Shown here: in pieces, positions 1 to 64,000 of the stretch
Layout of the letters: every line of letters begins with the position of its first letter
Numbering within the stretch: the stretch's first letter is position 1
Source of the DNA: a virus
Reading direction: 5' to 3' (one strand)
Virus record (IMG/VR): IMGVR_UViG_3300033997_000077
Location: 1-64,000 of that record
Length of the DNA stretch: 64,000 nt
Notes under the pieces: generated by a model
What the model was told of the DNA's origin: nothing
What the model saw: the letters and a program-made list of their open reading frames with translations, nothing else
Databases searched by the model: none
Made by a program: the position numbers and the translations under genes

Positions 1-1
1 C

Positions 2-481
2 CTGCGTGCGTTCACCGCCGCCGAATTCCGTTCACACTTCGTCAGCAAGGTTGTCGAAGCGTTGCGCCCGCTGGGCGGTCAGGCGATTGCAACCCTCAGC
101 GAGGTTGTTGCCCGCAATCCGCACTTCCCCAATTCGCGCACCGTGCTTCAGTCCAATGCGCCGCTTGCCCTTGAGACATTTGCGAGCGACTTGTTAAACT
201 TCGCGTTGCAGGGCCCGTGCGTTGAGCCGTCGTATGCGATGTACGCCCTTATGCTGGAAGACAAGCCTGCCGATTGGTATGCACCTGTGCTGGGTGGTGT
301 TACCGTGGAAGGGTCGCCCGCGCTGCCGGATGCCTACACGCACTATCACAGTGACGAGATCATCCAACGCGTGGTTCTCGCGCACCACTACCGCGTGCCA
401 CTGCAATCAATGTGGGCTCAGACCATGCTGATTGCTCTCCGCAAAGACAACAACCTCGACCAGTATCACCTCTTCAAGTAA
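2..481 (+). CDS. hypothetical protein, 5'-truncated by the window edge
   Basis: The frame of ORF 62..481 stays open back to position 2 and ends at TAA 481, just before the AAGGA RBS of the next gene. Confidence 0.6.
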   Translation: MRAFTAAEFRSHFVSKVVEALRPLGGQAIATLSEVVARNPHFPNSRTVLQSNAPLALETFASDLLNFALQGPCVEPSYAMYALMLEDKPADWYAPVLGGVTVEGSPALPDAYTHYHSDEIIQRVVLAHHYRVPLQSMWAQTMLIALRKDNNLDQYHLFK

Positions 482-491
482 GGAAACGCTT

Positions 492-683
492 ATGAGCAAG
501 TTGCAGCAACTCAACGATTGGCTCGCAAAGGAAGCTGACACTCACGGCTTCCCGTCCTTTCGTCGCAAGATTGACGCAAGCGGTGCCAACCTTAGCTGGT
601 TGCGCAAGGCCCTGAAGAAGATCGACGCGCCTGAAGAGATCAAGGCACTGGCAGCATTGGAAATCAAGGAGCTGGTCAAGTGA
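492..683 (+). CDS. small hypothetical protein (63 aa)
   Basis: AAGGA RBS then ATG 492 (MSKLQQLNDWLAK). The stop overlaps the GTG of the next gene (GTGA). Confidence 0.7.
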   Translation: MSKLQQLNDWLAKEADTHGFPSFRRKIDASGANLSWLRKALKKIDAPEEIKALAALEIKELVK

Positions 684-1555
684 TCGTAAACCGCAACACT
701 AACGGTACGTTGAGTTCCGTGAACGTGGACAATCGCATCATTGAGATTGCCACCGACGCGGAATACGACTTGGCAATGGTGATCAACCAATTGCTTGAGC
801 CGACCAACCGCACCGAAGCCGCAGTAGGTCGCCTGCTCCGCCAGTTGCGACATCAGGAGAAAACGCCGAACACGCGCAAGGTTCTCCGTGCCATCGCCAA
901 CGTATTAGCTGACGGTTGTGCATCTCAGATGCTGACGCGACGCGAGAAGTTCGTGCCGTTTGACGAGCGGGCATCGCCGATTCACCAGCAGGTCAAGAAG
1001 CTGGCGCGCAAGGGCAAGAAGTTCAACATCGTGATTGCGGATCCGCCTTGGGAGTATCAGGACAAGGCAGCTGCTGGGGAACGCGGTGCTGAGTTCAAGT
1101 ATCCGGTGATGAAGTTGCGCGACATCAAGAACCTCGACATCAACAGCATTGTGGCGAAAGATGCGGTGCTGTTGTTGTGGGGAACGTGGCCGCTGCTGGA
1201 CGAGGCGAAAGCCGTAATGCGTGCTTGGGGCTTCAAGTACAAGACCAACGCGTTCGTGTGGGTGAAGCGCAACAAGTTGCAGACCGACACCGACTTCATG
1301 GGCGGCGGACACTACACTCGCAGCAACAGCGAGTTCGTGTTGATTGGCGTGCGCGGTAAGCGCCTGCCTCGACTCAACAACAACGTGAAGCAGGTTATCT
1401 ACGAAGCGCTGCGCGAGCACAGCCAGAAGCCGGAAGAGTTCTACAAATCTGTAAACCGATTGTATGACCTCAAGAAGTATCCGACGGTTGAGCTATTTGC
1501 TCGGCAACGACGCCCGAACATTACGGTGCTCGGCAACGACGTTGACCGCTTCTAA
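680..1555 (+). CDS. MT-A70 family N6-adenine methyltransferase with N-terminal extension
   Basis: Motifs IVIADPPWEY, LLLWGTWPLL, WGFKYKT..WVK, GHYTRSNSEFVLIGVRG, HSQKPEE and ELFARQ. Confidence 0.9.
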   Translation: MIVNRNTNGTLSSVNVDNRIIEIATDAEYDLAMVINQLLEPTNRTEAAVGRLLRQLRHQEKTPNTRKVLRAIANVLADGCASQMLTRREKFVPFDERASPIHQQVKKLARKGKKFNIVIADPPWEYQDKAAAGERGAEFKYPVMKLRDIKNLDINSIVAKDAVLLLWGTWPLLDEAKAVMRAWGFKYKTNAFVWVKRNKLQTDTDFMGGGHYTRSNSEFVLIGVRGKRLPRLNNNVKQVIYEALREHSQKPEEFYKSVNRLYDLKKYPTVELFARQRRPNITVLGNDVDRF

Positions 1556-1566
1556 TAGCTGTATGT

Positions 1567-1603
1567 AGCTACGCTGGGAATTCAGACCCCTTCCAGCGTA
1601 GCT
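1567..1603 (+). terminator. intergenic stem-loop (possible terminator or regulatory hairpin)
   Basis: 11-bp perfect inverted repeat AGCTACGCTGG/CCAGCGTAGCT just after the MTase stop. The U-tract is weak. A second small hairpin AACCC-TGTT-GGGTT follows. Confidence 0.5.
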
Positions 1604-1649
1604 GTTTGGTGAACCCTGTTGGGTTTGTATTAAAAAGTAAGGACTGAAA

Positions 1650-2834
1650 ATGACAAAGGCAAAAGAAAAAGCTGGGCAAGTAGCGCCGAAGAGCGCACCG
1701 AAAAAGGCATCGACTCCAAAGCCCATTCCCGCCGAACCCATTGCTCCGGAAGCTGTGGAAGAGATCAAGGTCAATTCTCGCGAAGCTCTGCTGGATAGCG
1801 TGGCAGAAGCTCACGCGTTGATCACTCGCCGCAAGTCTTCTGAAATCCTGCCGTCTCCGGTGTTCCTCTTCGACATCGAAGGGCTCGACGTGCTGGCATC
1901 TACCGCCATCTCTAGCCTCGGCATCATCTACATGGATGCGGCGCGTGCAACTGCTGGTGACCTGATCGACGCGGTAGCGCGTTCGGCCTACGCCGCGCAC
2001 AAAGAACGTCTGCATGGCCCAGACTCCGATGACGTAGCTATGGATAGCGAGCGCGATCCGTGTGTTGCTGTGAAGAGCTGGAACTTCGACGTGGATGCGC
2101 AAGTGCGTCGCTACGGTCGCACCGTATCGCGTTCAACTCAGACTTGGTGGGCCAACGCGTCGCCGCAGGCTCACGCCGCTGCCGCTGCTCCGCGCTACTC
2201 GCTCACTCCGTGTCTGGGTGACACGCTGCAAAGCATTCGCCAATTCGTTATCTCCTGCCTGAACGAAGTTGTGCTCGGCCTGTCACTCGAAGACAGCGAG
2301 ACCATCATGCAGAACATCCGTTTTGTGGTGCGTGGTTCTCAGTACGATGCTGCTGCGCTGGAAACTCTGTTCCAACAGGTGCTGGACATCCGGCCTGCTC
2401 CGACTCCGGAAACCGCGTTCGCCAACATTCCGGATCCCGACACTGGCAACCAGATTTCCACATTGTGGTTCTTCCGCTCTGTGATCGAAATCCGTTCGTA
2501 CCTCGACGGCTACCGCTCCGGCCTGCTGGCTGCCAGTGGTAACCGCGCGGCAACCCAAGAACATCTGGACGCCGCATACAAATACGCTGCCAACAACCGC
2601 CGCATGGCTGCCAACTCTCTGGCCGATATGACTTTCGGTAATCAGGCGAAGAGTCAGGTTTACAACAGCTTGCACGACAAGCAAGCAGCGTTGGCGTTGC
2701 GCGCTTCCGGTGGCCGTCACGTCGGGGAGTTCGATTCCCTGTACGACGCTCTGCTGATCCTGCCGACCCTGAACGGCAAGGCAGCACGCCAGTTCGCTGA
2801 ATCTCTTCTCGGTGACGAAGACGTAGCCGAGTGA
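1650..2834 (+). CDS. DEDD(h) 3'-5' exonuclease (Rv2179c/DUF5051-like) with Lys/Pro-rich N-terminal tail
   Basis: Exo I FLFDIEGL, TQTWWA, Exo II RGSQYDAAAL, W.F..V.EIRSY and Exo III-like RHVGEFD. TAAGGA RBS. Confidence 0.7.
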   Translation: MTKAKEKAGQVAPKSAPKKASTPKPIPAEPIAPEAVEEIKVNSREALLDSVAEAHALITRRKSSEILPSPVFLFDIEGLDVLASTAISSLGIIYMDAARATAGDLIDAVARSAYAAHKERLHGPDSDDVAMDSERDPCVAVKSWNFDVDAQVRRYGRTVSRSTQTWWANASPQAHAAAAAPRYSLTPCLGDTLQSIRQFVISCLNEVVLGLSLEDSETIMQNIRFVVRGSQYDAAALETLFQQVLDIRPAPTPETAFANIPDPDTGNQISTLWFFRSVIEIRSYLDGYRSGLLAASGNRAATQEHLDAAYKYAANNRRMAANSLADMTFGNQAKSQVYNSLHDKQAALALRASGGRHVGEFDSLYDALLILPTLNGKAARQFAESLLGDEDVAE

Positions 2835-2974
2835 TTTGGTTCCTGATTTGTTTAGCGTGCATTAGCCTTGGTGCACAACTAGACCTGAGTTGGACAGATT
2901 CCAACACCTCCGGCAGTGGGAGCACGCACGTTGCTCTCGCATCTATTGCGTGCGAATTCTGGTCGCACTACTGA
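2831..2974 (+). CDS. putative 47-aa small protein with hydrophobic N-terminus (not in the ORF track)
   Basis: GTG overlaps the upstream TGA (GTGA coupling). Reads MIWFLICLACISLGAQLDLSW...FWSHY and ends just before a terminator. Confidence 0.35.
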   Translation: MIWFLICLACISLGAQLDLSWTDSNTSGSGSTHVALASIACEFWSHY

Positions 2975-2993
2975 CGAACAAGGCAACCTGTAG

Positions 2994-3021
2994 AAGGGGG
3001 TGGGCATTTGCCTGCCCCTTT
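2994..3021 (+). terminator. Rho-independent terminator
   Basis: AAGGGGGTGGGC-ATTT-GCCTGCCCCTTT, a GC stem with G-U pairs. Confidence 0.6.
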
Positions 3022-3032
3022 CGCGTTTCCGA

Positions 3033-3042
3033 CGCTAATTTT
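3033..3042 (+). promoter_or_regulatory. candidate late-promoter motif CGCTAATTTT
   Basis: GCTAATTT recurs intergenically at 19616 and 49133, each time upstream of a virion gene block. Confidence 0.45.
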
Positions 3043-3068
3043 GCTCACATCCACGAAGAGGTATCGCG

Positions 3069-3785
3069 ATGAAAATCCAACTCTCAATGTCGAAGGCGTT
3101 CTCGGCATTGACTACCGCAGAGCGTGCAAAGTTCGAACGTTGGTTCGGCAAGAGCGTTGTTCGCGACAAGTCCGGTGAACCTCTACGCTGCTATCACGGC
3201 TCACCGAAAGAATTCAAGCAGTTCGACCCCAAGTTCATTGGCTCCGGCGTTGACCAATACGGGATCGGCTACTACTTCACAAGCTCGCCTGACATGGCGA
3301 ACACATACACGCGCAACAAGGTTGATCCCGTCACAGGTAAAGACCGGACGGATCCCGAAAGCAGCAACGTCATGCCCGTGTATCTCCGCATCAAGAAGCC
3401 CATCGACTTTTACCGCCAGCCCAAGATCACACGCGCCCAAGTCAGCAAAATGTTGACGGGGCTGGGCCGCCGCAATCTCGAACGATTCATCCGCGACAAC
3501 TACGACGTGGATTTTCAGGGGATGCAGGCAAGTATCAACGAGTACGCCGAAAACTACATCGGCCACGAACTGGTGCACGCGTCGATGATGCTGTGGAGTG
3601 ACCTTTACGACGGTCATCCTGACGCGGGCCACTTCCCAGAAATCTTCGCCTCGGCCACTGGGTACGACGGCATCATTGCGCGGCGCGCTGGTGGTGACGT
3701 GTACGTTGTCTTCTCACCGTTGCAGATCAAATCCGCTGTAGGTAACAGTGGACGTTACCGTCGCGTTGCCGACATCACCGATTAG
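3069..3785 (+). CDS. ADP-ribosyltransferase-like protein (ART-PolyVal type) with N-terminal S-x-S leader
   Basis: YHGS..F..FD, GIGYYFTSS..A.TY, VMPVYLRIKKP, GYDGII and YVVFSPLQIKS. Starts MKIQLSMS. GAGG RBS. Confidence 0.75.
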   Translation: MKIQLSMSKAFSALTTAERAKFERWFGKSVVRDKSGEPLRCYHGSPKEFKQFDPKFIGSGVDQYGIGYYFTSSPDMANTYTRNKVDPVTGKDRTDPESSNVMPVYLRIKKPIDFYRQPKITRAQVSKMLTGLGRRNLERFIRDNYDVDFQGMQASINEYAENYIGHELVHASMMLWSDLYDGHPDAGHFPEIFASATGYDGIIARRAGGDVYVVFSPLQIKSAVGNSGRYRRVADITD

Positions 3786-3795
3786 GGAACCTCCG

Positions 3796-4308
3796 ATGCA
3801 AATTCAACTCTCACTCTCTGCGGGCCACGTGATTTACTACCGAGGCTTGCAAGTCGCGTTCGACCAGTCAGTGCATGATCGCTCGCACATCATCTGGCTC
3901 ACACCGGATCGTCAGTACGCTATGCGCTACGCTGGTGACCCGCGCCACCTAATGCGCTTCTCTGTCAACGTCAATCACGGCTTCAACTTTGGCTTCCGCA
4001 CGTTCGAGACTGAAGTGAAAATCTCCGACGTTGTTGACCGTATCCGCTCTGCGTTGAACGAGCGCGCTAACAGCGGCGGCATCACCAAGGCTCAGTACAA
4101 GTCCGTGGTCGATCAGCTGAGTGCTATCAGCGACAGCGACACTGGCAAGTTCAAGAAAGTCTGGGCGTGGTACATGGAAGACAAGCGCATTGCCCAAGCG
4201 CTGAAGGCCGCTGGTTACGATCACGTGATCGGCAGAGAAGGCCCGTCGGACAACATACCAACCATTGGCGTGTTCGATCCGAAGAACGTCAAGGTGGAGC
4301 CCGCATGA
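3796..4308 (+). CDS. divergent ART-PolyVal-like protein with S-x-S leader
   Basis: ATG 3796 (MQIQLSLSA). Motifs YYRG, IWLTPDRQYAMRY, LKAAGYDHVI and GVFDPKNVK. Confidence 0.6.
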   Translation: MQIQLSLSAGHVIYYRGLQVAFDQSVHDRSHIIWLTPDRQYAMRYAGDPRHLMRFSVNVNHGFNFGFRTFETEVKISDVVDRIRSALNERANSGGITKAQYKSVVDQLSAISDSDTGKFKKVWAWYMEDKRIAQALKAAGYDHVIGREGPSDNIPTIGVFDPKNVKVEPA

Positions 4309-4877
4309 TCATCCTGCTCAGTACGTCTGACGATGGAATCTATGACGTGCCAAAAACTGAAGAGCACAAGTACGTGTCGAAGGAAGTTGCGGCATTCATC
4401 AAGAAGACGCAAGCTGGCATCTTCAAGCTCTTCCCCGAAGCCAAGAAAAAGTTCAAGGGAGTGCGTTACACAAAGCGCGTGACAAGTTCCCTCGATCCGT
4501 TCGACAGGACGCTAAGAGTCAGCACTATGGCAACTGGCGGCACTGTAGCTGAAGCCCAACGGATCCAAAGCCAAGGCAACAAGTCCGGCTACATGGTGCA
4601 CGATGGGCCGCATGAAGCGTTCACGTCCCTTATCGTGCATGAGACGGCACACTTCATCGACCATGCCGTGAAGCTCAAGTTCAAAAACAACGACGACGTT
4701 TTGATTGAGTACCAACAGGCTAAGCGTGCCTTGCGGAAGCAGATCGGTAACCCGAGTCCTTATGCTGAGACGCACGAAGGCGAATGGTTTGCCGAGCAAT
4801 TTACCGTTGAGTACATGGGGAAAGGGGATGGCCCCCTGTTCACTTTGCTGCGTAGATTTTATGAGGACATGACATGA
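4305..4877 (+). CDS. zincin metallopeptidase-like protein (HExxH) with S-x-S leader
   Basis: ATG 4305 overlaps the upstream stop (MIILLSTS). Motifs LIVHETAHFID and SPYAETHEGEWFAEQF. Confidence 0.7.
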   Translation: MIILLSTSDDGIYDVPKTEEHKYVSKEVAAFIKKTQAGIFKLFPEAKKKFKGVRYTKRVTSSLDPFDRTLRVSTMATGGTVAEAQRIQSQGNKSGYMVHDGPHEAFTSLIVHETAHFIDHAVKLKFKNNDDVLIEYQQAKRALRKQIGNPSPYAETHEGEWFAEQFTVEYMGKGDGPLFTLLRRFYEDMT

Positions 4878-5182
4878 AAGTAGAACTCGGATTGTCGGAG
4901 AGCGCGAAGACCAAGCGCCCTGAGTACAGCATTACCCTCAAGGTCAGTGACTTCGATGCGGCTTCCGCTGTGTTGAAAGTCCTGACCCATATGCAAAAGG
5001 ATTGCCGCGAGGGGCACGGCAGCGAATACATCATGGACGCTGACGGCGACGACAAGGCCACAACCTACATCGACGGTGACGGTGGTGCCAACATTTCCAA
5101 CATCATGTGCAGCTTGGACGGCGGCGAGCCCGTTGAGTTTACGTTCAAGAAGATGCAGGAAGAAGGGCTGAAGGTGCTGTAA
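4874..5182 (+). CDS. hypothetical protein with S-x-S leader
   Basis: ATGA overlap, GAGG RBS, starts MKVELGLSESA. Confidence 0.7.
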   Translation: MKVELGLSESAKTKRPEYSITLKVSDFDAASAVLKVLTHMQKDCREGHGSEYIMDADGDDKATTYIDGDGGANISNIMCSLDGGEPVEFTFKKMQEEGLKVL

Positions 5183-5625
5183 TGGAGATCCGACTTTCCC
5201 TCAGTGCCGACGTCTACTACCACGGCACCAAGAAAAAGTTCAGCGCGTTCTCCGAGTACCGACCAGCATTCTTCACCAAGAGCTTGGACTATGCGAAAGA
5301 GTACGGCCCGATAATCATGGAGGCACATCTCGATATAAAGCATGTGTTCGACACGCGTAACGACAGGCGTGCTGTTCAGATCTACAATGAGAAGTTTCTG
5401 CTGTCAGGGCTTGCGCAGGAGGGTGCGCGTCGCATAACGTTGGGGTCTCCTGTACCATTCAGGGAAGCTGACGAGCTGTGGGCATATCTGGCGATACCGG
5501 AATATCCAGAGCCGCACTACGACGCGATCATCGTTAGTGAAGGGACTGCCGGAACCGCCATGCACGCTGCGGAGCTGTCTTACGTACCATTGCACGTCAA
5601 CCAAATCAAGCTGGTGAAGTCATGA
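5182..5625 (+). CDS. ART-PolyVal-like protein with S-x-S leader
   Basis: Starts MEIRLSLSA. Motifs YYHGT..F..F, FFTKSLDYAKEYG, YDAIIV and SYVPL..NQIK. Confidence 0.65.
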   Translation: MEIRLSLSADVYYHGTKKKFSAFSEYRPAFFTKSLDYAKEYGPIIMEAHLDIKHVFDTRNDRRAVQIYNEKFLLSGLAQEGARRITLGSPVPFREADELWAYLAIPEYPEPHYDAIIVSEGTAGTAMHAAELSYVPLHVNQIKLVKS

Positions 5626-5825
5626 TCTTCATTTGCGAGAAATGCGGCGCACGGGAGAACACCGCCAACTGCGGGTACTGGAACAACGGCCACCAGCTGA
5701 TCTGTAGCGTGTGCGACCCAGCCATCGGTAAGTGGCACAACCGATTCCCGCGCCGTACTGAAGACGGACGCGATCCCGAAACTGGCGAGTTCAAACCTAC
5801 GCCACCAAATCAACCACTCGTTTAA
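5622..5825 (+). CDS. small Zn-finger protein (two CxxC)
   Basis: CEKC...CSVC and GKWHNRFPR. ATGA overlap with the upstream gene. Confidence 0.6.
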   Translation: MIFICEKCGARENTANCGYWNNGHQLICSVCDPAIGKWHNRFPRRTEDGRDPETGEFKPTPPNQPLV

Positions 5826-5834
5826 GGAAAGCAA

Positions 5835-6656
5835 ATGAAACTCACCATCTCCATGACTTCTACTTCAGCGGTAGCTCCGGAATCGGACTATAGCTGGAGC
5901 ACCTACACATCACTCGCATCATTCGGCCTGCTGTTCCGTGGCAAGGAAGTCCTGCTGTCTAACGGATCTCAGTTCGGCCTTCGCGACGGCAGCAAAGGCG
6001 CTGCTCGCCTGATTATGCGCGGCGAGCCCACCAAGGTGATCACCGTTACTCCGGAAGAACGTACCGTACTGCTGGCACGCGCAACTCCCGTCACTACCAA
6101 GGGCGGCAAGAGAGCTAAGGTGCAAGGTGTGGTGCCTAAGTTTGATGCAGCTTCCTTCTGGAAGACCGACATCGCGCCTGCACTGGCCGAAGCACTGAAG
6201 AAGTTTGCAGGTGCGCGCCCGACTCGTCAGATGGCTACGTACATGAAAGGCATAGCGGAAGCATCCTTGGCGTATGGCGAAGGCCACACCGAAGCACTTG
6301 GTGCAAAGGTACTGACCGCGATCAACAAGCCCGTGCAGTTTGATATGGGAAGCATCGACATATCCAATCCGTTAGGTAAACTGGCGCAGCAGCTGGTTAA
6401 CACCAGCCCTGAGTTGAAGCGCATCTTCGGCGGTAAGGTCAAGCGCAAGACAGTGTTCGACTACTACTCCGTGTATCAGGATTTCCACTACGGTGCCGCT
6501 CACGCGCTACTGGCCGCCGCTATGCTCACTAAGCGTCAGGCCAACGTTGTCAATGTCGCAATGGGCCTTGACTCTAGTGCACGGGATTCGATCCCTGCCA
6601 AAGTCAACGCTGCTATTGAAGACATGGATAGCCGCGCTTCATCCAAGGCAAAGTAA
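5835..6656 (+). CDS. putative internal head protein with S-x-S leader
   Basis: Starts MKLTISMTSTSA. TAAGGA RBS. N-terminal domain resembles those of 33566 and 54982. Confidence 0.65.
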   Translation: MKLTISMTSTSAVAPESDYSWSTYTSLASFGLLFRGKEVLLSNGSQFGLRDGSKGAARLIMRGEPTKVITVTPEERTVLLARATPVTTKGGKRAKVQGVVPKFDAASFWKTDIAPALAEALKKFAGARPTRQMATYMKGIAEASLAYGEGHTEALGAKVLTAINKPVQFDMGSIDISNPLGKLAQQLVNTSPELKRIFGGKVKRKTVFDYYSVYQDFHYGAAHALLAAAMLTKRQANVVNVAMGLDSSARDSIPAKVNAAIEDMDSRASSKAK

Positions 6657-7561
6657 TGCGCATTCAACTGTCACTGTCCGATGATCGCGAACATCAACGC
6701 GCGTTGGACGAAACAGGGTTCTGGGGTCGGCAAGGTGCTGGCCTCATTATCATGTGCTCCGCAACTGGTCGCGTCCTTCTCCCCTACCGCAGCGCGCAAG
6801 TAGAGCAGCCGCATACGTGGGGAACTTGGGGCGGGGCCATTGACGAAGGCGAAGACCCGAAGACCGCCGCCACCCGCGAGATGCGTGAGGAATCCGGCAT
6901 TCGTATCGATCCACGTTCCGTCACCAAGCTGTTCGTGTTTCGCAAGGGGACGTTCACCTACACAACGTTCCTTGCGCTGGTCGCCGAGGAATTCAAGCCG
7001 CGTCTTGACATGGAAACCGAACGCGCTGAGTGGTTTGCGTTGGATAGCCTGCCGAGCCCTTTGCACTTTGGCCTGCGCGCCGTTCTGGACGACTCGAAGG
7101 CGAGAGCCGTAATCGAAACTGCCCAGCAGTCCGTACTCGGCAATCAACTCGAAGCCCTAGTCAAAGAAGTCGAAGCCTACCAAGACAATCATTTTGGTTG
7201 GTACGACAAACAAAAACTGTACGACGCGTTCACGAAACTGCCGGAAGAGTTTCGCATGAAGTTCTATCGCGCACCGCGAGGACTATGGCGAGGCTCTGAC
7301 TACTACAACAACGACCACAACTTCGCTGACTACTGCGCGGGCAAGTTGGTGCCAGCATTGAGCTTCACCAACAACGAAGGTGTCGCCAACATCTTCGGCA
7401 CGCCGAAAAAGTATCACGACATTTGCGTATCGTTTGACGAGTCGCTGGACACGTCAAAGCTGGCGAAAGAGTTGAACCGACGCCGCATCGATCACAGCAT
7501 TGGCGATGATGAAGGCGAAGTCATTCTGATGGGCGTGCGTTACCGACAGACGATGAAGTGA
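6656..7561 (+). CDS. Nudix hydrolase fused to a C-terminal R-S-E type ART-like domain, with S-x-S leader
   Basis: Complete Nudix box GGAIDEGEDPKTAATREMREESG. C-terminal LWRG...ALSFT...A..F...DEGEVIL. Starts MRIQLSLS. Confidence 0.8.
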   Translation: MRIQLSLSDDREHQRALDETGFWGRQGAGLIIMCSATGRVLLPYRSAQVEQPHTWGTWGGAIDEGEDPKTAATREMREESGIRIDPRSVTKLFVFRKGTFTYTTFLALVAEEFKPRLDMETERAEWFALDSLPSPLHFGLRAVLDDSKARAVIETAQQSVLGNQLEALVKEVEAYQDNHFGWYDKQKLYDAFTKLPEEFRMKFYRAPRGLWRGSDYYNNDHNFADYCAGKLVPALSFTNNEGVANIFGTPKKYHDICVSFDESLDTSKLAKELNRRRIDHSIGDDEGEVILMGVRYRQTMK

Positions 7562-8100
7562 TCGACAACACGCGAGAATTAGAAATGTTCCTATCAGTTC
7601 AATCTGGTCAGGCTGCGATGGCGGGCCCAGTGCCCGCGTCAGAGATCAAAGCAGTCAAGTCCTCCCATCCGGCGTATAACACGGTCGTCAACCAGCTGAC
7701 CTATGCTGCGTTCACCGACGTTGAGCCACAAGCCAGTTCGGTCAGCCTCAGTGGCTTTGGTGCAGTCAACGCCGCCAACTCTTCGATCACCATAGAGTTC
7801 CAGCGTCCGCTATTTATCAAGTCTGCTGACGTGCAGACATTGAAGCGCGCCACCGCAGGGTCATGGGGCATCGACTATCTTAGCGGAGTCAAGCTGCAAG
7901 CACTGGTAGAGGGAGTGTGGGAAACTGCCTTTACGTTCCCGTCCGGAATGTCTTCAGGATCGGTCGTTGGGCCAGACGGGAAGACTTTCAACGAGAGCTG
8001 GCCGAGCAATCTGCCAGTCAATCGCACGTGTACTGCTCTGCGTCTGTTTACTGCGAGCGGGTATATCTGCGCCTCAACGTTCCGACCTATTATGGGGTAA
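7558..8100 (+). CDS. hypothetical beta-rich protein (possible discoidin/carbohydrate-binding fold)
   Basis: GTGA overlap. Beta-strand pattern SITIEF...VKLQA..W...ALRLF. The fold call is weak. Confidence 0.55.
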   Translation: MIDNTRELEMFLSVQSGQAAMAGPVPASEIKAVKSSHPAYNTVVNQLTYAAFTDVEPQASSVSLSGFGAVNAANSSITIEFQRPLFIKSADVQTLKRATAGSWGIDYLSGVKLQALVEGVWETAFTFPSGMSSGSVVGPDGKTFNESWPSNLPVNRTCTALRLFTASGYICASTFRPIMG

Positions 8101-8103
8101 CCG

Positions 8104-9051
8104 ATGAAGATTTTGATGTCACTGAGCGCCAGTGATCGGCTGTTCTACTTCACCCAGCTGCCCGCGCTAAAGAAAATCGTAGCAGGCGGCAAGTTGCTGC
8201 TGTCACCGACGGGCACCACTACTTCTGATGCCGCGCACGGCACGAAGTACCCATACTTTATGAGTCTGACCCGCAGCCGCCAAGGCAGTTACCATGCCAG
8301 AGATGAAAGCGGCGTGCTGCTGGAATATGACGGGCGCGTGCTGGGCCAACGCAACGCAATCAAACCAGTCGATTATTGGAATACCATCGAATCCGCGCGC
8401 AAGCGTAAGAGCAGCAACGAGATGGAAGAGCGGCTGTATTCGCGCACTAAGGATCTCGACGTCTACGCTGGCCTGCTGTCTGTGTCTGTCCTGATTGATA
8501 ACGATGGCATCGACCGGACGCTGCGCCTGCAACTCGCTACCGAGTGCAGCAAGCGTAAGATTCCGTTGTTCTTCTACACCGACCGCAAGGCGTGGTTGCT
8601 TGGAGACCGCCGCAAGGCAGTAGGGGCCACCGATACCAAGGCGGCGGAAGCACGCAAGCCCTACGTTGCTCGCAGTGAGTTTGAGAAGAATCAACGATCC
8701 GAACTCACCGATATGCGCGTCCTGTTAGAAACGTTGCTGAAGAATCCGGACTTCAACCTTTACACAGATCTCTACGATCTGAAGGGATTCTCTGATCGCA
8801 CGCGTGGTATGGTGCTGCGTTATCAGCGAGACTTGAAGCCAGCTCTGGTGGCCGAGTTCCAAAACGCAGGCCGTGCACAAAACGGCGGCAATCCAAAAAT
8901 GCGCAAGCGCCTCGATGCTCTGCTCGCCGTAATGAAGAAGTTCAACCTGTCGTCAGCTGAGCAGTTGGCTGACTTTATTGCGCAACGTCACCAAGCCGAC
9001 TGGCAGCGCGACCGCGACGCACGACCCAAAGACGAATCCGATAACTGGTAA
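8104..9051 (+). CDS. putative ART-fold protein with S-x-S leader
   Basis: Starts MKILMSLSAS. LFYFT..L.KI..G.L.LS, FMSLTRS, GVLLEYDG and EMEERLY resemble ART-fold motifs (DarT/DUF2971-like spacing). Confidence 0.5.
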   Translation: MKILMSLSASDRLFYFTQLPALKKIVAGGKLLLSPTGTTTSDAAHGTKYPYFMSLTRSRQGSYHARDESGVLLEYDGRVLGQRNAIKPVDYWNTIESARKRKSSNEMEERLYSRTKDLDVYAGLLSVSVLIDNDGIDRTLRLQLATECSKRKIPLFFYTDRKAWLLGDRRKAVGATDTKAAEARKPYVARSEFEKNQRSELTDMRVLLETLLKNPDFNLYTDLYDLKGFSDRTRGMVLRYQRDLKPALVAEFQNAGRAQNGGNPKMRKRLDALLAVMKKFNLSSAEQLADFIAQRHQADWQRDRDARPKDESDNW

Positions 9052-9063
9052 GGAATACTGATC

Positions 9064-9909
9064 ATGCAAGTACAACTCTCACTCTCGAACCTCCCGACTC
9101 CGCCTGAACTTTTCGTGCGCCTCATTGCCCAACATGCGGGCTTGAGTGGCATCAAGACCTCCAAGCGTGGCACCAAATACACGGCAACTTCCGATTCAAC
9201 CTCCATTATCTATGACCAACAGGGCGGCCAAGTCTTCGTCAAGAAGGATGGCAAAGTCTTCATGGACTTCCCAGCTCCCCGCGTAGTCGGTAAGACTCTG
9301 ACCAGCGCGCAGTCTACAGCGGCTGCCAAACGCGGCGCTCAGATCAAAGCCAAGACCAAAGTTGAGGCACCGAAAGCAGGGTCACCGGAAGCACTCAAGA
9401 AGATCAAGTTCACGCCAAAGGCCCCAACTAAGCTGACCAAAGAGCAGCGCGCCGAGGTTAACGCGAAGTATGGCCCGGCGTTCGCCAAGAAAGTTATCGC
9501 GCTCGGCACTGCGCTGCTGGCTATCAAGGAAGTGAAACGCGAAACAGAGGAAGGCCCGCACGTCATGTTCTGGCCGTTCGCCTTCGGCCCAGTGACGCGC
9601 AAGGTCAAAACCGTATACGGTTCGATGCCGCGCTCCGACATTTATTCAATGATGGGCTCCGCACCTAGTATTCCGTTCAAGTCAGTCAGGGCAGTTGAGT
9701 TCCGTGGGTTTGCCAAGTGCCGCGTGTGCGGTATCAACCTCGGCGGGGCCACTCAATATTCCGCTGCTGGCGTTGCGCGCCCGAGCAACATTGCTGCCCA
9801 CTACCGCAGCCACGGCATTAACTGCAACTTGGTTGAGAAGGTTGCCACCGACAAGACTACTGGCAAGATGTACCGTGTTCTCTACGTCGGCGGGTTGAAC
9901 TCCATCTAA
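9064..9909 (+). CDS. basic hypothetical protein with C-terminal CxxC/HxxxH putative Zn site and S-x-S leader
   Basis: Starts MQVQLSLS. FRGFAKCRVCG...HYRSH. TAAGGA RBS. Confidence 0.65.
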   Translation: MQVQLSLSNLPTPPELFVRLIAQHAGLSGIKTSKRGTKYTATSDSTSIIYDQQGGQVFVKKDGKVFMDFPAPRVVGKTLTSAQSTAAAKRGAQIKAKTKVEAPKAGSPEALKKIKFTPKAPTKLTKEQRAEVNAKYGPAFAKKVIALGTALLAIKEVKRETEEGPHVMFWPFAFGPVTRKVKTVYGSMPRSDIYSMMGSAPSIPFKSVRAVEFRGFAKCRVCGINLGGATQYSAAGVARPSNIAAHYRSHGINCNLVEKVATDKTTGKMYRVLYVGGLNSI

Positions 9910-9918
9910 GGAAATCAC

Positions 9919-12564
9919 ATGCTCCATATTTCAACATCGGCACTGAAGCCGAGTCAGTATCGCAAGTTCGTTAAGGGATGGGACAAGGGACGTTACGCTG
10001 ACATCTTTGCTGAGTACACGTCCGACCCAAAAGCCTACCGCTTCACCCTGCCGCTGACCAAGACCAAAGCGCGCGACGCCGAACCCGTCGAGCCATTGCC
10101 GTCAGTAAAGGCCGCCGTGGAATCTGCGGGCTACGTTGTCGATGACTACATTGGCGGCTACGCCGTTGACTCTGCGACTGGCAAGCGCCGTGTTCGTATC
10201 GGCAAGCTCTTGAAATCACCGACTGCCGTGCAGGAGTTTGCAAACGACAAGCGCCGTGGCGCAGCAAAGCAAAAGGCGGGCGCAATGTCCGTCGTGATCT
10301 CTCGTCACCCATACGACGTTGCGGGCATGTCCACCGACCGAGGCTGGACAAGCTGCATGAACTTGATCGACGGTGTGAACAAGCACTATGTAGCCAAGGA
10401 CGTCAAGGAGGGGTCGCTCATTGCGTACCTCGTTGATTCCAACGACCTGAATATCCAATCGCCCAAGGCCCGCATTCTGATGCGCGTGTTCAAGGCGAAA
10501 GGAAAGATCGGTCTGTTCCCGTCCGGCGTCTACGGCACTGCGTCCGATGCGTTCGCGTTGACCGTCGCCAAGTGGTGCAGCGAAGTGAACTCCAAGTTCT
10601 TCAAGATCCCATACGGCACGACCATGAAAATGCTCGCGTCTCTGTATCCGGACTCTTCGACTCGGGTAGTGCACTTGCCGCAAGAGGATAACGCCGCCGA
10701 GAACCTGCGTGTGCTGCTCGACTCTCCGACCGCACCGTCCACCATATCGGTCGAGAAGCTGCGCAGTAAGTTTGTTGTGCTTGTCGACAACATGGCAGAC
10801 CAAGAGGCGAGGGCTGCGGGCTTTAACCCCAATTCGTATGACGCCAACGCCAAACTGGCGGACAGCCTTATCAAATCCACCCGCGTGTTCGAAGCCAAGT
10901 ACCCGTCCTCTGTGAAGGCGATTCGTTCGGTGTTCGTACCTCGCGCCATGATCCATCTACGCTCCAATGAGTTAGCCACTAACGTCCAGCGCCTGCCTGA
11001 TGCGAGTCGTGAATATCTGACCAACCACTTTGCGCAGTTTATCACGTTGGTTCGCACCAACGCCGCGAAGAAGAAACCCAACCTCAAGGTGCTCAAGCAG
11101 TTCGAGACCGTAATGGAAATCCGAGGGTTTGAATCGATCATAATGAGCATGTCTTCGGATCACTATAAGGGCAGCCCTTACTCCGGCGATGATTGCATTG
11201 CCTTCATCAAAGACCTGTTCAAGTTGGCGTACTATCAGGGCGAAAACATCTATTCGAATGAACCGTCCTACGTAGCTACTCTCTCCGATTTGGATCGCAG
11301 TACCGCTGCTGAGCTGCTATTCGGCAACTTCCTAGAAGACGCGGACGCCAAGAAACTTGCGGATTCCTTCAAGGAAGGCACTGACGATTACTTGCTCGCC
11401 AACTTTGCCAACTACTGCTACGGTCGTATCACGATCAAGCAGCTGCTAAAGCAAGTTGGAGCCGAGGGCCTTGTGGAGATCAGTGGACTCAAGATCCGCT
11501 TTGCCGAACAGTACAGCCCGAAGCCGGAGTTCATCGCATTTGCGCGCGTGAACGCAATGCCAATGAGCAGATCAGTCGGGACGTTGCGTGCAGCACTTAA
11601 TACCAAGAGCTTGGAGTCAATGTTCGAGACACTGAAGGCAGGTAATCCAGAGTCTCTAGCTATTGCGCTGCTGGCCGCGCACCTCAGACGTGAAGGGTAC
11701 AACTCTTCCAAGTTCGTGGAAGAGTGGGTGGCCGCCGCTCCTTCGGATCCGGCATTGCTTGGCAGCGAGATCCTGATCCGCACCGCTAAGTCACTTTACA
11801 CTGCGGAGAAGAAAGGTTTGATGCACACCAAGAAAGATGTGATACGCTTCGACGAGAGCGCACTGTTTAAGAAATTGTCTAAGGCAATGCGTAGCGCAAT
11901 GGTTGCCAGTATCAGCACGGAAGCCGCTGCGCTGGACACGATGGAGAAGATGTTCAACGCGCACGACCCTAATACTTCGATGGATGTTTCCTATCAGGGC
12001 CTGTCTCCCAAGCAGATCGAAGCGCTTGGATCTCCTCTGGCCCCGCACCTGATCGTAGCTTTGCCGTTTGTCACTGGATGCGACGGATTGCTCGGTGCGG
12101 ATTCCCCACGCATGTTCGCAAATTCCCTGCCGAATAAGCGGTCGCGTGAGATGGAGCTGCTGCTGTCAATGTACTACATCTTCGACACCGAAGATTTCGA
12201 TAGCAAAGGGCGCATTGAGTACGCGGAGCAGCTGCTGTCGCTACCAGTCCTTGCGTTGATAGCGAGCCCTGAGTGGGGGCAGATGGTTGCGGGCGTTGAC
12301 GCGTTCGTCGCCAAGTTGCCGACCAAGTTGCGAACTGCCATCGGCAACAAGACTTTCCCTGCTCTGCTCAAGGCCGGTATTCAGGGGACGGTTGATCGCG
12401 TGACTGTGGATGAAGATGAAGACTTCGATGCAGACACTCCGCTGCTGCGCCGTGTTGAGCTTGTTCTCGAATCGAATCTGCATCGCCGCTCTGCGCTACG
12501 CAACATCAAGCCTGAAGATCTCACACGTTACGCCGCAGCCCTCATTGCTCTGGCACAGGAGTAA
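9919..12564 (+). CDS. large putative virion protein, paralog A (conserved N-domain, variable helical C-part)
   Basis: Starts MLHISTSALKPSQYR. Shares SRHPYDVAGMSTDRGW.SCM with the next gene. Confidence 0.8.
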   Translation: MLHISTSALKPSQYRKFVKGWDKGRYADIFAEYTSDPKAYRFTLPLTKTKARDAEPVEPLPSVKAAVESAGYVVDDYIGGYAVDSATGKRRVRIGKLLKSPTAVQEFANDKRRGAAKQKAGAMSVVISRHPYDVAGMSTDRGWTSCMNLIDGVNKHYVAKDVKEGSLIAYLVDSNDLNIQSPKARILMRVFKAKGKIGLFPSGVYGTASDAFALTVAKWCSEVNSKFFKIPYGTTMKMLASLYPDSSTRVVHLPQEDNAAENLRVLLDSPTAPSTISVEKLRSKFVVLVDNMADQEARAAGFNPNSYDANAKLADSLIKSTRVFEAKYPSSVKAIRSVFVPRAMIHLRSNELATNVQRLPDASREYLTNHFAQFITLVRTNAAKKKPNLKVLKQFETVMEIRGFESIIMSMSSDHYKGSPYSGDDCIAFIKDLFKLAYYQGENIYSNEPSYVATLSDLDRSTAAELLFGNFLEDADAKKLADSFKEGTDDYLLANFANYCYGRITIKQLLKQVGAEGLVEISGLKIRFAEQYSPKPEFIAFARVNAMPMSRSVGTLRAALNTKSLESMFETLKAGNPESLAIALLAAHLRREGYNSSKFVEEWVAAAPSDPALLGSEILIRTAKSLYTAEKKGLMHTKKDVIRFDESALFKKLSKAMRSAMVASISTEAAALDTMEKMFNAHDPNTSMDVSYQGLSPKQIEALGSPLAPHLIVALPFVTGCDGLLGADSPRMFANSLPNKRSREMELLLSMYYIFDTEDFDSKGRIEYAEQLLSLPVLALIASPEWGQMVAGVDAFVAKLPTKLRTAIGNKTFPALLKAGIQGTVDRVTVDEDEDFDADTPLLRRVELVLESNLHRRSALRNIKPEDLTRYAAALIALAQE

Positions 12565-12566
12565 CC

Positions 12567-14774
12567 ATGATCAACATATCAACGTCGGCGCTGAAACCAA
12601 GTCAGTACCGACAATACGTGAAGGGGTGGAACAAAGAACGCTACGCCGATCTATTTCGCAAGTACACAGGCGACCGTAACAACTACCGCATCCACTTGCC
12701 GCTAGTGTCAGGCGCAAAGCGTGTGGCTTACGCCCCAGTGCCTGAAGCAATTCAGAAGTCAGTTGCGGAAAAGGGCTACGTTGTCGAGGACTACATCACG
12801 GGGATCGCGGTGGATGCCAGCGGTAAACGTCGCATCAAGATCGGTAAGCTGTTGACGCCGGAGTTGCAACAGGTGTTCGCCAACGACAAGTCGCGTAGTA
12901 ACGCACGCAACGCGGCGTCAGGCAATCAGATGATCGTGATCTCCCGCCACCCTTACGACGTGGCGGGGATGTCGACTGACCGTGGCTGGGTAAGCTGTAT
13001 GCACCTTGTCGGAGGCTCCAATGCCAAATACGTCAAGGACGACATCATTCAGGGTTCGATCATCGCGTACCTTGTAAGCAAAGACGACCTGAACTTGCAG
13101 CGCCCGAGCGCCCGAATTCTGTTGCGTGTCTATCGTGCGGAGAACGGCAAGAAGGGCCTGTTCCCGTCCGGCATCTACGGTGCGCGCTCTCAGTTGTTCT
13201 TCGACACTGTGCGCAAGTGGTGCAGCGAAGTGAACGCAACGTACTTCGGCATCCCCTACGGAATGACGATGGATCTGCTCGACGATCTCTACAACGATGG
13301 GCGCAAGACCGTAGTCAATGACAACTACGATCCGGCGACCGCGTTGAAGGAGTTGGAGAAGTCACTGCGCGCCAATCCCAAATCCGTGGTGGAAGAACTT
13401 GGCATGTTCGAGACCAAGTTCGGCTCCGATGTGTCTGAGTTCTACGCTCTGGTCAACGCGATCAACTCGAAAGAGATGGATATGCGCTTGGCCGAGAACG
13501 CGGTGCGTAAGATCCGGATCCTCGTCGAAGATAACGCGGTCACGCTCGCCTACAAGGACTGCGCGGAAATCGCAGCGCGCGGCTACTGCCACAACCCAAC
13601 CACGTTCGTGACTCACGACGCGCTTGCGCTGTTGCGGGTGTCGGCTATCATGGGTCAGAAGCTGCTGCATGAGATCGACGCGTTCAAGGTTGCGGCCTCC
13701 ACGGTACGCGCCGAACGTGACATTTCGATGACGCGCCTCTACACAATGATGATGGATGTTGAAGCCAGCCGTCCGTTGCTCGACGCGGCTCCGAAGTTTG
13801 GGGTCTCTCAGGAGAAGGCGCTGTCGCTGATGACTACCGACACGCACAACAACTGGCACCGCGTAGCCCTAACCAAGGCTGAACTCAAAATCCTGAAGCG
13901 GACGTGGGCGGAAGAAGGTGTCGACGAGTTGCCTCCTTACTACGAGGCAGCGCTGGCTCCCGAAACCAAGATGCCCGCAATGTTCAAGAAGTTCGTCGAA
14001 GCCGCCAACAACGAGTTCGTCAAGGGACGCTCTACGGGCCGCACGCATAGTCCGGCAACGATGAAACTGCTGATTGAGCGCATGCCTGCCGACAAGTGGG
14101 TGTCTGCGTTCCGTGGTAGCTACCTGCTCCCGTTGCTGGTGCACAGCACTTACGCCAATGACACCAACGCCACGGCGATCAGTGCGATGCGTCCGTACCT
14201 TGCAAAGCGTATTACGGATTACATGAAAGACGAAACCAAACGCGGGAGCTTCATGGTGAAAGCGTTGCTTCCCTTTGAGGGCGCAATGTCTGGCCCTCAA
14301 TACGGCCCCGAGTTCTTCCATGCTATCCCTGACGCGTTGTGGGTGGAGCCCGTCATGTCCATGATCGGTCTCGATGTGCTGTTGAATGGTAGCGGTGGAC
14401 GCGGCGCGATTGAAGGCGAGCTTGGTATCACGTCGTGGATCTCCGCTGCGCCCGTCCGCATCATGGCATTGGCAAACACGGAAGACTTCAACGGCGGCCC
14501 ATTCCAGTCGGTAATGGGTGCAATCACTGCTGACCCGAAGACCGCAGGCAAGATGGTAACGTTGCTGAAGCAGGCTCTTCGCAACGTTCCGTCGTTCTTG
14601 CGCGTGGCCCGAATGTTCCCGCTGATGCAAGCAGCGTACAACGTTCAAGAGTCCGTGGAAGACGCGCAGGAACATGGCGTCACTATCGAAGAGGAATTGC
14701 GTGACAGGTTCGGTGCAGACTTCAACCCTGCCGCCGTGCGCATGCTGCTCAATTCTGGGCTAGGCTTCATGTAA
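12567..14774 (+). CDS. large putative virion protein, paralog B
   Basis: Starts MINISTSALKPSQYR. The first ~245 aa are clearly homologous to 9919; the rest is not alignable by eye. Confidence 0.8.
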   Translation: MINISTSALKPSQYRQYVKGWNKERYADLFRKYTGDRNNYRIHLPLVSGAKRVAYAPVPEAIQKSVAEKGYVVEDYITGIAVDASGKRRIKIGKLLTPELQQVFANDKSRSNARNAASGNQMIVISRHPYDVAGMSTDRGWVSCMHLVGGSNAKYVKDDIIQGSIIAYLVSKDDLNLQRPSARILLRVYRAENGKKGLFPSGIYGARSQLFFDTVRKWCSEVNATYFGIPYGMTMDLLDDLYNDGRKTVVNDNYDPATALKELEKSLRANPKSVVEELGMFETKFGSDVSEFYALVNAINSKEMDMRLAENAVRKIRILVEDNAVTLAYKDCAEIAARGYCHNPTTFVTHDALALLRVSAIMGQKLLHEIDAFKVAASTVRAERDISMTRLYTMMMDVEASRPLLDAAPKFGVSQEKALSLMTTDTHNNWHRVALTKAELKILKRTWAEEGVDELPPYYEAALAPETKMPAMFKKFVEAANNEFVKGRSTGRTHSPATMKLLIERMPADKWVSAFRGSYLLPLLVHSTYANDTNATAISAMRPYLAKRITDYMKDETKRGSFMVKALLPFEGAMSGPQYGPEFFHAIPDALWVEPVMSMIGLDVLLNGSGGRGAIEGELGITSWISAAPVRIMALANTEDFNGGPFQSVMGAITADPKTAGKMVTLLKQALRNVPSFLRVARMFPLMQAAYNVQESVEDAQEHGVTIEEELRDRFGADFNPAAVRMLLNSGLGFM

Positions 14775-14790
14775 AAGCAAAACTGTAAAC

Positions 14791-14822
14791 AAAGGGTAGT
14801 GGGGCAACCTGCTACCCTTTTT
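14791..14822 (+). terminator. Rho-independent terminator closing the effector island
   Basis: AAAGGGTAGTGG-GGCAA-CCTGCTACCCTTTTT. Confidence 0.7.
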
Positions 14823-14837
14823 CCATTGGAGATTATC

Positions 14838-15974
14838 ATGAGAACTTTCTGGCCTGCACCGCCCCGCCCAACCAACCTTGTAGATGAATTCTGGGATCAG
14901 CTGCACGCAATCCCTCGCTCCGAGGTCGAAGCAAAGAAGCAGCATGCAACTTGGATGCTGCATCACCCGATTGATGTAGCGTTAGCCGTTACGCATCAGT
15001 ACCTCAGAGGCATTGCTAGTGCCGATGACCAGCTAAAGGCGTTCGTTGAGTTCTGGGTGCCTACGGATACCGTGCGCCGCAATCGTCTGCACGAAATGTT
15101 GAGTAAGCAAGCGTGCTGGGAGCGCACAAGCTGGATTCCCTTCAGTAGGAAAGTTCAGGTATTGCCTGCACGGTTCGCCCACAACGCATTCATGTTCTCT
15201 GCACTGGTTGCCACCGCTACCCCACACGTTTATGGTCACGTATCCGGTCGCTACACAAATGCTGCGCCAACCGCGTCGAGTTACTGCAAGAACAACTGCC
15301 GTCCTCCCATCGTTGACGGTAAGTGGTTGCCATCAGAGGAAGCGGTATTGACCAACTTCGTCAACGCCGAGTTGCCGCCTCACATAGGATTGGTGACTAC
15401 CGTGCGCTTGTTGCGTTCGATGATCCTCACGCTGCTTTCACCGACCGGACACATTTCGTTCGTCCTTGGGATCCCAACCATCTTTGATGGTCGCATCGGC
15501 TTCAATTGCTTCAACACCCTGCCTCGCTATTTCGAGAGCACTGTGGAAATTCCAGCATGGAAGCCGCATGCGCGCCCTGACGAGCCACGCTTTGTCAAAG
15601 CTACTCGCGGCCCCGAGGCGGTGCGCGGCCCAAAAGCTACTCGCGGCCCCATAGCCCCACGTGGCCCTGATTCAAGATCTGCACCCTACCGCCACGGCGA
15701 TGCCACTATAAACAACGGGGTATCTGTTGCGGACATGATGCTCGTCGCTGCCGTCACCGACCACATGAACTCCGCCGCTGTAGAGCTGCGACGCGGTGAC
15801 GACGCGGTTGCCAATGACCTCGCACATGGCTTGAGCATTGAAGATCCCAAGCCTTACTGCCGCGAACCTGATCCGACACCTAGCTATCGCGCAGACCCTG
15901 AGCCTGTGTGCCGCGACGACTCGCCGTCAACCAGCTGGGGCGGTGATTCATCCTCCAACTGTAACTCCGACTAA
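14838..15974 (+). CDS. hypothetical protein with xxRGP repeats and Ser/Asp-rich C-tail
   Basis: GGAG RBS then ATG 14838. Ends DDSPSTSWGGDSSSNCNSD. Confidence 0.65.
   Translation: MRTFWPAPPRPTNLVDEFWDQLHAIPRSEVEAKKQHATWMLHHPIDVALAVTHQYLRGIASADDQLKAFVEFWVPTDTVRRNRLHEMLSKQACWERTSWIPFSRKVQVLPARFAHNAFMFSALVATATPHVYGHVSGRYTNAAPTASSYCKNNCRPPIVDGKWLPSEEAVLTNFVNAELPPHIGLVTTVRLLRSMILTLLSPTGHISFVLGIPTIFDGRIGFNCFNTLPRYFESTVEIPAWKPHARPDEPRFVKATRGPEAVRGPKATRGPIAPRGPDSRSAPYRHGDATINNGVSVADMMLVAAVTDHMNSAAVELRRGDDAVANDLAHGLSIEDPKPYCREPDPTPSYRADPEPVCRDDSPSTSWGGDSSSNCNSD
15600..15671 (+). repeat. 4 x 18-bp imperfect in-frame tandem repeat (ATRGPE/AVRGPK/ATRGPI/APRGPD)
   Basis: GCTACTCGCGGCCCC appears twice exactly, alternating with two degenerate units. 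Confidence 0.75.
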
Positions 15975-15989
15975 ACAACGGTACTTGCT

Positions 15990-16556
15990 ATGAGACACAA
16001 AGTGATAGAAATGTTTGGTGCACGCATCGACTGGCTGCTCGATGCGGAAGCCCCATCCTCAACAATAGAAGCAATACTCAACACCTTCGGACGTGGCGCA
16101 CCAGTCGTTGACGTCCTGATGTTGGTCTACCCGCACACGGCGCGCGAGCGTGTAGCGCGTGATCTTCTCGATACGAAGAGCAAGCTGCTGCCGCCCGTAG
16201 CGCCAGCCTACATCGGACGCCATCGGACTAAACGTATCGACGACTTCGATACGTTGTGTGCTCACTTCGGCGGCACGCTTCCGAAGTACGAACTGGAACG
16301 TATTCGTCGCTGGGGCGACGGAGTGCGTGAGATCATCTACGACCATCTGGACGCGCCGAGCGATAACTACCTGCAATCGCGCTTGCGCCTGTTCCTCGAA
16401 TTCATGTTTGGTTACGTGTGCTACCCGCACGCGTTCGACATCACGATTACACCGAAGACCACCGAGAACGGTGTGGTGAGAACGGGCTGGGCCAAGCTGA
16501 CGTTGTTCGCGGATCCCGCTGGCCCGAGCTTTGACATTTACGACGGCCCGCTGTGA
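15990..16556 (+). CDS. hypothetical protein, paralog family member 1
   Basis: 188 aa; contains RLRLFLEFMFG...FDITITP. Confidence 0.7.
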   Translation: MRHKVIEMFGARIDWLLDAEAPSSTIEAILNTFGRGAPVVDVLMLVYPHTARERVARDLLDTKSKLLPPVAPAYIGRHRTKRIDDFDTLCAHFGGTLPKYELERIRRWGDGVREIIYDHLDAPSDNYLQSRLRLFLEFMFGYVCYPHAFDITITPKTTENGVVRTGWAKLTLFADPAGPSFDIYDGPL

Positions 16557-16564
16557 GGTGAGTT

Positions 16565-17140
16565 ATGCAAAAAGAATCGCTGCCTTACCTCAAGCATGCA
16601 ATCGAGTACGTTGGATCTGAGATGTTGGGTTCGCTGCTGGTAACCACGTCCCCAGTGAACTTCACTTACGACTGGTTCGACCAAACCAAGTACGGCCTAT
16701 CACGCTTCAGTATCAGGATGCTCGCTGGCTTGCTGCCACCAATGCACTTCGGCCAGCACCTGTGCAAGCGCGTCGCTATATCCCGCGCAGCAGGCAAGAG
16801 CGTCAAGTGCCGTTACTACATGCGGCCCACTGTGAGGATGGAGCTGCCGGAATACATGGCGTACATAGAAGCAGAGTACAAGTCAATGTATGCGCGCGTG
16901 CGTTGCGGGATTACCTCGCTGCGTACTTCGGCTACCTACTTCCAGATAGAGCACTGGCAGTTCAAAGCAGTGCTTCGCCTATTCCTTGACTACGTGTACG
17001 GCGCTGCCCCCACGATGGAACAGATAGAGATCACGCCTGATCGGATCGTACTGAAGTTCCCTAGCGGCGACGTCGTTATCCAAGAGGTCGGCCAGTACGA
17101 CCAGAGCTTCGACTGGTCAACCGTGGAGGGACTGAAGTAA
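16565..17140 (+). CDS. hypothetical protein, paralog family member 2
   Basis: GAGGTGA RBS; contains VLRLFLDYVYG...IEITP. Confidence 0.7.
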   Translation: MQKESLPYLKHAIEYVGSEMLGSLLVTTSPVNFTYDWFDQTKYGLSRFSIRMLAGLLPPMHFGQHLCKRVAISRAAGKSVKCRYYMRPTVRMELPEYMAYIEAEYKSMYARVRCGITSLRTSATYFQIEHWQFKAVLRLFLDYVYGAAPTMEQIEITPDRIVLKFPSGDVVIQEVGQYDQSFDWSTVEGLK

Positions 17141-17877
17141 TGAAGCTGACTCCAAAGCACCGAGGGATTCCTACCAAGTGGATCCATGAAGGCGTACCAG
17201 CGGGAGCAATCCCGCTTACTGGGTTCGCGTATCACAGCTGGCAGCAGTTCCATAACCGCATCGTAATGTCTCCGAATCCTATGGCAACGTTGTTCGACAT
17301 CTGCGAGGAACACTTCGCAGCGCCTGAGCAAGGTTACTTGTGGATCGCCGCGTTGCTCCCATCGCCGCTGCGGTACAACCTCGCGAACCGCGTGCTTGGG
17401 TGCGGCCTCACGTACAGCAAGCGCAATCTACTGGCCCGCCGCCGTACTTGCGAGCTTGCTGGCATCACCAAAGAAGAGGCGATCAACATGCCTTGGAATT
17501 ACGTGGTGCCCAAGACAACTAGATCCATCCAGTTCGCCCGACGCGAAACCATGACCGACATGAAGGACTACAACCAGTCGACTGTCGTGGACTATCTTGT
17601 GGCGTTGCGTGAGCGCAATCCTGAGTATCTGGAAAAGATCGAACACGCGTGCGGGGCAGTCATGGAAGATGCCATTCGCCACGGCCACCCGCTGGACTCC
17701 AAAGGCTGCATCATTCTCCGGCTGTTTATCGTTATTTCTTACATGTGCGCGGCACGTCCGTCCGATCTCACATACGACATCACAATGTCAGACGATCCGG
17801 AAAGTTCGTGCCTGTACTGGAGCATTGCTATCCGCAGCAATGATCATTTCTACATCATCAACGGAACCCATTACTAA
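17140..17877 (+). CDS. hypothetical protein, paralog family member 3
   Basis: TAATG overlap; contains ILRLFIVISY...YDITMS. Confidence 0.7.
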   Translation: MKLTPKHRGIPTKWIHEGVPAGAIPLTGFAYHSWQQFHNRIVMSPNPMATLFDICEEHFAAPEQGYLWIAALLPSPLRYNLANRVLGCGLTYSKRNLLARRRTCELAGITKEEAINMPWNYVVPKTTRSIQFARRETMTDMKDYNQSTVVDYLVALRERNPEYLEKIEHACGAVMEDAIRHGHPLDSKGCIILRLFIVISYMCAARPSDLTYDITMSDDPESSCLYWSIAIRSNDHFYIINGTHY

Positions 17878-18692
17878 TGACTCCTTATCAGTTCAAGTTC
17901 GCTGCTGACATTCACCACAACCTTCCGGTGCTGGCCCTTGATGCCGACGACACTCTGGTCAATACCCGTTCATGGTTCACTAAGCTGGCTGTCGCCAACG
18001 GTGCCGACGGAGCTAAGTGCTTGGCGTGCCCAACTCTGTCGCTGACCGACGAACTCATTGAGCGCAAGTATCAGAACACTGCGTTGGAAGATGCAACGTT
18101 CATGCGCGAAGCACCACTGTTGCCCGGCGCAGAGTATCTGCTGAAGGCGCTGAGTTACGTTGAGTATCCGCACTTCGTTCTCACGCATCGCGGTTACCAC
18201 GAAGACGGCCAGCGCATAACTGAAGAGTTCTTTGCCGAGCACGTGCCGACGGCTACTCCGCAAGTTGTGGCGATCCCGTCGAAGGTATCCAAGCACGAAT
18301 TCCTCGAAGCGTACTTCTCCGGTCAATCACACCGTGGCAACTACCTGTTGGTCGACGACAACACTCACTGCCGTCGCCCTGATGCTAACGGTGTCATTGT
18401 CCATGATCGCTGGTCGCGCACGGTCGTGGTGTCCCAGCCGTGGAACGTTGACGTTGCATTCGGTAGCACTCGCGTCATTCACGTCGAGTCCATCCTGAAA
18501 GTGCTGATGCAAGAGCTGCACGTGTACGCGGAAGTGCGTGGTTCCCAAGCAGCCAAGCAGATGTATAAGAAGTTGTGGAACTACATTCGCACGACTCCTT
18601 ACCACGTCCCCGAAGAGCACGTTGCTGTACGCGAGCACCGCACCGCAACGCTTACCGACAACCAACCTATCGGCGTCGACGTCTGCCGCTAA
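17877..18692 (+). CDS. HAD-superfamily hydrolase (5'(3')-nucleotidase-like)
   Basis: Motif I LALDADDTLVNT, motif II LTHRG, motif III K and motif IV LLVDDN. Confidence 0.8.
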   Translation: MTPYQFKFAADIHHNLPVLALDADDTLVNTRSWFTKLAVANGADGAKCLACPTLSLTDELIERKYQNTALEDATFMREAPLLPGAEYLLKALSYVEYPHFVLTHRGYHEDGQRITEEFFAEHVPTATPQVVAIPSKVSKHEFLEAYFSGQSHRGNYLLVDDNTHCRRPDANGVIVHDRWSRTVVVSQPWNVDVAFGSTRVIHVESILKVLMQELHVYAEVRGSQAAKQMYKKLWNYIRTTPYHVPEEHVAVREHRTATLTDNQPIGVDVCR

Positions 18693-18701
18693 GGAAAGTC
18701 C

Positions 18702-19568
18702 ATGAAACGTTTTGAAGACGCAATCCATGAGCTGGCGACAGTCCGCGCCAAGAAGATCGAAGCCGCGCTGATGCAGGTGTACTACGGGGACGATTCACCA
18801 TACAGCCGTGACCAGCGTGTCGAGTTGTTCCGCGACAACATGCCTACTGAGCGCGACATGGAGCACCACACAGCAAGCGTGTTAGCCAACCACGTTGGGG
18901 TCAATGATCCACATCTGATCTCGCTGGTTGTTGACTCGTATCCCAACTACGGCTATCACTGTCTGGTGCATGGCGTACTTACAGCAATCGTGGTGCGTCG
19001 CCTGTGCGGGATCTACCTGCCTTACCACAACGACATAGCGCGCGTTGCGGTACTGGCTGCGCTGTTCCACGACTCGTTCCATACGCATGGGGCAATGTCT
19101 GACAGCGAGAACATTTTGCGCGCGCAACGTTACGTTCACAACGTTGTAGCGTTGCACGGTGATCGTCTCGGTTACCCGAAGCACACGGCGCATTATGTCT
19201 GCAACATGTTGGAGATCACGGAGTGGACTGCTGGGGCTTTCCCGCACGACATCCCCGCCAGCTCCATTGAACCATTGGGCCCAGTGGCATCGCGTGATGC
19301 GCAACTTGCGATGGCAATGCGTATCGTCGCAGAGGCAGATCTGATGATGTCAGCAACTCCGCTGTGGCCTGCGCTCGGCAGCATGGTCGCTCTGGATATG
19401 TCGACCGCCAACGGCAACGATGCAAACTTGGACGTCGAGCAGTTCTGCCGCACGCAAATCCGCTTCATTGAACGCACGTGCATGATGCGTTTGCAGTTGC
19501 GCGAGACGCGAGAAGCTGCACTGGCTGTCGCCGATCTGCACCGTACTGTCATGGACATGCACTCCTAA
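18702..19568 (+). CDS. HD-domain metal-dependent phosphohydrolase
   Basis: YH...HG, AALFHDSFH, D.EN and distal EADL. Confidence 0.8.
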   Translation: MKRFEDAIHELATVRAKKIEAALMQVYYGDDSPYSRDQRVELFRDNMPTERDMEHHTASVLANHVGVNDPHLISLVVDSYPNYGYHCLVHGVLTAIVVRRLCGIYLPYHNDIARVAVLAALFHDSFHTHGAMSDSENILRAQRYVHNVVALHGDRLGYPKHTAHYVCNMLEITEWTAGAFPHDIPASSIEPLGPVASRDAQLAMAMRIVAEADLMMSATPLWPALGSMVALDMSTANGNDANLDVEQFCRTQIRFIERTCMMRLQLRETREAALAVADLHRTVMDMHS

Positions 19569-19578
19569 CCAGTAGAAC

Positions 19579-19604
19579 AAGGGCCTGCGTTTGCGGGCCC
19601 TTTT
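19579..19604 (+). terminator. Rho-independent terminator
   Basis: AAGGGCCTGC-GTTT-GCGGGCCCTTTT. Confidence 0.7.
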
Positions 19605-19613
19605 CGCATTCAA

Positions 19614-19623
19614 ACGCTAATTT
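19614..19623 (+). promoter_or_regulatory. candidate late-promoter motif ACGCTAATTT
   Basis: Identical 10-mer at 3032. Both copies directly follow a terminator and TTTCGC. Confidence 0.45.
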
Positions 19624-19670
19624 ACCATCGACGTCAAAATGTGTTTAATCAACGTTGATTGGAGGCAAGA

Positions 19671-20066
19671 ATGCCAGATCCCAAGAAGCAACGTTTATAC
19701 AGCGTTGCAACTTACGACAAGCGACTTGCAGCGGCCAAAGCGAAAGGCCGTGAGTTGGTGGCGAAGCGTAAGGGCCTTGTTGCGTCTCGTAACAAGGTCG
19801 ACAACATCGTCAAGCTCATGGAGCAACGCCGCAAACTTGTTCGTGACGGTGCTCGCGCCGAACTCAAAAAGTTCGACGAGAAGAACAAGGAATACCTCGG
19901 CAAGAATCCGCGCCCGCTCAAGGACACCAAAGCGCTTTCCAAGAAACTGGTAAGCCGCCTGAACATCACCCGCAAGTCCATCGAAAGCCTGCGTAATCGT
20001 GTCTCCCTGTTGAACGCGAAGCGTGCTGAAGCCTTGGCCCGTGCGCGTGCGAAGAAGCGGAAGTGA
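19671..20066 (+). CDS. highly basic coiled-coil protein (possible DNA-binding/condensing virion protein)
   Basis: GGAGG RBS then ATG 19671. Very K/R-rich and helical. Confidence 0.7.
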   Translation: MPDPKKQRLYSVATYDKRLAAAKAKGRELVAKRKGLVASRNKVDNIVKLMEQRRKLVRDGARAELKKFDEKNKEYLGKNPRPLKDTKALSKKLVSRLNITRKSIESLRNRVSLLNAKRAEALARARAKKRK

Positions 20067-20554
20067 TCATGACGGTTCCAGCTCACGCCGTTGTCGTCAT
20101 GGACTTCGAAGAAGGGTTTCGCCCCAAAGCGTACTACGATACGAAAGGTTTCCCGACCATTGGCTCGGGATTTCTGCTTTGTAGGCTGAATGCTCCGCTC
20201 GCCCACTACGCAAACTTCAGCATGAGTCGGAAAGTATCTCACATGATGCTGAGTGAGCTTTCCGAAGAGTACGTGCAGCAGGCAGAAGCAAAGTTGACTG
20301 CTGCGTGGAACCAGATGAATGATGATCGGCGCGCTATCGTCGTGTCCATGATTCACCAGCTGGGAATTTCCGGCGTGCTCGGTTTCGGTCAGTTTCTGAA
20401 AGCGGCTGCCGCTGGTAACTGGCGCGAAGCCTACAACCAAATGCTGGATAGCAAATGGGCCAAACGCGATACTCCGGAACGCGCGCAACGACACGCTCTG
20501 GTTATGTATCACGGTTCTATTCCCCAAGTTTACAACGGAGTATTGAAGCTATGA
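20063..20554 (+). CDS. T4-like lysozyme (GH24 muramidase)
   Basis: Catalytic E-x8-D-x5-T in FEEGFRPKAYYDTKGFPTIGSG; also MLDSKWAK.TPERA.R. Confidence 0.9.
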   Translation: MIMTVPAHAVVVMDFEEGFRPKAYYDTKGFPTIGSGFLLCRLNAPLAHYANFSMSRKVSHMMLSELSEEYVQQAEAKLTAAWNQMNDDRRAIVVSMIHQLGISGVLGFGQFLKAAAAGNWREAYNQMLDSKWAKRDTPERAQRHALVMYHGSIPQVYNGVLKL

Positions 20555-22209
20555 GTAATGTTCCGCATAGCTCGGCTGGTGTGTATACCAAGATCCGAGA
20601 TTTCTCTCGCCTCAACGTCATCAACAGCGGCCTTCGTGTCGCAATGGTTGGTGAAGCAGAGCGCGGCCCCGTCAACATGCCGTTCCGCACGCTGACTGGC
20701 GACGACTGGACTGACTACTTCGGCAAGCGCAACCACAAGAACTTCGGTTTCATGGGCGCGTTCGCTGAGCTGGTGCACAAGTTCACTAACCAGCTCCACA
20801 ACCTGCGTCTCGCTCCCGAAGCGCGCTACGCTGTGTTGACCTGCTCCACCGATGATCCGAAAGCCAACGTGCCGAAGATCAACCTGTCCCCGCGCACCAA
20901 CGCCAACGGCGAAGTCGAAGGCGTGTTGTCTCCGGACGAAATCGGCTGGCTGCCGGACGACCCGCTGATCGATACCGTGCTCGGTTGCTTCTTCCAAGCG
21001 AATCCGGGCGATTGGGCTGAAGGCACTCTGGTGTTCGTGCAGCCGTCAGTACCCAAAGGTCTCGACCCCATCAAGAACCGCAACGAGTACGACCCGACGA
21101 TCTTCCGCGTGCAGATCTTCGAGAACTACGTCGCGGGCGCGATGCCTACTGAAAGCCACCTCGTTACCTTCGACCACTACGTCGACGGCGAGAACCGCCA
21201 GTACGAGATCACCGAAGTTCTGGAACGCGACAGTAAAGTGCTGCGCTTCAAGCGTAACAAACGCTGTCCTGCCGTTCCCGTCCTGCGCACTGCGAAGTCC
21301 GACCTGCGTGGCGGTACTCGCGGACGTCGTGCGACCAGCGACGAAATCGCAGTAGCCTACACCAAATTCTTCAGCGATCCTGAGCAACTGTCTCCGCATC
21401 TGCTGCTGAACTGCCAAGGTCACGATCATATCGTGCACCGCGCAATGGTTGCGGCGTCTGCTGTCCATAACAACTGCCGTGCTTTCCTGCACATTGCTAA
21501 CGACAAGCATGCTGTGCGCGAAGCTGTGAAGTATCGTGAACAGACTCTCAACTTGGACACCTACTACGGTGCCCTTTACGTCGGGGACTTCTTGGTCTTC
21601 GATGATCAAGAAGCTCGCAAGGTCTATGTGCCAGTGGTTGCTTTTGCTGCTGGTGCGTATGCTGCTGCAAACTTTGTGCGCGCTCCTGCTGGTCTTCGCA
21701 TGAGTGAACACATCAAGGTGCTCGGCACCAACATCGTCTACGATCAGCCGATGCGTAACGTGCTGACCAACGCCCAGATCAACTACGCCCGCAAGATGCC
21801 GGACGAGATTGGCGGCAGCTTTGCCATCTGGGAACAGCTCACCCTGTACCGTCGCCCGTCCGCGCTGCGTAACATCAACGCAAGTGCTGTGAGCGGTCGC
21901 GTTCTGGAACTGGTTGCCTCCCGCGCCAAGTACGGCCTCTTCGATCCCAACGACATTGTGCTCCGGCAGGATCTGAAAACCAAGGCGACCGACGAGCTGA
22001 CTGCACTGAACCTGCTCGGTGCGTTCAACACTGTGGACGGCGCAACTCCGTTCGAGGTTATCTGTGACCACACCAACAACCCGAACACCGCTATCGCTAA
22101 CGGTGATCTGATTCTGGACGTGATCATCGACCCCGCGAACTCAGTGCGTCGGATCTTCTTCCGCTACAACATCAATCCGAAGGGTTCTCGGGTCACCGAA
22201 ATCCAGTAA
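20551..22209 (+). CDS. contractile tail sheath protein 1
   Basis: ATG 20551. SAGVY..I.D, GEAERGP, APAG, IWEQLTL, F(D)PND and VICD..NN......G.L..DV.I.P. Confidence 0.85.
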   Translation: MSNVPHSSAGVYTKIRDFSRLNVINSGLRVAMVGEAERGPVNMPFRTLTGDDWTDYFGKRNHKNFGFMGAFAELVHKFTNQLHNLRLAPEARYAVLTCSTDDPKANVPKINLSPRTNANGEVEGVLSPDEIGWLPDDPLIDTVLGCFFQANPGDWAEGTLVFVQPSVPKGLDPIKNRNEYDPTIFRVQIFENYVAGAMPTESHLVTFDHYVDGENRQYEITEVLERDSKVLRFKRNKRCPAVPVLRTAKSDLRGGTRGRRATSDEIAVAYTKFFSDPEQLSPHLLLNCQGHDHIVHRAMVAASAVHNNCRAFLHIANDKHAVREAVKYREQTLNLDTYYGALYVGDFLVFDDQEARKVYVPVVAFAAGAYAAANFVRAPAGLRMSEHIKVLGTNIVYDQPMRNVLTNAQINYARKMPDEIGGSFAIWEQLTLYRRPSALRNINASAVSGRVLELVASRAKYGLFDPNDIVLRQDLKTKATDELTALNLLGAFNTVDGATPFEVICDHTNNPNTAIANGDLILDVIIDPANSVRRIFFRYNINPKGSRVTEIQ

Positions 22210-22220
22210 GAGGGTAATCC

Positions 22221-22856
22221 ATGGAACTCAAGTTAGAGAAATACATCGCTGCACTTGAGTTGACTACGAACATTCACCGCCAACAAGAAGCCCCGATCAT
22301 CGTTCGCCTGACGGACGATGCTACGGGCAAGGCGACTGTCGTGTGCTGTTCGTATCATCAACCCAAGTACGTGCTGCTGCCGATTCAGGCTATCTGGATT
22401 GACTTCAATCCGGACTCCGACACCTACCAGCATGCGTACCTTCGTACCAAGAAAGGGGCGACTCCAGCTGAAGACGAGTGGAAGGTTCTTTACTTCTACG
22501 CCGACGCGTTCCCCGATCAGCAGTACGATCCGGAAGACACTGGCATGATTTCGATCTCGCTGCCGCCGCCCGCTACCCAGCAGGTGCACGGCATCGGCTA
22601 TCTGTCTGCGCCGGAACCTGATTCCAAGGTTGTCGTTGCTGGCGACTCGCGTCTCACTGACACTCGGGATCCTCTCCCGCACATGGAGATGCACCCCGAG
22701 AAGCCTGCAACGATCATTCGTACAGGCGATGGCACTTCGGTGAAGATCGCAAGTCAGGTTGCCCCGCGTCTCAGCGACACTCTGGTTGCTGACGTCGTTG
22801 AAGGCGTTCCCGTCTACACGTGGCGTCACCTGAAAGAAAGCGATTTGGAGGTCTGA
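22221..22856 (+). CDS. tail-associated structural protein, paralog 1
   Basis: W.D.NP.S.TY and DSRLTD.R.PLPH.EMHPEKP are shared with the next two genes. Confidence 0.7.
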   Translation: MELKLEKYIAALELTTNIHRQQEAPIIVRLTDDATGKATVVCCSYHQPKYVLLPIQAIWIDFNPDSDTYQHAYLRTKKGATPAEDEWKVLYFYADAFPDQQYDPEDTGMISISLPPPATQQVHGIGYLSAPEPDSKVVVAGDSRLTDTRDPLPHMEMHPEKPATIIRTGDGTSVKIASQVAPRLSDTLVADVVEGVPVYTWRHLKESDLEV

Positions 22857-23464
22857 TGAACATTCGTGAAATGGCGCAGGCCATCCTTACCGTAACTGGT
22901 TACACCGTCGGGCAGAGCGCAAAGATCTTCCGTCAGTACAACGCAGTGCTGAACAACAGCGCTATGGTGTGGGTATCTGACGAAGAGCCGACGCGCATGC
23001 TGCCGCTCAACGTTGTGTGGCTGGACATGAACCGTGACCGCGATACCTACATGAAGTTCGTGCGTCGTGTCAGCAAGGTTCCGAGCAACGGGCTGAACAA
23101 CACGTGGGAACTGGTAGAGCGCGTCGAGAGCATTTGGTCTGCGCAATACTACGACGCCGCTGACGGAGATCCGAGTGTTGGCAATGTCGACATCGCGACC
23201 ACCGAACGTTACGGCATCGCCAAGCTCAACCATCCAGCCACTCAAGAGACTGCGCCTGCATTCGTTGCAGCGAGTGACCCGCGTCTTACCGACGAGCGTT
23301 ACCCGCTGCCGCACGACGAGATGCACCCAGAGAAGCCGCTCGTCGATGTCATCGGCGTGGTCAACATGGACAACGGTGCTGCGGTACAAGGTGCAACCTT
23401 CGTCGCAGCCTCTCCCAATTCAGCTGACCAGCGCAAACTGGCCCGCACTGAAATCACGGGGTGA
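22856..23464 (+). CDS. tail-associated structural protein, paralog 2
   Basis: TGATG overlap, ATG 22856. Contains DPRLTDERYPLPHDEMHPEKP. Confidence 0.7.
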   Translation: MNIREMAQAILTVTGYTVGQSAKIFRQYNAVLNNSAMVWVSDEEPTRMLPLNVVWLDMNRDRDTYMKFVRRVSKVPSNGLNNTWELVERVESIWSAQYYDAADGDPSVGNVDIATTERYGIAKLNHPATQETAPAFVAASDPRLTDERYPLPHDEMHPEKPLVDVIGVVNMDNGAAVQGATFVAASPNSADQRKLARTEITG

Positions 23465-23466
23465 TT

Positions 23467-26400
23467 ATGGAATTGCTCAACAAAGCCATTGCGCGTTGGT
23501 ATGATCTGGCACGTGTGCGGGGCTGTAATCCCGCACATCCAGTCCAGCTGACGCAGATGGAGAACGACACTGAGACCGCACGTGCTTTCATCATCGTGTG
23601 CTCTTTCACTGAGCCGACTTTCAGTGAAGTTCCCTACAATACGTTGTGGTTGAACATGAATCCGGGTTCGCCCGAGTTCCGTTCACTGCGCCGCCGCACC
23701 AGTCACAGCACTGACGGCGTGCACCGTGGCACGTGGGAAGAGATCACTGAGCTGGCCCAGATTTATCTGGTCGATCAGTTCTTCCGTTTCGTTGTCGAAA
23801 ACTCGGCCGACGTTGGTCTCGACCCTGCTGACACCACCATCCCGCACGCTACGCCGAAAGTAATGGGCGTCGTGCAGCTGGAAGCCGAACAGGCCGACGC
23901 GGTTGTCGTGGTATCCAACCATCCGGCAATGTCGGACAAGCGCTACCCCAACGATCACGACCATCCGGACTACCCGCGCAAGCTGGTGAAGATCAGTGCG
24001 ACGCACTACGCGATCATCGAAGGCAACGCTCCGGTGGCTGGCGACATTCTGTATCTGGTGCGCGCCCACCCGACCGACCGCAACGTGTATTACGCACGCT
24101 GGGGCAAGCCATCCATCGAGCACATCGACTGGGTAAGTCCGCGTCTCGAACGCGTAATCATTAGCCTGCCGGGCAATGCGTCGTACATGAACGACAACGG
24201 CACGATGGATCTGATCGGTACGGCGGTTTGGACTGACCGCACTGAGGTAGACCCTGAAGGTCTGGTGTGGAGCATTCAGCAAAACACCGTCGGCGTCACC
24301 ATCGATCCGGTTACTGGTGTCGTCACCTGTCCGAAGCTGCAATTCGATACCGACCTGCTGGTGAAAACCAAGCTGCGCGACGTCGTGTTCAACAAGTGGG
24401 TGGAAGCCGAGTACCTGCTGCGCATCATCGTGAAGTCCACTGTCGTAACTCTGGTCAGCATCGAGATCGTCGGCGTCACTGAAATGATGCCTGCGGATCA
24501 GACCACGTTCGGCGTCGTCGGCCACTACAGCGACGGCAGCAGCGCGGCTCTGGTTCCCGACACGTTCGCATCGAACAACAGCAACGCTCTGACCCTGAAC
24601 GGTTTCATCGGTGTTGCGAAGCGTGTGACCAGTGACACCGTGGTAACGTTGTCCGCTGTGAAAGACGGTTTGACCGACACCCACGACGTTCTGATTCGCC
24701 AGTTCAAACCCGTGACCCTCACCATTCAAGGTGCTGCGGTTATCGACGAGCTGACCGAGCAGGCGTATGCGTTCTACGTTGCGTACAACGATGGCACTCA
24801 GGAACAGACCACCGTCGACTCCTTCAAGTGTGACAACCCGAAAGGCGTTGTGACTGGCAACAAGGTTGCCGCCGCTGAAGTCGTTGTCGATGAAGCTGCA
24901 ATCCTGACCGCCACCAAAATGGTCAACGGTGTTACGGTATCCGCGACCAAGAACATCACGCTCCGCAACGTCAGCAACCCGCCGACCAAGATTCCGGAAT
25001 CCATTCTGGTATCCGGCGCGACTCTGGTGCAGGAAAAGACCAGCTCTACCTACACCGCCAAGGTTGTCTACAGCGACGGCAGCAAAGAAGACCTGAAGCC
25101 TGCGGAACTCACCACGTGGGAAACGCTGGTCGGCACCATCGCGGCATCCGGCGCGTCCGGTGTGTTCACTGCGCCCGAAGTCACAGTCGACACTCCGAAC
25201 ACTGTCACCTGTAAGGCGACCGTTGCGGGCTATGCGATTCAGGGCCACCTCGATCTCATGGTCAAGAACGAAGTCACCATCACGCTTGAGAGCATCGTGA
25301 TCACAGGCGCGGTAACCGTGGACGAAGGCAGCAGCACGCAGTATCAAGCTGACGCGTACTTCACGGACGGCAGCGTGCGCGGCGTTGCGCCCGGCGAGAT
25401 GGAGCAGTGGCAGGTAACTGGCACCAGCACGATCACCAACGCTGGTATGCTGACTGCTCAGCAGGTAACGCAAGATACGTTGGTCACCATTTCTCTGCGC
25501 GCTAACATCGGCGGCGTAGTGAAGACCGACACTCACGACGTGACCATCAAGGATCGCGCTGTGATTCCGGCGTCCATGCAGATTCTGGGCCCGACCACTG
25601 CCAACGAGAACACCACGTCTCAGTACAGCGGTCAGATTACCATGAGTGACGGCAGCAAAGTTGCTCCCGACTCCATCACTTCGTGGGCAATCAAGTCCGG
25701 CGTCGGCACTATCTCCGCTGCGGGTCTCGCAACGTGGCCGAAAGTTCTGGCGAACACTCCGTGCGTCATTGAACTGAAAGCCATGAAGTCCGGTCAAGCA
25801 TTCACTGCGACGCTGAACGTGAACATCATCAACTTGGGCAACATCGTTTCCGTTGCTCTGTTGGGCCCAGCGCAGATCACCGAAGGCCAGACTGGCGCGT
25901 ACACGATGGAAGCGACGCTCGAAGATGGCACCAAGTCCACCTTCAACACGCCCGCCCTGTCGTTCGTCACACCAACCAGCAACGCGACCATCAGCGGCAA
26001 CGCTGTAATCGCCGCGCAGGTTTCGGCTGACGTGCCGTTGACCATTCGTGGTACGGTTACCGCCGAAGGCAAGAGCTGGACTGCGGACAAGGACATCGTA
26101 ATCAAGAACGTCCCGATTACGTTGGGGTCTATCGTCATTCAGGGCCCGACCACTACACCGGAAAGCACCGCAACCGCAACTTATACTTGCGTTGCTACCA
26201 TGAGCGACGGCAGCACCAAGAACGTCAACCCAACGTGGAGCATTAGCAACGCGGGCGGTCTGACTGGTGTGTCCATCTCTGCTTCCGGCATCCTGACGGC
26301 TCCGGCAGTTACTGCAAACACCAACATCGTCATCACTGCAACTTACGTTGAAGGCGGTGTAACGAAGACGGCGACCAAGACTGTGACCATCACCGACACC

Positions 26401-26832
26401 AGCGTTCCTCCGATTGGAGAATCCAAAATCAAGTTCGGCATCATCCCGCGCGTGAACAGTCCCTCTGGGTTCAACAAGGCTTTCCTCGATAGCCTGACTC
26501 AAGAACTCACTGGCACTGTGTCTGATCGGATTTACATGCCGAAGAACTCGTCCACTATGGCTAACGACAAGTGGGGCTACTTCGCGATGCCGAAGGCCAA
26601 GTGCGGGTACGCTTACGTGCGGTCTGTTGACATCAACGGGCAGTACGGTTTCGCTGGTTCGTGGGACGGCGCGAAAGATTATCCGGACGCATGGGACTTC
26701 ACTGGCCCGTGGGAAGGGAAGATCGATGGCGTTGACTACGTTGTGTATCGTAACGACTTCCCGTTCGAAGACGTCGACTACACCTACGAGTTCAAGTACC
26801 ACGCAACTGATCCGATGTCTGGCAACCCATAA
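23467..26832 (+). CDS. Ig-like repeat virion filament/fibre protein (paralog 3 N-domain plus ~8 Ig-like repeats)
   Basis: Repeated ~90-aa units [LP].S..I.G...V.E...Y...[YF].DG[ST]; T/V-rich. Confidence 0.8.
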   Translation: MELLNKAIARWYDLARVRGCNPAHPVQLTQMENDTETARAFIIVCSFTEPTFSEVPYNTLWLNMNPGSPEFRSLRRRTSHSTDGVHRGTWEEITELAQIYLVDQFFRFVVENSADVGLDPADTTIPHATPKVMGVVQLEAEQADAVVVVSNHPAMSDKRYPNDHDHPDYPRKLVKISATHYAIIEGNAPVAGDILYLVRAHPTDRNVYYARWGKPSIEHIDWVSPRLERVIISLPGNASYMNDNGTMDLIGTAVWTDRTEVDPEGLVWSIQQNTVGVTIDPVTGVVTCPKLQFDTDLLVKTKLRDVVFNKWVEAEYLLRIIVKSTVVTLVSIEIVGVTEMMPADQTTFGVVGHYSDGSSAALVPDTFASNNSNALTLNGFIGVAKRVTSDTVVTLSAVKDGLTDTHDVLIRQFKPVTLTIQGAAVIDELTEQAYAFYVAYNDGTQEQTTVDSFKCDNPKGVVTGNKVAAAEVVVDEAAILTATKMVNGVTVSATKNITLRNVSNPPTKIPESILVSGATLVQEKTSSTYTAKVVYSDGSKEDLKPAELTTWETLVGTIAASGASGVFTAPEVTVDTPNTVTCKATVAGYAIQGHLDLMVKNEVTITLESIVITGAVTVDEGSSTQYQADAYFTDGSVRGVAPGEMEQWQVTGTSTITNAGMLTAQQVTQDTLVTISLRANIGGVVKTDTHDVTIKDRAVIPASMQILGPTTANENTTSQYSGQITMSDGSKVAPDSITSWAIKSGVGTISAAGLATWPKVLANTPCVIELKAMKSGQAFTATLNVNIINLGNIVSVALLGPAQITEGQTGAYTMEATLEDGTKSTFNTPALSFVTPTSNATISGNAVIAAQVSADVPLTIRGTVTAEGKSWTADKDIVIKNVPITLGSIVIQGPTTTPESTATATYTCVATMSDGSTKNVNPTWSISNAGGLTGVSISASGILTAPAVTANTNIVITATYVEGGVTKTATKTVTITDTSVPPIGESKIKFGIIPRVNSPSGFNKAFLDSLTQELTGTVSDRIYMPKNSSTMANDKWGYFAMPKAKCGYAYVRSVDINGQYGFAGSWDGAKDYPDAWDFTGPWEGKIDGVDYVVYRNDFPFEDVDYTYEFKYHATDPMSGNP

Positions 26833-26843
26833 GGAGAAAGCGT

Positions 26844-27659
26844 ATGCCGATTTCAATGTCGGCATTCCTTCTGCCTTCAAACGCGGCTGTGCCGTTTCTC
26901 GTCGAAGACATTTATGTCAAAGGTGGATTTCAAGTGAAGTCCACCTTCGCCGAGCTTGCGAAGATACACCCGTTCGCGAAGAAGGTGGGGATGCTCGTTT
27001 ACGTAATCGCTGACGACAAGATCTACAAACTCCAACCAGACAAGACGAACTGGGAAGAGTTTAAGATGGGCATGAGTGAAGAGGACGTGAAGAAGCTGAT
27101 TGAAGGCATGGATACTGGAGACAAGATAGGTGCAGAGTTGCCGATCCTCCTGACGCCTGTCGACAAGAAGCAAATCATCTCTCTGCACAACAGCCAGAAG
27201 ATCCCGCCATCGCCCGGCGCTGGTTACACGTTGATGTCCGGCCCTAACGGTACGTTGATGTGGATTGACACTAGCGGCCAAGATAACGCTGGTAAACGCT
27301 CGACGGTCGAGTACGAAGCTCCAACGTACTTGCAGCCATCGCAGACGCACGACTTTTCTATCAAGGCGTCGCGGGCTGTGCTGCTAATTGACGTAATTTT
27401 AAATGCGGTAGACATCGACTTTCAGATTTTCTCTACCGGTGCCTACGATGATGAAAACCCATATCGTTTCGTGAGCGGCGTTGACGTCATGTCCGATCAG
27501 GGTATCACGGTGCAGGATGGCAAGAAGGTCAAGCACCGACGCTACGCGTTCTTCGTCAATCGTACTCCCGCCTCTGACCAGCTGCATTGCCGCTTCACTA
27601 ACGTGGGTGCCGCAGCCAGTCAGCCGAAGGTAACGATCAACTATCTGGTTTTGGAGTAA
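26844..27659 (+). CDS. putative tail/fibre-associated structural protein
   Basis: AAGGAG RBS. KGG...GMLVYV..D.KIYKL...W motif; lies in the structural operon. Confidence 0.65.
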   Translation: MPISMSAFLLPSNAAVPFLVEDIYVKGGFQVKSTFAELAKIHPFAKKVGMLVYVIADDKIYKLQPDKTNWEEFKMGMSEEDVKKLIEGMDTGDKIGAELPILLTPVDKKQIISLHNSQKIPPSPGAGYTLMSGPNGTLMWIDTSGQDNAGKRSTVEYEAPTYLQPSQTHDFSIKASRAVLLIDVILNAVDIDFQIFSTGAYDDENPYRFVSGVDVMSDQGITVQDGKKVKHRRYAFFVNRTPASDQLHCRFTNVGAAASQPKVTINYLVLE

Positions 27660-27662
27660 TAA

Positions 27663-28616
27663 ATGCCTCACGTCATTAAAAAGGATGTGATCGGTATGCA
27701 GGGCCTCGCGCGCACCATTGCGCGTGAGCTTGCTGGGCTCGGGTTCACGGTTACCAACGTCGATGGCGTTGCAGCTAACGCAGTTCTCGATGATAGCAGC
27801 CGCATTGTGTTGAGTGCGGGCCCGACAATCGATCCGAAGTTCAACAACGAGCCGTGGTCGGTTGTGGTCGAAGGCCACGATCTTGACCGCTGGGTTTCGC
27901 TGAACGTTGTCCCCACTCCGCAGATTTCCGACGACGGCAAGGTGGCGAAGATTGACGCCAACGCTGAAGCCGGACGCCTGTCAGTGGACAACCTTATCAA
28001 GCGCTACTTCGTGTCGTTCGACACGTGGGGCATTTCTAAGGAAGCCGACTACTCAGCCGTTCCCCTGACCCTGTTCATCTCAACATCCGACCACGGGTTC
28101 ACGTTGCACGTCGCAGCCGATTCTCTGGACAACACTGGCAAAGCATTCAGCTGGGCCGTTGTTCAACGTCCGGTGCTCGAAAGCTCGATGGCAGTTCCCG
28201 CTGGCCCTGCTCCGTTGTTCGCGGTGTTCCGCGCAGAAGGCGACGGGGATCCCGATGTCTTGAACGACAAAGAGATCCAGCGCATCACTGTGCGCGAAGC
28301 AGACATCCATGCGGCGGCCAAAGCCGTAACCGCGTGCAGCTTTGCTCCCGACGTTGCTCCCATCATCAACTCGATGCAGCAGGTTTCGGTCACGGTAGAT
28401 AACAACGCCGTCGTGTCGTTCCCGCAACGGATCAACACTCACCGTCACGTGTACGCTCTGATGTTGGATATGCTCGGTTACACCAGCGCCGACATTATGA
28501 GTTCCGCAAGTGACGTACCTATTGCGTTCGCTGGTGTTCCGCAGCGCACGTATAAAGCAATGAACGCGAACGGTGCCAACAACCGTGGGCTCCGCGTTTT
28601 GTTCCCTACTGACTAA
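27663..28616 (+). CDS. putative tail structural protein, paralog of 28628
   Basis: Shares PTPQI.DDG.V.K, S.SDHG, QR, APLF, R.TVRE.D and N..QQVS with the next gene. Confidence 0.7.
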   Translation: MPHVIKKDVIGMQGLARTIARELAGLGFTVTNVDGVAANAVLDDSSRIVLSAGPTIDPKFNNEPWSVVVEGHDLDRWVSLNVVPTPQISDDGKVAKIDANAEAGRLSVDNLIKRYFVSFDTWGISKEADYSAVPLTLFISTSDHGFTLHVAADSLDNTGKAFSWAVVQRPVLESSMAVPAGPAPLFAVFRAEGDGDPDVLNDKEIQRITVREADIHAAAKAVTACSFAPDVAPIINSMQQVSVTVDNNAVVSFPQRINTHRHVYALMLDMLGYTSADIMSSASDVPIAFAGVPQRTYKAMNANGANNRGLRVLFPTD

Positions 28617-28627
28617 GAGGTTCCATC

Positions 28628-29764
28628 ATGGGATTTACTACAGGCCAAGGTTTTACCGATCAACGTAAACTGTGGGCAGCCATCTCCAAGGATCTTGTCG
28701 CTGGTGGCATGTCCATCATTTCCGTAGATGGCATGGCGGCCTCCGCCGTTGGCGAATCCATCAACGCCATCGTGCTCGAAGCTACCACCACTATGGATCC
28801 GCTGGCCGCGACCCAGAAGTGGCGTCTGGCGCTCAAGATCACCGAAGATAGCGTGAAGATGTATTGCGCTACTCCGACCCAGATCACCGACGACGGCACT
28901 GTGTCCAAAGCGGGCAGCCAGAAGATCGGTAACACTGGCACCGCGTATCAGCTCCCGCTCTACAGCGGCACCATCGGCAACTACCGTCCGGATCAGAATG
29001 CTGAAGGTACGTCGATCACTCCGCAGGAACTGCGTGACACCTTCTTCTACCATCGCGGTAAGAAAGGTGCTGGTGGCGCGACCGCCAAAGACTACGACGC
29101 CTTCGGTTCAATGCAGTTTGCTTCCGACGCGGGCCCCGCTCCGCTGGTCAACGCAGACTACACCGCAACTCCGTTCTCCTACTTCTGCTCCGTCAGTGAC
29201 CACGGCATCGCCGTTGTTACCAGCGTAGAAGCGCAGGACGATTTCGGTTGCCGTCAAAACTGGTTCTGTATCCAGCGCGCAATCAATCCGGACGGCACTG
29301 TCGTTACTTCCGGTGCTGCTCCGCTGTTCTGCCTGTACTCCTGCTCCGGCGGCGGTGCACCGGATGCCAACACCATTTGGCCAGCTGGTATCATGCGCTT
29401 CACCGTGCGCGAAGACGACATGAACTCTCCGGCATGGCCGACCTCTGCAACTACTCATACCCCCGACTCGTTCGCGGTTATGAATCCGCTGCAACAGGTT
29501 TCATTCAACGAGAACGGTCGTTACGACTTCCGTCTCCCTGCTGGCCTGAACACTCAGCGCTACAGCTACCCGTATGAGATCGACATGATCGGTTACGGTT
29601 CTGCTGATACCAGTACCAACGACATCTCTATCGAGGTGCAGGTGTACGGCGAGATGAATGGCGGTTCGCCCAAGCTGCGTAAGTATCGCGCTTGTGCCGC
29701 CAACGGGCCGAAGAACACTGGCATGCGCCTGTTCTTGCTGCAACAGGGTGGCGGCGTTGCCTAA
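28628..29764 (+). CDS. putative tail structural protein, paralog of 27663
   Basis: Same shared motifs plus ANG..N.G[LM]R. GAGG RBS. Confidence 0.7.
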   Translation: MGFTTGQGFTDQRKLWAAISKDLVAGGMSIISVDGMAASAVGESINAIVLEATTTMDPLAATQKWRLALKITEDSVKMYCATPTQITDDGTVSKAGSQKIGNTGTAYQLPLYSGTIGNYRPDQNAEGTSITPQELRDTFFYHRGKKGAGGATAKDYDAFGSMQFASDAGPAPLVNADYTATPFSYFCSVSDHGIAVVTSVEAQDDFGCRQNWFCIQRAINPDGTVVTSGAAPLFCLYSCSGGGAPDANTIWPAGIMRFTVREDDMNSPAWPTSATTHTPDSFAVMNPLQQVSFNENGRYDFRLPAGLNTQRYSYPYEIDMIGYGSADTSTNDISIEVQVYGEMNGGSPKLRKYRACAANGPKNTGMRLFLLQQGGGVA

Positions 29765-29780
29765 GTAACAACCCCGAGAC

Positions 29781-29811
29781 AGGGCGGCCTTCGGGCTGCC
29801 CTTTTTTCTTT
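29781..29811 (+). terminator. Rho-independent terminator with cUUCGg loop
   Basis: AGGGCGGCC-TTCG-GGCTGCCCTTTTTTCTTT. Confidence 0.85.
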
Positions 29812-29826
29812 CTCCGAGGTGACTGA

Positions 29827-32800
29827 ATGAAATACATCACAACGAGCGGCGCGGTTACTGAACCTCTGTCGCTGGGTGCAATCGGTCAAACCAAAACGTA
29901 TCGGATCACGGGCAACGCAACATTCCCAGATGGCAGCAAGCAGCTGATCACTAATGGTCTGGTGAACGTGAACATCACGATTGCACCAAACCGTGCGTTG
30001 CAAGCCCGATTCGTTGAGGTTAGTGAGAGCGGGCGTCGAATCGAAACCTACTGCGTGTTGAGTCCGGCTGCTGAACGTTGGTCGCTCGCGGCACTGCGCG
30101 GCATCGGTAACCACCTTGACTGGAACAGCAGCGGCATCTGTGTAATCAACTTGGTTACCAATGTCGAAACCGTGCTGGCCCCTCCGGCTACCGACGCGGA
30201 TCCTTGGCTCGACTACATTCTTGTTCCTGACGCTGCGGGCAAACGGGTTTGGGCACTGCGCTCTAATCCTACGCTAACGGTTCCGACTGTTGGGCGTCAG
30301 ATTCCTATCGGTGCAGTTACCGTCGCTACTGGGATTTCCCGCAACGCGAATGACCAGCGCACGCACTTGTTTGTTGACGTGAGTGGCCGCATCCACCAGT
30401 ATGACCACCGCTTCTCTCCGCTGCGCGCGGATGATATTGGCGTCGGTGTTCGCAATGGTGCGTTTACCTACGCGAACGGAGTTGCTACCGCGTTCATATT
30501 TGTCGGTGACGAAGGTGCGCTGAAGCGCGTCACGCTTGGGGCCAACTTCGCCCCCAATGCCGTCGACGTTCTGGATAGCACTCGAATCTGGACACGCGTG
30601 CAAACCGATCCGCAAGACGGCAGTCGAGTGTACTGCGTCAGTGACGCCGCAGTCGATAACGCGTTCACCTACGGCACCGAGTTGTCCGCTGCTTTCGCTG
30701 GCGAGGCATACACTGGGCTTGGCTTGACCGATACTGGCTTCATGCACGGCGTGTACCGTAAGATGCTGACCGACACCACGGCGGTTGCAGTTTCATACAA
30801 CGCGTGTGCAGGCCAGTTGCTGTATCCGGCGTCGGGCAAATACCTGAGCACCGATGGCAAGCGTTACGAAGCTGGCACGCTGACGGGCAACCTGCCAGAC
30901 GGGCGGACGCTGCTCGGCATCATCTACCTCAACAACGTTGCTCACGCTGTTTGTGCTATGTCCCCTGTTGTGCCACTGCGCACTGACAGCAGCAAGCACA
31001 GCACGACGCTGACTATTGCGAAGAAGGAAACCGCTGCCAACTGGATGACGCTGTTTGTCGATGTCGTTGGTGACGCCAGTGAAGTATTCCCGATTGCGCT
31101 ACCTGATGGCGCTACCGCCACCGTAACGGTTAACGACGCTCCGGTGCTTAGCGCCCGCAACGGCCAGCAACTGAAGATCGTAGTCGACACCAACAGCATT
31201 CGCGATAACCTGTTCACACTCGCTGTAGGCCGTAATGCTCTTGCCGAGCCGATGATCCCTGACGAACTGCCTGACGCTTTCGTCATTGAGGACATCTACA
31301 ACATTCGCCCGCAAGAGAGCAAGACTACTGTAGCGGTGACTCCCGTCGCCTACGACACGGCGATTCCGGTTCACAGCAACGGCATCATCTTGCTTGACGG
31401 TGTAGAGGTTGCGGACGGCACGCTGATTCGACCCGGCCAGTCTCTGGCGATTCGCATCATTCAGAGCGACGAGTTCGTCGACCACTGGTGGGTAACACTG
31501 GGTGAACTGCGTGTAACGTTCAGCTCCATTCAGGATGACCAACCTGTCACTTCCGGAATTAAGAGTCGTGCTTACATGCCGCTTGGCGAGTTCGTCAGTC
31601 GCGCCATTGAGAACACGTATGGCGTCCGCGTAATCCTGACCCTGACCAGTGACGTTGGCGCGTTCGACAACACGGACGAACGTTCCATTGTGCTGGGCCC
31701 GAACCAGACCGCATTCATCAAGCTCGACGTAACGGAACACACGCACTACGAAATCCCGTACAAGTTCGGACGTACCGATCACGTGCTGCGCGTTTGGGCC
31801 GACGATCACTTCCTCGATACCGAGCCTGTGACCGAGGCGGCTGCCCGCTACGTTATCGGCACGTCCCCCGCGTTCCCGTTCACCTCCATTCCCGACGGGT
31901 TCTATGCTGTTGCGAAAACTCCGGCAGGTGTCTGGGCGTCGCTTGACGGTGACGTGCTGCCTGCGGATTCCGATGCACGTGGCTTCAACAAGGCCGAGGA
32001 ACTTATCGAGTTCGACCTCGACCAGCCGCTGACGTACCGCGCAATCCCGTTTGCCGATGGCCGTACTCTGGACTTCGGTGACGTTGTTGCTCGCTGGCAC
32101 TACGATCCGGTCGTCAACTCCATCAAGTTGGAGAAGCAGCAGCTGCTGAAGGTTCCGGTACGCGATACCGTGGTGAACGTCGATAGTCTTGTCACTATCC
32201 CGCGCACTCCGATTGCTGACCACGAACCCAACACGTTCGCCCTGTACCCGCTGCGCAAGCACCAGACGTTCACGCGTCCCGAATCCTCTTCGTATTCCGG
32301 AGTTGGCTTCCAGCGTAACGCGGTGCCGAAGAACAGCGGCATTCAGACTCCGAAGTTTGATCACAACGAGTTCACTGTCAGCAACGTTGCTCGCCCCAAA
32401 GGGCAGCACACCCAACGACAGGAAGTGCGGACATTCGCCGACCTCGATTTCCAGATCGTGTCGAACACGCACGCGGCGCACAGTCACGCACCAGCGGCCC
32501 CGAAATTCCGTCAACTGCGACATGTGGATGTTGAATCCTCTAATTTCACTTACATGAAGCGTAATCGCGCGGAGACCCAGCGCTCCGGCTACGCAGAGGT
32601 TCGCGCACATCGAGCGGCTGCCCTTGGACTCACGGCTAACGCGGTGGCAGCACGGAACGCGGAAGGCTTGTCACTTGATGCCAACGTTGCAACACCAAAG
32701 CCGTCGTATACGGTCGAGGCGCTTGATGCGTTGGGGTCAGTGAATCGCACGGCGCTGACTCTTGAGCTGGATGCAACGTTCGCACCAGTGTCTAAGAAGC

Positions 32801-33513
32801 AGTACCTTGAGCTGAACGCGGCACAGAAGCAGATCCTTGGCCTCACCAGCTGGCAGCCGGAAGCACGTAGTGCCCGATTCCGCCAGCCCGACACGATTCC
32901 GATTCGTGCGCTCTACAAGCAAGCGCGTCGGCGTAGTGTGGCGGTCGAAGCACGCTCGTTTGTCTTCCCCAAACTGTACGAGATGGCCGATCCAATTCCC
33001 GGCGTGTCGTGGCATACTCAGTGCGTGTCGTGGCAGCTGTCGCTGGCTGCAACCTACAGCCAAGTAGGGCACGCACGCACGGCGGACGCTGCGGCTCCAA
33101 ATCACGTAGAGTCCACGACGCAAGTCACAGCCGAGATGAAGCCTGCCATCGCAATTCGGGTGAACAGCTTCAGCCGCATGGGAAGCACTTCAGCGTTCTC
33201 GCCCTCGTCTGCCGTAACGTCGCATGCTCCACGCACTGGCGAGTTTGTGCAGACGGCAACGCAGTCGTTCGAGGGCCGCAAGATCGAGTTCAATCTGGCA
33301 ACGTCGCACGACGGAAATCCGGACTTGCTCGACCGTGGCTACTTCGCGACTGAGGTTGAAGCGTTGCAGAACGCGGTACGGGTCTGGAAAATGGAACCGT
33401 CCGACGTTGTTGCGCGCCAACTGCCTACTGGTCAGTGGTACTGGGCGACACCGGATCTGTGCGTCAACATGTGCGTTGAATGTCCTCCTTACGGGTACTT
33501 GAGTGGCGGGTAA
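29827..33513 (+). CDS. large beta-rich tail fibre/baseplate-associated protein
   Basis: 1228 aa, GAGG RBS, beta-rich N-terminal two thirds, Cys-rich C-terminus. Function inferred from context. Confidence 0.65.
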   Translation: MKYITTSGAVTEPLSLGAIGQTKTYRITGNATFPDGSKQLITNGLVNVNITIAPNRALQARFVEVSESGRRIETYCVLSPAAERWSLAALRGIGNHLDWNSSGICVINLVTNVETVLAPPATDADPWLDYILVPDAAGKRVWALRSNPTLTVPTVGRQIPIGAVTVATGISRNANDQRTHLFVDVSGRIHQYDHRFSPLRADDIGVGVRNGAFTYANGVATAFIFVGDEGALKRVTLGANFAPNAVDVLDSTRIWTRVQTDPQDGSRVYCVSDAAVDNAFTYGTELSAAFAGEAYTGLGLTDTGFMHGVYRKMLTDTTAVAVSYNACAGQLLYPASGKYLSTDGKRYEAGTLTGNLPDGRTLLGIIYLNNVAHAVCAMSPVVPLRTDSSKHSTTLTIAKKETAANWMTLFVDVVGDASEVFPIALPDGATATVTVNDAPVLSARNGQQLKIVVDTNSIRDNLFTLAVGRNALAEPMIPDELPDAFVIEDIYNIRPQESKTTVAVTPVAYDTAIPVHSNGIILLDGVEVADGTLIRPGQSLAIRIIQSDEFVDHWWVTLGELRVTFSSIQDDQPVTSGIKSRAYMPLGEFVSRAIENTYGVRVILTLTSDVGAFDNTDERSIVLGPNQTAFIKLDVTEHTHYEIPYKFGRTDHVLRVWADDHFLDTEPVTEAAARYVIGTSPAFPFTSIPDGFYAVAKTPAGVWASLDGDVLPADSDARGFNKAEELIEFDLDQPLTYRAIPFADGRTLDFGDVVARWHYDPVVNSIKLEKQQLLKVPVRDTVVNVDSLVTIPRTPIADHEPNTFALYPLRKHQTFTRPESSSYSGVGFQRNAVPKNSGIQTPKFDHNEFTVSNVARPKGQHTQRQEVRTFADLDFQIVSNTHAAHSHAPAAPKFRQLRHVDVESSNFTYMKRNRAETQRSGYAEVRAHRAAALGLTANAVAARNAEGLSLDANVATPKPSYTVEALDALGSVNRTALTLELDATFAPVSKKQYLELNAAQKQILGLTSWQPEARSARFRQPDTIPIRALYKQARRRSVAVEARSFVFPKLYEMADPIPGVSWHTQCVSWQLSLAATYSQVGHARTADAAAPNHVESTTQVTAEMKPAIAIRVNSFSRMGSTSAFSPSSAVTSHAPRTGEFVQTATQSFEGRKIEFNLATSHDGNPDLLDRGYFATEVEALQNAVRVWKMEPSDVVARQLPTGQWYWATPDLCVNMCVECPPYGYLSGG

Positions 33514-33565
33514 CCGCCACCATTCTGTAAACAACGTTGTTGAATTCAACATTTAGGATTAACGT

Positions 33566-35875
33566 ATGCAACTGTCGATTAGCTCTATTGCCTCGACTTC
33601 TGCGCAACAAGATTTCGAGTGGTACATCTACAAGGGCAGCACCTTCACTGTCACTGGTGGTACTGCCCGAGCGCAAGTCAAAGAAGGGACGCGGGTTGGC
33701 ATCCGCCCAGTTGCGCGCTCCAAGGATTACTACATCGTAACCGAGGACGCGCCGAAGAAGCTGTTCAAGATTACCAAGCAACGCGCCACCAAGATTGCAG
33801 GCACTGGCAAACGCATCAAGCGTGTTATCCTGCAAGGTGATCAGCCCACTGCGAAAACCAAAGAGATCCTCGACGACGCTGCAACTCAGAAGTTTGACGC
33901 TGACCGCTTCAAGCCGCTGGGCACCGTTCGCAACGAAGCGTTCGGGCGTGACGGCACAGAGGCGTTCGGTGTGGACACCACCAACTACCAGTGGCGCGTT
34001 GTGCGTGACCCCGAGTACCTGATCCAAACCAACAAGCGGCCTATCAAGCTGCGCCGTGGCGACAAGATCGGTATGCGCTTTGGTCGTCCGTCACAGGGCG
34101 GTAAGATCGTTGACCTCAACGGTATGTATGAGACGGTAACCACCGCCGAGTACGACCGCATTGCATCCGACCTTCCGGTAATGCCGAAAGGGCGCTGGCC
34201 GCAGACCGTTGTTACTCCCGAGATGATCAAAGAGTACCAACTCAACAAAGAGCGTCAGCGTGTTCGCGAACGTAACGAGCGCGAGAAGGAAGAGCGTGCC
34301 CAACAGGCTGCTGTCCGCAACGCAGAGCGCGAAGCCAAGCAGCAGAAGGAAGAGGAAGAACGTCAACGTCGCGCGCTGGAAGCCAAAGAGCACGGCGAGA
34401 TCGTCAAGCAGATCGACGAAGCGGCCAAGGCCGAAACCGCTAAGGCCGAGCAGCTGAAGGAAGAGCGCCGCGCCAAAGCCGGACTGCAAGACGAAGATCT
34501 CCGCAACGCCAAAGCCAGTAAGATGCAGCCGTTGGAGCACGCACTGGAAGAGGAAGACGTCGATGACGACGAGGACTTCGGTGAAGATCTGGAAGGTGAT
34601 GTCACTCGCCAGTCCGACGACAAGAAGGCCGAGCGCGTCAAAGAGAACGACGTTGAGAAAGCCAAGCTCGACGCACGCAAGCGCGCTGAAGACATCAGCC
34701 TCCGTATGGCCGAAGCACTCAAGGCCGTGATCGAAGCTGCTGGCGATGACAAGGAAGCTGAAGCAGAAGCTCGCGCCGAGTACAAGGCAGACGCCAAGAC
34801 TCTGAAAGCCGCCGACACCACCGACGAGGACAAGGATGCCATCGTTGCTAAGTGGGAAGCAAAAGCCAACGGCGGCGAAGAGCAGGAAGAGGAAGAGCAG
34901 GAAGAAGACCCTGCCGCCGAGGAAGACCCTGCCGCCGAGGAAGACCCTGCTGCTGAGGAAGAGGAACAGGAAGAAGAGGACGCCGATCCTGCCGCCGAGG
35001 AAGAGGAACAGGAAGAAGACCCTGCTGCCACCGACGAATCTCCGGACGATGAAGAGTTCGAAGAAGAGGATGACGGATCGGAAGAAGGCGACGAAGACTT
35101 CGAAGAGGACGACGCCGACGCCGCTGCTGGTGATGAATCTCCGGACGATGAAGAGTTCGAAGAGGAAGAAGAGGATCCGGCTGCTGGTGATGAATCTCCG
35201 GACGATGAAGAGTTCGAAGAGGAAGAGCAGGACGACGAAGACTTCGAACCTACTGCTGACGACGACGCCGATCTCGATGACATGGTAGAGCCCGAGATTG
35301 ACGAAGACTCCGCAGGGATCGCCGACACATTGCGCGACAATCCAGACGCGCAAGACTTCGATGACGATGACGCGGTTTCCGATCTGGCGGACGTAGACGA
35401 GGAAGACATCGGCAAAGAGCCCGAGGAAGAGAAGACCCCTCCGAAGGACGCGCCGAAGAAACCGAAGGCTAAGGAAGAAGCGCCGCCTGAAGAGTCGGAA
35501 GATGACCCGCTCGAATTCGAAGACGAAGAGGATCCCGAAGCTGAAGCAGAAGTGCCGAAGCCTGCTGGCATCAAGGATACGCAGACCGCTGAAGAAGGCG
35601 ACCTGCTGACGTTCCATGATGACACCAAGCTCAAGCGCCGCTTCCTGTTGGTATCCGCCGAGCCTATGGAGCAGAACGACCGCATCATTGTCTACAAGCT
35701 GTGGGACTTTGATAGCAAGCCGGAAACCTACCGCACTGTGCGCGTAGCTACTGACCGTGGGCAGAGCATCCTGAAGTACGCTGACAAGGTTGGTCAGGTT
35801 ACTCCGAAGGAATTCAACGAAGCGCAGGACGCCGTTGATAACGCGGAGCATGACAAATCTGCAATCAAGAGTTGA
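33566..35875 (+). CDS. putative internal head protein with S-x-S leader, coiled coil and long acidic repeat region
   Basis: Starts MQLSISSIASTSA. Two copies of a ~75-aa domain, then a charged coiled coil and D/E-rich repeats. Confidence 0.75.
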   Translation: MQLSISSIASTSAQQDFEWYIYKGSTFTVTGGTARAQVKEGTRVGIRPVARSKDYYIVTEDAPKKLFKITKQRATKIAGTGKRIKRVILQGDQPTAKTKEILDDAATQKFDADRFKPLGTVRNEAFGRDGTEAFGVDTTNYQWRVVRDPEYLIQTNKRPIKLRRGDKIGMRFGRPSQGGKIVDLNGMYETVTTAEYDRIASDLPVMPKGRWPQTVVTPEMIKEYQLNKERQRVRERNEREKEERAQQAAVRNAEREAKQQKEEEERQRRALEAKEHGEIVKQIDEAAKAETAKAEQLKEERRAKAGLQDEDLRNAKASKMQPLEHALEEEDVDDDEDFGEDLEGDVTRQSDDKKAERVKENDVEKAKLDARKRAEDISLRMAEALKAVIEAAGDDKEAEAEARAEYKADAKTLKAADTTDEDKDAIVAKWEAKANGGEEQEEEEQEEDPAAEEDPAAEEDPAAEEEEQEEEDADPAAEEEEQEEDPAATDESPDDEEFEEEDDGSEEGDEDFEEDDADAAAGDESPDDEEFEEEEEDPAAGDESPDDEEFEEEEQDDEDFEPTADDDADLDDMVEPEIDEDSAGIADTLRDNPDAQDFDDDDAVSDLADVDEEDIGKEPEEEKTPPKDAPKKPKAKEEAPPEESEDDPLEFEDEEDPEAEAEVPKPAGIKDTQTAEEGDLLTFHDDTKLKRRFLLVSAEPMEQNDRIIVYKLWDFDSKPETYRTVRVATDRGQSILKYADKVGQVTPKEFNEAQDAVDNAEHDKSAIKS
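34877..35247 (+). repeat. in-frame acidic tandem repeats (EDPAAE x3; DESPDDEEFEEE x3)
   Basis: GAAGACCCTGCCGCCGAG-type 18-mers at 34904, 34922 and 34940. GAATCTCCGGACGATGAAGAGTTCGAAGA occurs three times. Confidence 0.85.
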
Positions 35876-35881
35876 TAACGC

Positions 35882-35904
35882 GAGGGGGTTTCGGCCCCCT
35901 CTTT
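35882..35904 (+). terminator. Rho-independent terminator
   Basis: GAGGGGGT-TTCG-GCCCCCTCTTT. Confidence 0.7.
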
Positions 35905-35917
35905 CCGGAGTTCACCA

Positions 35918-37864
35918 ATGTCTCTTATCCAAAAGCTAATCGAAGATCCAATTGCCGTCCTCAAGTCTCTCGACCAGAAACGAATTGAGAACCTGATCAA
36001 GAAACTGGACAAGGCGTTCTTTGTTGATAACGCGCCGCTCACTCCCGACAGCGTGTACGACATCGTGCGCAAGTTCTATAAGAAGCAGTACCCGCAAGGA
36101 ACATTGGTAAACAAGATCGGTGCGAAGAACGTAGCGGATACTCCGCTGGTAGTACCAATGGCATCGCTCGACCAGCTCAACGCAGGCACTGCGAAGTTGG
36201 CGCGCGCTTTGGAGGGCAACGGGCCGTTCGTCGTTACCGACAAGCTCGACGGCCAATCCATCGAACTCGTTTATCGCGGGCCCCGCCTCACCAACATGAT
36301 GACGCGCGGAACCAGTACGCACGGCACCGACCGCAGCTATCACGTGAAGAAGCTGCCAGTGCCGCAGCAACTGAAGTACAACGACATGGTGATCCGTGTC
36401 GAAGCCATCATCCCCACCGCAACGTTCGACAGTATCCTGCACAAAGACAATGGGACGCACGAATACACCGCTGCACGTAACGCAGCTGGCGGTCTCATTA
36501 ACTCGCAGGTTACGCCGTCCGCAATGAAGCATGTGAACTTCGTGGCGTTCGAAATCCTCAAGGGTTACGGCGCGGGCATGAAGCAAAGCAAGCAGCTGGA
36601 CATCCTGAAAGACCTTGGGTTCAAAGTTCCCCACTCCAAGAAGTTCACCAAGCTCAGTGAAGCGCAGTTGATTGCGTATCTTGACGAGCGTGTGCGCAAC
36701 TCCCCGTATGAAATCGACGGGCTAGTTGTCGCGCAGGACGTGGCGTATGCACACACTGGTGCCAGCAACCCGAAGCACGCTTTCAAGTTCAAGATGAACG
36801 TGGATGCGGCAACCGCGCTGGTTCCCTGCACTGGCGTCACTTACCAGATGTCGAAGTTCGGAGTGTTCACTCCCGTTATCCATTACGAGCCGACCAAGCT
36901 GGCGGGCGGTGCCATGTGCGCGAAAGCCACCGGACACAACGGCTTCTACATCGAGCACGGTTACCTGAAGGATGACAAGAACGCCGACCGCAGCAAGAAG
37001 CGTCCAATCGGCAAAGGCGCGATCCTCAAAATCGTGCGCAGTGGATCCGTCATTCCCTACATCATGGAAGTGGTGCGCCCAGCGAAGAAAGCTGACCTGC
37101 CTGAAGTGCCGTTTGAACGGAAGGGCGTCGACTTCATTGCAGTGCACGACATTACGCAGGACATCGACGTGCAGGTGCGCCGTATCAACGACTTCTTTGT
37201 CGCAACTGGCGTGCGCAACATTGGGGCTCCCAGCATACGCAAGCTGATCGAAACCACGTCGGCTAACAACCTGCACCGCATTCTGATTTCACCGATGAAC
37301 GTGTTTGCTCCGGCCTTGGGTCTGGCAAAGGCACGTGCTCTGGAAGCTGAAATCGAGCGCGTGCTGTTCGACAAAGGCGCACGCATTGAGCAGCTGTTCA
37401 CGGGCCTCAGTCCATTCGTCGGTCTCGAAGGTATGGGCGAAACCAACTGGGCCAAAGTGCTGCCGATGTTCGGTAACGACGTCGAAGCAATCGCCAAACT
37501 CACTCCGGCCAAAATCAAACGCGAGCTGGCGGAACTGACTGAACTCAAGTCCAAGATTCCGCTGCTCTCCACCAACATGTCAGCCATTGCCAAGATGATC
37601 CGCAAGTTCGGGCTTGCCGTGCGTAAGTTCAAGGTGACTCGCAAATCTAAGCTGGCGGGCCAGACCGTTCTGTTTACTGGCTTCCGTGATGCAGTCCTCA
37701 AAGAGCGGGCGATGGAAGCAGGTGCAGCGGTTGCTGGTTCGATGACGAAGGCGGTAACGCTGTTGGTTGCCAGCGATCCGAATGGCAGCAGCTCCAAGCT
37801 GGATAAAGCCCGCGATGCAGGCGTCAAGGTCATTGGCCGACAACAATTCGAGGCTATGCTATGA
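35918..37864 (+). CDS. ligA: NAD+-dependent DNA ligase
   Basis: MASLDQ, KLDG adenylation motif, TRG...G.D, RNAAGG, YEIDGLVV, AFKF, RSGSVIP, HhH region and C-terminal BRCT (FTGFRD...SSKL.KA). Confidence 0.95.
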   Translation: MSLIQKLIEDPIAVLKSLDQKRIENLIKKLDKAFFVDNAPLTPDSVYDIVRKFYKKQYPQGTLVNKIGAKNVADTPLVVPMASLDQLNAGTAKLARALEGNGPFVVTDKLDGQSIELVYRGPRLTNMMTRGTSTHGTDRSYHVKKLPVPQQLKYNDMVIRVEAIIPTATFDSILHKDNGTHEYTAARNAAGGLINSQVTPSAMKHVNFVAFEILKGYGAGMKQSKQLDILKDLGFKVPHSKKFTKLSEAQLIAYLDERVRNSPYEIDGLVVAQDVAYAHTGASNPKHAFKFKMNVDAATALVPCTGVTYQMSKFGVFTPVIHYEPTKLAGGAMCAKATGHNGFYIEHGYLKDDKNADRSKKRPIGKGAILKIVRSGSVIPYIMEVVRPAKKADLPEVPFERKGVDFIAVHDITQDIDVQVRRINDFFVATGVRNIGAPSIRKLIETTSANNLHRILISPMNVFAPALGLAKARALEAEIERVLFDKGARIEQLFTGLSPFVGLEGMGETNWAKVLPMFGNDVEAIAKLTPAKIKRELAELTELKSKIPLLSTNMSAIAKMIRKFGLAVRKFKVTRKSKLAGQTVLFTGFRDAVLKERAMEAGAAVAGSMTKAVTLLVASDPNGSSSKLDKARDAGVKVIGRQQFEAML

Positions 37865-38742
37865 ACTCGACCACCGTAACTCTCGACTACTGGCGCAACT
37901 TCAAACCCGTAGTTCCCGAGGTGATAGAATTCGAAGGCAACGAGAACACGGAAATCAAGATCCCCCTGAAGTCGCTTCTGCTTCAGGGGGCACGTGATAC
38001 AGAAGGCAACTCACCGACCGAAGGCATTCTGGATAAGGTGCAGGCACAGCGTGGTTGGCGTCTCTCGCCGTTGATCATGAATCAGCCGGACTTGGGTAGC
38101 GTGCGGATGTCGGATGACAAGGAATCCATTATCTACTTGCCGAAAGCAAAATTCATTGGGGACGAGTGCTTCAACATTCGTCTCACCAATGGCACGCAGG
38201 CGAGTGACCCGATTCGCATCATAGTCAAGGTGAAGCCGAACTACCGAGCATGGTTCGACATCTACCGCGTCAGCGAAGACCGTTTCGTATTCAAGGAACG
38301 CCACGATTGGCCCAAAGAGAAGCCGAAGGTGTTCTGCTACACCGTGTTCTTTTATTGGGAGCGTCCGGTTGCCGAGTGGAATGAGCGTCGTCAGGCGTAT
38401 GAGATCTTTATGCGCACCGAAACCATTCTGTACTCGCAGATTGGTGGGATCTATCAGTCCTTCTGGCCTAACTGGATTCTGCGGAAACGCGCCGACTTTG
38501 CATTCACCACGGACTTAGCGTTGCGTGGATTTGACGGAACCAGCGAGCGTGCATACCAGCCGAAAGGCACACGCGGACGCGTTCGCATGGAAGTCCGAAT
38601 TTATAACAAGGTTACCACCTACAGCGCAGGAACGTATCCATACCAAGCAGTCGACTTGGAAAACTGGGAAACCCTCTGGGCCGAAACCGATCCTGATTGG
38701 TGGTTGTCCGGTAACATCATGCCAATTAGCTCGGAGAAGTAG
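37861..38742 (+). CDS. virion protein with an N-terminal cadherin/Big_9-like Ig domain
   Basis: QP..GSV.....IIY.P...F.G.E.F...L.NG pattern. Confidence 0.6.
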   Translation: MNSTTVTLDYWRNFKPVVPEVIEFEGNENTEIKIPLKSLLLQGARDTEGNSPTEGILDKVQAQRGWRLSPLIMNQPDLGSVRMSDDKESIIYLPKAKFIGDECFNIRLTNGTQASDPIRIIVKVKPNYRAWFDIYRVSEDRFVFKERHDWPKEKPKVFCYTVFFYWERPVAEWNERRQAYEIFMRTETILYSQIGGIYQSFWPNWILRKRADFAFTTDLALRGFDGTSERAYQPKGTRGRVRMEVRIYNKVTTYSAGTYPYQAVDLENWETLWAETDPDWWLSGNIMPISSEK

Positions 38743-38744
38743 AA

Positions 38745-39866
38745 ATGAATAAGGTAATGGTCGCATCCATAATGCGCGACGAGGCGCGGAACATAGATGA
38801 CTGGTATGCGAGTGTGCAGCACGCGGACAAGATTGTTCTTGTCGACACTGGATCGTCGGACGACTCAGTGGCACTCGCTGAATACTACGTTGGTATCCAT
38901 CACGACATGACTGTGCTGCGCATGTTGCCTGCTGACTTCGATGGGCCCGTAGCTTACGATGTTGCACGATCAATGGCGTGTGCCGCCGCCGACCACGACA
39001 CCATTTGCATGTGGCTGGATCTTGACGAGCGCTTTATCTCGCGTGGCGTTAAGGACTGGACGGTCGAGATTCGTGAGTTGCCGGATCACGTTGACCTCGT
39101 TAACGTGCAGATGGATTTGCTTGGTGACCAGTCCATCGTCTACAAGCAAGCGAAGGGATTCCGTGGCGGCACCCATTACTGGAAGTACGCCGTGCACGAA
39201 GTGCTGAAGCCTGTTGGGCAACTCAGCGTTCCTCACGAAGCTACAACGTTCAACTCTCTGCACCTGCAAGAGCCGCACAAGAAGTATCGCAGCTTTCATC
39301 TGGATTTGCTGTTGCGCGACTACGCGTGCTTCCCGCACGACGAGCGTGTCCTGTTCTATCTGACCCGCCAGTACGCCTACGCACTGTCTGACATGATTGA
39401 AGATAGCGACGTTCCCGATGAAGCGATCATTGCGTACTACCAGCAGAACGTCAGCCGCTGCTTTGGTCTCCTGCGATCCATTGCACGCTACGATGATTTT
39501 ATCACGTGGGCAGCACTGGAAATCGCTCGGGCTGTGCAGTCCCACTCCATGCTGGCTTCTGAAGGTGCGTTGCATGCAATGATTGCGCATACGTATCGTC
39601 CAGACCGCATCGAAACGCTCGGCCAGCTGTGCATCTCGCACTACTATTCGGGCGAAGACCTTGCATGCGTCGCATTCGGCATACGTTGTATGGAGACAAC
39701 AATGCCCGTAGACAGTAATTTCATGTTCGACTACTCGAACTACTATCTACAGCAAGTTCCGGCGTTTGTGGTCAGATCGCTGGAATCGCTTCAAATGATT
39801 GATAAGGCCCATTTCTATGCACACAAATTCAAAAGAACCGATCTGCTTGAGCGAATCGGCGAGTAG
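38745..39866 (+). CDS. glycosyltransferase family 2 with TPR-like C-terminus
   Basis: IMRDEA..I, VLVDTGSSDDS, YDVARS, WLDLDER (DxD), VHE and R.LFYL.RQY. Confidence 0.85.
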   Translation: MNKVMVASIMRDEARNIDDWYASVQHADKIVLVDTGSSDDSVALAEYYVGIHHDMTVLRMLPADFDGPVAYDVARSMACAAADHDTICMWLDLDERFISRGVKDWTVEIRELPDHVDLVNVQMDLLGDQSIVYKQAKGFRGGTHYWKYAVHEVLKPVGQLSVPHEATTFNSLHLQEPHKKYRSFHLDLLLRDYACFPHDERVLFYLTRQYAYALSDMIEDSDVPDEAIIAYYQQNVSRCFGLLRSIARYDDFITWAALEIARAVQSHSMLASEGALHAMIAHTYRPDRIETLGQLCISHYYSGEDLACVAFGIRCMETTMPVDSNFMFDYSNYYLQQVPAFVVRSLESLQMIDKAHFYAHKFKRTDLLERIGE

Positions 39867-41067
39867 CTGGTGGGACAGCCGTTCTCCTGAGAAGCAACGC
39901 GCCCACATCAAACGCCATCCCAACGGCAAATACGCCAAGATGGTTAAGAACCGCCAACTCGCTCTGAAGCCTCTGAACAAGAACGCGACCTCCAAGAAAG
40001 CAAAGTTCCGCACCCCAGTCGGTGGCTCCAACGTTGACAGAAACGTTGGCGGTGACGATGGTGAAGACGATGCAGGGGAAGACGAGGAAGCAGAAGACGA
40101 AGACGAAAACGAAGACGACGCTGCTCCCGACGTAGACGACTCTGAAAAAGAGCCTGCTGAAGATGAAGAGAAGAAAGACGCCGACTTCGCAGACGAGCCT
40201 GCTGGTTTGCCAGCACCTCGCGAAACTCGCCCGATCCCTCCGCGCTCCGCAATGGCTGACTCTTACCGCAGCTCGTTGCCGGATGCGCTGAAGGCGGGCC
40301 TTCGTGCTTTCTTCAGCACTCTCGACAGTGGCCGTAGTCCCGGCACGCGTGCTGATTTGCGTGACGCGCGCGAAGAGATCAACCGTGGTGACATTCCGGC
40401 AGTGGTCAAGAAGATGAAGCCGAAGTCCCGTGAGGACGAACGCACCCTGACCAGTGCGATCAAAGCAACGTTGCCGATTGCCAAGGTTGCGGCCTACGGT
40501 CTGATTGGGGTCGGTGCCGCGATGGCTGGTGCTGGTGCTATCCCTGCAATTCTGGCGTGCTTCTTTATCAACAGCACCCTGAATGCGGAGAGCATGTCAC
40601 GTTCCGCTGTGTACGCGTCACTATCTGGTGACGAGTGTGACCGACTTGTCGAAACCTTCATGGACTGGGCCGAGGGCCTGAACCTTGACGAGATCCGCAA
40701 GAGCGCTGACAGCGAATTCACCAGCACCAGCAGCACAGGCGTCGAAGTCAAGATTCGCCGTTGCCCGCTCGATTACTACCGTGGCCTTGAAGAGGCGTGT
40801 GGTCGTCGCTACCTGCTCGTAGTAGGTCGCAAGATTCGCGGCTTCCTCATGTGGGACAAGAAGTACGGCACGCCGAACAAAGAAGCAAACGGATGGTACA
40901 GCGTCCTCGTCGATGGCTTCAATGAAAACGCGTATCGCACTGACCGCGATTCCGCTACGCTCGAACCGTACACCGCGATTCACAAAAACGACATCGTGCT
41001 CGTTAATCCCGCCCGCATGCCTTACGAGTTTGCCAAGCAGTGGGCCGTTTCAGTTCTCCGGAGATAA
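39817..41067 (+). CDS. putative head/virion protein with S-x-S site, acidic linker and a hydrophobic segment
   Basis: Probable ATG 39817 after TAAGG. Contains ICLSESASSWWD...Q..HI..HP and GLIGVGAAMAGAGAIPAILACFFI. Confidence 0.65.
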   Translation: MHTNSKEPICLSESASSWWDSRSPEKQRAHIKRHPNGKYAKMVKNRQLALKPLNKNATSKKAKFRTPVGGSNVDRNVGGDDGEDDAGEDEEAEDEDENEDDAAPDVDDSEKEPAEDEEKKDADFADEPAGLPAPRETRPIPPRSAMADSYRSSLPDALKAGLRAFFSTLDSGRSPGTRADLRDAREEINRGDIPAVVKKMKPKSREDERTLTSAIKATLPIAKVAAYGLIGVGAAMAGAGAIPAILACFFINSTLNAESMSRSAVYASLSGDECDRLVETFMDWAEGLNLDEIRKSADSEFTSTSSTGVEVKIRRCPLDYYRGLEEACGRRYLLVVGRKIRGFLMWDKKYGTPNKEANGWYSVLVDGFNENAYRTDRDSATLEPYTAIHKNDIVLVNPARMPYEFAKQWAVSVLRR

Positions 41068-41069
41068 CA

Positions 41070-41861
41070 ATGAGCGAATTTGATTCAGTGAAGGGGGCGT
41101 TCCGCTCCCTGTCCTTTGACGTCGGTGTCACTATCCCGCGTGGCCTTGACTTGCACAAGCTGCAAGCCTCCCGCCAGTCAAAGTCGATTTCAGTTCGCGG
41201 CGAAAGCATGGGCGTTCGCGAATCCGTTAACCTCGACGTGAACACTTGGCTGCCCGCCGCTGCCGAACACTACAACATTAGCCGCGACATTCGTGACTAC
41301 GTGTTGCATCCGACAGTCGTCAACGTGTCTGGCATTCCCAACACCAACGCCGACGGGTTCGGCCTGAAAGATTGGCTGACCTTCCGCCCCGAGTTCGGCA
41401 TGCTGTCCTACAAGACATTCAAAGGCAAGCCCACTTTCATCGAGCACAACAACCAGAACCACCGCGTCGCCCGAGGTGCAATCTTCGATGCGCAAATGTC
41501 GAAGTTGCAGGGCTTCCATAAAGCGCATGGCCGTCTGATTCTGCTGCTCGCCTACGACCGCAACCTTGAGCCCGAGCTGTGCCGCGACATCTTGTCTGGC
41601 GTGCACAACACCTACTCCAAGGGCACTTGGTACAAGGCGTACACCTGCTCGATTTGCGGCGAGACCTTCACTGGTAGCAGCAAGCGCTTGTGCGGTCACG
41701 TTGGCAATCGCGTAATCCGTATGCCGGACGGTCGCCTTGCTTATCGCCAGTGCCACATTCTCGAAGGCTTCGAAACCAGTGCGGTTCGCAATCCGGCCTT
41801 CGTGTGCGCATCCCCCGATCCCAAATCCGTAATGGATCCTCGCAATAAGGAACGTTGGTAA
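41070..41861 (+). CDS. prohead (capsid maturation) protease, HK97-gp4/assemblin-like, with Zn-ribbon insert
   Basis: GGAG RBS then ATG 41070. PN.N.DGF, F.GKP...EH (His), YSKG (Ser), CSICG...C.H and ETSAV.NPA. Confidence 0.75.
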   Translation: MSEFDSVKGAFRSLSFDVGVTIPRGLDLHKLQASRQSKSISVRGESMGVRESVNLDVNTWLPAAAEHYNISRDIRDYVLHPTVVNVSGIPNTNADGFGLKDWLTFRPEFGMLSYKTFKGKPTFIEHNNQNHRVARGAIFDAQMSKLQGFHKAHGRLILLLAYDRNLEPELCRDILSGVHNTYSKGTWYKAYTCSICGETFTGSSKRLCGHVGNRVIRMPDGRLAYRQCHILEGFETSAVRNPAFVCASPDPKSVMDPRNKERW

Positions 41862-44800
41862 TGGGTGTAAAACTTTATTACGGCGTGGCCCCCGCTCAAC
41901 TGGGGCCGTTCACCGTGCAGCCCCAGAGCGTTTGGTTCGAGGGCAATCTGCGCAACATCAAGGGGCAGCAATTCATCGAGTGCGCGGTCGAAGGCAACAA
42001 CAAGGTCGCTCCCGTTGCGCGGGCCATTGTTGAAGCCATTGCCGAACAGTCGATGAACTTCAGCTTCGGTGTCGATGACATCTGGCCGGACGGCATTGCA
42101 CTGGATCCCGCACTGGAAGCAGAAGTAGCGGCCAGCATTCCGGATCCTGAGCCTGCCAAGCCTGAGCCTGTGCCGGAATCCGCCAAGCCGCAACAGCCTG
42201 TGCCTGCTGACGTGAACAGCGATTCGCTGGGCCTCGCTATCGCGGCAATCTCTACTGACGTGCTGACTTCCCGTGACCGTCGCGGCATGCACCTCGCCGT
42301 CATGATCGATGGTAAAGTGCGTGAGATCATGCACGACTACGGAATGAGTGACGTTGTTCGCCACCCCAACTTCAAAGATCTGGCTACTCTGTTCGATGAA
42401 GCGGTGAACGACGCATTCAACGTTGGCGGTTACGCGTTGGAAGACCTACCGCCCGCCTGCGCGCCCTACATCATGGCGTGGCAAGCCGAAATCTCGGGCC
42501 TTCCCGAAGATTTCTTCTCTCTGCTCTACCAGTTCACCAACGTGATTGAGTTTGCGTTGAACTCCACGGCGCGCATGACGTACCCGAACATCCCACGGTA
42601 CAAGGTAATCCGCGAGTATCTGGTGAACGCCACCCGTAACCAGTACAGCTACTTCGAAAGCCTGATGCCGCGTTACATGGTGGGCAAAGTTCGTCAGGAC
42701 TACAACCGCAACGCCAGCGGCAACATGTTCGATGATATGCGGGTAGCCGAGCGCTGCCTCCGTACACTCAGCGACTACGTTGACCAGATGGAAACCTTCT
42801 ATCGTGACGTGCCGAAGACTCCGACTGGTGCGTACCCCGAGTGGTTCGCCTTGCGTTACATCTGCTCGTTTATCGACGGCGGCTGCGAAGGCGTTGTACC
42901 ATTCTCCAGTATGCGGAACTCTCCGGCCAACACGCAGGAAGAGATGGATCCTATTTGCCGCTGGTTCGTCGACACTCTGATTTCCATCGAGCCCAACAAA
43001 CATGTGACTCACGTAGCGAATGCGTTGTCCGTGATTATGCGCATGGCACCGGAGACCAGAACCGAAGGCTACGATCCTGCTGAAGATCGCCGTTGGCCCG
43101 CCATCGCTTCCCTCTACCGTTTCCTCAAGAACGGCGTGTGGGAGAAGTATGCCACGGCAGGCAACGCGGTAACCGAAACCTGCGAAGCTGAATTGAACCG
43201 GATGATCGAGGCGGCTGCACCTACGCAGAACGTTACGGTGTACGGCTACCAGCCCGCGAACATTCACGCCAGCAAGATTCGTAACTACGCGAACGAGGCA
43301 CTGAAGAAGGGTAACATCTACTCCGCTCCGGTTATCACATTCATCAACGACGGCATGGTCGGCGTCAATCCGCTTAGCTCCATTGCGGTCAACACGTTCG
43401 ATGAATTGTGGGAGCATGTTGAGTGGATGCTGAAAGAGTTCGCTGCCCAGCGTCTTGTTCAGTACCGCGAATCCTCAGTCGGGAAAGTCGAGAATGCTCC
43501 GCGCGACCTCACTATCAGCGACGTGCTGGATCAGATTGGTGCTGCCCGCGACCTGACTGCTCAATGGCGTCCGTTCGGTATGCGCCCCACTCAGTTCGAG
43601 ACCCAAGCGCGGGGTCTGGGACTTCGTGCAGTGCTCGCCAGCAAGTTCTCCAACTGGTACAACGAAGTTGATCTGAAGGTCATTGCCGAAACCATCGTGC
43701 GTGAAGCCTCCGAGAAGTTGGACAAGATCAAGTCTGCCCCGACTCCCGAGGAACAGTGGAACGACATCGTGGCCGAAACACGCGGCATGTTCATCGTGCA
43801 GCGTCCGGCGAACCTTGAGCAGCTGACCCTCACCAACATTGACGAGTGGGAACGCGCTACTACGCATCTGCGCAAGATGGGCGACTTGCTTTATGAAGCT
43901 CTCGGTGACGAGCTGGATGTGAGTATCACGCGTCAGGCGTTCGTTGACCTCGGCCTGCTTGCTCCGAACCTTTCGTTCGAGCAGTACATGGACGCCGCCG
44001 TCTGTATCGCGCGCCTTTACAACAAGCGTGCAAACTCTCCGCTGTCTCCGCGTGAAAGCGCGTTGAAGGGTTTGACCGCTGTTTACGACATGCTGTCAGA
44101 CCTGCGTCCGATTGGGAAGACGGCGCGCGAAGGTCGCTCGACTGCACCGCAGCGCTACCGCGATGTCTTCAGCCGTGTGCGTAACCTGAACATTGACGAT
44201 AAGGCGCTCGCCGATTTCATCAAGCAGTGCTTCCCAGTAGAGGATGACTTCGGCGACTTCACGTTCAAGTTCATCAACGCAATGTCCCTCACTGGGATGC
44301 GCCCTATGGCAAAGATTGCCCCATCGCTGACTGACATGCGTGACTACAATCAAGTCCTGCTTGAGTGGCGCGCTAAGTTCCGTGATCGTGCAACCGACAT
44401 CGACCAAGAGCGCTATGGCAAGTGGTGGGATGACTACATGAGCGGCGGCAGCGAGGCTTACCTGCCTATCAACATGCGTATGGGGTGGGACGAAGTAGCG
44501 GCTCTGATTCAGAGCTGCGCTGCACGTTCTTCACTGCGCAGTGAACCAGAGTTGCGTGGCTTCATCGAGAACCTGTGCTCTGAGCTGATGGAAATGGCGA
44601 ACTACATGCGCCCGCTGTTTATGACTCCGATCCGCTGGGGTGAAGTTGCGCCGAAGCCGTTCTACTACGCAATCGAATCGCTGACCGACATTGTGGACGG
44701 TACGGCCTACGGTACAGTGAACGTGAACAACCTGCTGAAAGCCGCGCTGCCCAAAACCGGAACCGGAACAGACATCGAAATTGAGATTGCTGGGATGGTT

Positions 44801-46000
44801 GCACAGTTGAACGGCATTGCCAATCAGCGTGTTCGTATGCGCCGTGGTGCGTCCATGCTTCACGACTTGCGGATGCGTGCTGCCCAAGACCCGCTGGTTT
44901 ATTCCAAGTGGGAAGGCGCGTTCAGCGAGTTCAAGCACGCTCCGGTCACAGGCTTAACCACCACAATGATGTTCGATAGCTTGCTGGCGAAAGCCAACTC
45001 GTTTGTTGACGAACTCATTGGGGATCAGAAGGGCACCACTGAGCAGATTGCTGGTCACATGGTCGACGCCATCCAAGCTGTATTGGAAGCCGCCATTGAA
45101 ATGCGTCCGCTCGATATGTCGGCCACCGCGTGGAACGATCTGAAGATGCGTGCGCAGGTAGCACCTGCAATCCGTGGGGCAACCACTCAGCTGCGTGCGT
45201 TCCTCAGTGTGCCAGAGAACGTAATCAACCACGTGCTCAAACGTTGGGTCAGCAGTATCAGCGACCGCGACCGCTACGGCAAAGACGGTCAGCCGCAGTC
45301 AGTGCCACGTGCGAAAGAAGGCAAAATCTCCTACACATCGTTCGACGAAGGTAGCGGAGATGCCGAGTATCGCATGGTTGTTCCCAGCACGCCGCCAACT
45401 GGTGTCGACAACGCTGAAGTGTTCACTGGCAGCGTAAGCTATCAGGCGAACAAAATCTTCGAAGCTGCATTGCGTCAAGGCTTTAACGGCGGTCGCACCT
45501 ATCGCCTGCCTGACGAAATTCTGGAAGACCTTGCGAAGCACAGCAAATGCTTGGGCATTACCCGCAAACTTCCGGCAGGCAACTTTGTCGTGGTAGGCAC
45601 TGAAGGTTCGGGCGCAACGTGTATTGCAACGTTCAACAGTGGTGGTCGCATGGTTTCCGTTATCTACGTCAACATGGCGGAAATCGCGCAGCATCTCGGT
45701 GGAGCAAACACGCAGTCTGTGCTGCATGCTTTGACTCACGAATTCGCGCACTACTTCCACAAGGGCCTGAAGGGTACAGCGCTGTTGGATTGGAAGAAAG
45801 CTACCAGCGGGCGCAAACTTCACCCTGCGCAAGGACGTGACGCCTACGCGTTCGATACCGAGCAGTTTGCGATTCTGGCGGAAACAATGGTGTGCGGCAA
45901 CAGCGTTCGCGGCCTATACAACTGCAACGGCATCAACGTTGTAGAACGTTTCTTTGTGAACAATTTCATTACTCCGGAGGATAGGCAGAAACTTGCATGA
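41861..46000 (+). CDS. giant helical protein with C-terminal zincin metallopeptidase motif
   Basis: TAATG coupling to the protease. About 1380 aa, with LTHEFAHYF...EQFA.LAE near the C-terminus. Confidence 0.7.
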   Translation: MGVKLYYGVAPAQLGPFTVQPQSVWFEGNLRNIKGQQFIECAVEGNNKVAPVARAIVEAIAEQSMNFSFGVDDIWPDGIALDPALEAEVAASIPDPEPAKPEPVPESAKPQQPVPADVNSDSLGLAIAAISTDVLTSRDRRGMHLAVMIDGKVREIMHDYGMSDVVRHPNFKDLATLFDEAVNDAFNVGGYALEDLPPACAPYIMAWQAEISGLPEDFFSLLYQFTNVIEFALNSTARMTYPNIPRYKVIREYLVNATRNQYSYFESLMPRYMVGKVRQDYNRNASGNMFDDMRVAERCLRTLSDYVDQMETFYRDVPKTPTGAYPEWFALRYICSFIDGGCEGVVPFSSMRNSPANTQEEMDPICRWFVDTLISIEPNKHVTHVANALSVIMRMAPETRTEGYDPAEDRRWPAIASLYRFLKNGVWEKYATAGNAVTETCEAELNRMIEAAAPTQNVTVYGYQPANIHASKIRNYANEALKKGNIYSAPVITFINDGMVGVNPLSSIAVNTFDELWEHVEWMLKEFAAQRLVQYRESSVGKVENAPRDLTISDVLDQIGAARDLTAQWRPFGMRPTQFETQARGLGLRAVLASKFSNWYNEVDLKVIAETIVREASEKLDKIKSAPTPEEQWNDIVAETRGMFIVQRPANLEQLTLTNIDEWERATTHLRKMGDLLYEALGDELDVSITRQAFVDLGLLAPNLSFEQYMDAAVCIARLYNKRANSPLSPRESALKGLTAVYDMLSDLRPIGKTAREGRSTAPQRYRDVFSRVRNLNIDDKALADFIKQCFPVEDDFGDFTFKFINAMSLTGMRPMAKIAPSLTDMRDYNQVLLEWRAKFRDRATDIDQERYGKWWDDYMSGGSEAYLPINMRMGWDEVAALIQSCAARSSLRSEPELRGFIENLCSELMEMANYMRPLFMTPIRWGEVAPKPFYYAIESLTDIVDGTAYGTVNVNNLLKAALPKTGTGTDIEIEIAGMVAQLNGIANQRVRMRRGASMLHDLRMRAAQDPLVYSKWEGAFSEFKHAPVTGLTTTMMFDSLLAKANSFVDELIGDQKGTTEQIAGHMVDAIQAVLEAAIEMRPLDMSATAWNDLKMRAQVAPAIRGATTQLRAFLSVPENVINHVLKRWVSSISDRDRYGKDGQPQSVPRAKEGKISYTSFDEGSGDAEYRMVVPSTPPTGVDNAEVFTGSVSYQANKIFEAALRQGFNGGRTYRLPDEILEDLAKHSKCLGITRKLPAGNFVVVGTEGSGATCIATFNSGGRMVSVIYVNMAEIAQHLGGANTQSVLHALTHEFAHYFHKGLKGTALLDWKKATSGRKLHPAQGRDAYAFDTEQFAILAETMVCGNSVRGLYNCNGINVVERFFVNNFITPEDRQKLA

Positions 46001-46045
46001 TATAATTTAAGCGTGGCCCAAAACAAACCACCATGAGGAAGTCCC

Positions 46046-48340
46046 ATGTCTAAGCTCTACAAAGGCATAGTCGTGGCAGCTAACAGCAAGGCGGGAGTTG
46101 TAGCAGCGTTTTCCGACGTTGCTACTGGGAAGAATGCGCGTTTCATGGCATCGGAATCCGGTGCCGTGTTCGCAACTAACGGCATTGCCTATGACCCGTG
46201 CGGTTACGGTACTGTACGTGATTTTGATGGGGTGGAGGATATGGAATTCGCCTCTGCTAGTGCGGAAGCGGAAGCTAACCTGACTGTGTGTCTGGACGGC
46301 TGCCAAAACTTCATCCTGTCTGAATCACAGTTGCAACGTTGCCCTTCCTGCTCCGCAGCCCTCACCGCAAGCGAGGAAGATATTCACGACCTCGTTTTCG
46401 GCTCTGAGTCTGACGCCCTGCTGCAAGGTAGCGACCCTCTGTTCTGCGGAACTGAAGAGCAAGCCGCTGCTTTTGCCCGTGCACTGCGCACAGGCATCGT
46501 GCCATCGTTGTCGGGGGAACTCGCAACGTTGAACTATGACCCGTACAGCGGTCAAGAGTCGGTACGAAGCTGCTCCAACGTTGCTGAATTCAGCGGCGTG
46601 TTTCACAAATTCAAGTGCGCTGCTGGTTGCAGCCACCCCGTAACGTTGTCCACTTCGGCGGACATTGTTTTCTGCGCTCACTGTAACGCTCCCCTTGAGG
46701 AACCCGAGAACATGATCAAGAAAATTGGAAGAATTGATCAGCGTTTGCACGTCTTCGCTCCGTCAGTGTCCGGTGCCCTTAACGGGCTGCGTGATCTGCT
46801 GATCAACGGCGCGGCTGGCGCAAACCACTTCGATCACAAGAACCCCGACGAGAACTTCATCTCCAACTCCGCCTGTGCGTTCAACCCGTACACTGGTAAC
46901 AACGTTGCCAGCCGCGTAGTTGATTCTCTGTCCGGTACTGGTGCTGAAATCGCGCACGACGCGCTGAACATCCACCTGTTCAAGTGCCACGATGGTTGCG
47001 GTTTCATGGCGTGCAGCTCTGCTGATGCCAACTTCTGCTCCGAGTGTGACGCTCCGCTGGTAGAGCCGAGCGAAGAAGATCTGGCTGACCTGCCTGCTGC
47101 CGACACCGTTGGCGACGACTCTTCCCTCGAAGATCTGGAATCCGATCTGGCCGAGCTGGACGCTGACGAAGAAGACCTGCTGTCTGCTTCCGGCGAGGAA
47201 GAAGAGTTCGAAGACGAGGAAGAAGAAGACCTCGAATTCGACGACGGCGACGAAGGTGACTTCGACGAATCCAGCCTCTCCGGTGACGACTACGACGACG
47301 AAGATGAAGGCGACGATATGCCTGACTTCGACGACGAAGACGACGAAGAGGAGGACGAAGAGGACGAAGAGTCCGACTTCGAAGCCGAAGGCGACTTCTC
47401 TCTGGAATCCACTTCCGGCGACGAAGGTGGCGAAGATGGCGGTGAAGATACCGACACTATGCTGACCGACGACGAGCTGGCCGAGCTGGATTTTGAAGGC
47501 GAAGACGATGACATGGAATCCGAGAGTTCGGTAATTTCTATCAGCGCGGCGGAAGCCTTGGTAGCTGATGCGGAATTCAACCTCGACTCCTTGTCCTGTG
47601 TGTTCGACGGTAAGAGCCGTTACCATGCGATCTACGACAACCTGCCGCTGGGTTCCCTGAACCTGACTGCTCTGTCTGCCGCATTGGGTGACGAAGACAA
47701 GGCCAAAGTTCTGTTCCGCAACGGTACTCTGCCTTCAATCCTCAGCGCCTCCGCACGCGAGAACGGTCTGGAGCAGGCTCTGACCGACTTGGGCTTTACT
47801 CCGGTTGAGTTCAACGTTAGCGTCAGCAACGTTCTGCAACAACGTGCAAGCAAGTCCGCTGACGAGCGTGCCGACCGTCTGCAAAACGAAATCAACACCA
47901 TCGTTGCAGATACCACTGAGCGCTACCAAGCCAGCGTCAGCACCGCGATGATCGGTCTGACTCGCGGCTTCTGGAAGCAGGATGACAACGCTGTTGCCTC
48001 CGCTCTGGTGAACAAGATGGTTGCAAGCGGCATGAGCCTGAGCAGTGCCCGTGAGATGGTAACCTCGGCGTTCGCCGAGCAGGGTGCCGAACTGATGGCA
48101 ACCGTATTCTCCCGCGCGCAGTCTCTGAGTGCGATGTCTGTCGAAGGCTACAACGAAGTAAGCCGTGCCATCGAAGACATCAACGTTGCCTCTGTTTCTT
48201 CCGGTGCTGTAGAAATCGGCAAAGTTGTGCGCAAGCCAGCTGACGCCACCAACACCGAAGTCAAGATTGCCTCCAACTCTTCTGACGCTCTCGCATGGGA
48301 ACAGAAGATGGCGGCCCTCGGTCTGAATAACCGTCGCTGA
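46046..48340 (+). CDS. putative head scaffold/core protein (3 Cys4 repeats, acidic linker, helical C-domain)
   Basis: Lies between the protease and MCP. Highly acidic, about 25 S-x-S motifs. GAGG RBS. Confidence 0.7.
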   Translation: MSKLYKGIVVAANSKAGVVAAFSDVATGKNARFMASESGAVFATNGIAYDPCGYGTVRDFDGVEDMEFASASAEAEANLTVCLDGCQNFILSESQLQRCPSCSAALTASEEDIHDLVFGSESDALLQGSDPLFCGTEEQAAAFARALRTGIVPSLSGELATLNYDPYSGQESVRSCSNVAEFSGVFHKFKCAAGCSHPVTLSTSADIVFCAHCNAPLEEPENMIKKIGRIDQRLHVFAPSVSGALNGLRDLLINGAAGANHFDHKNPDENFISNSACAFNPYTGNNVASRVVDSLSGTGAEIAHDALNIHLFKCHDGCGFMACSSADANFCSECDAPLVEPSEEDLADLPAADTVGDDSSLEDLESDLAELDADEEDLLSASGEEEEFEDEEEEDLEFDDGDEGDFDESSLSGDDYDDEDEGDDMPDFDDEDDEEEDEEDEESDFEAEGDFSLESTSGDEGGEDGGEDTDTMLTDDELAELDFEGEDDDMESESSVISISAAEALVADAEFNLDSLSCVFDGKSRYHAIYDNLPLGSLNLTALSAALGDEDKAKVLFRNGTLPSILSASARENGLEQALTDLGFTPVEFNVSVSNVLQQRASKSADERADRLQNEINTIVADTTERYQASVSTAMIGLTRGFWKQDDNAVASALVNKMVASGMSLSSAREMVTSAFAEQGAELMATVFSRAQSLSAMSVEGYNEVSRAIEDINVASVSSGAVEIGKVVRKPADATNTEVKIASNSSDALAWEQKMAALGLNNRR

Positions 48341-48346
48341 TAAATG

Positions 48347-48369
48347 TGGGCACTGTTACGCGGTGCCCA
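48347..48369 (+). promoter_or_regulatory. intergenic hairpin without U-tract (possible mRNA processing/stability element)
   Basis: TGGGCACTG-TTACG-CGGTGCCCA. Confidence 0.45.
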
Positions 48370-48401
48370 GTAACCATTAAGTCCTACAAGGAATCTATAG
48401 C

Positions 48402-49115
48402 ATGATTAACCTGCAAGCAACTCGCGTTCTCAAAACCAGCTACGCACCGAAGGCCGCTGGTGTTTTCATCACCGAAGAAGGCCAAGCTCTGGTCAGCGTG
48501 AAAGAAGACGGCATCCGTGTCGTGCGTCCTTCTACTGGTGCTCAAGACGAACAGTTCGCAGGCTTCCGCCTGTCCCGTGCTGTTCCGCCTCAGTACGTGC
48601 CGAAAGTAGAAGAGTTCAAGATCTCCAAGCGTGACGGTGCCGCCGTTGCTACCTTCGAGGCCATCCGTGTTCCGGTTGCTGGTAAGCTGCTGGTTCGTAT
48701 CGGTGATGCCGTAGTTACCGACATCGGTGCAGACGCTGCTGCTCCGGACGCCGCTGGCAAAGTGAACCGTGTCAAAGACACCTTCTACTTCCACGATGCG
48801 GATCTGGGCAAGCCTGCTGAAATCCAGTACCACTACGAGCCGACCGTTACCGAAGCCCAGCAGATCACTGGCGACGCTCCGCACGGCGGCCATCCCGGCA
48901 ACGCTCAAAACCAAGAGTCCTTCTTGGTTGTAGGCGACATCGCTACCAGCCACTTCGATTCCAGCGTTGACTGGACTGGCGTGCTGAACCCGCGTCTGGG
49001 GCCGGATGGTATCCTGACCACTGCTGGTCAAGGTACTCTGCTGAAGAACGTAACCGTTCTGAACAGCCCGTCAGCTGAAGGTGAATTCCTGCTGCTGGAA
49101 GTTCACGCTTACTAA
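48402..49115 (+). CDS. putative capsid decoration/minor head protein
   Basis: Immediately upstream of the MCP, beta-rich, with codon usage suggesting high expression. Confidence 0.6.
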   Translation: MINLQATRVLKTSYAPKAAGVFITEEGQALVSVKEDGIRVVRPSTGAQDEQFAGFRLSRAVPPQYVPKVEEFKISKRDGAAVATFEAIRVPVAGKLLVRIGDAVVTDIGADAAAPDAAGKVNRVKDTFYFHDADLGKPAEIQYHYEPTVTEAQQITGDAPHGGHPGNAQNQESFLVVGDIATSHFDSSVDWTGVLNPRLGPDGILTTAGQGTLLKNVTVLNSPSAEGEFLLLEVHAY

Positions 49116-49132
49116 TCCTAAGCGCTGCGTTT

Positions 49133-49165
49133 GCTAATTTGTGGGGCGCGATGTTCGCCCCCACA
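49133..49165 (+). promoter_or_regulatory. GCTAATTT motif followed by a 5'-leader hairpin upstream of the MCP
   Basis: GCTAATTT at 49133-49140, then TGTGGGGCG-CGATGTT-CGCCCCCACA. Confidence 0.45.
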
Positions 49166-49197
49166 TAACCTACAACTTTGAACAGGAATTCCTTCTC

Positions 49198-50301
49198 ATG
49201 ACTCAATATGCAAAAGCCAAGGGCGCTGTTGTTGCCGTTACTCGCGATGGCCGTCCCGTTACCGACCTGCCGATGTTCTCCGCTTCCAGCGGCGAGCTGA
49301 ATGCTTCCAACAAGAAAGACGCTCTGGCTCTGGGCCAGCGTTACATGGACATGATGAAGAACGGCGAAGTCGTTCTGGTTCAAGAAGATCAAGTCGGCTC
49401 CATGCAGGCTTCTATGTCCAGCGCTGACCGCATCCGTCTGGGCAACGAAGTGTTCATGGAAGCTGCCAACGATCCGTCCAAGTGGGCGTCTCTGGGTTCC
49501 AGCATCGTTGCACGCGTTGAAGACCGTGCCGAGCGTTCCGGTCTGATGCGTAACCTGCTGCAAGGTAGCACCTTGCGCCAAGGCGAAATCGCCCGTGTCG
49601 AACTGAAACAGCACGTGTGCCACGCCGTGGTCGCAACTGGCCCGTCCGATCTGGGTTACCAAATCCTGCGCGGTAAAGTCTTCAACCCGCAAGAGTTCGA
49701 AGTCAAATCCGCTGTACGTGTTCCGGTAATCGACATGCACCAGATCGCTGGTGACCTGATGGGCCGTGCCGAGCGTGACGCTCACCAGTCCGTAGTGGTC
49801 AAAGAAGACCGTCTGTTCATGGACGCTGTGTATCAGGCAGTTGGTCGTGGCAACCCGATCACCTACCTGCACGACAAACTCCTGCCGGGTCACTTGGCCG
49901 CCATGCGCGACCAGATTGACAGCTGGAACATTCCGGTCGCGGGCACCGTTCTGTCTTCCGACTTCTGGACTGACATGATCGGCAGCTCCGTGTGGATGGA
50001 AGCTCTGGAACCTGTTACCCGTTACGAACTGCTGAGCACTGGCCGTCTGGCTACTCTGCTGGGTATGGATCTGATCACCGACGGTTTCCGTGATCCGACC
50101 CAACGTGTTCTGGAACGTGGCACCCTGTTTACCTTCGCCACTCCGGAATACCTCGGCGCGTACACCACTCGCGGCGGCGCAACCAGCGAAGCGACCACTG
50201 GTGCCAACGAAGGCAACACCGACAAGGGCTGGCTGATCAGCGAGATCCTGTCTATGGTTGTTGCTAACACCCAAGGTCTGGCTCTGGCTAAACGTCAATG
50301 A
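49198..50301 (+). CDS. major capsid protein (HK97 fold, probable)
   Basis: AGGA RBS then ATG 49198, 367 aa, strong codon bias, head-module position. KEDR.F and G.L.T.LG..LITD patterns. Confidence 0.75.
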   Translation: MTQYAKAKGAVVAVTRDGRPVTDLPMFSASSGELNASNKKDALALGQRYMDMMKNGEVVLVQEDQVGSMQASMSSADRIRLGNEVFMEAANDPSKWASLGSSIVARVEDRAERSGLMRNLLQGSTLRQGEIARVELKQHVCHAVVATGPSDLGYQILRGKVFNPQEFEVKSAVRVPVIDMHQIAGDLMGRAERDAHQSVVVKEDRLFMDAVYQAVGRGNPITYLHDKLLPGHLAAMRDQIDSWNIPVAGTVLSSDFWTDMIGSSVWMEALEPVTRYELLSTGRLATLLGMDLITDGFRDPTQRVLERGTLFTFATPEYLGAYTTRGGATSEATTGANEGNTDKGWLISEILSMVVANTQGLALAKRQ

Positions 50302-50729
50302 AGCTGAGCGCCAGTTTGACAGCAATGTCACTCTCGGCGCTTCGTAGCGGTCGCGTACAGGACGCTGCGGAACTCCTAAGTCAGGCGGCATTCGCCGATG
50401 ACGCGCAAGCACTCATTGCATCTCTCGTAGATGACAACGAAGTTGCGTGCAGTTTGAGTTCCGCAATCCTTGCGCCGGAATCGGAACTGGGGGCAGTCAT
50501 TGACTCTCTCAGTTCCGAACTGTCGCGTATCGACCGACTCAGCAAGATGTCCGATCCTCTGGAAGACATCTTGAGCGTCGCGGATGACGACTCGGATGAC
50601 GATGACCAAATTGACCTCGGCGTACTCGACTTCGAAGACGAAGAAGAGGAAGACGATGACTCTTTCGAATCAGAAAGTTCCGACGTTCAACCTTCCCTGA
50701 TCAAGCTGACATTCAGCGAAGTGGACTAG
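50298..50729 (+). CDS. small acidic head core protein with several S-x-S sites
   Basis: Starts MKLSASLTAMSLSA; internal CSLSS, DSLSS and ESESS. Coupled to the MCP (ATGA). Confidence 0.65.
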   Translation: MKLSASLTAMSLSALRSGRVQDAAELLSQAAFADDAQALIASLVDDNEVACSLSSAILAPESELGAVIDSLSSELSRIDRLSKMSDPLEDILSVADDDSDDDDQIDLGVLDFEDEEEEDDDSFESESSDVQPSLIKLTFSEVD

Positions 50730-50738
50730 GGGAACCCC

Positions 50739-50768
50739 GAGCCAGCCTAGTGCTGGCTCTTCTTGTTT
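50739..50768 (+). terminator. Rho-independent terminator
   Basis: GAGCCAGC-CTAGT-GCTGGCTC followed by TTCTTGTTT. Confidence 0.65.
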
Positions 50769-50780
50769 CTGGGGCAAAAT

Positions 50781-51554
50781 ATGGCAATGAGCGATTCATT
50801 GGCGCGCATGATTGACCCCGCGCCTTTGCTGCTGACAGTTCGCGGGATCAAAGAACGCTTCCGCGATGTGCTCGGCGTCACCAACTTTAGCGTCCAGTTC
50901 CATAACAACTGGAAGCAGGGATTGCGAGCCAGTAAGCCTACGGGCACCTCGTATCCGCACGGCGGGTTCAAGATGACGGCGATTAACGTCACCGAGAACA
51001 ACATCAAGAACATGCTGCGTGTTGGTACAGGCGACGGCATCGTCAGTGGCGGTAACAACAACGCGATACTGCAACGCTCCTTTCTCATTCCGGTATTGAT
51101 TAACTGCGAGTGCGAGATCAAGTTTCAGGACATGCAAGAGGCGTTGGCCTTTTGTACGGCGGCGTCAATCTTCTTGCCTGTCGGTATGTTGAGCTTCGAG
51201 ATCGCCTACGCGCGGAACAAGTGGCACAGCAACGTAACGTTGAGCGGCGGTGGCAAGTCCATGCCGCTACCGATGATTGACGACCTCAACGAGGGAAGCA
51301 CGCCGGGCACGGCTGCCGTTACTTTCTCGCTGGACGTCACGTCGAAGATCGGCTTTATCCGCGACATCACCAAGATTAACAACTATGGTGCTGTGCAGTT
51401 CAACGTTGAAGCTAACCCGACGCCGCCGGACGCAGACATCAACGAGCTGAATAGTGTGCTGGACGATCCGCAGTACGCGCTCTCCAAAGAGGAAGCCGAC
51501 GAGCTGCGCCGCACACAATCAACGATTGATATGCTGATGCGAGGAATACGATGA
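50781..51554 (+). CDS. putative neck/tail-completion protein
   Basis: Lies between the head genes and sheath 2. Function is from synteny only. Confidence 0.5.
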   Translation: MAMSDSLARMIDPAPLLLTVRGIKERFRDVLGVTNFSVQFHNNWKQGLRASKPTGTSYPHGGFKMTAINVTENNIKNMLRVGTGDGIVSGGNNNAILQRSFLIPVLINCECEIKFQDMQEALAFCTAASIFLPVGMLSFEIAYARNKWHSNVTLSGGGKSMPLPMIDDLNEGSTPGTAAVTFSLDVTSKIGFIRDITKINNYGAVQFNVEANPTPPDADINELNSVLDDPQYALSKEEADELRRTQSTIDMLMRGIR

Positions 51555-51931
51555 CAGTTATCTCTCACCAAAATGCGCGCACCCGATTCCGCCCGACCGA
51601 TGCTACCTTGATTCTGGACGTCAGTGTTCAGCAGGTTCAAGGCCGTGGCCGATCTCGGATTATGCGGCAGACCAAGCAAGCGCCCGTGAAAGAGGGCGAC
51701 CGCCAGTCGGTATCGCAGTACCGAACTTCCGTCGATTCGCGAGGCTTAGAGCTGAAGGACATTGACGGTATGATCACTATCGAGACGAGCTTCCCGATCA
51801 CCATTATGATCGGCGGTGCCGCGTTGCCCTGCACTGGGATCTTCGCGATGACAGGCTCGATAGATTCGCTGATAATTGTGGCCGCGCAGCCGACTGTGGT
51901 GTCCATTACAGCGGTAGTCCGTAATTTATAG
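51551..51931 (+). CDS. hypothetical structural protein
   Basis: GAGG RBS, ATGA overlap, beta-rich. Confidence 0.6.
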   Translation: MTVISHQNARTRFRPTDATLILDVSVQQVQGRGRSRIMRQTKQAPVKEGDRQSVSQYRTSVDSRGLELKDIDGMITIETSFPITIMIGGAALPCTGIFAMTGSIDSLIIVAAQPTVVSITAVVRNL

Positions 51932-51956
51932 ATGTCCATTCGAATGGAGAATCCCA

Positions 51957-53669
51957 ATGGCCTTTAATACACAACATACCAGTGCTGGCGTGTACTTCTC
52001 GATCAATGATCGTGGAGCGAATGCCGTGCTGGCTGTCGGTGGGGTCGCGACTTTGGTAATGCCTCTTCCTCTCGGGATCGTTGGTAAGAACATGCGTGTT
52101 CTTGCTTCCGAAGTCGACGAGCTGCTTGGCCCGTCCGTTGGACGTTACTGGCAGAACGTTGAAATCCTGAAGTTGCTGGCGTCGCAAGCGCGCTACCTCA
52201 ACATCACTCGCGTTGGTCACAACGTCAAGTTCGCTGCCTCGATGGTAACGACCTTCAACAACTTCGCCACTACTCGCAACCTTGCTGCTGGTCTCGATAA
52301 CCTCGATACCGTGCTGTTCAACGACAAGGACATCATGCTGGTAGCGGCCCGTCACGCTGGCGATAACGGCAAGAACTACTACTTCGCGTTCGAGCCTGAC
52401 CTCACGGATCCTGATGGCGAATCCTTCAACTTCTACGTGTATCGCGTCGGGTACAAAACCCCGATTCATACCTACCGTGGTTGCACGCTCTTCTACAAGA
52501 AGGACGACAACAACGAGCAGAAGTTTATCGAAGAGATGGTGAACAACGATCACCTCTGCCCCATCATGGTGTTCGTCAACGAAGACCACTACAAGCTCAA
52601 GAGCGACCCGCGCTATCTGGCAATCAACGCCATCGGCGGTGGCCCCCGTGACCCGAACGCCCCGAACGCTCCGCACGGCCAGCTGCTGCACGGAAGCGAC
52701 GGTGACGAAATCGACATCTACAGCGATGACGAAGAAGTCCGCAACCGTTCACTGGCTCTCATGCTGGAAGGCTGGGAGAACTACCGCGACTGGGAAACCG
52801 TGCGCGTTGGTATCGCGTGCGACGGCGGCTACGCTCACCCTGCGATTGCTTCCAAGATTGCGGAGATCTCCGAAGACCGGATGGACTGCATTTCGAACAA
52901 CAACGTTCCGGTGCAGTGGCAGTATCACGAAGATGCTATCGCCTATCGCTACGGTCGCAAGCTGCTCGACGGCATGGGCCTGAACATGGCTACCGCGTTC
53001 GCAACCCTGAGCAACAACGACATCGAGTACCGCGCGTCCAGCGTGGAGCGTAACATGTGGGTGCCTTGCTCTGTGGCAATGACCTACGCGATGTTGGAGT
53101 GCGACAAGGATCGTAGCTGGCTTGCTCCCGCTGGTCTGAATCGCGGCGGTTTCCCGTGGGGTCTGCGTCTGCGCCATGAAGCTCCGCTTCCGGTGCGTGA
53201 CATCCTCAACGACAACCAGATCAACTTCCCGATCCACTTCAAGTCTCCGGTCGCTCCCAATGATGCCGTCGGTATCTACATGTGGAACGCGGACACTCTG
53301 AACGGGAAACGCTCACCGCTGGACGACATCGGTGTGCAGCGTCTGCTCTCCGTCATTACCGAAAGCGTGCGTGTTAGCTTCCTGCGTTACAACTTCGAGA
53401 ACGACAGTACCGTGCTCCGCAAAGAGCTGAAGACTGACCTCGACGACAACGTGTTGCAGCCCATCACGAACGGTCGCGGTCTGGACTGGTACGAGTCAGT
53501 AGTTGATCGCCGGAACAACACCAACGCCAGCTCGGCCAACGGTGATCTGTACGTCGACGTCTTCCTCGACCCGACCCGCTACACCAAACGTATTCACCTG
53601 AACTTGAACGTGGCCCCGACGGGCAACCTCAAGGCGGTGGTTTCCCTCATTGAACGTGGACAGGTATAA
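51957..53669 (+). CDS. contractile tail sheath protein 2
   Basis: SAGVY, WLAPAGLNRG, NQIN, V.RLL, FE(N)D and NN......G.L.VDV.L.P. Confidence 0.9.
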   Translation: MAFNTQHTSAGVYFSINDRGANAVLAVGGVATLVMPLPLGIVGKNMRVLASEVDELLGPSVGRYWQNVEILKLLASQARYLNITRVGHNVKFAASMVTTFNNFATTRNLAAGLDNLDTVLFNDKDIMLVAARHAGDNGKNYYFAFEPDLTDPDGESFNFYVYRVGYKTPIHTYRGCTLFYKKDDNNEQKFIEEMVNNDHLCPIMVFVNEDHYKLKSDPRYLAINAIGGGPRDPNAPNAPHGQLLHGSDGDEIDIYSDDEEVRNRSLALMLEGWENYRDWETVRVGIACDGGYAHPAIASKIAEISEDRMDCISNNNVPVQWQYHEDAIAYRYGRKLLDGMGLNMATAFATLSNNDIEYRASSVERNMWVPCSVAMTYAMLECDKDRSWLAPAGLNRGGFPWGLRLRHEAPLPVRDILNDNQINFPIHFKSPVAPNDAVGIYMWNADTLNGKRSPLDDIGVQRLLSVITESVRVSFLRYNFENDSTVLRKELKTDLDDNVLQPITNGRGLDWYESVVDRRNNTNASSANGDLYVDVFLDPTRYTKRIHLNLNVAPTGNLKAVVSLIERGQV

Positions 53670-53671
53670 CC

Positions 53672-54409
53672 ATGAAGCTGAACATCAAGACCGTATCCGT
53701 TTCCGCAGCCGCTGACTTTCTGGATGCCGACAAGCACCTCAATCTGAAAAAGGTCGAAGCCGCTGGCAAGAAGATCGTTGCTGCCGCTGAGCGTTTCGCC
53801 AAGGCTCAAGCCAAGGGTGACGCAGTAGCCGCCAAGGTTATCGCTCGCATCGGATCTAAAACTCCGAAGCAGATCGAGAAAGCGATGAAGCCTGTTGGCT
53901 ACTACGTGATGAACAAGAAAGTGCACTCCAAGGTAGAGAACTACTCTGCCGTTAAGGCCAAGAAAGGCGATGCCGCCTATCTGCGCAAGCGCGCTTTCCG
54001 TGTTATGAGCCGCAAGACTCCGACCGATGCCTACGCCGTCCTCTCTCCGATCTACGACGTTCGCATTCTTGGCAAAGAAGCTGCTGCCATCCAGCGTGAC
54101 CTGATCAAGGCCATCGAAACCCATATGGGCGGACTGGACAAGACCAAGGGCCGCGCCAGCGAAATCACTCAGGCGACCCAAGCAGCCAACACCGCTGACT
54201 TCCGCAAGTCCGCTGATTTGGTGATTGGTACTCTGATCGGTGCTGCTGGCTCCAAGATCAAACAAGCCAACGTGTTCGAGTCTACTCCGGCGCGTGGCGT
54301 TCCCGCCGTTTACATCAACGTGCCCGGCGCTGGTGTTCTGGTTCTGCGTCATGCAACCAAAGCACAGCTGGCAGCTGCCAAGAAAGCCGCCGCAACTCCG
54401 GCCCAGTAA
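53672..54409 (+). CDS. Lys/Ala-rich basic protein with S-x-S leader
   Basis: Starts MKLNIKTVSVSAA. Strong codon bias; sits between sheath and tube. Confidence 0.7.
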   Translation: MKLNIKTVSVSAAADFLDADKHLNLKKVEAAGKKIVAAAERFAKAQAKGDAVAAKVIARIGSKTPKQIEKAMKPVGYYVMNKKVHSKVENYSAVKAKKGDAAYLRKRAFRVMSRKTPTDAYAVLSPIYDVRILGKEAAAIQRDLIKAIETHMGGLDKTKGRASEITQATQAANTADFRKSADLVIGTLIGAAGSKIKQANVFESTPARGVPAVYINVPGAGVLVLRHATKAQLAAAKKAAATPAQ

Positions 54410-54421
54410 TCAGGAGACACC

Positions 54422-54937
54422 ATGTCTAAGCCTACCCTTGACGAGTTCGAGTCCACTGGCGACCCGATGCTCGATGACAACTTCGAGATCATCTTCTCCA
54501 ACTTGCCTGTCGACGGCATGGACGGCGCGAAAAGCCTGCGCATTCATACCAAGACTGGTACGCTGCCCGGCGCAACCATTGAAGAAGTGATCAAAGAAGC
54601 GTTCGGTTATCAACTCCGCTACGCGGGCCGCAAGACTTTCAGCGGCTCGTTCCAGATGGAGTTCAACGAAAACCATCAAGCGAAGATCCTCAAGATCATG
54701 CGCAAGTGGCACGCGAAAATCCGTACCACCAAGACCGCACTCGGTCGCTTCAAGAAAGAGTACGCTGCAACCGTAACCTTCCGCCTGCTGGATCAAACTG
54801 GCGCGATGGTGGATGAAACCACCATCAAAGGCGTGTGGCCGGGTCAAGTACCTGACTATCAGTTCAGTGGTGCGGCGCAAGCTGTTCCCTGTTCTATTGA
54901 CTTCAAGTTCGACTACATCCTGACCGATGCGGACTGA
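54422..54937 (+). CDS. tail tube protein (T4 gp19-like)
   Basis: LPG..IE, YAGR..F, F.E...W, L.D..G and G.WP..V. 171 aa, downstream of the sheath. Confidence 0.85.
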   Translation: MSKPTLDEFESTGDPMLDDNFEIIFSNLPVDGMDGAKSLRIHTKTGTLPGATIEEVIKEAFGYQLRYAGRKTFSGSFQMEFNENHQAKILKIMRKWHAKIRTTKTALGRFKKEYAATVTFRLLDQTGAMVDETTIKGVWPGQVPDYQFSGAAQAVPCSIDFKFDYILTDAD

Positions 54938-54950
54938 GCGCAGTAGCGAT

Positions 54951-54972
54951 AAGGGGGCCTAGTGCCCCCTTT
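54951..54972 (+). terminator. Rho-independent terminator
   Basis: AAGGGGGC-CTAGT-GCCCCCTTT. Confidence 0.6.
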
Positions 54973-54981
54973 GGAGGATCT

Positions 54982-55647
54982 ATGCTCTTAAATTTGAGCC
55001 TATCCGCCGCCAAGCCGCAGTACACTGAATTCGACTGGTTCAAGTTTACTGGGGTGCGTGGTGTATATCTCGAAAACAAGGAATACGAAGTCCAAATCGA
55101 CGCGGGCGAACGCTTCGGTGTTTTCATCGCGCAGCGTGGCGTTATCTACGTTGTGCACGAAGACCTGCCGACTGAGCTGTTCAAGTGCGATGCGAAAACC
55201 GCACGCTCTCTAATGAGTCGAGCAACGTACTACAAGGGACGCGTTAAGGGCAAAGCTGTAAACAACAGCAGACTTGTCAAAGGCGCGAACGTTCCACGTG
55301 ACCCGACTGCGCAGCCGCCAGCAGACCCAGCACCGGAAACCAAAACCAAAGCTGTGGGCAACGCCAAAGACATCTTGACCGCAATCCGCAAGCAATCGTT
55401 CGCCAAGCCGCGCAGTATCACCTACATGCGCAGTGCCGATATGGGCGAGGGCAAAGTGTTCTACTACGACGCGACTTCTTCCTACGTTGAATCCAAGTTG
55501 AAGGCCGCACAGTGGGAGAAGCACGCGGAGAAGATGCTGCTTGCCGCAATGGCGGGCACCAGTCACGAAGTCGGGGCAGTCGTGCAGCAACCAACATCAA
55601 AGACGCAGCCCGAGCGGGCGGTGTTGATGGTTAAGGTGGACACATGA
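54982..55647 (+). CDS. putative head protein with S-x-S leader
   Basis: Starts MLLNLSLSAA. GGAGG RBS. N-domain is similar to those of 33566 and 5835. Confidence 0.65.
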   Translation: MLLNLSLSAAKPQYTEFDWFKFTGVRGVYLENKEYEVQIDAGERFGVFIAQRGVIYVVHEDLPTELFKCDAKTARSLMSRATYYKGRVKGKAVNNSRLVKGANVPRDPTAQPPADPAPETKTKAVGNAKDILTAIRKQSFAKPRSITYMRSADMGEGKVFYYDATSSYVESKLKAAQWEKHAEKMLLAAMAGTSHEVGAVVQQPTSKTQPERAVLMVKVDT

Positions 55648-56156
55648 CCGTTACGCTGGCACAACTCGAAAAACATTCTGAAGGTCAATACGAGCCGTGG
55701 CAATCAGACAAGTGGAAAGTGCTGGCGATGCCCACCCTCGGCGGCGTCAAACTTCCCATTGAGTTGATTGAAGCTGTGACGCCGCCGTTCAACGTGCTGC
55801 AAGAGCGCGCGAAGAACATTGCATCCAGTGAAATCTACTTTGCCAACGGAACGCGGGCCGGACAATTTTCGCTGGAAGCTGCATCGACGGCCAAGCTGCA
55901 TGCACTGCGCTACTTCGACACGTGGCAGCAGATGATTCAGAACCCGTTCACTGGTGGCTTCCGGCTCCCGTCAACCTACAAGAAGAACATCAGCTGTGGG
56001 CTGTACGATCCAACCGGACAACTCGTAGTGACGATTGAAGTGCGCAACGCGTGGCCTGTTTCTTACGATGGGCTGGCGCTTGCACGTCAGTCGTCTAACG
56101 AGCCGTTGGTCGTGCAGTTCAAGTGTGATGCCTGTCGTCTAATCTGGAGTACATGA
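55644..56156 (+). CDS. tail tube-like protein (tube paralog/initiator)
   Basis: YF..W...I.N, YKK.I...LYD..G and NAWP.S, a tube-fold pattern. Confidence 0.7.
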   Translation: MTVTLAQLEKHSEGQYEPWQSDKWKVLAMPTLGGVKLPIELIEAVTPPFNVLQERAKNIASSEIYFANGTRAGQFSLEAASTAKLHALRYFDTWQQMIQNPFTGGFRLPSTYKKNISCGLYDPTGQLVVTIEVRNAWPVSYDGLALARQSSNEPLVVQFKCDACRLIWST

Positions 56157-56893
56157 TGCTTGTTACTGCTAACGAACTTGGTTCCAAACTTGTTGTCGCG
56201 GATCCGCCCATCGAGTCATTCGAGATGCGGAAGTTTCGCGGTGCTGACCTGCGGCGCGTGTGGGAAGCAAAGCCCAAGAACTCGACCGAAGAGCTTATGG
56301 CATTCGGTCACGCGATTCGCGATTGCATCGACCCAGAATCCTGCGACGTCGACAACTTGATGAACAGCCTGACTATCTACGATGCGTGGCAGCTGGTAGT
56401 TCGTCAGTGGCAAGAATCCGGCGTCCCCATGCTGCTGAAGGGTGTGTGCAACCATCCGGTGTATCACATCGTTGATGCCGATGGCATGCAGACGTCAGTG
56501 TACTCGGCAAGCAACGTTCCGGAAACCGCAACGGTGTTGAGCGTGGATGCGTGTGGCGGTACTGCTTCCGCTTACCTCAAGGCCGAAGACGTGCAAGTGG
56601 TTCAAGTCCACAGCGACTGCATGCAGCAAACTCCGCTACCTGACCTCACGCTCCCGTTGTTGCGTCAACTGTACGAAGACGATTACGATTCTACGGATCG
56701 TGTTCACCTTCTGCGTATGGTGCTGGCGGCGCACGACATTGACGAGCTGGAAGCAGCAGACATTATGAGCGTCGGCAAGTGGTTGTCCCACAACAAGCAC
56801 GGCGTGCGTAATGGCGCGTTCCTGCTTTGCCCTCAGTGCGGTCGCCAGTCTACCACCACTTGGCAAATGAACATCGGAGTGTTCTTTGAGTAA
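56153..56893 (+). CDS. baseplate hub assembly protein (T4 gp26-like, C-terminal CxxC)
   Basis: L...D...L..R, HG......CPQCG and terminal FF. Synteny supports the call. Confidence 0.55.
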   Translation: MMLVTANELGSKLVVADPPIESFEMRKFRGADLRRVWEAKPKNSTEELMAFGHAIRDCIDPESCDVDNLMNSLTIYDAWQLVVRQWQESGVPMLLKGVCNHPVYHIVDADGMQTSVYSASNVPETATVLSVDACGGTASAYLKAEDVQVVQVHSDCMQQTPLPDLTLPLLRQLYEDDYDSTDRVHLLRMVLAAHDIDELEAADIMSVGKWLSHNKHGVRNGAFLLCPQCGRQSTTTWQMNIGVFFE

Positions 56894-57755
56894 CATCGCT
56901 GCCCGCTTCGGCGGATTCCCCAGCGGGCTCGACGACGTTGGCCTCTACCCAATGTTGTCTCACCATATGGGCCCGCTGTTCACGGCGATTCACTATCGGT
57001 CGCCGGAGTTGCTGGTCGACGTTATCCAGAGTCTGTGCACTTACGACGTGCTGACGATGGAGGACGATGACTTCCGCTATCTGCTCGCACTCGTTGACCG
57101 TGTGTCGTACACCGAAGACAGCCGAGTGATCAACTGGCGCTGCCTCGCTCCCCGCTGGGTCAAAGGCGTGGAAGGCACAGCTGGCTTCGACTACACACCC
57201 GTCAATCCACACAATCCGAAGTACCGGAAGACTGTGTGCGACTCTCTCAATACGCAAGACGTGCGCTTCACCGTCAAGGTTGTGGGCGAACGTCGTAAAC
57301 TTCCAGCCAACATGAAGCACCCGCTGATCAGTTCGCTGGAACCCGCGTACTCCGCAATCAAGAATGGCTATCCCGAAGACCTGATCATGGCGGCCCGTTG
57401 GGTCGATTGTGATTGGCCGCTGGAAGCCATTGCGGATTCTCTAACATGCGAAGAGCTGGCGACGATCAAACGTCACATGTATTCCCGCATCGTTGTCCAG
57501 CAGAAACTGCGCTGCGCATTCTGCCCTAACGAAGTCCTCAACGTTGACCCACTCGACATGTTCGGTTTTCTGCGCGTCTTCAGTGACGTGTCGATGATGA
57601 ACATGCAGTTCAACCTGAGCATGCACTTCAACGCTTGCATCCCCGAAGACATCCCGCTCAAGCGGCTGCTGTATCACCACGGCTGCTACGTTCAGGATCG
57701 ACGCGAAGCCGAGCGGAAGAAACGGGAAGCAGCGGCAGCAGCGCATAGGAGTTAA
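56886..57755 (+). CDS. baseplate hub assembly protein (gp26/gp51-like)
   Basis: L..DDF.YLL, W.C and CAFC. Lies before the tape-measure-like gene. Confidence 0.5.
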   Translation: MSNIAARFGGFPSGLDDVGLYPMLSHHMGPLFTAIHYRSPELLVDVIQSLCTYDVLTMEDDDFRYLLALVDRVSYTEDSRVINWRCLAPRWVKGVEGTAGFDYTPVNPHNPKYRKTVCDSLNTQDVRFTVKVVGERRKLPANMKHPLISSLEPAYSAIKNGYPEDLIMAARWVDCDWPLEAIADSLTCEELATIKRHMYSRIVVQQKLRCAFCPNEVLNVDPLDMFGFLRVFSDVSMMNMQFNLSMHFNACIPEDIPLKRLLYHHGCYVQDRREAERKKREAAAAAHRS

Positions 57756-57757
57756 CC

Positions 57758-60070
57758 ATGATTCTGCCCTCACATTACGCGTTGCTTACGGAAGCAGCCG
57801 ATGCCGTGGCTTTAGGCGGTGTCATTGGCGAGCCTACGAAGGAACGCAAGCTACGCGGCAAACCCCGTGCCCGTGACGAACGCGGGCGCTTCATCCGACA
57901 GGATCAAGTCGCGGTTGCTGCGCGCACTGAAGCCCCCAACATTGACCGCGCGAAGCCCGAAGAGGTGGATGCCGCGTACCAAGAAGCATTCACCTCTCTC
58001 AGCACAGTGAAGATGGAAGAGCTTCTACTCGGCAGCAACGAACGCCTCGACCAACTGCTCGAACTTATCGGCAAGTGGTGGAAGTGGGAGAAGCGCCAAG
58101 TTCAAATCATGCGGGCCGAAACCCGTGAGCGTCGTCGCCTTGAGGAAATGGAAGCGCTGCACAATCGCCAGCGTAACCAAGTTGCCCAGCAACAGCAGGG
58201 CCAAGGCGGGGGCCTGTTCGGTGACATGTTCGGTGGCGGCCCCGACGTCGGTGGTAACGGCAAAGACCGCAAGAAGAAAACACGCACGCGCAAAACCCCC
58301 ACACCCAAGAAGGCTGGTTTCTTCTCGCGTGCTGGGGGTAAACTGCTTTCCGGCATGAGCACTGCGGGCAAAGCAATCGCACTTACTGCAACTGGTGCCC
58401 TCGGTCTCGTCGGTGCCAGCACTGTTCTCAGTGACGGGCCGGAACCCGAAGACCTCGACCGCGAACGTAAGCCGAAACCCAAAGCCGAAACTCCGGAAGT
58501 CAAGCGCAACGCGGCAGCCGCTGCGGAAGAAGCGCCGGATCTGAAGCGTGCGACGAAAGCGGCGCAGGCTGAGAAGGGACTGTTCAGCAAACTCGGCGGG
58601 CTCGGGAAGATTGGCGGTATCGCCGGATCCCTACTCACTGTCGGTCTCGTCGGCAACGAGGTTATGTCGATCAAAGACAATGACACGTTGACCGACAAAG
58701 AAAAGGATCGTGAGTACAGCAAACTCGGTGGCGCAACTGCTGGCTCCGTTGTTGGTGGCGCGGGTGGCGCGTGGCTCGGTGCACAAGGCGGTGCAGCTGC
58801 TGGCGCAATCGTTGGATCTGTTGTGCCCATTTTGGGTACGGCTGTCGGTGCAGCTGTTGGTACTGCGGTCGGCGCTGTGCTCGGCGGCGGTGTCGGTTCG
58901 TGGTTCGGTAGCGAGGCTGGCGAAGAAGCTGGCACTATGGTGTACGACGTTGTGGTGCGTGACGACCAAGTGAAGAAGGACGAAGACGCGCACAAGGTCA
59001 AAGCCGAACTCAAGTCCCCCGAGTTGGAGAAGATTGCGAAGGCCACAGACACCAACAACGGCGGCAGCTGGTGGCAACGCCTGCTCGGTATAGGTGGCGG
59101 CTCCCCGACTGCTGGCAGCTACTCGCAAGGTGTAAGCGGAATGTCGTTTCCTTCTATGGGATACGGCGCGAATCGCGACAACGTTGTTCCGCGTGCGGGC
59201 TCTCCAAGTCAGAAGCTGGACTACCGCGCGGATCCCAACTACGTCGTGGGCCAAGGTGTGCTGAAGAACCTGCCGCGTCACAACGATCAGGAAGCGCGCT
59301 TGTCGCAGTGGTCAAACCTCATTGAGGAAAAGGCTGCCGCGCGGGGCGTTGACCCGTTGCTGGTGCGCAGCGTAATGAAGCAAGAGTCTGGCGGTAAGGC
59401 CGACGCCAGATCCCCGACTGGTGTAGAGGGATTGATGCAGCTGACGCAAGTCACGGCACGGGAAGTTGGATTGACCGACCGCCGTGATCCGGCGCAGAGC
59501 ATTGACGGCGGTGCCCACTACTTGGCTAAGCAGCTGAAGGCGTTCAACGGTAACGTGCCGCTGGCGTTGGCTGCATACAACGGTGGTGCTGGCAATATAC
59601 GTAAAGCAATGCGTGCTGCTGGTTCCGACGATCCAGAGAAAGTGCTGGCTGCTCTACCGACCGTCATGCGCGATCAGGCGAAGGTTCGTGAGATTCAGGG
59701 TTACGTGAAGAACATCACGCGATACCATCAGGAGTATCAGGAACAAGCCAAGGCCGTTGACCCCAACGTGAAGCAAGCGGAGAAAACTGTCGAGCGCGAT
59801 AAGTCGACGCCTGAAGTGGAAGTGGCTCGCACTGACACCAGCGACAACATCGTGACGCAGACCACACCGCCGCCACCGCCGATGCTTGCTGCGCCAACGC
59901 CGCAGAAGCCTGAGTCGAATCGTCAGCAACGTGCCCCGACCGTGAACCGGACGCGCCGTGACTCGTCCCAGCAAGTGGCGCAAGCAGCAACGAATCCGAC
60001 ATCGTTGGATGATATGCCGCTACTGCTTACCGACCACGGACTGGGCAGTATGCTGACAGGACGCATCTAA
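57758..60070 (+). CDS. tape-measure-like tail protein with glycine-zipper segments and SLT lytic transglycosylase domain
   Basis: QESGG (catalytic E), GLMQL, G..YL and ALAAYNGG; also GAAAGAIVG...GAAVGTAVG. Confidence 0.85.
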   Translation: MILPSHYALLTEAADAVALGGVIGEPTKERKLRGKPRARDERGRFIRQDQVAVAARTEAPNIDRAKPEEVDAAYQEAFTSLSTVKMEELLLGSNERLDQLLELIGKWWKWEKRQVQIMRAETRERRRLEEMEALHNRQRNQVAQQQQGQGGGLFGDMFGGGPDVGGNGKDRKKKTRTRKTPTPKKAGFFSRAGGKLLSGMSTAGKAIALTATGALGLVGASTVLSDGPEPEDLDRERKPKPKAETPEVKRNAAAAAEEAPDLKRATKAAQAEKGLFSKLGGLGKIGGIAGSLLTVGLVGNEVMSIKDNDTLTDKEKDREYSKLGGATAGSVVGGAGGAWLGAQGGAAAGAIVGSVVPILGTAVGAAVGTAVGAVLGGGVGSWFGSEAGEEAGTMVYDVVVRDDQVKKDEDAHKVKAELKSPELEKIAKATDTNNGGSWWQRLLGIGGGSPTAGSYSQGVSGMSFPSMGYGANRDNVVPRAGSPSQKLDYRADPNYVVGQGVLKNLPRHNDQEARLSQWSNLIEEKAAARGVDPLLVRSVMKQESGGKADARSPTGVEGLMQLTQVTAREVGLTDRRDPAQSIDGGAHYLAKQLKAFNGNVPLALAAYNGGAGNIRKAMRAAGSDDPEKVLAALPTVMRDQAKVREIQGYVKNITRYHQEYQEQAKAVDPNVKQAEKTVERDKSTPEVEVARTDTSDNIVTQTTPPPPPMLAAPTPQKPESNRQQRAPTVNRTRRDSSQQVAQAATNPTSLDDMPLLLTDHGLGSMLTGRI

Positions 60071-60079
60071 GGAGAATGT

Positions 60080-60826
60080 ATGGCTAACTATTTCATGCGA
60101 GGGGCTGCGACAGTCGCTGCTGGTGCCCCGCGTGGACGTGACGCAATGGTGCACGTCGACAAGATGTATCAGCTCCACATTCACAACAAAGCGGGCACCG
60201 TTAAGTTCTCCGGTTACGTGCCGGAGGATTTCAACATCAGCCTAGCAAGTAACTGGGTTGCACCGTTCGCGGGCATGGGCTTGAGCGACGTGCCGGGCGC
60301 AAACAACAGAGCGGTCGGCGTAGACCGAACGTTGAAGTTCTCCGGCTACTCGTCGCTGCACAAGCTGGTCAGTGCGCGAGTGTGGGAATCTCCGCAGTAC
60401 CTGACGCTTGAACTTCCGATCTTCCTCGACGCGTACCACTCGACGCAAGAAGAGGTAATGGATCCTATGGTTCAATTGTTGAGCATGGCGGCACCAGATG
60501 AAATCGGCGGGCTGCTCATTCCTCCGGGGCCCGCTCCGGCTAAGGAAGTGCTCAACGCTGCAATGAATGCTGTGACTGACGTGACTGGTGTTGGGCATGC
60601 GCAAGAGTTCGATTCGCAAGAGGCATTCACGGTGCGCCTTGGTACGTTCTTCGCAATGAATCCGGCAATCATCACCAACGTTAGCGCCAGCGGTGACTGT
60701 GCATTCGAGGACAGCACGGGCCATCCTATTGCTGCCGACTTCATGGTGACCGTTGAGTCATACTTCGCAGTAACCCGCAAGGATCTGCAAGCATGGTTCA
60801 ATCCCCAAACGTTGGGCAATCTGTAA
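60080..60826 (+). CDS. baseplate/tube-initiator protein
   Basis: AAGGAG RBS. Follows the tape measure and precedes the gp53-like gene; ..IITNVS...G.PI.A pattern. Confidence 0.6.
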   Translation: MANYFMRGAATVAAGAPRGRDAMVHVDKMYQLHIHNKAGTVKFSGYVPEDFNISLASNWVAPFAGMGLSDVPGANNRAVGVDRTLKFSGYSSLHKLVSARVWESPQYLTLELPIFLDAYHSTQEEVMDPMVQLLSMAAPDEIGGLLIPPGPAPAKEVLNAAMNAVTDVTGVGHAQEFDSQEAFTVRLGTFFAMNPAIITNVSASGDCAFEDSTGHPIAADFMVTVESYFAVTRKDLQAWFNPQTLGNL

Positions 60827-60837
60827 AGAGGTAGGTT

Positions 60838-61104
60838 ATGATCGACCAATTTGGAATGGATCCCCTGCGCGACAAGACCTACGATCTGTTGACGGGTGAT
60901 TTCACTCCGCACGAAGTGAAACAGACTGAAGTTGCGAACCCCCAGCTGATTGCGAAGCGCTATTACAACTCGCACAGCTTGTTCTACATCATTCTGTCAT
61001 TTAATGGGCTGGTGCATCAATGCGAAGTTCGCGCGGGAATGATCCTGCGCATTCCGCGCCTTGACCGCACCAAGAAAGCCGAGACCAAGACCTACGAGTT
61101 CTAG
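60838..61104 (+). CDS. LysM-like/gp53-like baseplate protein
   Basis: PQLIA.RYY....YII..FNG......G..LRIP. Confidence 0.75.
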   Translation: MIDQFGMDPLRDKTYDLLTGDFTPHEVKQTEVANPQLIAKRYYNSHSLFYIILSFNGLVHQCEVRAGMILRIPRLDRTKKAETKTYEF

Positions 61105-61112
61105 GAGGCATC

Positions 61113-62951
61113 ATGGCAGAAGGCGGCATCAGTGGTCAGTTTTACCTGTCGCTGAAAATAAACGACCAAGAAATTCCCGGCCTGCGCGACTGCATTTCCC
61201 AAATCGTAATCGTCAACAGTGTGCTGGGTGTGCCGAGCGCCCAGATCACTCTCAACGACAATCAGGACGTGTTCAGCGGGCCGTTTGCTTTGGTGGACGG
61301 CACGCGGATCACAATCACGCGCGGCAAAACCCGCGATAGCATGCGCACCACTACCTTCATCGTTGTTGGTCAGCGTGACCGTGACTTGAAAGTCGTTACC
61401 TGTCTGCTGGACGTGCCGGGATTTTTCACCGACACCAAGGCGATGGCGCAACGCGGCACCAGCTTGGACGTCGCGAAGAAGATTGCAGGGGAGTACGGCC
61501 TACAGTTCGAGACCAACATCGGCGGCGTCGACGACAACATGCGCTGGACTACGTTCGGCCAGAGTCCGCGCCTGTTCCTTGAGACCATCGAACAACGTAT
61601 GTGGATCCCAGAAGGTGGGTATCCGCAAGTCGTGGTTACCGAAGACAAGCGCCTGAAGCTGATCGACGTAATCAAGGCTATGCAGGACGAACCGAAAACG
61701 GTGTTCGCCTACAACTACCCAGTCGAGAGTGGGGAAGCGGTACTCGTTGAAGAGGTCAGCGCGAAGAGTATCAGCGGCTACCTCAACATGAACGTCGGCT
61801 ACGGCTCAACCTTGATGGCGACCAACGGCGACGGCGAAGTCGAGCGCTTCAGCAAAGGCAAGATCAAAGCTGGCGGTAGCCCCAACGTCAACGCCAAGCA
61901 ACGCGAAGCCATCACCGGAACCAACTACACGTTCCAGCCGCACCAGCCGATCTCGAAAGGTGCGAGCGCCAACGTGCACAAGCATTGGGTGGAAGCACTC
62001 GACAACTGGCGTCGTAACTACGCAGCGTTTTCTGAATTTTGCCGCGTGCGCTTCAACGGTGCGCTGAAGGATTTGGAGTTGCTGACTCCCGTGCAACTTT
62101 ACGCTGGATCCATCTCGGCAAAGGGCGCTGTACTCAACGAGAAGCAGAGCGGCAAGTGGCTGTACGCTGGATACACTGAGCTGATCCGTCGGCGAAGTTA
62201 CCACACGGCGGCGCTGCTGACTCGCAACTTCGTCGGCACCAAGGGCACCACCGAACTTGTCGACGGCGACAACGGCAAGAACAAGGCAAGCAACCGCCAG
62301 CCCAGCGTTGCGGATACTGTGCGGCCCCCGCAGCAGGACGACGGCGTGCGTCAGATAGGCAACGGGCTCAACGCAATTGATCAGGTTGTGGAGAAGCAGA
62401 CCCAGCAGCTGGACGCCGCAATGGGCAAGATGATCGAGACCGCAAACTCGGCCATCAACCTGCCGGAACTGGCTGCCAAGTACGGGCCGGACTCTGACAT
62501 GCTTGACGCGCTTATGAGCGAGTTCAGTATGGCGGCATTCACGAACCGACTGTGTGGCATGCTGTCCCCGTTAGAGAAACTGTCGCTGGACTTCGGCATC
62601 AAGAATCCGGCAACGATCTTCCAGCTGCTCGACGGGCGACTCGGTGAACTCGAATCCCTTATGGGCCAATTCGAAGGCGACATCAACGACATGATCGCGC
62701 GTGGTGACATCCCTGAAAACTATCGCGACGTTCCGACGTTGAATGCCCCGTGCGCCGACAACAAAGTCAGTGAGATGAACGATGCGATTGCCGATAAATT
62801 GGGGAGCAAATGCCTCAACGCGTTCTCGCTGGATAAGCTGCACGGCCCCTCGTTTGACCTTGCGTCCCTGTACCAAAAGATGGAAGAGTATCTGCGTAAG
62901 TTCCAGTGCGCATTCGGCGGACAGAACGACGCGAGCGTGGAGATCGTATGA
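61113..62951 (+). CDS. baseplate hub protein (gp27/VgrG-N-like) with helical C-terminal extension
   Basis: P.A.I.L.D, V...IA..YGL and SGKW. Immediately upstream of the spike. Confidence 0.65.
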   Translation: MAEGGISGQFYLSLKINDQEIPGLRDCISQIVIVNSVLGVPSAQITLNDNQDVFSGPFALVDGTRITITRGKTRDSMRTTTFIVVGQRDRDLKVVTCLLDVPGFFTDTKAMAQRGTSLDVAKKIAGEYGLQFETNIGGVDDNMRWTTFGQSPRLFLETIEQRMWIPEGGYPQVVVTEDKRLKLIDVIKAMQDEPKTVFAYNYPVESGEAVLVEEVSAKSISGYLNMNVGYGSTLMATNGDGEVERFSKGKIKAGGSPNVNAKQREAITGTNYTFQPHQPISKGASANVHKHWVEALDNWRRNYAAFSEFCRVRFNGALKDLELLTPVQLYAGSISAKGAVLNEKQSGKWLYAGYTELIRRRSYHTAALLTRNFVGTKGTTELVDGDNGKNKASNRQPSVADTVRPPQQDDGVRQIGNGLNAIDQVVEKQTQQLDAAMGKMIETANSAINLPELAAKYGPDSDMLDALMSEFSMAAFTNRLCGMLSPLEKLSLDFGIKNPATIFQLLDGRLGELESLMGQFEGDINDMIARGDIPENYRDVPTLNAPCADNKVSEMNDAIADKLGSKCLNAFSLDKLHGPSFDLASLYQKMEEYLRKFQCAFGGQNDASVEIV

Positions 62952-63745
62952 GAGAGCAGAAAGCATTGCACGGTAAAGGGCTCAACAAGGACGAGCCCTA
63001 CGAAGCGATTGTTGTGGACGAAAATGATCCCGGCAAGTTTGGTCAGATTCGTGCACGCGTCGCGGGCCTTATGGACGACATACCGGATGACCAGTTGCCG
63101 TGGGCACGCCCGCGCGGCTGGAATCACCCGTTCGGCCAGATGGCGAAAAAGATGGGAGCAATCGGCAAAACCAGTTTCTTCGGCGGTGTGCCACGTCGCG
63201 GGAACAAGGTCGATCTCTACTTCCCGACCGGAGACCCGCACGTTGCAACGTGGAGCGCGTCTTCCCCAATCGACAAGCTGTCTAAGGATCCGGTGTACGA
63301 CGTCAACTACCCGAACCGCTTGGGCTTCCGGTTCCCCAACGGCTTTCAGGTGTTGGTCGACACACAAACCAACGAAGTGTTCTTCATCAATCCCGGCGAC
63401 TACCATTTCGTGACTTTCGGTGACATGCACCAGACCATCGTTGGTAACCAGCAGCTGATCGTGACTGGCGACAAGGGAGAGGTTCCGGCCTACGTCCTCA
63501 ATGATCCGAACATGAGCGCCAAGTACCTGAAGAGCGACCCGCAAGGTCGCGTGCAATTCAAGGGGCTGCTCGGTCGCAAGGTGGGTTCGCAGCACACTAT
63601 CGTAGGTGGCAACCAGACTGTGCACGTGAAGGGTGACCGCAAGGACAAGATTGACGGCAAGTACAACATCGAAGTCGGCGGCGATTTCAAAGTTGACGCC
63701 AAAGGCGAAGCATTCGTGAACGGCTCCAACGTGAACTTGAACTAA
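62948..63745 (+). CDS. baseplate central spike (gp5/gpV-like OB fold plus beta-helix)
   Basis: ATG 62948. V.D.NDP...G.IRARV, LPWA, VP..G..V...F..GD, V.G[ND] repeats and terminal VNLN. Confidence 0.85.
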   Translation: MREQKALHGKGLNKDEPYEAIVVDENDPGKFGQIRARVAGLMDDIPDDQLPWARPRGWNHPFGQMAKKMGAIGKTSFFGGVPRRGNKVDLYFPTGDPHVATWSASSPIDKLSKDPVYDVNYPNRLGFRFPNGFQVLVDTQTNEVFFINPGDYHFVTFGDMHQTIVGNQQLIVTGDKGEVPAYVLNDPNMSAKYLKSDPQGRVQFKGLLGRKVGSQHTIVGGNQTVHVKGDRKDKIDGKYNIEVGGDFKVDAKGEAFVNGSNVNLN

Positions 63746-63754
63746 GAGGTAGCA

Positions 63755-64000
63755 ATGAAACAACTTTTGTGTGGTAAGATTTATATGCCCGTGGCTCTGC
63801 TGCACCGCGAGCGCGGTTTGGTAGTTGAGATATTCGCCATCGACTATTCCAGCGAGCGGGTTTCGGCATCCGACGCCGAGGTAACTCTCCGCCGTTACCT
63901 TCGCGACCGTGTGTTTATGTCGGCAGATGACACGTCGCTGTACGGGCCCGACGTTGAGTACGTGGACAACTACTACGAAGTCACTGGGGAAGGTTGGTCG
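63755..64000 (+). CDS. hypothetical protein, 3'-truncated by the window edge
   Basis: GAGG RBS then ATG 63755. The frame is open to the end of the window (MKQLLCGKIYMPV...). Confidence 0.6.
   Translation, partial: MKQLLCGKIYMPVALLHRERGLVVEIFAIDYSSERVSASDAEVTLRRYLRDRVFMSADDTSLYGPDVEYVDNYYEVTGEGWS

Follow-up and report, generated by a model that had tools for sequence, protein, structure and literature searches.

About 20 unrelated proteins of a giant phage share one eight-residue tag at their N-termini. Nor is the tag confined to this phage: cultured jumbo phages of Erwinia, Dickeya and Yersinia have it too, as do many IMG/VR contigs. What is it for? Judging from sequence, we see an even chance that the leader is a head-loading propeptide of the T4 CTS kind, cut at a small-x-small site.

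A shared leader at gene starts

The window is the whole stretch of DNA analysed, 64,000 nucleotides of a 129,992-bp viral record. The core motif is M-x-h-x-h-S-x-S. All 16 N-terminal strings listed in a preliminary description of this DNA were found at their start coordinates on the + strand (Table 1), and three further tagged genes begin just past the window, at 64561, 64964 and 66032. In 13 of the 16, no earlier start codon lies between the upstream stop and the ATG; 3796 and 4305 have in-frame GTGs upstream of the ATG that overlap the preceding gene, and 39817 has the motif at residues 9-16, not at the extreme N-terminus. Across the full record, the pattern ^M.[ILV].[ILM][SG].S matches 9 of the 130 called gene starts versus 1 of 987 internal methionines (Fisher p 2.7e-8) and 5 of 3,439 other ATGs in six frames (Fisher p 1.5e-10). 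The sole internal match, residue 300 of 66749-68881 (beyond the window), is preceded by a GAGGA ribosome-binding site of its own, and in a relative it stands as a separate gene. A hydrophobic core of signal-peptide length is absent from the leader, as read directly from the sequence. Hydrophobic and polar residues alternate along M-x-h-x-h-S-h-S. A literature search found no title or abstract opening on an S-x-S tag.

Table 1. Tagged genes and head-module genes in the window
Position	Strand	Description	Basis
3069..3785	+	leader MKIQLSMS; ART-PolyVal ADP-ribosyltransferase	Pfam PF18760 E 1.7e-25
3796..4308	+	leader MQIQLSLS	no Pfam family
4305..4877	+	leader MIILLSTS; HETAH zincin motif; weak ATLF match	PF07737 E 2.4e-4, below cut-off
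4874..5182	+	leader MKVELGLSES; small acidic protein	
5182..5625	+	leader MEIRLSLS; weak ART-PolyVal match	Pfam E 3.8e-5, below cut-off
5835..6656	+	longer leader MKLTISMTSTS; basic protein	weakly linked to 54982 by BLAST
6656..7561	+	leader MRIQLSLS; NUDIX hydrolase	PF00293 E 6.6e-17
8104..9051	+	leader MKILMSLS(AS); basic protein	
9064..9909	+	leader MQVQLSLS; very basic, net +27	
9919..12564	+	short leader MLHISTS; 881 aa	paralogue of 12567
12567..14774	+	short leader MINISTS; 735 aa	
33566..35875	+	leader MQLSISSIASTS, then KMPT-N domain; very acidic, net -123	
39817..41067	+	head-module protein, gene immediately before that of the protease; S-x-S in PICLSES (residues 12-14)	phrog_31537
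41070..41861	+	prohead (head maturation) serine protease	phrog_18299 E 1e-87
41861..46000	+	large protein; C-terminal KMPT-kind HExxH metallopeptidase (HEFAH, residue 1293)	phrog_37079
46046..48340	+	acidic head-module protein rich in Zn ribbons; candidate substrate (core or scaffold)	
48402..49115	+	virion structural (scaffold-like) protein; PaBG gp81 orthologue	phrog_16710, alignment
49198..50301	+	major capsid protein	phrog_2522
50298..50729	+	leader MKLSASLTAMSLS; acidic; after capsid gene	
53672..54409	+	leader MKLNIKTVSVS; basic; between sheath and tube genes	
54982..55647	+	leader MLLNLSLS, then KMPT-N domain	PF20294 E 1.7e-13

The signal lies at the protein level, as had been proposed: the upstream DNA is not conserved, and the Ser codons come from both the TCN and AGY families. 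Ser6 is encoded by TCA, the rarest Ser codon genome-wide (250/2,626), in five of eight canonical leaders. Leader DNA is identical at up to 21 of 24 nt among four island genes and at 8-9 of 24 in other pairs. Given the rare TCA and the shared nucleotides, some leaders look recently copied. The downstream domains had been called unrelated, which is largely borne out. With the first 16 residues removed and a BLAST threshold of E 1e-3, 19 tagged proteins form 17 families, the linked pairs being 9919/12567 and 5835/54982; remote Pfam links join 3069 with 5182 (ART-PolyVal) and 33566 with 54982 (KMPT-N). Domains among the tagged proteins comprise ART, Nudix, Acb1, GNAT and zincin; ART-PolyVal, KMPT-N, NUDIX, GNAT and Acb1 are also those assigned to injected polyvalent proteins (PMC7824862).

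The tag in related phages

Strict copies number 8 among 130 proteins in this phage, 5/249 in its relative G001 (98% in the major capsid protein), 6/320 in Dickeya AD1, 8/312 in Dickeya JA29, 8/305 in Erwinia Yoloswag and 7/299 in Yersinia fHe-Yen9-02 (Yen9); the same search gave 0/323 in PaBG, 0/232 in GR7B and 0/234 in Aura. The leader's amino acids are conserved among phages at 33-55% protein identity. In a 12-sequence alignment of the 54982 family, reaching down to 33% identity, M1, S6, S8 and A9 are invariant and the linker beyond is variable. The JA29 orthologue of 3069 carries the leader MELLISLS and also has the ART-PolyVal domain, and homologues of 9919 begin MEIEVSLS (JA29) and MEIVVSLS (Yoloswag). 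Homologues of 33566 start MLSQS (JA29), MHSLS (Yoloswag, Yen9), MVLSVSAS (AD1) or MLMIAEA (PaBG), and those of 50298 in AD1, Yoloswag and Yen9 begin MK(T/S)LSGSL or MSKVCSSL.

The tag is modular. Among Acb1/LigT-like homologues a leader is present in this phage, Yoloswag and PaBG and missing in AD1, JA29 and GR7B. G001 is without the island genes at 4305-8100, counterparts of 4305 and 4874 having been sought there and found absent; it has counterparts of 3796 (leader MQIQLSLS) and 53672, and its orthologue of 9064 begins MKIQLSIS. No match to 53672 was found in AD1 or PaBG. PaBG leaders fit neither A-x-A nor x-x-E cleanly. Proteolytic processing affects some PaBG virion proteins, and the 14 proteins identified in its virions include gp83, which begins MLIKINLLEAVAAK (PMC7412058).

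The same residue pair in the head module

S-x-S recurs in head-module proteins. In 46046-48340 it is the most over-represented pair, seen 25 times against 9.1-9.2 expected, a count reached by 0 of 300 shuffles, and the protein ranks first of 102 for it; 39817 is the second most enriched (7 seen, 2.4-2.6 expected). The orthologue of 46046-48340 ranks first for S.S in all six genomes of this S-type (21-29 seen, 7.6-12.7 expected) and does not in PaBG, GR7B or Aura. Ala, Gly or Ser directly follows S-x-S at 72 of 129 sites versus 427 of 1,579 background sites (p 6e-11). A.A is enriched instead in the orthologues of PaBG (27 vs 13.1, rank 1/207) and Aura (21 vs 10.1, rank 1/152), and deeper relatives carry A-x-A in leader and core-protein orthologue alike.

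Among 47 IMG/VR protease clusters, six have an S-type core, with S-leaders in four and A-leaders in none; 12 have an A-type core, with A-leaders (for example MNIAIAAAPAEF) in four. The co-variation is imperfect, since three A-type-core clusters have S-leaders and eight clusters are untyped. Leaders were counted at any Met with at least 70 residues downstream, and single-match loci may therefore be chance.

The modelled 41070 protease (pLDDT 84.6) has the fold of T4 gp21 and the herpes assemblins. Its best PDB match is T4 gp21 (5jbl_A; Z 10.4, rmsd 3.0 A over 139 residues), followed by the VZV, HCMV and KSHV assemblins (Z 7.2, 5.7 and 4.5). At the sequence level it gave no match to Pfam and PDB families. 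H126 and S183 are invariant. Near its N-terminus it carries R-S-L-S-F-D, and [S/A]-x-[S/A]-F occupies a conserved spot there across phages (RSVSF, RSESF, FAPAF, AMAF, ATAF). The PaBG counterpart of the scaffold-like protein, gp81, is present in several gel bands (PMC7412058). The major capsid protein has both S72-M-S74 and a conserved F86-M-E88/A89 site in its N-terminal quarter; a T4-like [LIVF]-x-E-A site aligns in seven of nine genomes. This site is also compatible with the measured PaBG loss of ~20%, and the serine protease may therefore still have Glu specificity.

A proposed head-loading propeptide and its alternatives

We infer head targeting, a scissile bond, the identity of the cutting protease and injection as parts of one scheme. 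Tagged proteins would be late products of genes scattered among those for the head and tail, and the leader M-x-[ILV]-x-[ILV]-S-x-S would steer them into the assembling prohead core. The gp21/assemblin-fold protease would take the leader off at a small-x-small site (S-x-S here, A-x-A in deeper relatives), most likely cutting after the second small residue; it may also dice the S-x-S-studded core protein 46046-48340 and trim its own N-terminus. The trimmed cargo, namely ADP-ribosyltransferases, Nudix, an Acb1-like phosphodiesterase, a zincin and basic and acidic proteins, would remain in the head and enter the host with the DNA. A T4-CTS-like tag was the idea of the preliminary description, and S-x-S in a head-module protein beside the protease in every S-type genome and at a conserved position in the protease N-terminus, along with the effector domains, speaks for it. 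Its strict Ser-specificity does not hold: related lineages have A-x-A in the same places, and the rule is better described as small-x-small.

Is the serine protease the enzyme that removes the leader, as first proposed? Its fold and its own S-x-S argue that it is; the adjoining KMPT-N/HExxH gene and the retained capsid h-x-E-A site argue otherwise. The metallopeptidase domain of 41861-46000 is a rival candidate leader peptidase, in which case the serine protease would be Glu-specific for the capsid protein. KMPT zincins are the kind proposed to process polyvalent cargo proteins, and the AD1 homologue, gp141, has two KMPT-N domains (E 8.8e-30). In all six S-type genomes this gene comes right after that of the protease; searches of PaBG, GR7B and Aura gave no match (E above 0.17). 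A zincin lies within 10 kb in 5/6 S-type-core versus 1/12 A-type clusters. However, with 10 kb viewed on each side, several multi-S-leader loci are without a zincin (L146 with three leaders; L147, L152 and L155 with four each; L150 and L148 with two each), and L136, a cluster with the zincin, has no S-leader and its core is A-type. Zincin-less lineages also have A-type leaders and A.A-rich cores, and [S/A]-x-[S/A]-F sits in the serine protease itself, all of which makes cleavage by the zincin unlikely.

S-x-S might instead be a binding feature of an uncleaved docking tag, a short beta-strand that holds to a scaffold, capsid-interior, portal or chaperone surface as encapsulin cargo-loading peptides do. 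The alternating residues would suit a strand, and the tag always stands at the extreme N-terminus, save in 39817. Yet 21-29 copies of S-x-S in one head-module protein, with a small residue favoured next, look like a degradation pattern and not a docking tag, and the linker varies immediately beyond S-x-S-A; we hold this reading, too, to be unlikely. Action outside the virion, whether at translation start or in the mRNA, as an N-terminal signal for stability or degradation, or in the timing of early effectors, would accord with the rare TCA codon, with the 19-21 of 24 nt shared by some pairs and with the many tagged enzymes of kinds seldom seen in virions. It is quite improbable, given that other leaders share just 8-9 nt and use AGY codons, that the amino acids persist between divergent phages, that the motif also occurs in head-module proteins and the protease, and that tagged genes are placed among late structural genes. 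Least credible, and very improbable, is a modification sequon, whether for phosphorylation or for O-glycosylation by the glycosyltransferase at 38745-39866, which is encoded just ahead of the head genes here as well as in AD1 and PaBG. PaBG has that glycosyltransferase yet no S-x-S leaders, and a hydroxyl-dependent modification would not tolerate the Ala found in place of Ser at the same positions in related lineages.

Comparison with known systems

Signal peptidase I follows an A-x-A rule, with small residues two positions apart before the cut; unlike its substrates, the leader here is without a hydrophobic core. Encapsulin cargo-loading peptides are short and address cargo inside an HK97-fold shell, but they are usually C-terminal and not removed, whereas this leader is N-terminal. 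In Staphylococcus phage 80alpha, an N-terminal extension of the capsid and scaffold proteins is cut by the host L27 protease Prp, a Firmicutes cysteine protease whose motif ends F-F/A. That extension, like the leader, is short, has alternating hydrophobics and occurs on several phage proteins, and removal is predicted here; the cultured relatives of our phage, however, infect Gammaproteobacteria.

Injection with the DNA has been proposed for the polyvalent proteins of phages and conjugative elements (Iyer et al. 2017, as cited in PMC7824862). The ART-PolyVal, KMPT-N, zincin and GNAT families are common to both systems, but polyvalent domains are fused in one giant protein and ours are separate genes, each with its own leader. 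In phiKZ-like phages one prohead protease removes many head and ejection propeptides (SPN3US gp245 at A-X-E, phiKZ at S/A/G-X-E), with multiple sites in core proteins; P3 is preferably a small residue and P1' preferably Ser (PMC10052503). There P1 is Glu and the propeptides are long, not a shared 8-mer; in the PaBG paper the Lupandier group also stands far from phiKZ-like viruses. Assemblins share the fold superfamily and cut after a small Ala that Ser or Thr follows (YLQA-T, VQA-S; PMC4498786), although they belong to eukaryotic viruses and their sites lie in scaffold and protease precursor, not in a portable N-terminal cargo tag.

The T4 CTS is a short N-terminal peptide on diverse, largely anti-host proteins that loads them into the scaffolding core (PMC3012670). 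The leader resembles the CTS of IPI-III and Alt, which gp21 removes, in being a short N-terminal peptide on otherwise diverse proteins, an ADP-ribosyltransferase among them, and the modelled 41070 protease shares the gp21 fold. T4 gp21 cuts after Glu (L/I-x-E). The pair conserved here, known from sequence, is instead S-x-S (A-x-A in relatives), the tag has eight residues of unrelated sequence where the CTS has ~10, and half a genome carries about 20 tagged genes.

Genome and relatives

The record is 129,992 bp long with a CheckV completeness of 49%, and its first 64 kb, the window, carries genes lying nearly all on the + strand that PHROG and tblastn searches assign to a jumbo myophage. Erwinia phages Alexandra and Yoloswag, Dickeya phages AD1 and JA29, and Yersinia phage fHe-Yen9-02 have head maturation proteases with 50-53% identity to the one encoded here; for Pseudomonas phage PaBG the figure is 39%. 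The PaBG report, in the part available to us, names this assemblage the 'Lupandier group', with a pair of sheath genes as the distinguishing trait (PMC7412058). The two tail sheath genes of the window are divergent, and each has a separate sheath match in AD1 and in PaBG. The placement of a glycosyltransferase-like gene just 5' of the head genes is preserved in AD1, where it is annotated 'beta-1,4-glycosyltransferase', and in PaBG. A relative from IMG/VR, G001 (229,746 bp, CheckV 100%), encodes a capsid protein 98% identical to that of the window. A 20-kb megablast search of the phage collection gave no match.

Coordinates of features in the window and, from 64561 onward, beyond it in the same record
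Position	Feature	Evidence
3069	tagged; ART-PolyVal	90.8 bits, Pfam cut-off 31.2
4305	tagged; HETAH zincin	weak ATLF match
5182	tagged; ART-PolyVal	weak match
6656	tagged; NUDIX	
20551-22209	tail sheath	PHROG/tblastn
33566	tagged; KMPT-N	32.9 bits, cut-off 28.9
38745-39866	glycosyltransferase-like	
41070-41861	head maturation protease	PHROG/tblastn
41861-46000	zincin	C-terminal HExxH
46046-48340	core protein	
49198	major capsid protein	PHROG/tblastn
51957-53669	tail sheath	PHROG/tblastn
in window	tube genes; NAD ligase	PHROG/tblastn
54982	tagged; KMPT-N	51 bits, cut-off 28.9
64561	tagged, just beyond window	
64964-65518 (L189:965-1519)	tagged, just beyond window; leader MNINLGLNMVSES; Acb1 anti-CBASS phosphodiesterase	Pfam, E 1.3e-16, 61 bits, cut-off 27
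66032	tagged, just beyond window	
66749-68881 (L189:2750-4882)	710-aa ORF; N6/N4 DNA methylase domain	residues 25-279, E 3e-42

A leader shared by unrelated proteins

The preliminary description had placed one short leader on 16 unrelated proteins, and all 16 N-termini stand where it had placed them. Among the 130 gene starts called in the record, 9 match the pattern ^M.[ILV].[ILM][SG].S, versus 1 of 987 internal Met residues (Fisher p 2.7e-8) and, over six frames, 5 of the 3,439 remaining ATGs (p 1.5e-10). Once their first 16 residues are removed, 19 tagged proteins fall into 17 BLAST families, which largely bears out their unrelatedness and leads us to reject paralogy as the cause of the leader. 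The signal also proves to lie at the protein level, as had been proposed: the DNA ahead of the starts shows no conservation, and the leaders draw on both families of Ser codons.

How far does the leader extend among relatives? A second strict pattern, ^M.[ILVMF].[ILVMF]S.S, matches 8/130 proteins of this record, 5/249 of G001, 6/320 of AD1, 8/312 of JA29, 8/305 of Yoloswag and 7/299 of fHe-Yen9-02 (hereafter the six S-type genomes), with internal-Met controls of 0-1 of 987-1,969. It matches none of the 323 proteins of PaBG, the 232 of Vibrio phage GR7B or the 234 of P. putida phage Aura. Forty-two leaders from five genomes yield the consensus M-[EKQ]-I-x-[VIL]-S-L-S-[AK], with Ser at position 6 in 37 and Leu at position 7 in 32; the Ser at position 8 is imposed by the pattern. 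The residue following S-x-S is A, K, D or N. Glu occupies position 7 in a single leader of the 42, and no leader position holds a conserved Glu. Within the KMPT-N family of 54982, residues M1, S6, S8 and A9 are invariant in 12 sequences whose identity falls to 33%, and the linker directly after them differs in length and sequence.

The leader is also modular. Acb1/LigT-like homologues have it in this phage and Yoloswag, have a different form of it in PaBG and lack it in AD1, JA29 and GR7B. The candidate cargo island at 4305-8100 varies between close relatives: G001 has no counterpart of seven of its genes, which encode the zincin, one small acidic protein, another ART-like protein, a Cys-rich 67-aa ORF, 5835, the Nudix protein and 7618. 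The leaders of island genes 3069, 3796, 6656 and 9064 are alike at up to 21 of 24 nt and share the rare TCA codon, and other leader pairs have only 8-9 of 24 nt in common; some leaders therefore look recently copied. TCA accounts for 250 of the 2,626 Ser codons in the record, fewer than any other, yet encodes Ser6 in five of eight canonical leaders (3069, 3796, 6656, 8104 and 9064), which could reflect either copying of leader DNA or a constraint on the mRNA start region.

One leader lies inside a reading frame. The 66749-68881 ORF carries MEIKLSVSA in frame at residue 300, preceded by its own ribosome-binding site, GAGGA, and in G001 the C-terminal part of this ORF is a separate 407-aa gene that starts with MEIQLSVSA. 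The leader at residue 300 may mark either an internal start or a fusion that is cut at the leader.

The core protein and a proposed Ala/Ser switch

S-x-S is concentrated in head-module proteins and at the N-terminus of the protease. The core protein is 764 aa long, with Zn-ribbons and acidic stretches, and its gene has the protease region on one side and the scaffold-like and capsid genes on the other. It holds 25 S-x-S pairs where 9 are expected, a count reached in 0 of 300 shuffles, and ranks first among 102 proteins; the protein encoded just upstream of the protease ranks second. Its orthologues rank first in all six S-type genomes (21-29 pairs observed, 7.6-12.7 expected, 102-211 proteins each) and in none of PaBG, GR7B and Aura. 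With G001 left out as a near-duplicate and N-termini left out of the background, the residue following a core S-x-S is A, G or S at 72 of 129 sites, versus 427 of the 1,579 background sites (p 6e-11). Public annotations call the orthologues 'ATPase' (AD1 and Yoloswag; PHROG 20988) and '60S ribosomal-like protein L2-A' (PaBG). These names look unfounded: the sequence shows repeats of CxxC zinc-ribbon-like motifs as well as acidic linkers, and a Pfam search at E up to 10 found no ATPase family.

A-x-A takes the place of S-x-S in other lineages. The PaBG orthologue has 27 A-x-A pairs where 13.1 are expected (rank 1 of 207 proteins), and that of Aura has 21 where 10.1 are expected (rank 1 of 152). 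To survey uncultured relatives, 80 IMG/VR loci extending 10 kb to each side of a protease relative were grouped into 47 clusters at 80% protease identity. An S-type core occurs in six clusters, with S-leaders in four and A-leaders in none; an A-type core occurs in 12, with A-leaders in four (MNIAIAAAPAEF, MFVALALAPA, MKVEVALASN and MDVQIALAAS) and S-leaders in three. Throughout this survey a leader was counted at any Met with at least 70 residues downstream, and single hits may therefore be chance. Eight of the remaining clusters are untyped, and 21 are without a core orthologue within reach.

The Ser-specific rule of the preliminary description was thus not borne out, since the leaders and core of relatives carry A-x-A; the rule becomes small-x-small. 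PaBG leaders, first read as Glu-type, hold both A-x-A and Glu and are ambiguous between types. A strict switch from Glu to Ser at P1 was given up because PaBG gp82 is enriched in A-x-A and not in [SAG]-x-E, and because deeper lineages have clear A-x-A leaders. We also rejected a Sec-type signal peptide: the leader spans 7-14 residues, its hydrophobic positions merely alternate, and no membrane-length core precedes A-x-A.

The prohead protease and the proposed cutting of the leader

A structural model of the protease built from 45 homologues (pLDDT 84.6) matches T4 gp21 best (5jbl_A; Z 10.4, rmsd 3.0 A over 139 of 165 residues, VIA-align), followed by the assemblins of VZV (Z 7.2), HCMV (Z 5.7) and then KSHV. 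With Foldseek against the PDB, T4 gp21 came up at no better than E 0.14; the fold was settled by VIA-align as that of gp21 and the assemblins. Searches of Pfam for a protease family and of the PDB by phmmer for gp21, both taken to E 10, gave zinc-finger noise only, and PHROG 18299, 'head maturation protease', is the sole sequence-level label. The T4 gp21-like prohead serine proteases form MEROPS family S77. H126 and S183, the candidate catalytic residues, are invariant in the 45 sequences, and [S/A]-x-[S/A]-F recurs near the N-terminus across lineages as RSVSF, RSESF, ESKSF, FAPAF, AMAF and ATAF. Herpes assemblins cut after Ala, according to the portion of PMC4498786 at hand, which gives this fold a precedent for cleavage after a small residue.

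PaBG alone provides an experimental anchor. The available part of that report describes proteolytic processing of some virion proteins, a mass loss of about 20% for the capsid protein, and several bands each for gp80 and gp81, and its Table 1 lists gp83 among 14 identified virion proteins (PMC7412058); the word 'protease' does not occur in that part. The N-terminus of gp83 is leader-like: MLIKINLLEAVAAK.

Which enzyme would cut the leader? The candidates are the serine protease and the zincin encoded next to it. In each of the six S-type genomes the protease gene is followed by one for a KMPT-N plus HExxH metallopeptidase, which was not found in PaBG, GR7B or Aura; this counts against the simple reading. 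Against the zincin, six loci with two to four S-leaders (L146, L147, L148, L150, L152 and L155) have none within 10 kb, and cluster L136, which does have one, is of A-type and shows no S-leader. We prefer the serine protease. A predicted complex of this protease with residues 1-45 of the 54982 family scored 0.00; run without controls, it gave no answer and bears neither way. The serine protease may yet prove to be Glu-specific, because a capsid site conserved as [LIVF]-x-E-A in seven of nine genomes (E88/A89 here) agrees with the 20% loss no less well than S72-M-S74. S72-M-S74 was set aside as the maturation site, being indistinguishable from the conserved F-M-E88/A89; S-x-S within any 20-residue stretch is not rare by chance.

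The zincin gene product is 1,379 aa long here and in G001, compared to about 365-375 aa in AD1, JA29, Yoloswag and fHe-Yen9-02. It aligns with the products of those four phages only over the C-terminal HExxH part of about 180 residues, and its N-terminal extension of ~1,150 residues has no match in them.

Candidate cargo and significance

Besides the domains listed in the table, the tagged set includes strongly basic and strongly acidic proteins. Tagged domains in relatives are ART-PolyVal and KMPT-N (JA29), NUDIX (Yoloswag), and GNAT and PGDYG (fHe-Yen9-02). The tagged genes are interspersed among late structural genes, which fits late synthesis, packing and delivery with the DNA. Should the tag load cargo, the Acb1 anti-defence enzyme would be pre-packed and injected.

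The preliminary description had read the leader as a cleaved, head-loading cargo tag. The tag itself and the presence of S-x-S in head-module proteins and at the protease N-terminus uphold part of that reading, and Ser-specificity falls away. We give about an even chance to the full mechanism, a head-loading propeptide like the T4 capsid targeting sequence but cut at small-x-small. Somewhat more tentatively, we propose that in the Lupandier group and its uncultured kin a portable 8-residue address, cut at small-x-small and not after Glu by a protease of gp21/assemblin fold, may pre-load anti-defence and takeover enzymes (Acb1, ADP-ribosyltransferases, GNAT, Nudix and zincins) into the capsid for injection, and that its two small residues may have switched between Ala and Ser along lineages, jointly in the leaders, the core protein and the protease's own propeptide.

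If confirmed, the capsid-targeting principle of T4 would extend to a separate, widespread group of giant phages, and head proteases of the gp21 fold would not all be Glu-specific. The injected protein cargo of these phages could be read from sequence alone, and among it would be an Acb1-like anti-CBASS enzyme along with several ADP-ribosyltransferases, all acting ahead of phage gene expression. The 8-residue tag would also be a practical tool for directing chosen proteins into a very large capsid. The hypothesis is directly testable because cultured Alexandra, Yoloswag, AD1, JA29 and fHe-Yen9-02 bear the same tag.

Comparison with known systems

The T4 capsid targeting sequence is the closest known system, likewise one short N-terminal peptide on otherwise unrelated proteins. 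T4-type cleavage follows Glu, at L/I-x-E; here, in contrast, Glu is absent from the presumed P1 and the leader sequence is unrelated. In SPN3US, N-terminal propeptides are removed by gp245 through cleavage after A-X-E, as described in the accessible part of PMC10052503. Judged by sequence, the present leader would act in the manner of both, but does not share the Glu at P1. Among titles and abstract openings, we found no description of an S-x-S or A-x-A leader. In T4, Alt is a late product that is packaged and enters the host along with the DNA; for the present phages the gene positions fit such a route. Effector domains like those of the tagged proteins have been ascribed by Iyer and co-workers to injected polyvalent proteins (cited in PMC7824862, the available part of which contains neither 'leader' nor 'capsid targeting'). 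The tagged proteins have the same effector domains, but these are encoded by separate genes of 102-881 aa rather than fused into one giant protein.

Follow-up and report, generated by a model that had tools for sequence, protein, structure and literature searches.

Introduction

Why should a single phage protein carry so many copies of the tripeptide Ser-x-Ser, and what might read them? This question is raised by a 764-aa protein encoded in a 64,000-nt stretch of viral DNA (IMG/VR record IMGVR_UViG_3300033997_000077, positions 1 to 64,000), which is referred to here as the window. The head-assembly genes of a jumbo myophage from the Lu11/PaBG/Y3 group lie within the window. A preliminary description, made from the sequence, had proposed that S-x-S followed by Ala, Gly or Ser is the cleavage motif of the prohead protease encoded nearby, and that these sites resemble the leader of the cargo. 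The features on which the analysis bears are collected in Table 1.

Table 1. Features of the window discussed in the text; an arrow marks a predicted scissile bond.
Feature	Position	Strand	Basis or remarks
Island of 11 genes, each with an S-x-S leader	3069..14774	+	N-terminal sequences
Starts of the island genes	3069, 3796, 4305, 4874, 5182, 5835, 6656, 8104, 9064, 9919, 12567	+	
271-aa protein, MPISMS↓A start, weak leader	26844..27659	+	JA11/Y3 orthologs MLTS / NMTS
769-aa protein, start MQLSISSIASTS↓A	33566..35875	+	Orthologs MLSQS↓A (JA11), MVLSES↓A (Y3), MIISLAAA↓A (Lu11)
422-aa protein upstream of protease, second enriched protein	39799..41067	+	phrog_31537
Prohead (head maturation) serine protease	41040..41861	+	phrog_18299, E 1.2e-87; probable start ATG 41070
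RSLS↓F, predicted self-cleavage site, protease N-terminus (residue 22)	41103..41117	+	S-x-S↓F or A-x-A↓F in relatives
YSKG, residues 192-195, invariant Ser193 the presumed nucleophile	41613..41624	+	Alignment
764-aa scaffold-like head protein	46046..48340	+	ORF call; phrog_20988; 25 S-x-S sites
Acidic disordered linker, residues 351-494	47096..47527	+	56% Asp+Glu; four S-x-S sites
Major capsid protein, HK97-like	49141..50301	+	phrog_2522, E 6.5e-80; probable start ATG 49198
FSASSG, residues 46-51, first capsid site proposed	49276..49293	+	Conserved block; lineage type not followed
ASMSSA, residues 90-95, favoured capsid maturation site	49408..49425	+	Site type follows scaffold type
143-aa acidic protein, leader MKLSAS / MSLS↓A, four S-x-S[AGS]	50298..50729	+	
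245-aa protein, start MKLNIKTVSVS↓A	53672..54409	+	
221-aa protein, start MLLNLSLS↓A	54982..55647	+	Orthologs MLFFVSVS↓A (JA11), MLIFLSES↓A (Y3)

S-x-S is strongly enriched in the 764-aa protein

The preliminary description had counted about 25 S-x-S sites in the 764-aa protein, about 19 of them followed by Ala, Gly or Ser. Exact counting returned precisely these two numbers, and every example string that had been listed (ASESG, PSLSG and others) was found in the protein. Serine accounts for 84 residues (11.0%). The expected numbers were 9.1 ± 2.7 for S-x-S, counted with overlaps, and 2.7 ± 1.6 for S-x-S[AGS], and none of 5000 whole-protein shuffles reached the observed 25 or 19, which bears out the enrichment over composition-preserving shuffles that had been predicted. 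When local composition was preserved by shuffling within blocks of 20 or 40 residues, 8.8 ± 2.6 and 2.7 ± 1.6 sites were expected, and the observed counts were reached in 0 of 1000 shuffles. When all residue pairs at spacings 1, 2 and 3 were scanned without bias, S.S came first at spacing 2 (z 5.7), and no Ser-Ser pair ranked among the top six at spacing 1 or 3. In P0001, a database copy of 761 aa with 100% identity to the window protein, SS occurred 7 times (9.0 expected) and S..S 11 times (9.1 expected). Across this copy and its 27 next-closest homologs, z ranged from 3.4 to 6.1 for S.S and from -1.4 to 1.9 for SS and S..S. The motif serines are specified by 36 TCN and 14 AGY codons, and this use of both serine codon families points to selection on the protein rather than on a DNA word. 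Among 59 crudely called ORFs of the window, only the 764-aa protein and the 422-aa protein passed p<0.01 with at least two sites. The latter contained five S-x-S[AGS] against 0.7 expected (0 of 5000 shuffles), including ICLSES↓A near its N-terminus.

The 764-aa protein begins with Cys4 modules, continues with a disordered, acidic linker and ends in a domain made of helices. Its structural model had a mean pLDDT of 63.4, and pLDDT was below 50 almost throughout the linker, in five listed segments. The linker sites, at residues 380, 410, 455 and 492, align with S-x-S in the homologs of Dickeya phage JA11 and Erwinia phage Y3. They had been described as regularly spaced; all four are there, but with gaps of 30, 45 and 37 residues the regularity is rough and not strict. 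Over the whole protein the sites were more evenly placed than at random (fragment-length CV 0.53 versus 0.93, P=0.0003, 20000 draws), the longest fragment between sites being 86 aa. Even spacing was also seen in the JA11 homolog (P=0.027) and was not seen in the homologs of Y3, Lu11 and PaBG (P 0.70, 0.67 and 0.09, respectively). Nine of the 25 sites lie within predicted helices or strands, and several in the N-terminal half come straight after predicted strands. Coil was not preferred (16 of 25 sites, compared with 54 of 84 serines overall), and to judge from the model some of the sites may be inaccessible and stay uncut.

The 764-aa protein is a putative scaffold, and its ATPase label is unsupported

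No family passed the cut-off in a Pfam search of the 764-aa protein, and a Foldseek search of its model against the PDB gave no match at E 0.001 or better. Scaffolds are poorly conserved, and the missing matches therefore decide nothing. What was found is an acidic, partly disordered protein that is encoded between the protease and capsid genes. The genes are arranged in the order protease, 1381-aa protein, 764-aa protein, virion protein and capsid protein, and this order is kept in JA11, Y3 and Lu11, where the protease gene is followed further on by the scaffold homolog, the virion protein and the capsid protein. In Table 1 of PMC7412058, the part of that report drawn on here, PaBG gp82, which is the scaffold homolog, is not among the 14 identified Coomassie-visible virion bands, and its neighbour gp83 is. 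We infer a scaffold or core role for the 764-aa protein.

The label 'ATPase', which phrog_20988 and RefSeq relatives carry, proved to be unsupported. Neither G-x4-GK[ST] nor [AG]-x4-GK[ST] occurs in the 764 residues, and the protein yielded no ATPase Pfam family and no Foldseek PDB match at E 0.001. This corrects the annotation of the family in public records.

The protease model has the fold of T4 gp21 and herpesvirus assemblin

A model of the protease (pLDDT 87.8, pTM 0.83) was compared with known structures using VIA-align. It matched T4 gp21 (5jbl_A) with Z 10.1 and an rmsd of 2.8 Å over 138 residues, and the herpesvirus proteases 1at3, 1nkm, 2pbk, 1o6e and 4v08 with Z 5.0-7.4 at a sequence identity of 6-12%, while the next unrelated structures scored Z 4.5 or lower. 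Foldseek alone gave a weak signal for this fold (E 0.069). As modelled, the protease thus has the T4 gp21/herpesvirus assemblin fold. In an alignment of 61 protease sequences, H136, S193, G195, E245 and S247 were invariant and H220 was nearly so. The YSKG motif that had been named as the site of the catalytic serine was located as described, its serine being one of these invariant residues, and the strings RSLSF and SKSIS were recovered at residues 22 and 47.

The motif recurs in leaders and in the capsid protein

An S-x-S ending at residues 5-16 was present in 26 of 132 ORFs of this genome, compared with 6.7 ± 2.3 when internal windows were taken instead (at most 16 over 2000 draws). Ten window genes begin with the strict pattern M-x-hydrophobic-x-hydrophobic-S-x-S. 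The leaders of the gene island include MKIQLSMS, MQIQLSLS, MIILLSTS, MEIRLSLS, MRIQLSLS, MKILMSLS, MQVQLSLS, MLHISTS and MINISTS, and in JA11, Y3 and Lu11 the orthologs retain leaders, in each case of the type that belongs to the lineage. Unrelated proteins thus share a short N-terminal peptide that ends in the motif, as is characteristic of T4-type capsid-targeting sequences. For the small acidic protein of 143 aa, the five S-x-S sites reported earlier were confirmed as a count; the enrichment that this seemed to imply was not (4.1 expected, p=0.40), and its four S-x-S[AGS] were marginal (1.2 expected, p=0.034). Among its homologs, those of Y3 and JA11 have three S-x-S[AGS] each (0.4 and 0.6 expected), and those of PaBG and Lu11 have four and two A-x-A[AGS] (0.8 and 0.3 expected).

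The major capsid protein matches gp27 of phage G (6wkk) with E 5.1e-7. Its mature N-terminus had been predicted near FSAS↓SG or ASMS↓SA, and both strings are indeed present in the protein. Only the second held up as a candidate, as the type of the SMS↓S site follows the lineage. FSAS↓S was rejected as the maturation site: it belongs to a conserved block in which relatives read ALSES, ALSSS, ALSSA, ALDGK or ALSSG before TGE.NA, and it does not follow the lineage type. The favoured cut, after Ser93 of the ORF as called (74 from Met20), would remove about 20% of the protein. This fits the mass loss of about 20% on maturation that is given for the PaBG capsid protein in the part of PMC7412058 drawn on here, where several PaBG virion proteins are also described as migrating as multiple bands.

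Ser and Ala are exchanged in a matched fashion

Enrichment extended to all 45 homologs of the 764-aa protein: S-x-S[AGS] was enriched in 42 of them (z ≥3.3) and A-x-A[AGS] in the other three (z 5.8-9.3). Single S-x-S sites were common to up to 18 of 27 sequences in a set of 29 representatives. The homologs of JA11 and Y3 carry 13 and 16 S-x-S[AGS], where about three are expected. The Lu11 homolog has no S-x-S[AGS] and 17 A-x-A[AGS] (4.7 expected), and that of PaBG has six and 15, respectively. The scaffold homolog was the strongest A-x-A[AGS] outlier in both Lu11 (38 proteins tested) and PaBG (42). Several aligned columns differ in this way between the groups, with A-x-A in Lu11 and PaBG where the present phage has S-x-S; examples are CPSCS/CPACA, SAS/AQA/AIA and SNS/SQS/ATA/AVA. 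A homolog in RSL1 was enriched in neither form. The mixed forms S-x-A and A-x-S were not enriched, even where both matched forms were, which is not predicted by a simple pocket model of 'small at P1 and P3'. On these sequences the motif is better written as small-x-small in matched pairs, S-x-S or A-x-A.

The Ser/Ala comparison spanned 80 loci, and the concordance of capsid, leader and protease sites was counted on unique capsid-protein rows. The type of the capsid site agreed with that of the scaffold in 46 of 49 unique capsid proteins. Leaders were of the S-type in all 18 phages with S-rich scaffolds; in the 15 phages with A-rich scaffolds, ten were of the A-type and five of the S-type. Likewise, all 20 phages with S-rich scaffolds had S-x-S↓F as the N-terminal site of the protease, and this site was A-x-A↓F in five and S-x-S↓F in seven of 12 with A-rich ones. 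The earlier proposal of a match between scaffold sites and cargo leader was upheld and widened, in that leaders, capsid site and protease site share the Ser/Ala choice of their own scaffold, with imperfect agreement on the A side. Residue 194 of the protease, directly after the presumed catalytic serine, is Lys in 20 of 21 S-type sequences and either Met or Leu in all 13 A-type sequences. Phylogenetically independent pairs on well-supported branches numbered two for the capsid site, one for the protease site and one for the leaders, so few that a sign test cannot reach significance. In these alignments the switch traces to few events, and its strength is that many sites switch together, not that many lineages do.

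Taken further, these data could mean that the head proteome and the protease co-evolved a matched two-position code, with P3 and P1 both Ser or both Ala and almost never mixed, in which dozens of sites in at least four substrate classes were rewritten together at lineage switches, at least twice, with two tiers in dual-form lineages and the residue after the catalytic Ser as one determinant. In this full form we regard the proposal as doubtful. Lineages with both forms (PaBG, L052 and L058) may employ them as two tiers that differ in the rate or the stage of cutting, and the Ser/Ala choice would in that case encode the order in which the prohead matures.

A predicted cleavage code and its alternatives

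Our preferred reading, to which we assign a probability of roughly 0.7, is that S-x-S followed by a small residue is the cleavage code of the protease and that the 764-aa protein, in the role of a scaffold or core protein, is chopped into peptides of at most 86 residues. The protease would bind an extended strand in which P3 and P1 are Ser, P5/P4 is usually hydrophobic and P1' is small (Ala, Gly or Ser), and would cut after the second Ser. The 764-aa protein would be built into the prohead and then cut at up to 25 sites, yielding peptides of 6-86 residues that can leave the shell. The motif would also end the 6-15-residue leaders of about 16 window proteins, and these leaders would load the proteins into the prohead before being trimmed, like T4 capsid-targeting sequences. 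SMS↓S would end the N-terminal propeptide of the capsid protein and RSLS↓F would be the protease's own N-terminal processing site. The motif as first proposed is supported by the 42 of 45 homologs, the Ser/Ala co-variation and the gp21/assemblin fold of the model. The case for cleavage at S-x-S in this phage and its relatives rests on sequence statistics, and we infer that the protease is the reader, that the bond after the second Ser is the one cut and that all sites are used. No paper reporting a Ser-x-Ser cleavage code was found in the literature.

Conceivably, the motif is instead an assembly or targeting signal, an amphipathic strand (hydrophobic-S-hydrophobic-S) that docks by strand addition onto a partner in the prohead core (scaffold, portal or shell), with few or no internal sites being cut. 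Leaders such as MKIQLSLS do alternate hydrophobic residues and Ser, several N-terminal-half sites of the 764-aa protein directly follow predicted strands, and the matched-pair rule would suit a surface that touches the two side chains simultaneously. Co-variation of Ser and Ala implies a common reader without saying which one. Targeting and cleavage coexist in T4, and for this reason the two readings overlap. We nevertheless judge docking without cleavage unlikely: the four contexts of the motif (scaffold, leaders, capsid propeptide boundary and protease terminus) are the classical substrates of prohead proteases, and there is no obvious use for some 25 docking strands within a single protein, including four in a disordered acidic linker. 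Moreover, the capsid site is located where PaBG loses about 20% of the mass of this protein, as given in the part of PMC7412058 drawn on here.

The view that the pattern has no dedicated reader and arises as a side effect of structure or composition, for instance from Ser-rich loops that follow strands or from drift in low-complexity sequence, draws on the high serine content of the 764-aa protein (11%), on sites that are no more coil-enriched than other serines and on the RSL1 homolog devoid of any such motif. It is already disfavoured by the shuffles preserving local composition, which never reached the observed counts, and by the pair scan, in which S.S stood apart from SS and S..S. The preference for Ala, Gly or Ser at P1' (19 of 25) and a coordinated Ser-to-Ala change in four unrelated contexts would be unexpected from drift, and we hold this explanation to be very improbable. 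A conserved GT2-TPR glycosyltransferase gene (38745-39866), which in this phage as in JA11, Y3 and Lu11 lies just upstream of the genes for the 422-aa protein and the protease, would fit a serine-modification sequon that is O-glycosylated by this enzyme, or else phosphorylated. Yet Lu11 retains the glycosyltransferase while its scaffold homolog has only A-x-A[AGS], homologous columns hold Ala, at which neither glycosylation nor phosphorylation is possible, and leaders, capsid site and protease site switch to Ala too, so that a sequon is hardly credible. Lastly, S-x-S and A-x-A both conform to the -3/-1 small-residue rule of signal peptidase I, and cleavage by this host enzyme would make the leaders export signals. 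We give this next to no chance, as leaders of 6-15 residues lack a hydrophobic core of signal-peptide length, the other motif proteins (capsid, scaffold and protease) assemble in the cytoplasm, and hosts are not expected to swap a Ser/Ala preference in step with a phage lineage.

Comparison with known maturation systems

The predicted cleavage system shares with T4 the gp21 protease fold and a protease gene that neighbours the capsid gene and the gene for an acidic core protein with many sites. Proposed likenesses are the short N-terminal leaders ending in the protease motif, comparable to the capsid-targeting sequences (CTS) of IPI-III and Alt, the removal of a capsid propeptide as in gp23, and recognition through P3 and P1. 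T4 gp21 cuts after Glu in (L/I)-x-E, whereas P1 and P3 would be Ser here, or Ala in sister lineages. The 764-aa protein shows no detectable similarity in sequence or fold to solved or Pfam families and has Cys4 modules, which T4 gp22 lacks, and about 16 leader-tagged proteins in the window alone set this phage apart from T4.

The consensus of herpesvirus assemblin is (V/L)-x-A↓S, at which the enzyme processes itself and the scaffold. With the assemblins of HSV-2, HCMV, KSHV, EBV and PRV the present protease shares its fold class, invariant Ser and His residues and, as predicted from the motif, small residues at P1 (uncharged) and P1'; A-type relatives often have A-x-A↓S, close to the assemblin consensus. 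Assemblin has only two or three sites and a hydrophobic P3, in contrast to the matched Ser/Ala at P3 and P1 and the dozens of sites seen here. The small uncharged P1 proposed here is nearer to herpesvirus assemblin than to the Glu-specific enzymes of T4 and phiKZ, which bears on the shared ancestry of maturation systems.

Like the phages of phiKZ gp175 and SPN3US gp245, the present phage is a jumbo myophage; it belongs to a different group, that of Lu11, PaBG and Y3 ('Lupandier'), according to the portion of PMC7412058 used here. In the portion of PMC10052503 used here, the code of SPN3US gp245 was determined by mass spectrometry as A-x-E at P3-P2-P1, with a preference for Ser at P1' and for Val at P4, and giant-phage propeptides are described as containing several motif copies, the protease as cutting itself and many head proteins as being processed. 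The P3/P1 logic proposed for the window matches this measured code. The systems differ in that those enzymes have Glu at P1, where Ser or Ala is predicted for the present one, and in that long N-terminal propeptides there stand against 8-residue leaders here.

If the code is real, the processed or packaged head proteins of a jumbo-phage group comprising Lu11, PaBG, Y3, JA11 and many uncultured relatives could be listed from sequence alone, and for the window this list would include the island of about 11 leader-tagged proteins. The cleavage-code reading predicts the mature N-terminus of the capsid protein, scaffold fragments of at most 86 residues and the self-cleavage site of the protease. 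The T4 CTS has already been used to load foreign proteins into capsids, and the 8-residue tag could serve the same purpose in the capsids of this group. Finally, the matched Ser/Ala switch represents a natural experiment, in which a protease and all of its substrates would have changed specificity together.

A Ser-x-Ser motif is enriched in the putative scaffold protein

Head and tail genes of a jumbo myophage make up a module at 38-56 kb of the window. Using tblastn, the nearest cultured relatives were the Dickeya phages JA11 and JA29, the Erwinia phages Y3, Yoloswag, Alexandra and the pEa_SNUABM series, and Yersinia phage fHe-Yen9-02, with PaBG and Lu11 being more remote. Compared with cultured relatives, the protease is about 50% identical and the capsid protein 38-47%, and the 764-aa putative scaffold is 30-32% identical across about half its length. 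Gene order is common to the window, JA11, Y3 and Lu11. The genome contig that contains the window has 129,992 bases; the capsid protein of L008, an IMG/VR contig 229,746 bases long, is 98% identical to that of the window.

Features of the head module and N-terminal leaders (leader positions are gene starts)
Feature	Position	Strand	Evidence or sequence
422-aa protein	39799		motif outlier
Head maturation protease	41040-41861	+	PHROG match, E 1.2e-87
Presumed catalytic Ser of the protease	41613-41624	+	YSKG
1381-aa protein	41855-46000		phrog_37079 (final ~160 residues)
764-aa protein (putative scaffold)	46046-48340	+	PHROG match, phrog_20988, labelled 'ATPase'
Virion structural protein	48402-49115		PHROG match
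Major head protein (capsid protein)	49141-50301	+	PHROG match, E 6.5e-80
143-aa acidic protein	50298-50729	+	
Tail sheath	51957-53669		PHROG match
Leader	3069		MKIQLSMS
Leader	3796		MQIQLSLS
Leader	4305		MIILLSTS
Leader	5182		MEIRLSLS
Leader	6656		MRIQLSLS
Leader	8104		MKILMSLS
Leader	9064		MQVQLSLS
Leader	9919		MLHISTS
Leader	12567		MINISTS
Leader	54982		MLLNLSLS
Looser leaders	4874, 5835, 26844, 33566, 50298, 53672		
710-aa ORF, same genome outside the window	66749-68881		internal Met at 67646

The preliminary description had claimed about 25 S-x-S sites in the 764-aa protein, about 19 of them followed by Ala, Gly or Ser, and had suggested a comparison with composition-preserving shuffles. 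Exact counting yielded 25 overlapping S-x-S and 19 S-x-S[AGS] sites, where whole-protein shuffles gave 9.1 ± 2.7 and 2.7 ± 1.6, respectively, and none of 5000 shuffles reached either observed count. The expectation was unchanged when the protein was shuffled only inside blocks of 20 or 40 residues. Local patches rich in Ser therefore do not explain the excess, and this ruled out both the composition of the whole protein and local low complexity as sources of the motif. When all residue pairs were scanned at spacings 1, 2 and 3, S.S topped spacing 2 (z 5.7), and no Ser-Ser pair at spacing 1 or 3 was among the top six enriched pairs; in P0001, a database copy 100% identical to the 764-aa protein, SS and S..S matched expectation. 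A motif at the DNA level was ruled out as well, since the motif serines are drawn from both TCN (36) and AGY (14) codons, in 14 different codon pairs. Of the 25 sites, 19 have Ala (8), Gly (7) or Ser (4) at P1′, and 16 have V, F, I, L or M at P5.

Among 59 window ORFs, the only outliers were the 764-aa protein and the 422-aa protein (5 versus 0.7 expected). Over their whole sequences, the protease (3 versus 2.0) and the capsid protein (2 versus 1.7) showed no enrichment, and that of the 143-aa acidic protein was marginal (4 S-x-S[AGS] versus 1.2, p = 0.034). The alternative [AGS]-x-E, a code of the phiKZ/SPN3US type, was not enriched in the 764-aa protein (31 versus 24.6, z 1.6) and was depleted in its remote homologs (z as low as −4.9), probably because Glu is gathered in the acidic linker.

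Ser and Ala forms of the motif replace each other in scaffold homologs

The 764-aa protein had 45 homologs in a search of 5.8 billion proteins. S-x-S[AGS] was enriched with z of at least 3.3 in 42 of these, and in the other three A-x-A[AGS] was enriched instead (P0031, z 5.8; P0038, z 9.3; P0040, z 6.8). The mixed forms S-x-A[AGS] and A-x-S[AGS] stayed near expectation in all homologs except P0036 (S-x-A, z 3.8), that is, in 44 of 45. Alignment of 29 homologs, after exclusion of 16 near-duplicates or fragments, showed that many sites share a column (residue 380 in 18 of 27, residues 492 and 743 in 17 of 29, residues 70 and 101 in 16 of 29) and that others are lineage-specific (residue 693 in 1 of 29, residue 602 in 3 of 25).

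The cultured relatives displayed the same two forms. S-x-S[AGS] occurs 13 times in the JA11 homolog and 16 times in that of Y3, with about 3 expected. The Lu11 homolog has no S-x-S[AGS] and 17 A-x-A[AGS] sites (4.7 ± 2.0 expected), and the PaBG homolog has 6 (1.8 expected) and 15 (4.2 expected), respectively; the RSL1 homolog has an excess of neither S-x-S nor A-x-A. In both Lu11 (38 annotated proteins tested) and PaBG (42), the scaffold homolog was the strongest A-x-A[AGS] outlier. When five proteins including those of cultured relatives were aligned, columns that carried S-x-S in one group carried A-x-A in the other: CPSCS versus CPACA, which falls in a zinc knuckle, SAS versus AQA or AIA, SVS versus ALATA, SLS versus AKA, and SNS or SQS versus ATA or AVA.

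A sequon for glycosylation or phosphorylation was thereby ruled out as the meaning of the motif, because Ala, found at the homologous columns in Lu11 and PaBG, can be neither glycosylated nor phosphorylated, and because Lu11 retains the glycosyltransferase. The replacement argues instead for a motif reader whose preference differs from lineage to lineage. Both forms, with no excess of mixed ones, are present in the homologs of PaBG (L002, 17353-19284) and of four further loci (L052, L058, L045 and L072). P3 and P1 appear to be coupled, a puzzle because avoidance of mixed forms would not be expected if the S1 and S3 pockets acted independently.

Capsid protein and protease carry sites that mostly match the scaffold type

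The capsid-protein alignment led to 80 IMG/VR loci with 10-kb flanks, 75 of which contained a scaffold homolog; the 68 with a scaffold ORF of at least 500 aa were kept. Each distinct capsid-protein sequence was counted once in the capsid-site and tree comparisons (47 and 49 rows), and L008, the closest relative of the window, is absent from the capsid-site table, its capsid protein having been missed by the pattern. About 40 residues past a conserved TGE.NA block, the capsid protein carries a site that is S-x-S where the scaffold is S-rich (..LVHSTS, ..VHSHS, ..QEVSES) and A-x-A where it is A-rich (..QIATA↓SS, ..QMAIA↓SS, ..EEAVA↓A; the arrow marks the predicted cut). The type of this site equalled that of the scaffold in 46 of 49 distinct capsid proteins (22 S/S, 24 A/A, 3 discordant).

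Two sites near the N-terminus of the window capsid protein had been proposed earlier, and only one of them, SMS↓S, tracks the scaffold type. It spans residues 91-93 when the ORF is numbered as called and 72-74 when counted from Met20; the part before the predicted cut makes up 20% of a 367-residue precursor, and the mature protein would begin SADRIRLG. According to the PaBG study, the capsid protein of that phage loses about 20% of its mass, and gp80, gp81, gp191, gp213 and gp215 each give multiple bands (PMC7412058). The other proposed site, FSAS↓S, lies immediately before TGE.NA; this position reads SES, SSS or SQS in S-type phages and SSA, SSG, SSN, SST, DGK, DQK or DPK in others. It was set aside as a maturation site since the homologous tripeptide behaves unlike the other sites.

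All 20 phages with S-rich scaffolds have S-x-S↓F near the N-terminus of the protease (RSLS↓F in the window). Where the scaffold is A-rich, the site was ATA↓F or AMA↓F in 5 phages and S-x-S↓F in 7, with ALG↓F, SQC↓F, CQA↓F, ATS↓F, NSG↓L and one gap excluded from these counts.

N-terminal leaders end in the same motif

Many window genes begin with M-x-hydrophobic-x-hydrophobic-S-x-S, a leader ending in the motif, and a purine-rich stretch resembling a ribosome-binding site precedes most of these starts. On the 130-kb contig, S-x-S ended at residues 5-16 in 26 of 132 ORFs, a set of crude greedy calls to which 5 genes were added and from which 6 antisense or overlapping ORFs were removed by hand, and in which a few of the 26 positives are probably non-genes (for example 432-683, 76558-76755, 79226-79627 and 92893-93270). 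Internal windows of the same proteins gave 6.7 ± 2.3 and never more than 16 in 2000 draws.

Each ortholog carries a leader typical of its own phage: that of 54982 starts with MLFFVSVS in JA11 and MLIFLSES in Y3, and that of 33566 with MLSQS↓A in JA11 and MVLSES↓A in Y3 versus MIISLAAA↓A in Lu11, which has MKVYLAIA and MFISIAWA as additional leaders. Loci without leaders aside, leaders were S-type in 18 of 18 phages with S-rich scaffolds, and A-type in 10 and S-type in 5 of those with A-rich scaffolds; mixed phages such as L052 and L058 have both kinds.

The 1381-aa protein encoded between protease and scaffold has no leader; it has 3 S-x-S where 4.2 are expected, and 0 S-x-S[AGS] versus 0.9. 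Its final ~160 residues match a 367-370-aa protein at the same position in JA11 and Y3, and the remainder is an extension specific to the lineage. The N-terminal part of the 710-aa ORF resembles, by eye, a DNA methyltransferase (SPPY), and codon 300 begins an in-frame, leader-like MEIKLSVS↓AFKPK with GAGGAA upstream. The sequence may mark a second start within the gene, or a cleavage site within the protein that releases a packaged C-terminal part. In RSL1 (L005, 7296-9560 and 16821-17321), several small proteins share the N-terminus M-x-Y-x-I-[ST]-A-A-x-x-R-L, examples being MISISAALLRL, MTYNISAATKRL and MAYDITAAVSRL; this may be the leader counterpart in a genus whose scaffold homolog has no motif excess.

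Weight of the co-variation and comparison with known cleavage codes

A quick maximum-likelihood tree (IQ-TREE), built from 49 capsid proteins, requires 4 changes of the S-type label and 5 of the A-type label; well-supported branches force at least 2 and at least 4 of these, respectively. Phylogenetically independent pairs on supported branches numbered only 2, 1 and 1 in the three comparisons, so that a sign test cannot reach significance, and the case therefore consists of many sites in four kinds of protein switching together in few transitions rather than of many replicate lineages. L049, an independent S-type lineage, agrees across the four contexts: scaffold (17 versus 6), capsid protein (SVS), leader (MRIYLSLS) and protease (SES↓F).

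The proposal that S-x-S↓[AGS] is the cleavage consensus of the prohead protease was well supported by comparative sequence evidence; the predicted code widens to matched small-x-small, and the favoured capsid site becomes SMS↓S. The T4 code is (L/I)-x-E, that of phiKZ (S/A/G)-x-E and the herpesvirus assemblin consensus (V/L)-x-A↓S; signal peptidase follows a −3/−1 rule. The window system would work like head maturation in T4 and phiKZ/SPN3US, but with a predicted code that differs in its Ser or Ala at P1 and P3. Its predicted P1 preference is for this reason nearer to that of assemblin. SPN3US gp245 cuts after A-x-E, prefers Ser at P1′ and cuts itself (PMC10052503). No cleavage motif for the Lu11/PaBG/Y3/JA11/RSL1 group was found in the literature searched, which was mostly open-access main text. 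The accessible portion of the JA11 paper holds nothing on processing (PMC6143709), and those of papers on phage G (PMC12484599) and a jumbo capsid (PMC5646251) and of the Matilda preprint (10.64898/2026.10.21.760668) hold nothing relevant.

Architecture and possible role of the 764-aa protein

The model of the 764-aa protein (mean pLDDT 63.4) has an N-terminal part of small strand-rich modules around Cys4 clusters, of which C82/C86/C99/C102 is invariant and C314/C318/C331/C334 nearly so. Residues 351-494 are 56% Asp plus Glu, with pLDDT below 50 nearly throughout, and residues 496-711 form a helical domain. The window lineage has an extra, third Cys4 module in the middle (residues ~215-330) that is absent from the JA11, Y3, PaBG and Lu11 homologs. 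The 'ATPase' label proved unsupported: the protein has no Walker A motif, no Pfam family scored above cut-off, and Foldseek found no PDB match to the model at E ≤ 0.001.

Were all sites cut, fragments of 6-86 residues would result. The sites are spaced more evenly than chance in the 764-aa protein (P = 0.0003) and in JA11 (P = 0.027), an evenness not seen in the Y3, Lu11 or PaBG homologs. Predicted coil holds 16 of the 25 sites, which is no excess relative to serines in general. Scaffold is the most economical role because of the position, acidity, disorder and site density of the protein; a heavily processed internal head protein would be equally compatible. In the PaBG study, the scaffold homolog gp82 is not among 14 identified virion bands and the adjoining gp83 is present (PMC7412058), which is weakly suggestive of removal of the scaffold homolog from the mature head.

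The protease resembles T4 gp21

A protease model built from 61 homologs reached a mean pLDDT of 87.8. Foldseek returned weak matches only, T4 gp21 being first (E 0.069); re-alignment to gp21 gave Z 10.1 with an rmsd of 2.8 Å over 138 residues, and re-alignment to the pseudorabies, HSV-2, KSHV, HCMV and EBV proteases gave Z 5.0-7.4, with unrelated rows at 4.5 or below. H136, S193 (in YSKG), E245 and S247 are invariant among homologs. At residue 194, which directly follows the presumed catalytic Ser, 20 of 21 S-type proteases have Lys and all 13 A-type ones have Met or Leu, and many columns split the two types, including 94, 95, 107, 137, 154, 194 and 211. No specificity determinant can be named among them, since the S-type proteases come essentially from a single clade and L049 has Val at residue 194; the difference at this residue may reflect descent rather than specificity.

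Many homologs of the protease, 520-870 aa in length, align to it in two pieces, with a break at about residue 135 beside the invariant His136 (P0046, 92% identical and 649 aa, P0049, P0054, P0068, P0071, P0073 and others), and the protease ORF of locus L032 has 886 aa. In close relatives the protease gene looks as if it carries a large insert, perhaps an intein or a homing element. Residues 196-237 of the protease form a Cys/His-rich insert (YTCSICGETF...CGH) with weak matches to C2H2 zinc fingers in a PDB sequence search and in Pfam, and within it C203 and H220 are nearly invariant among homologs.
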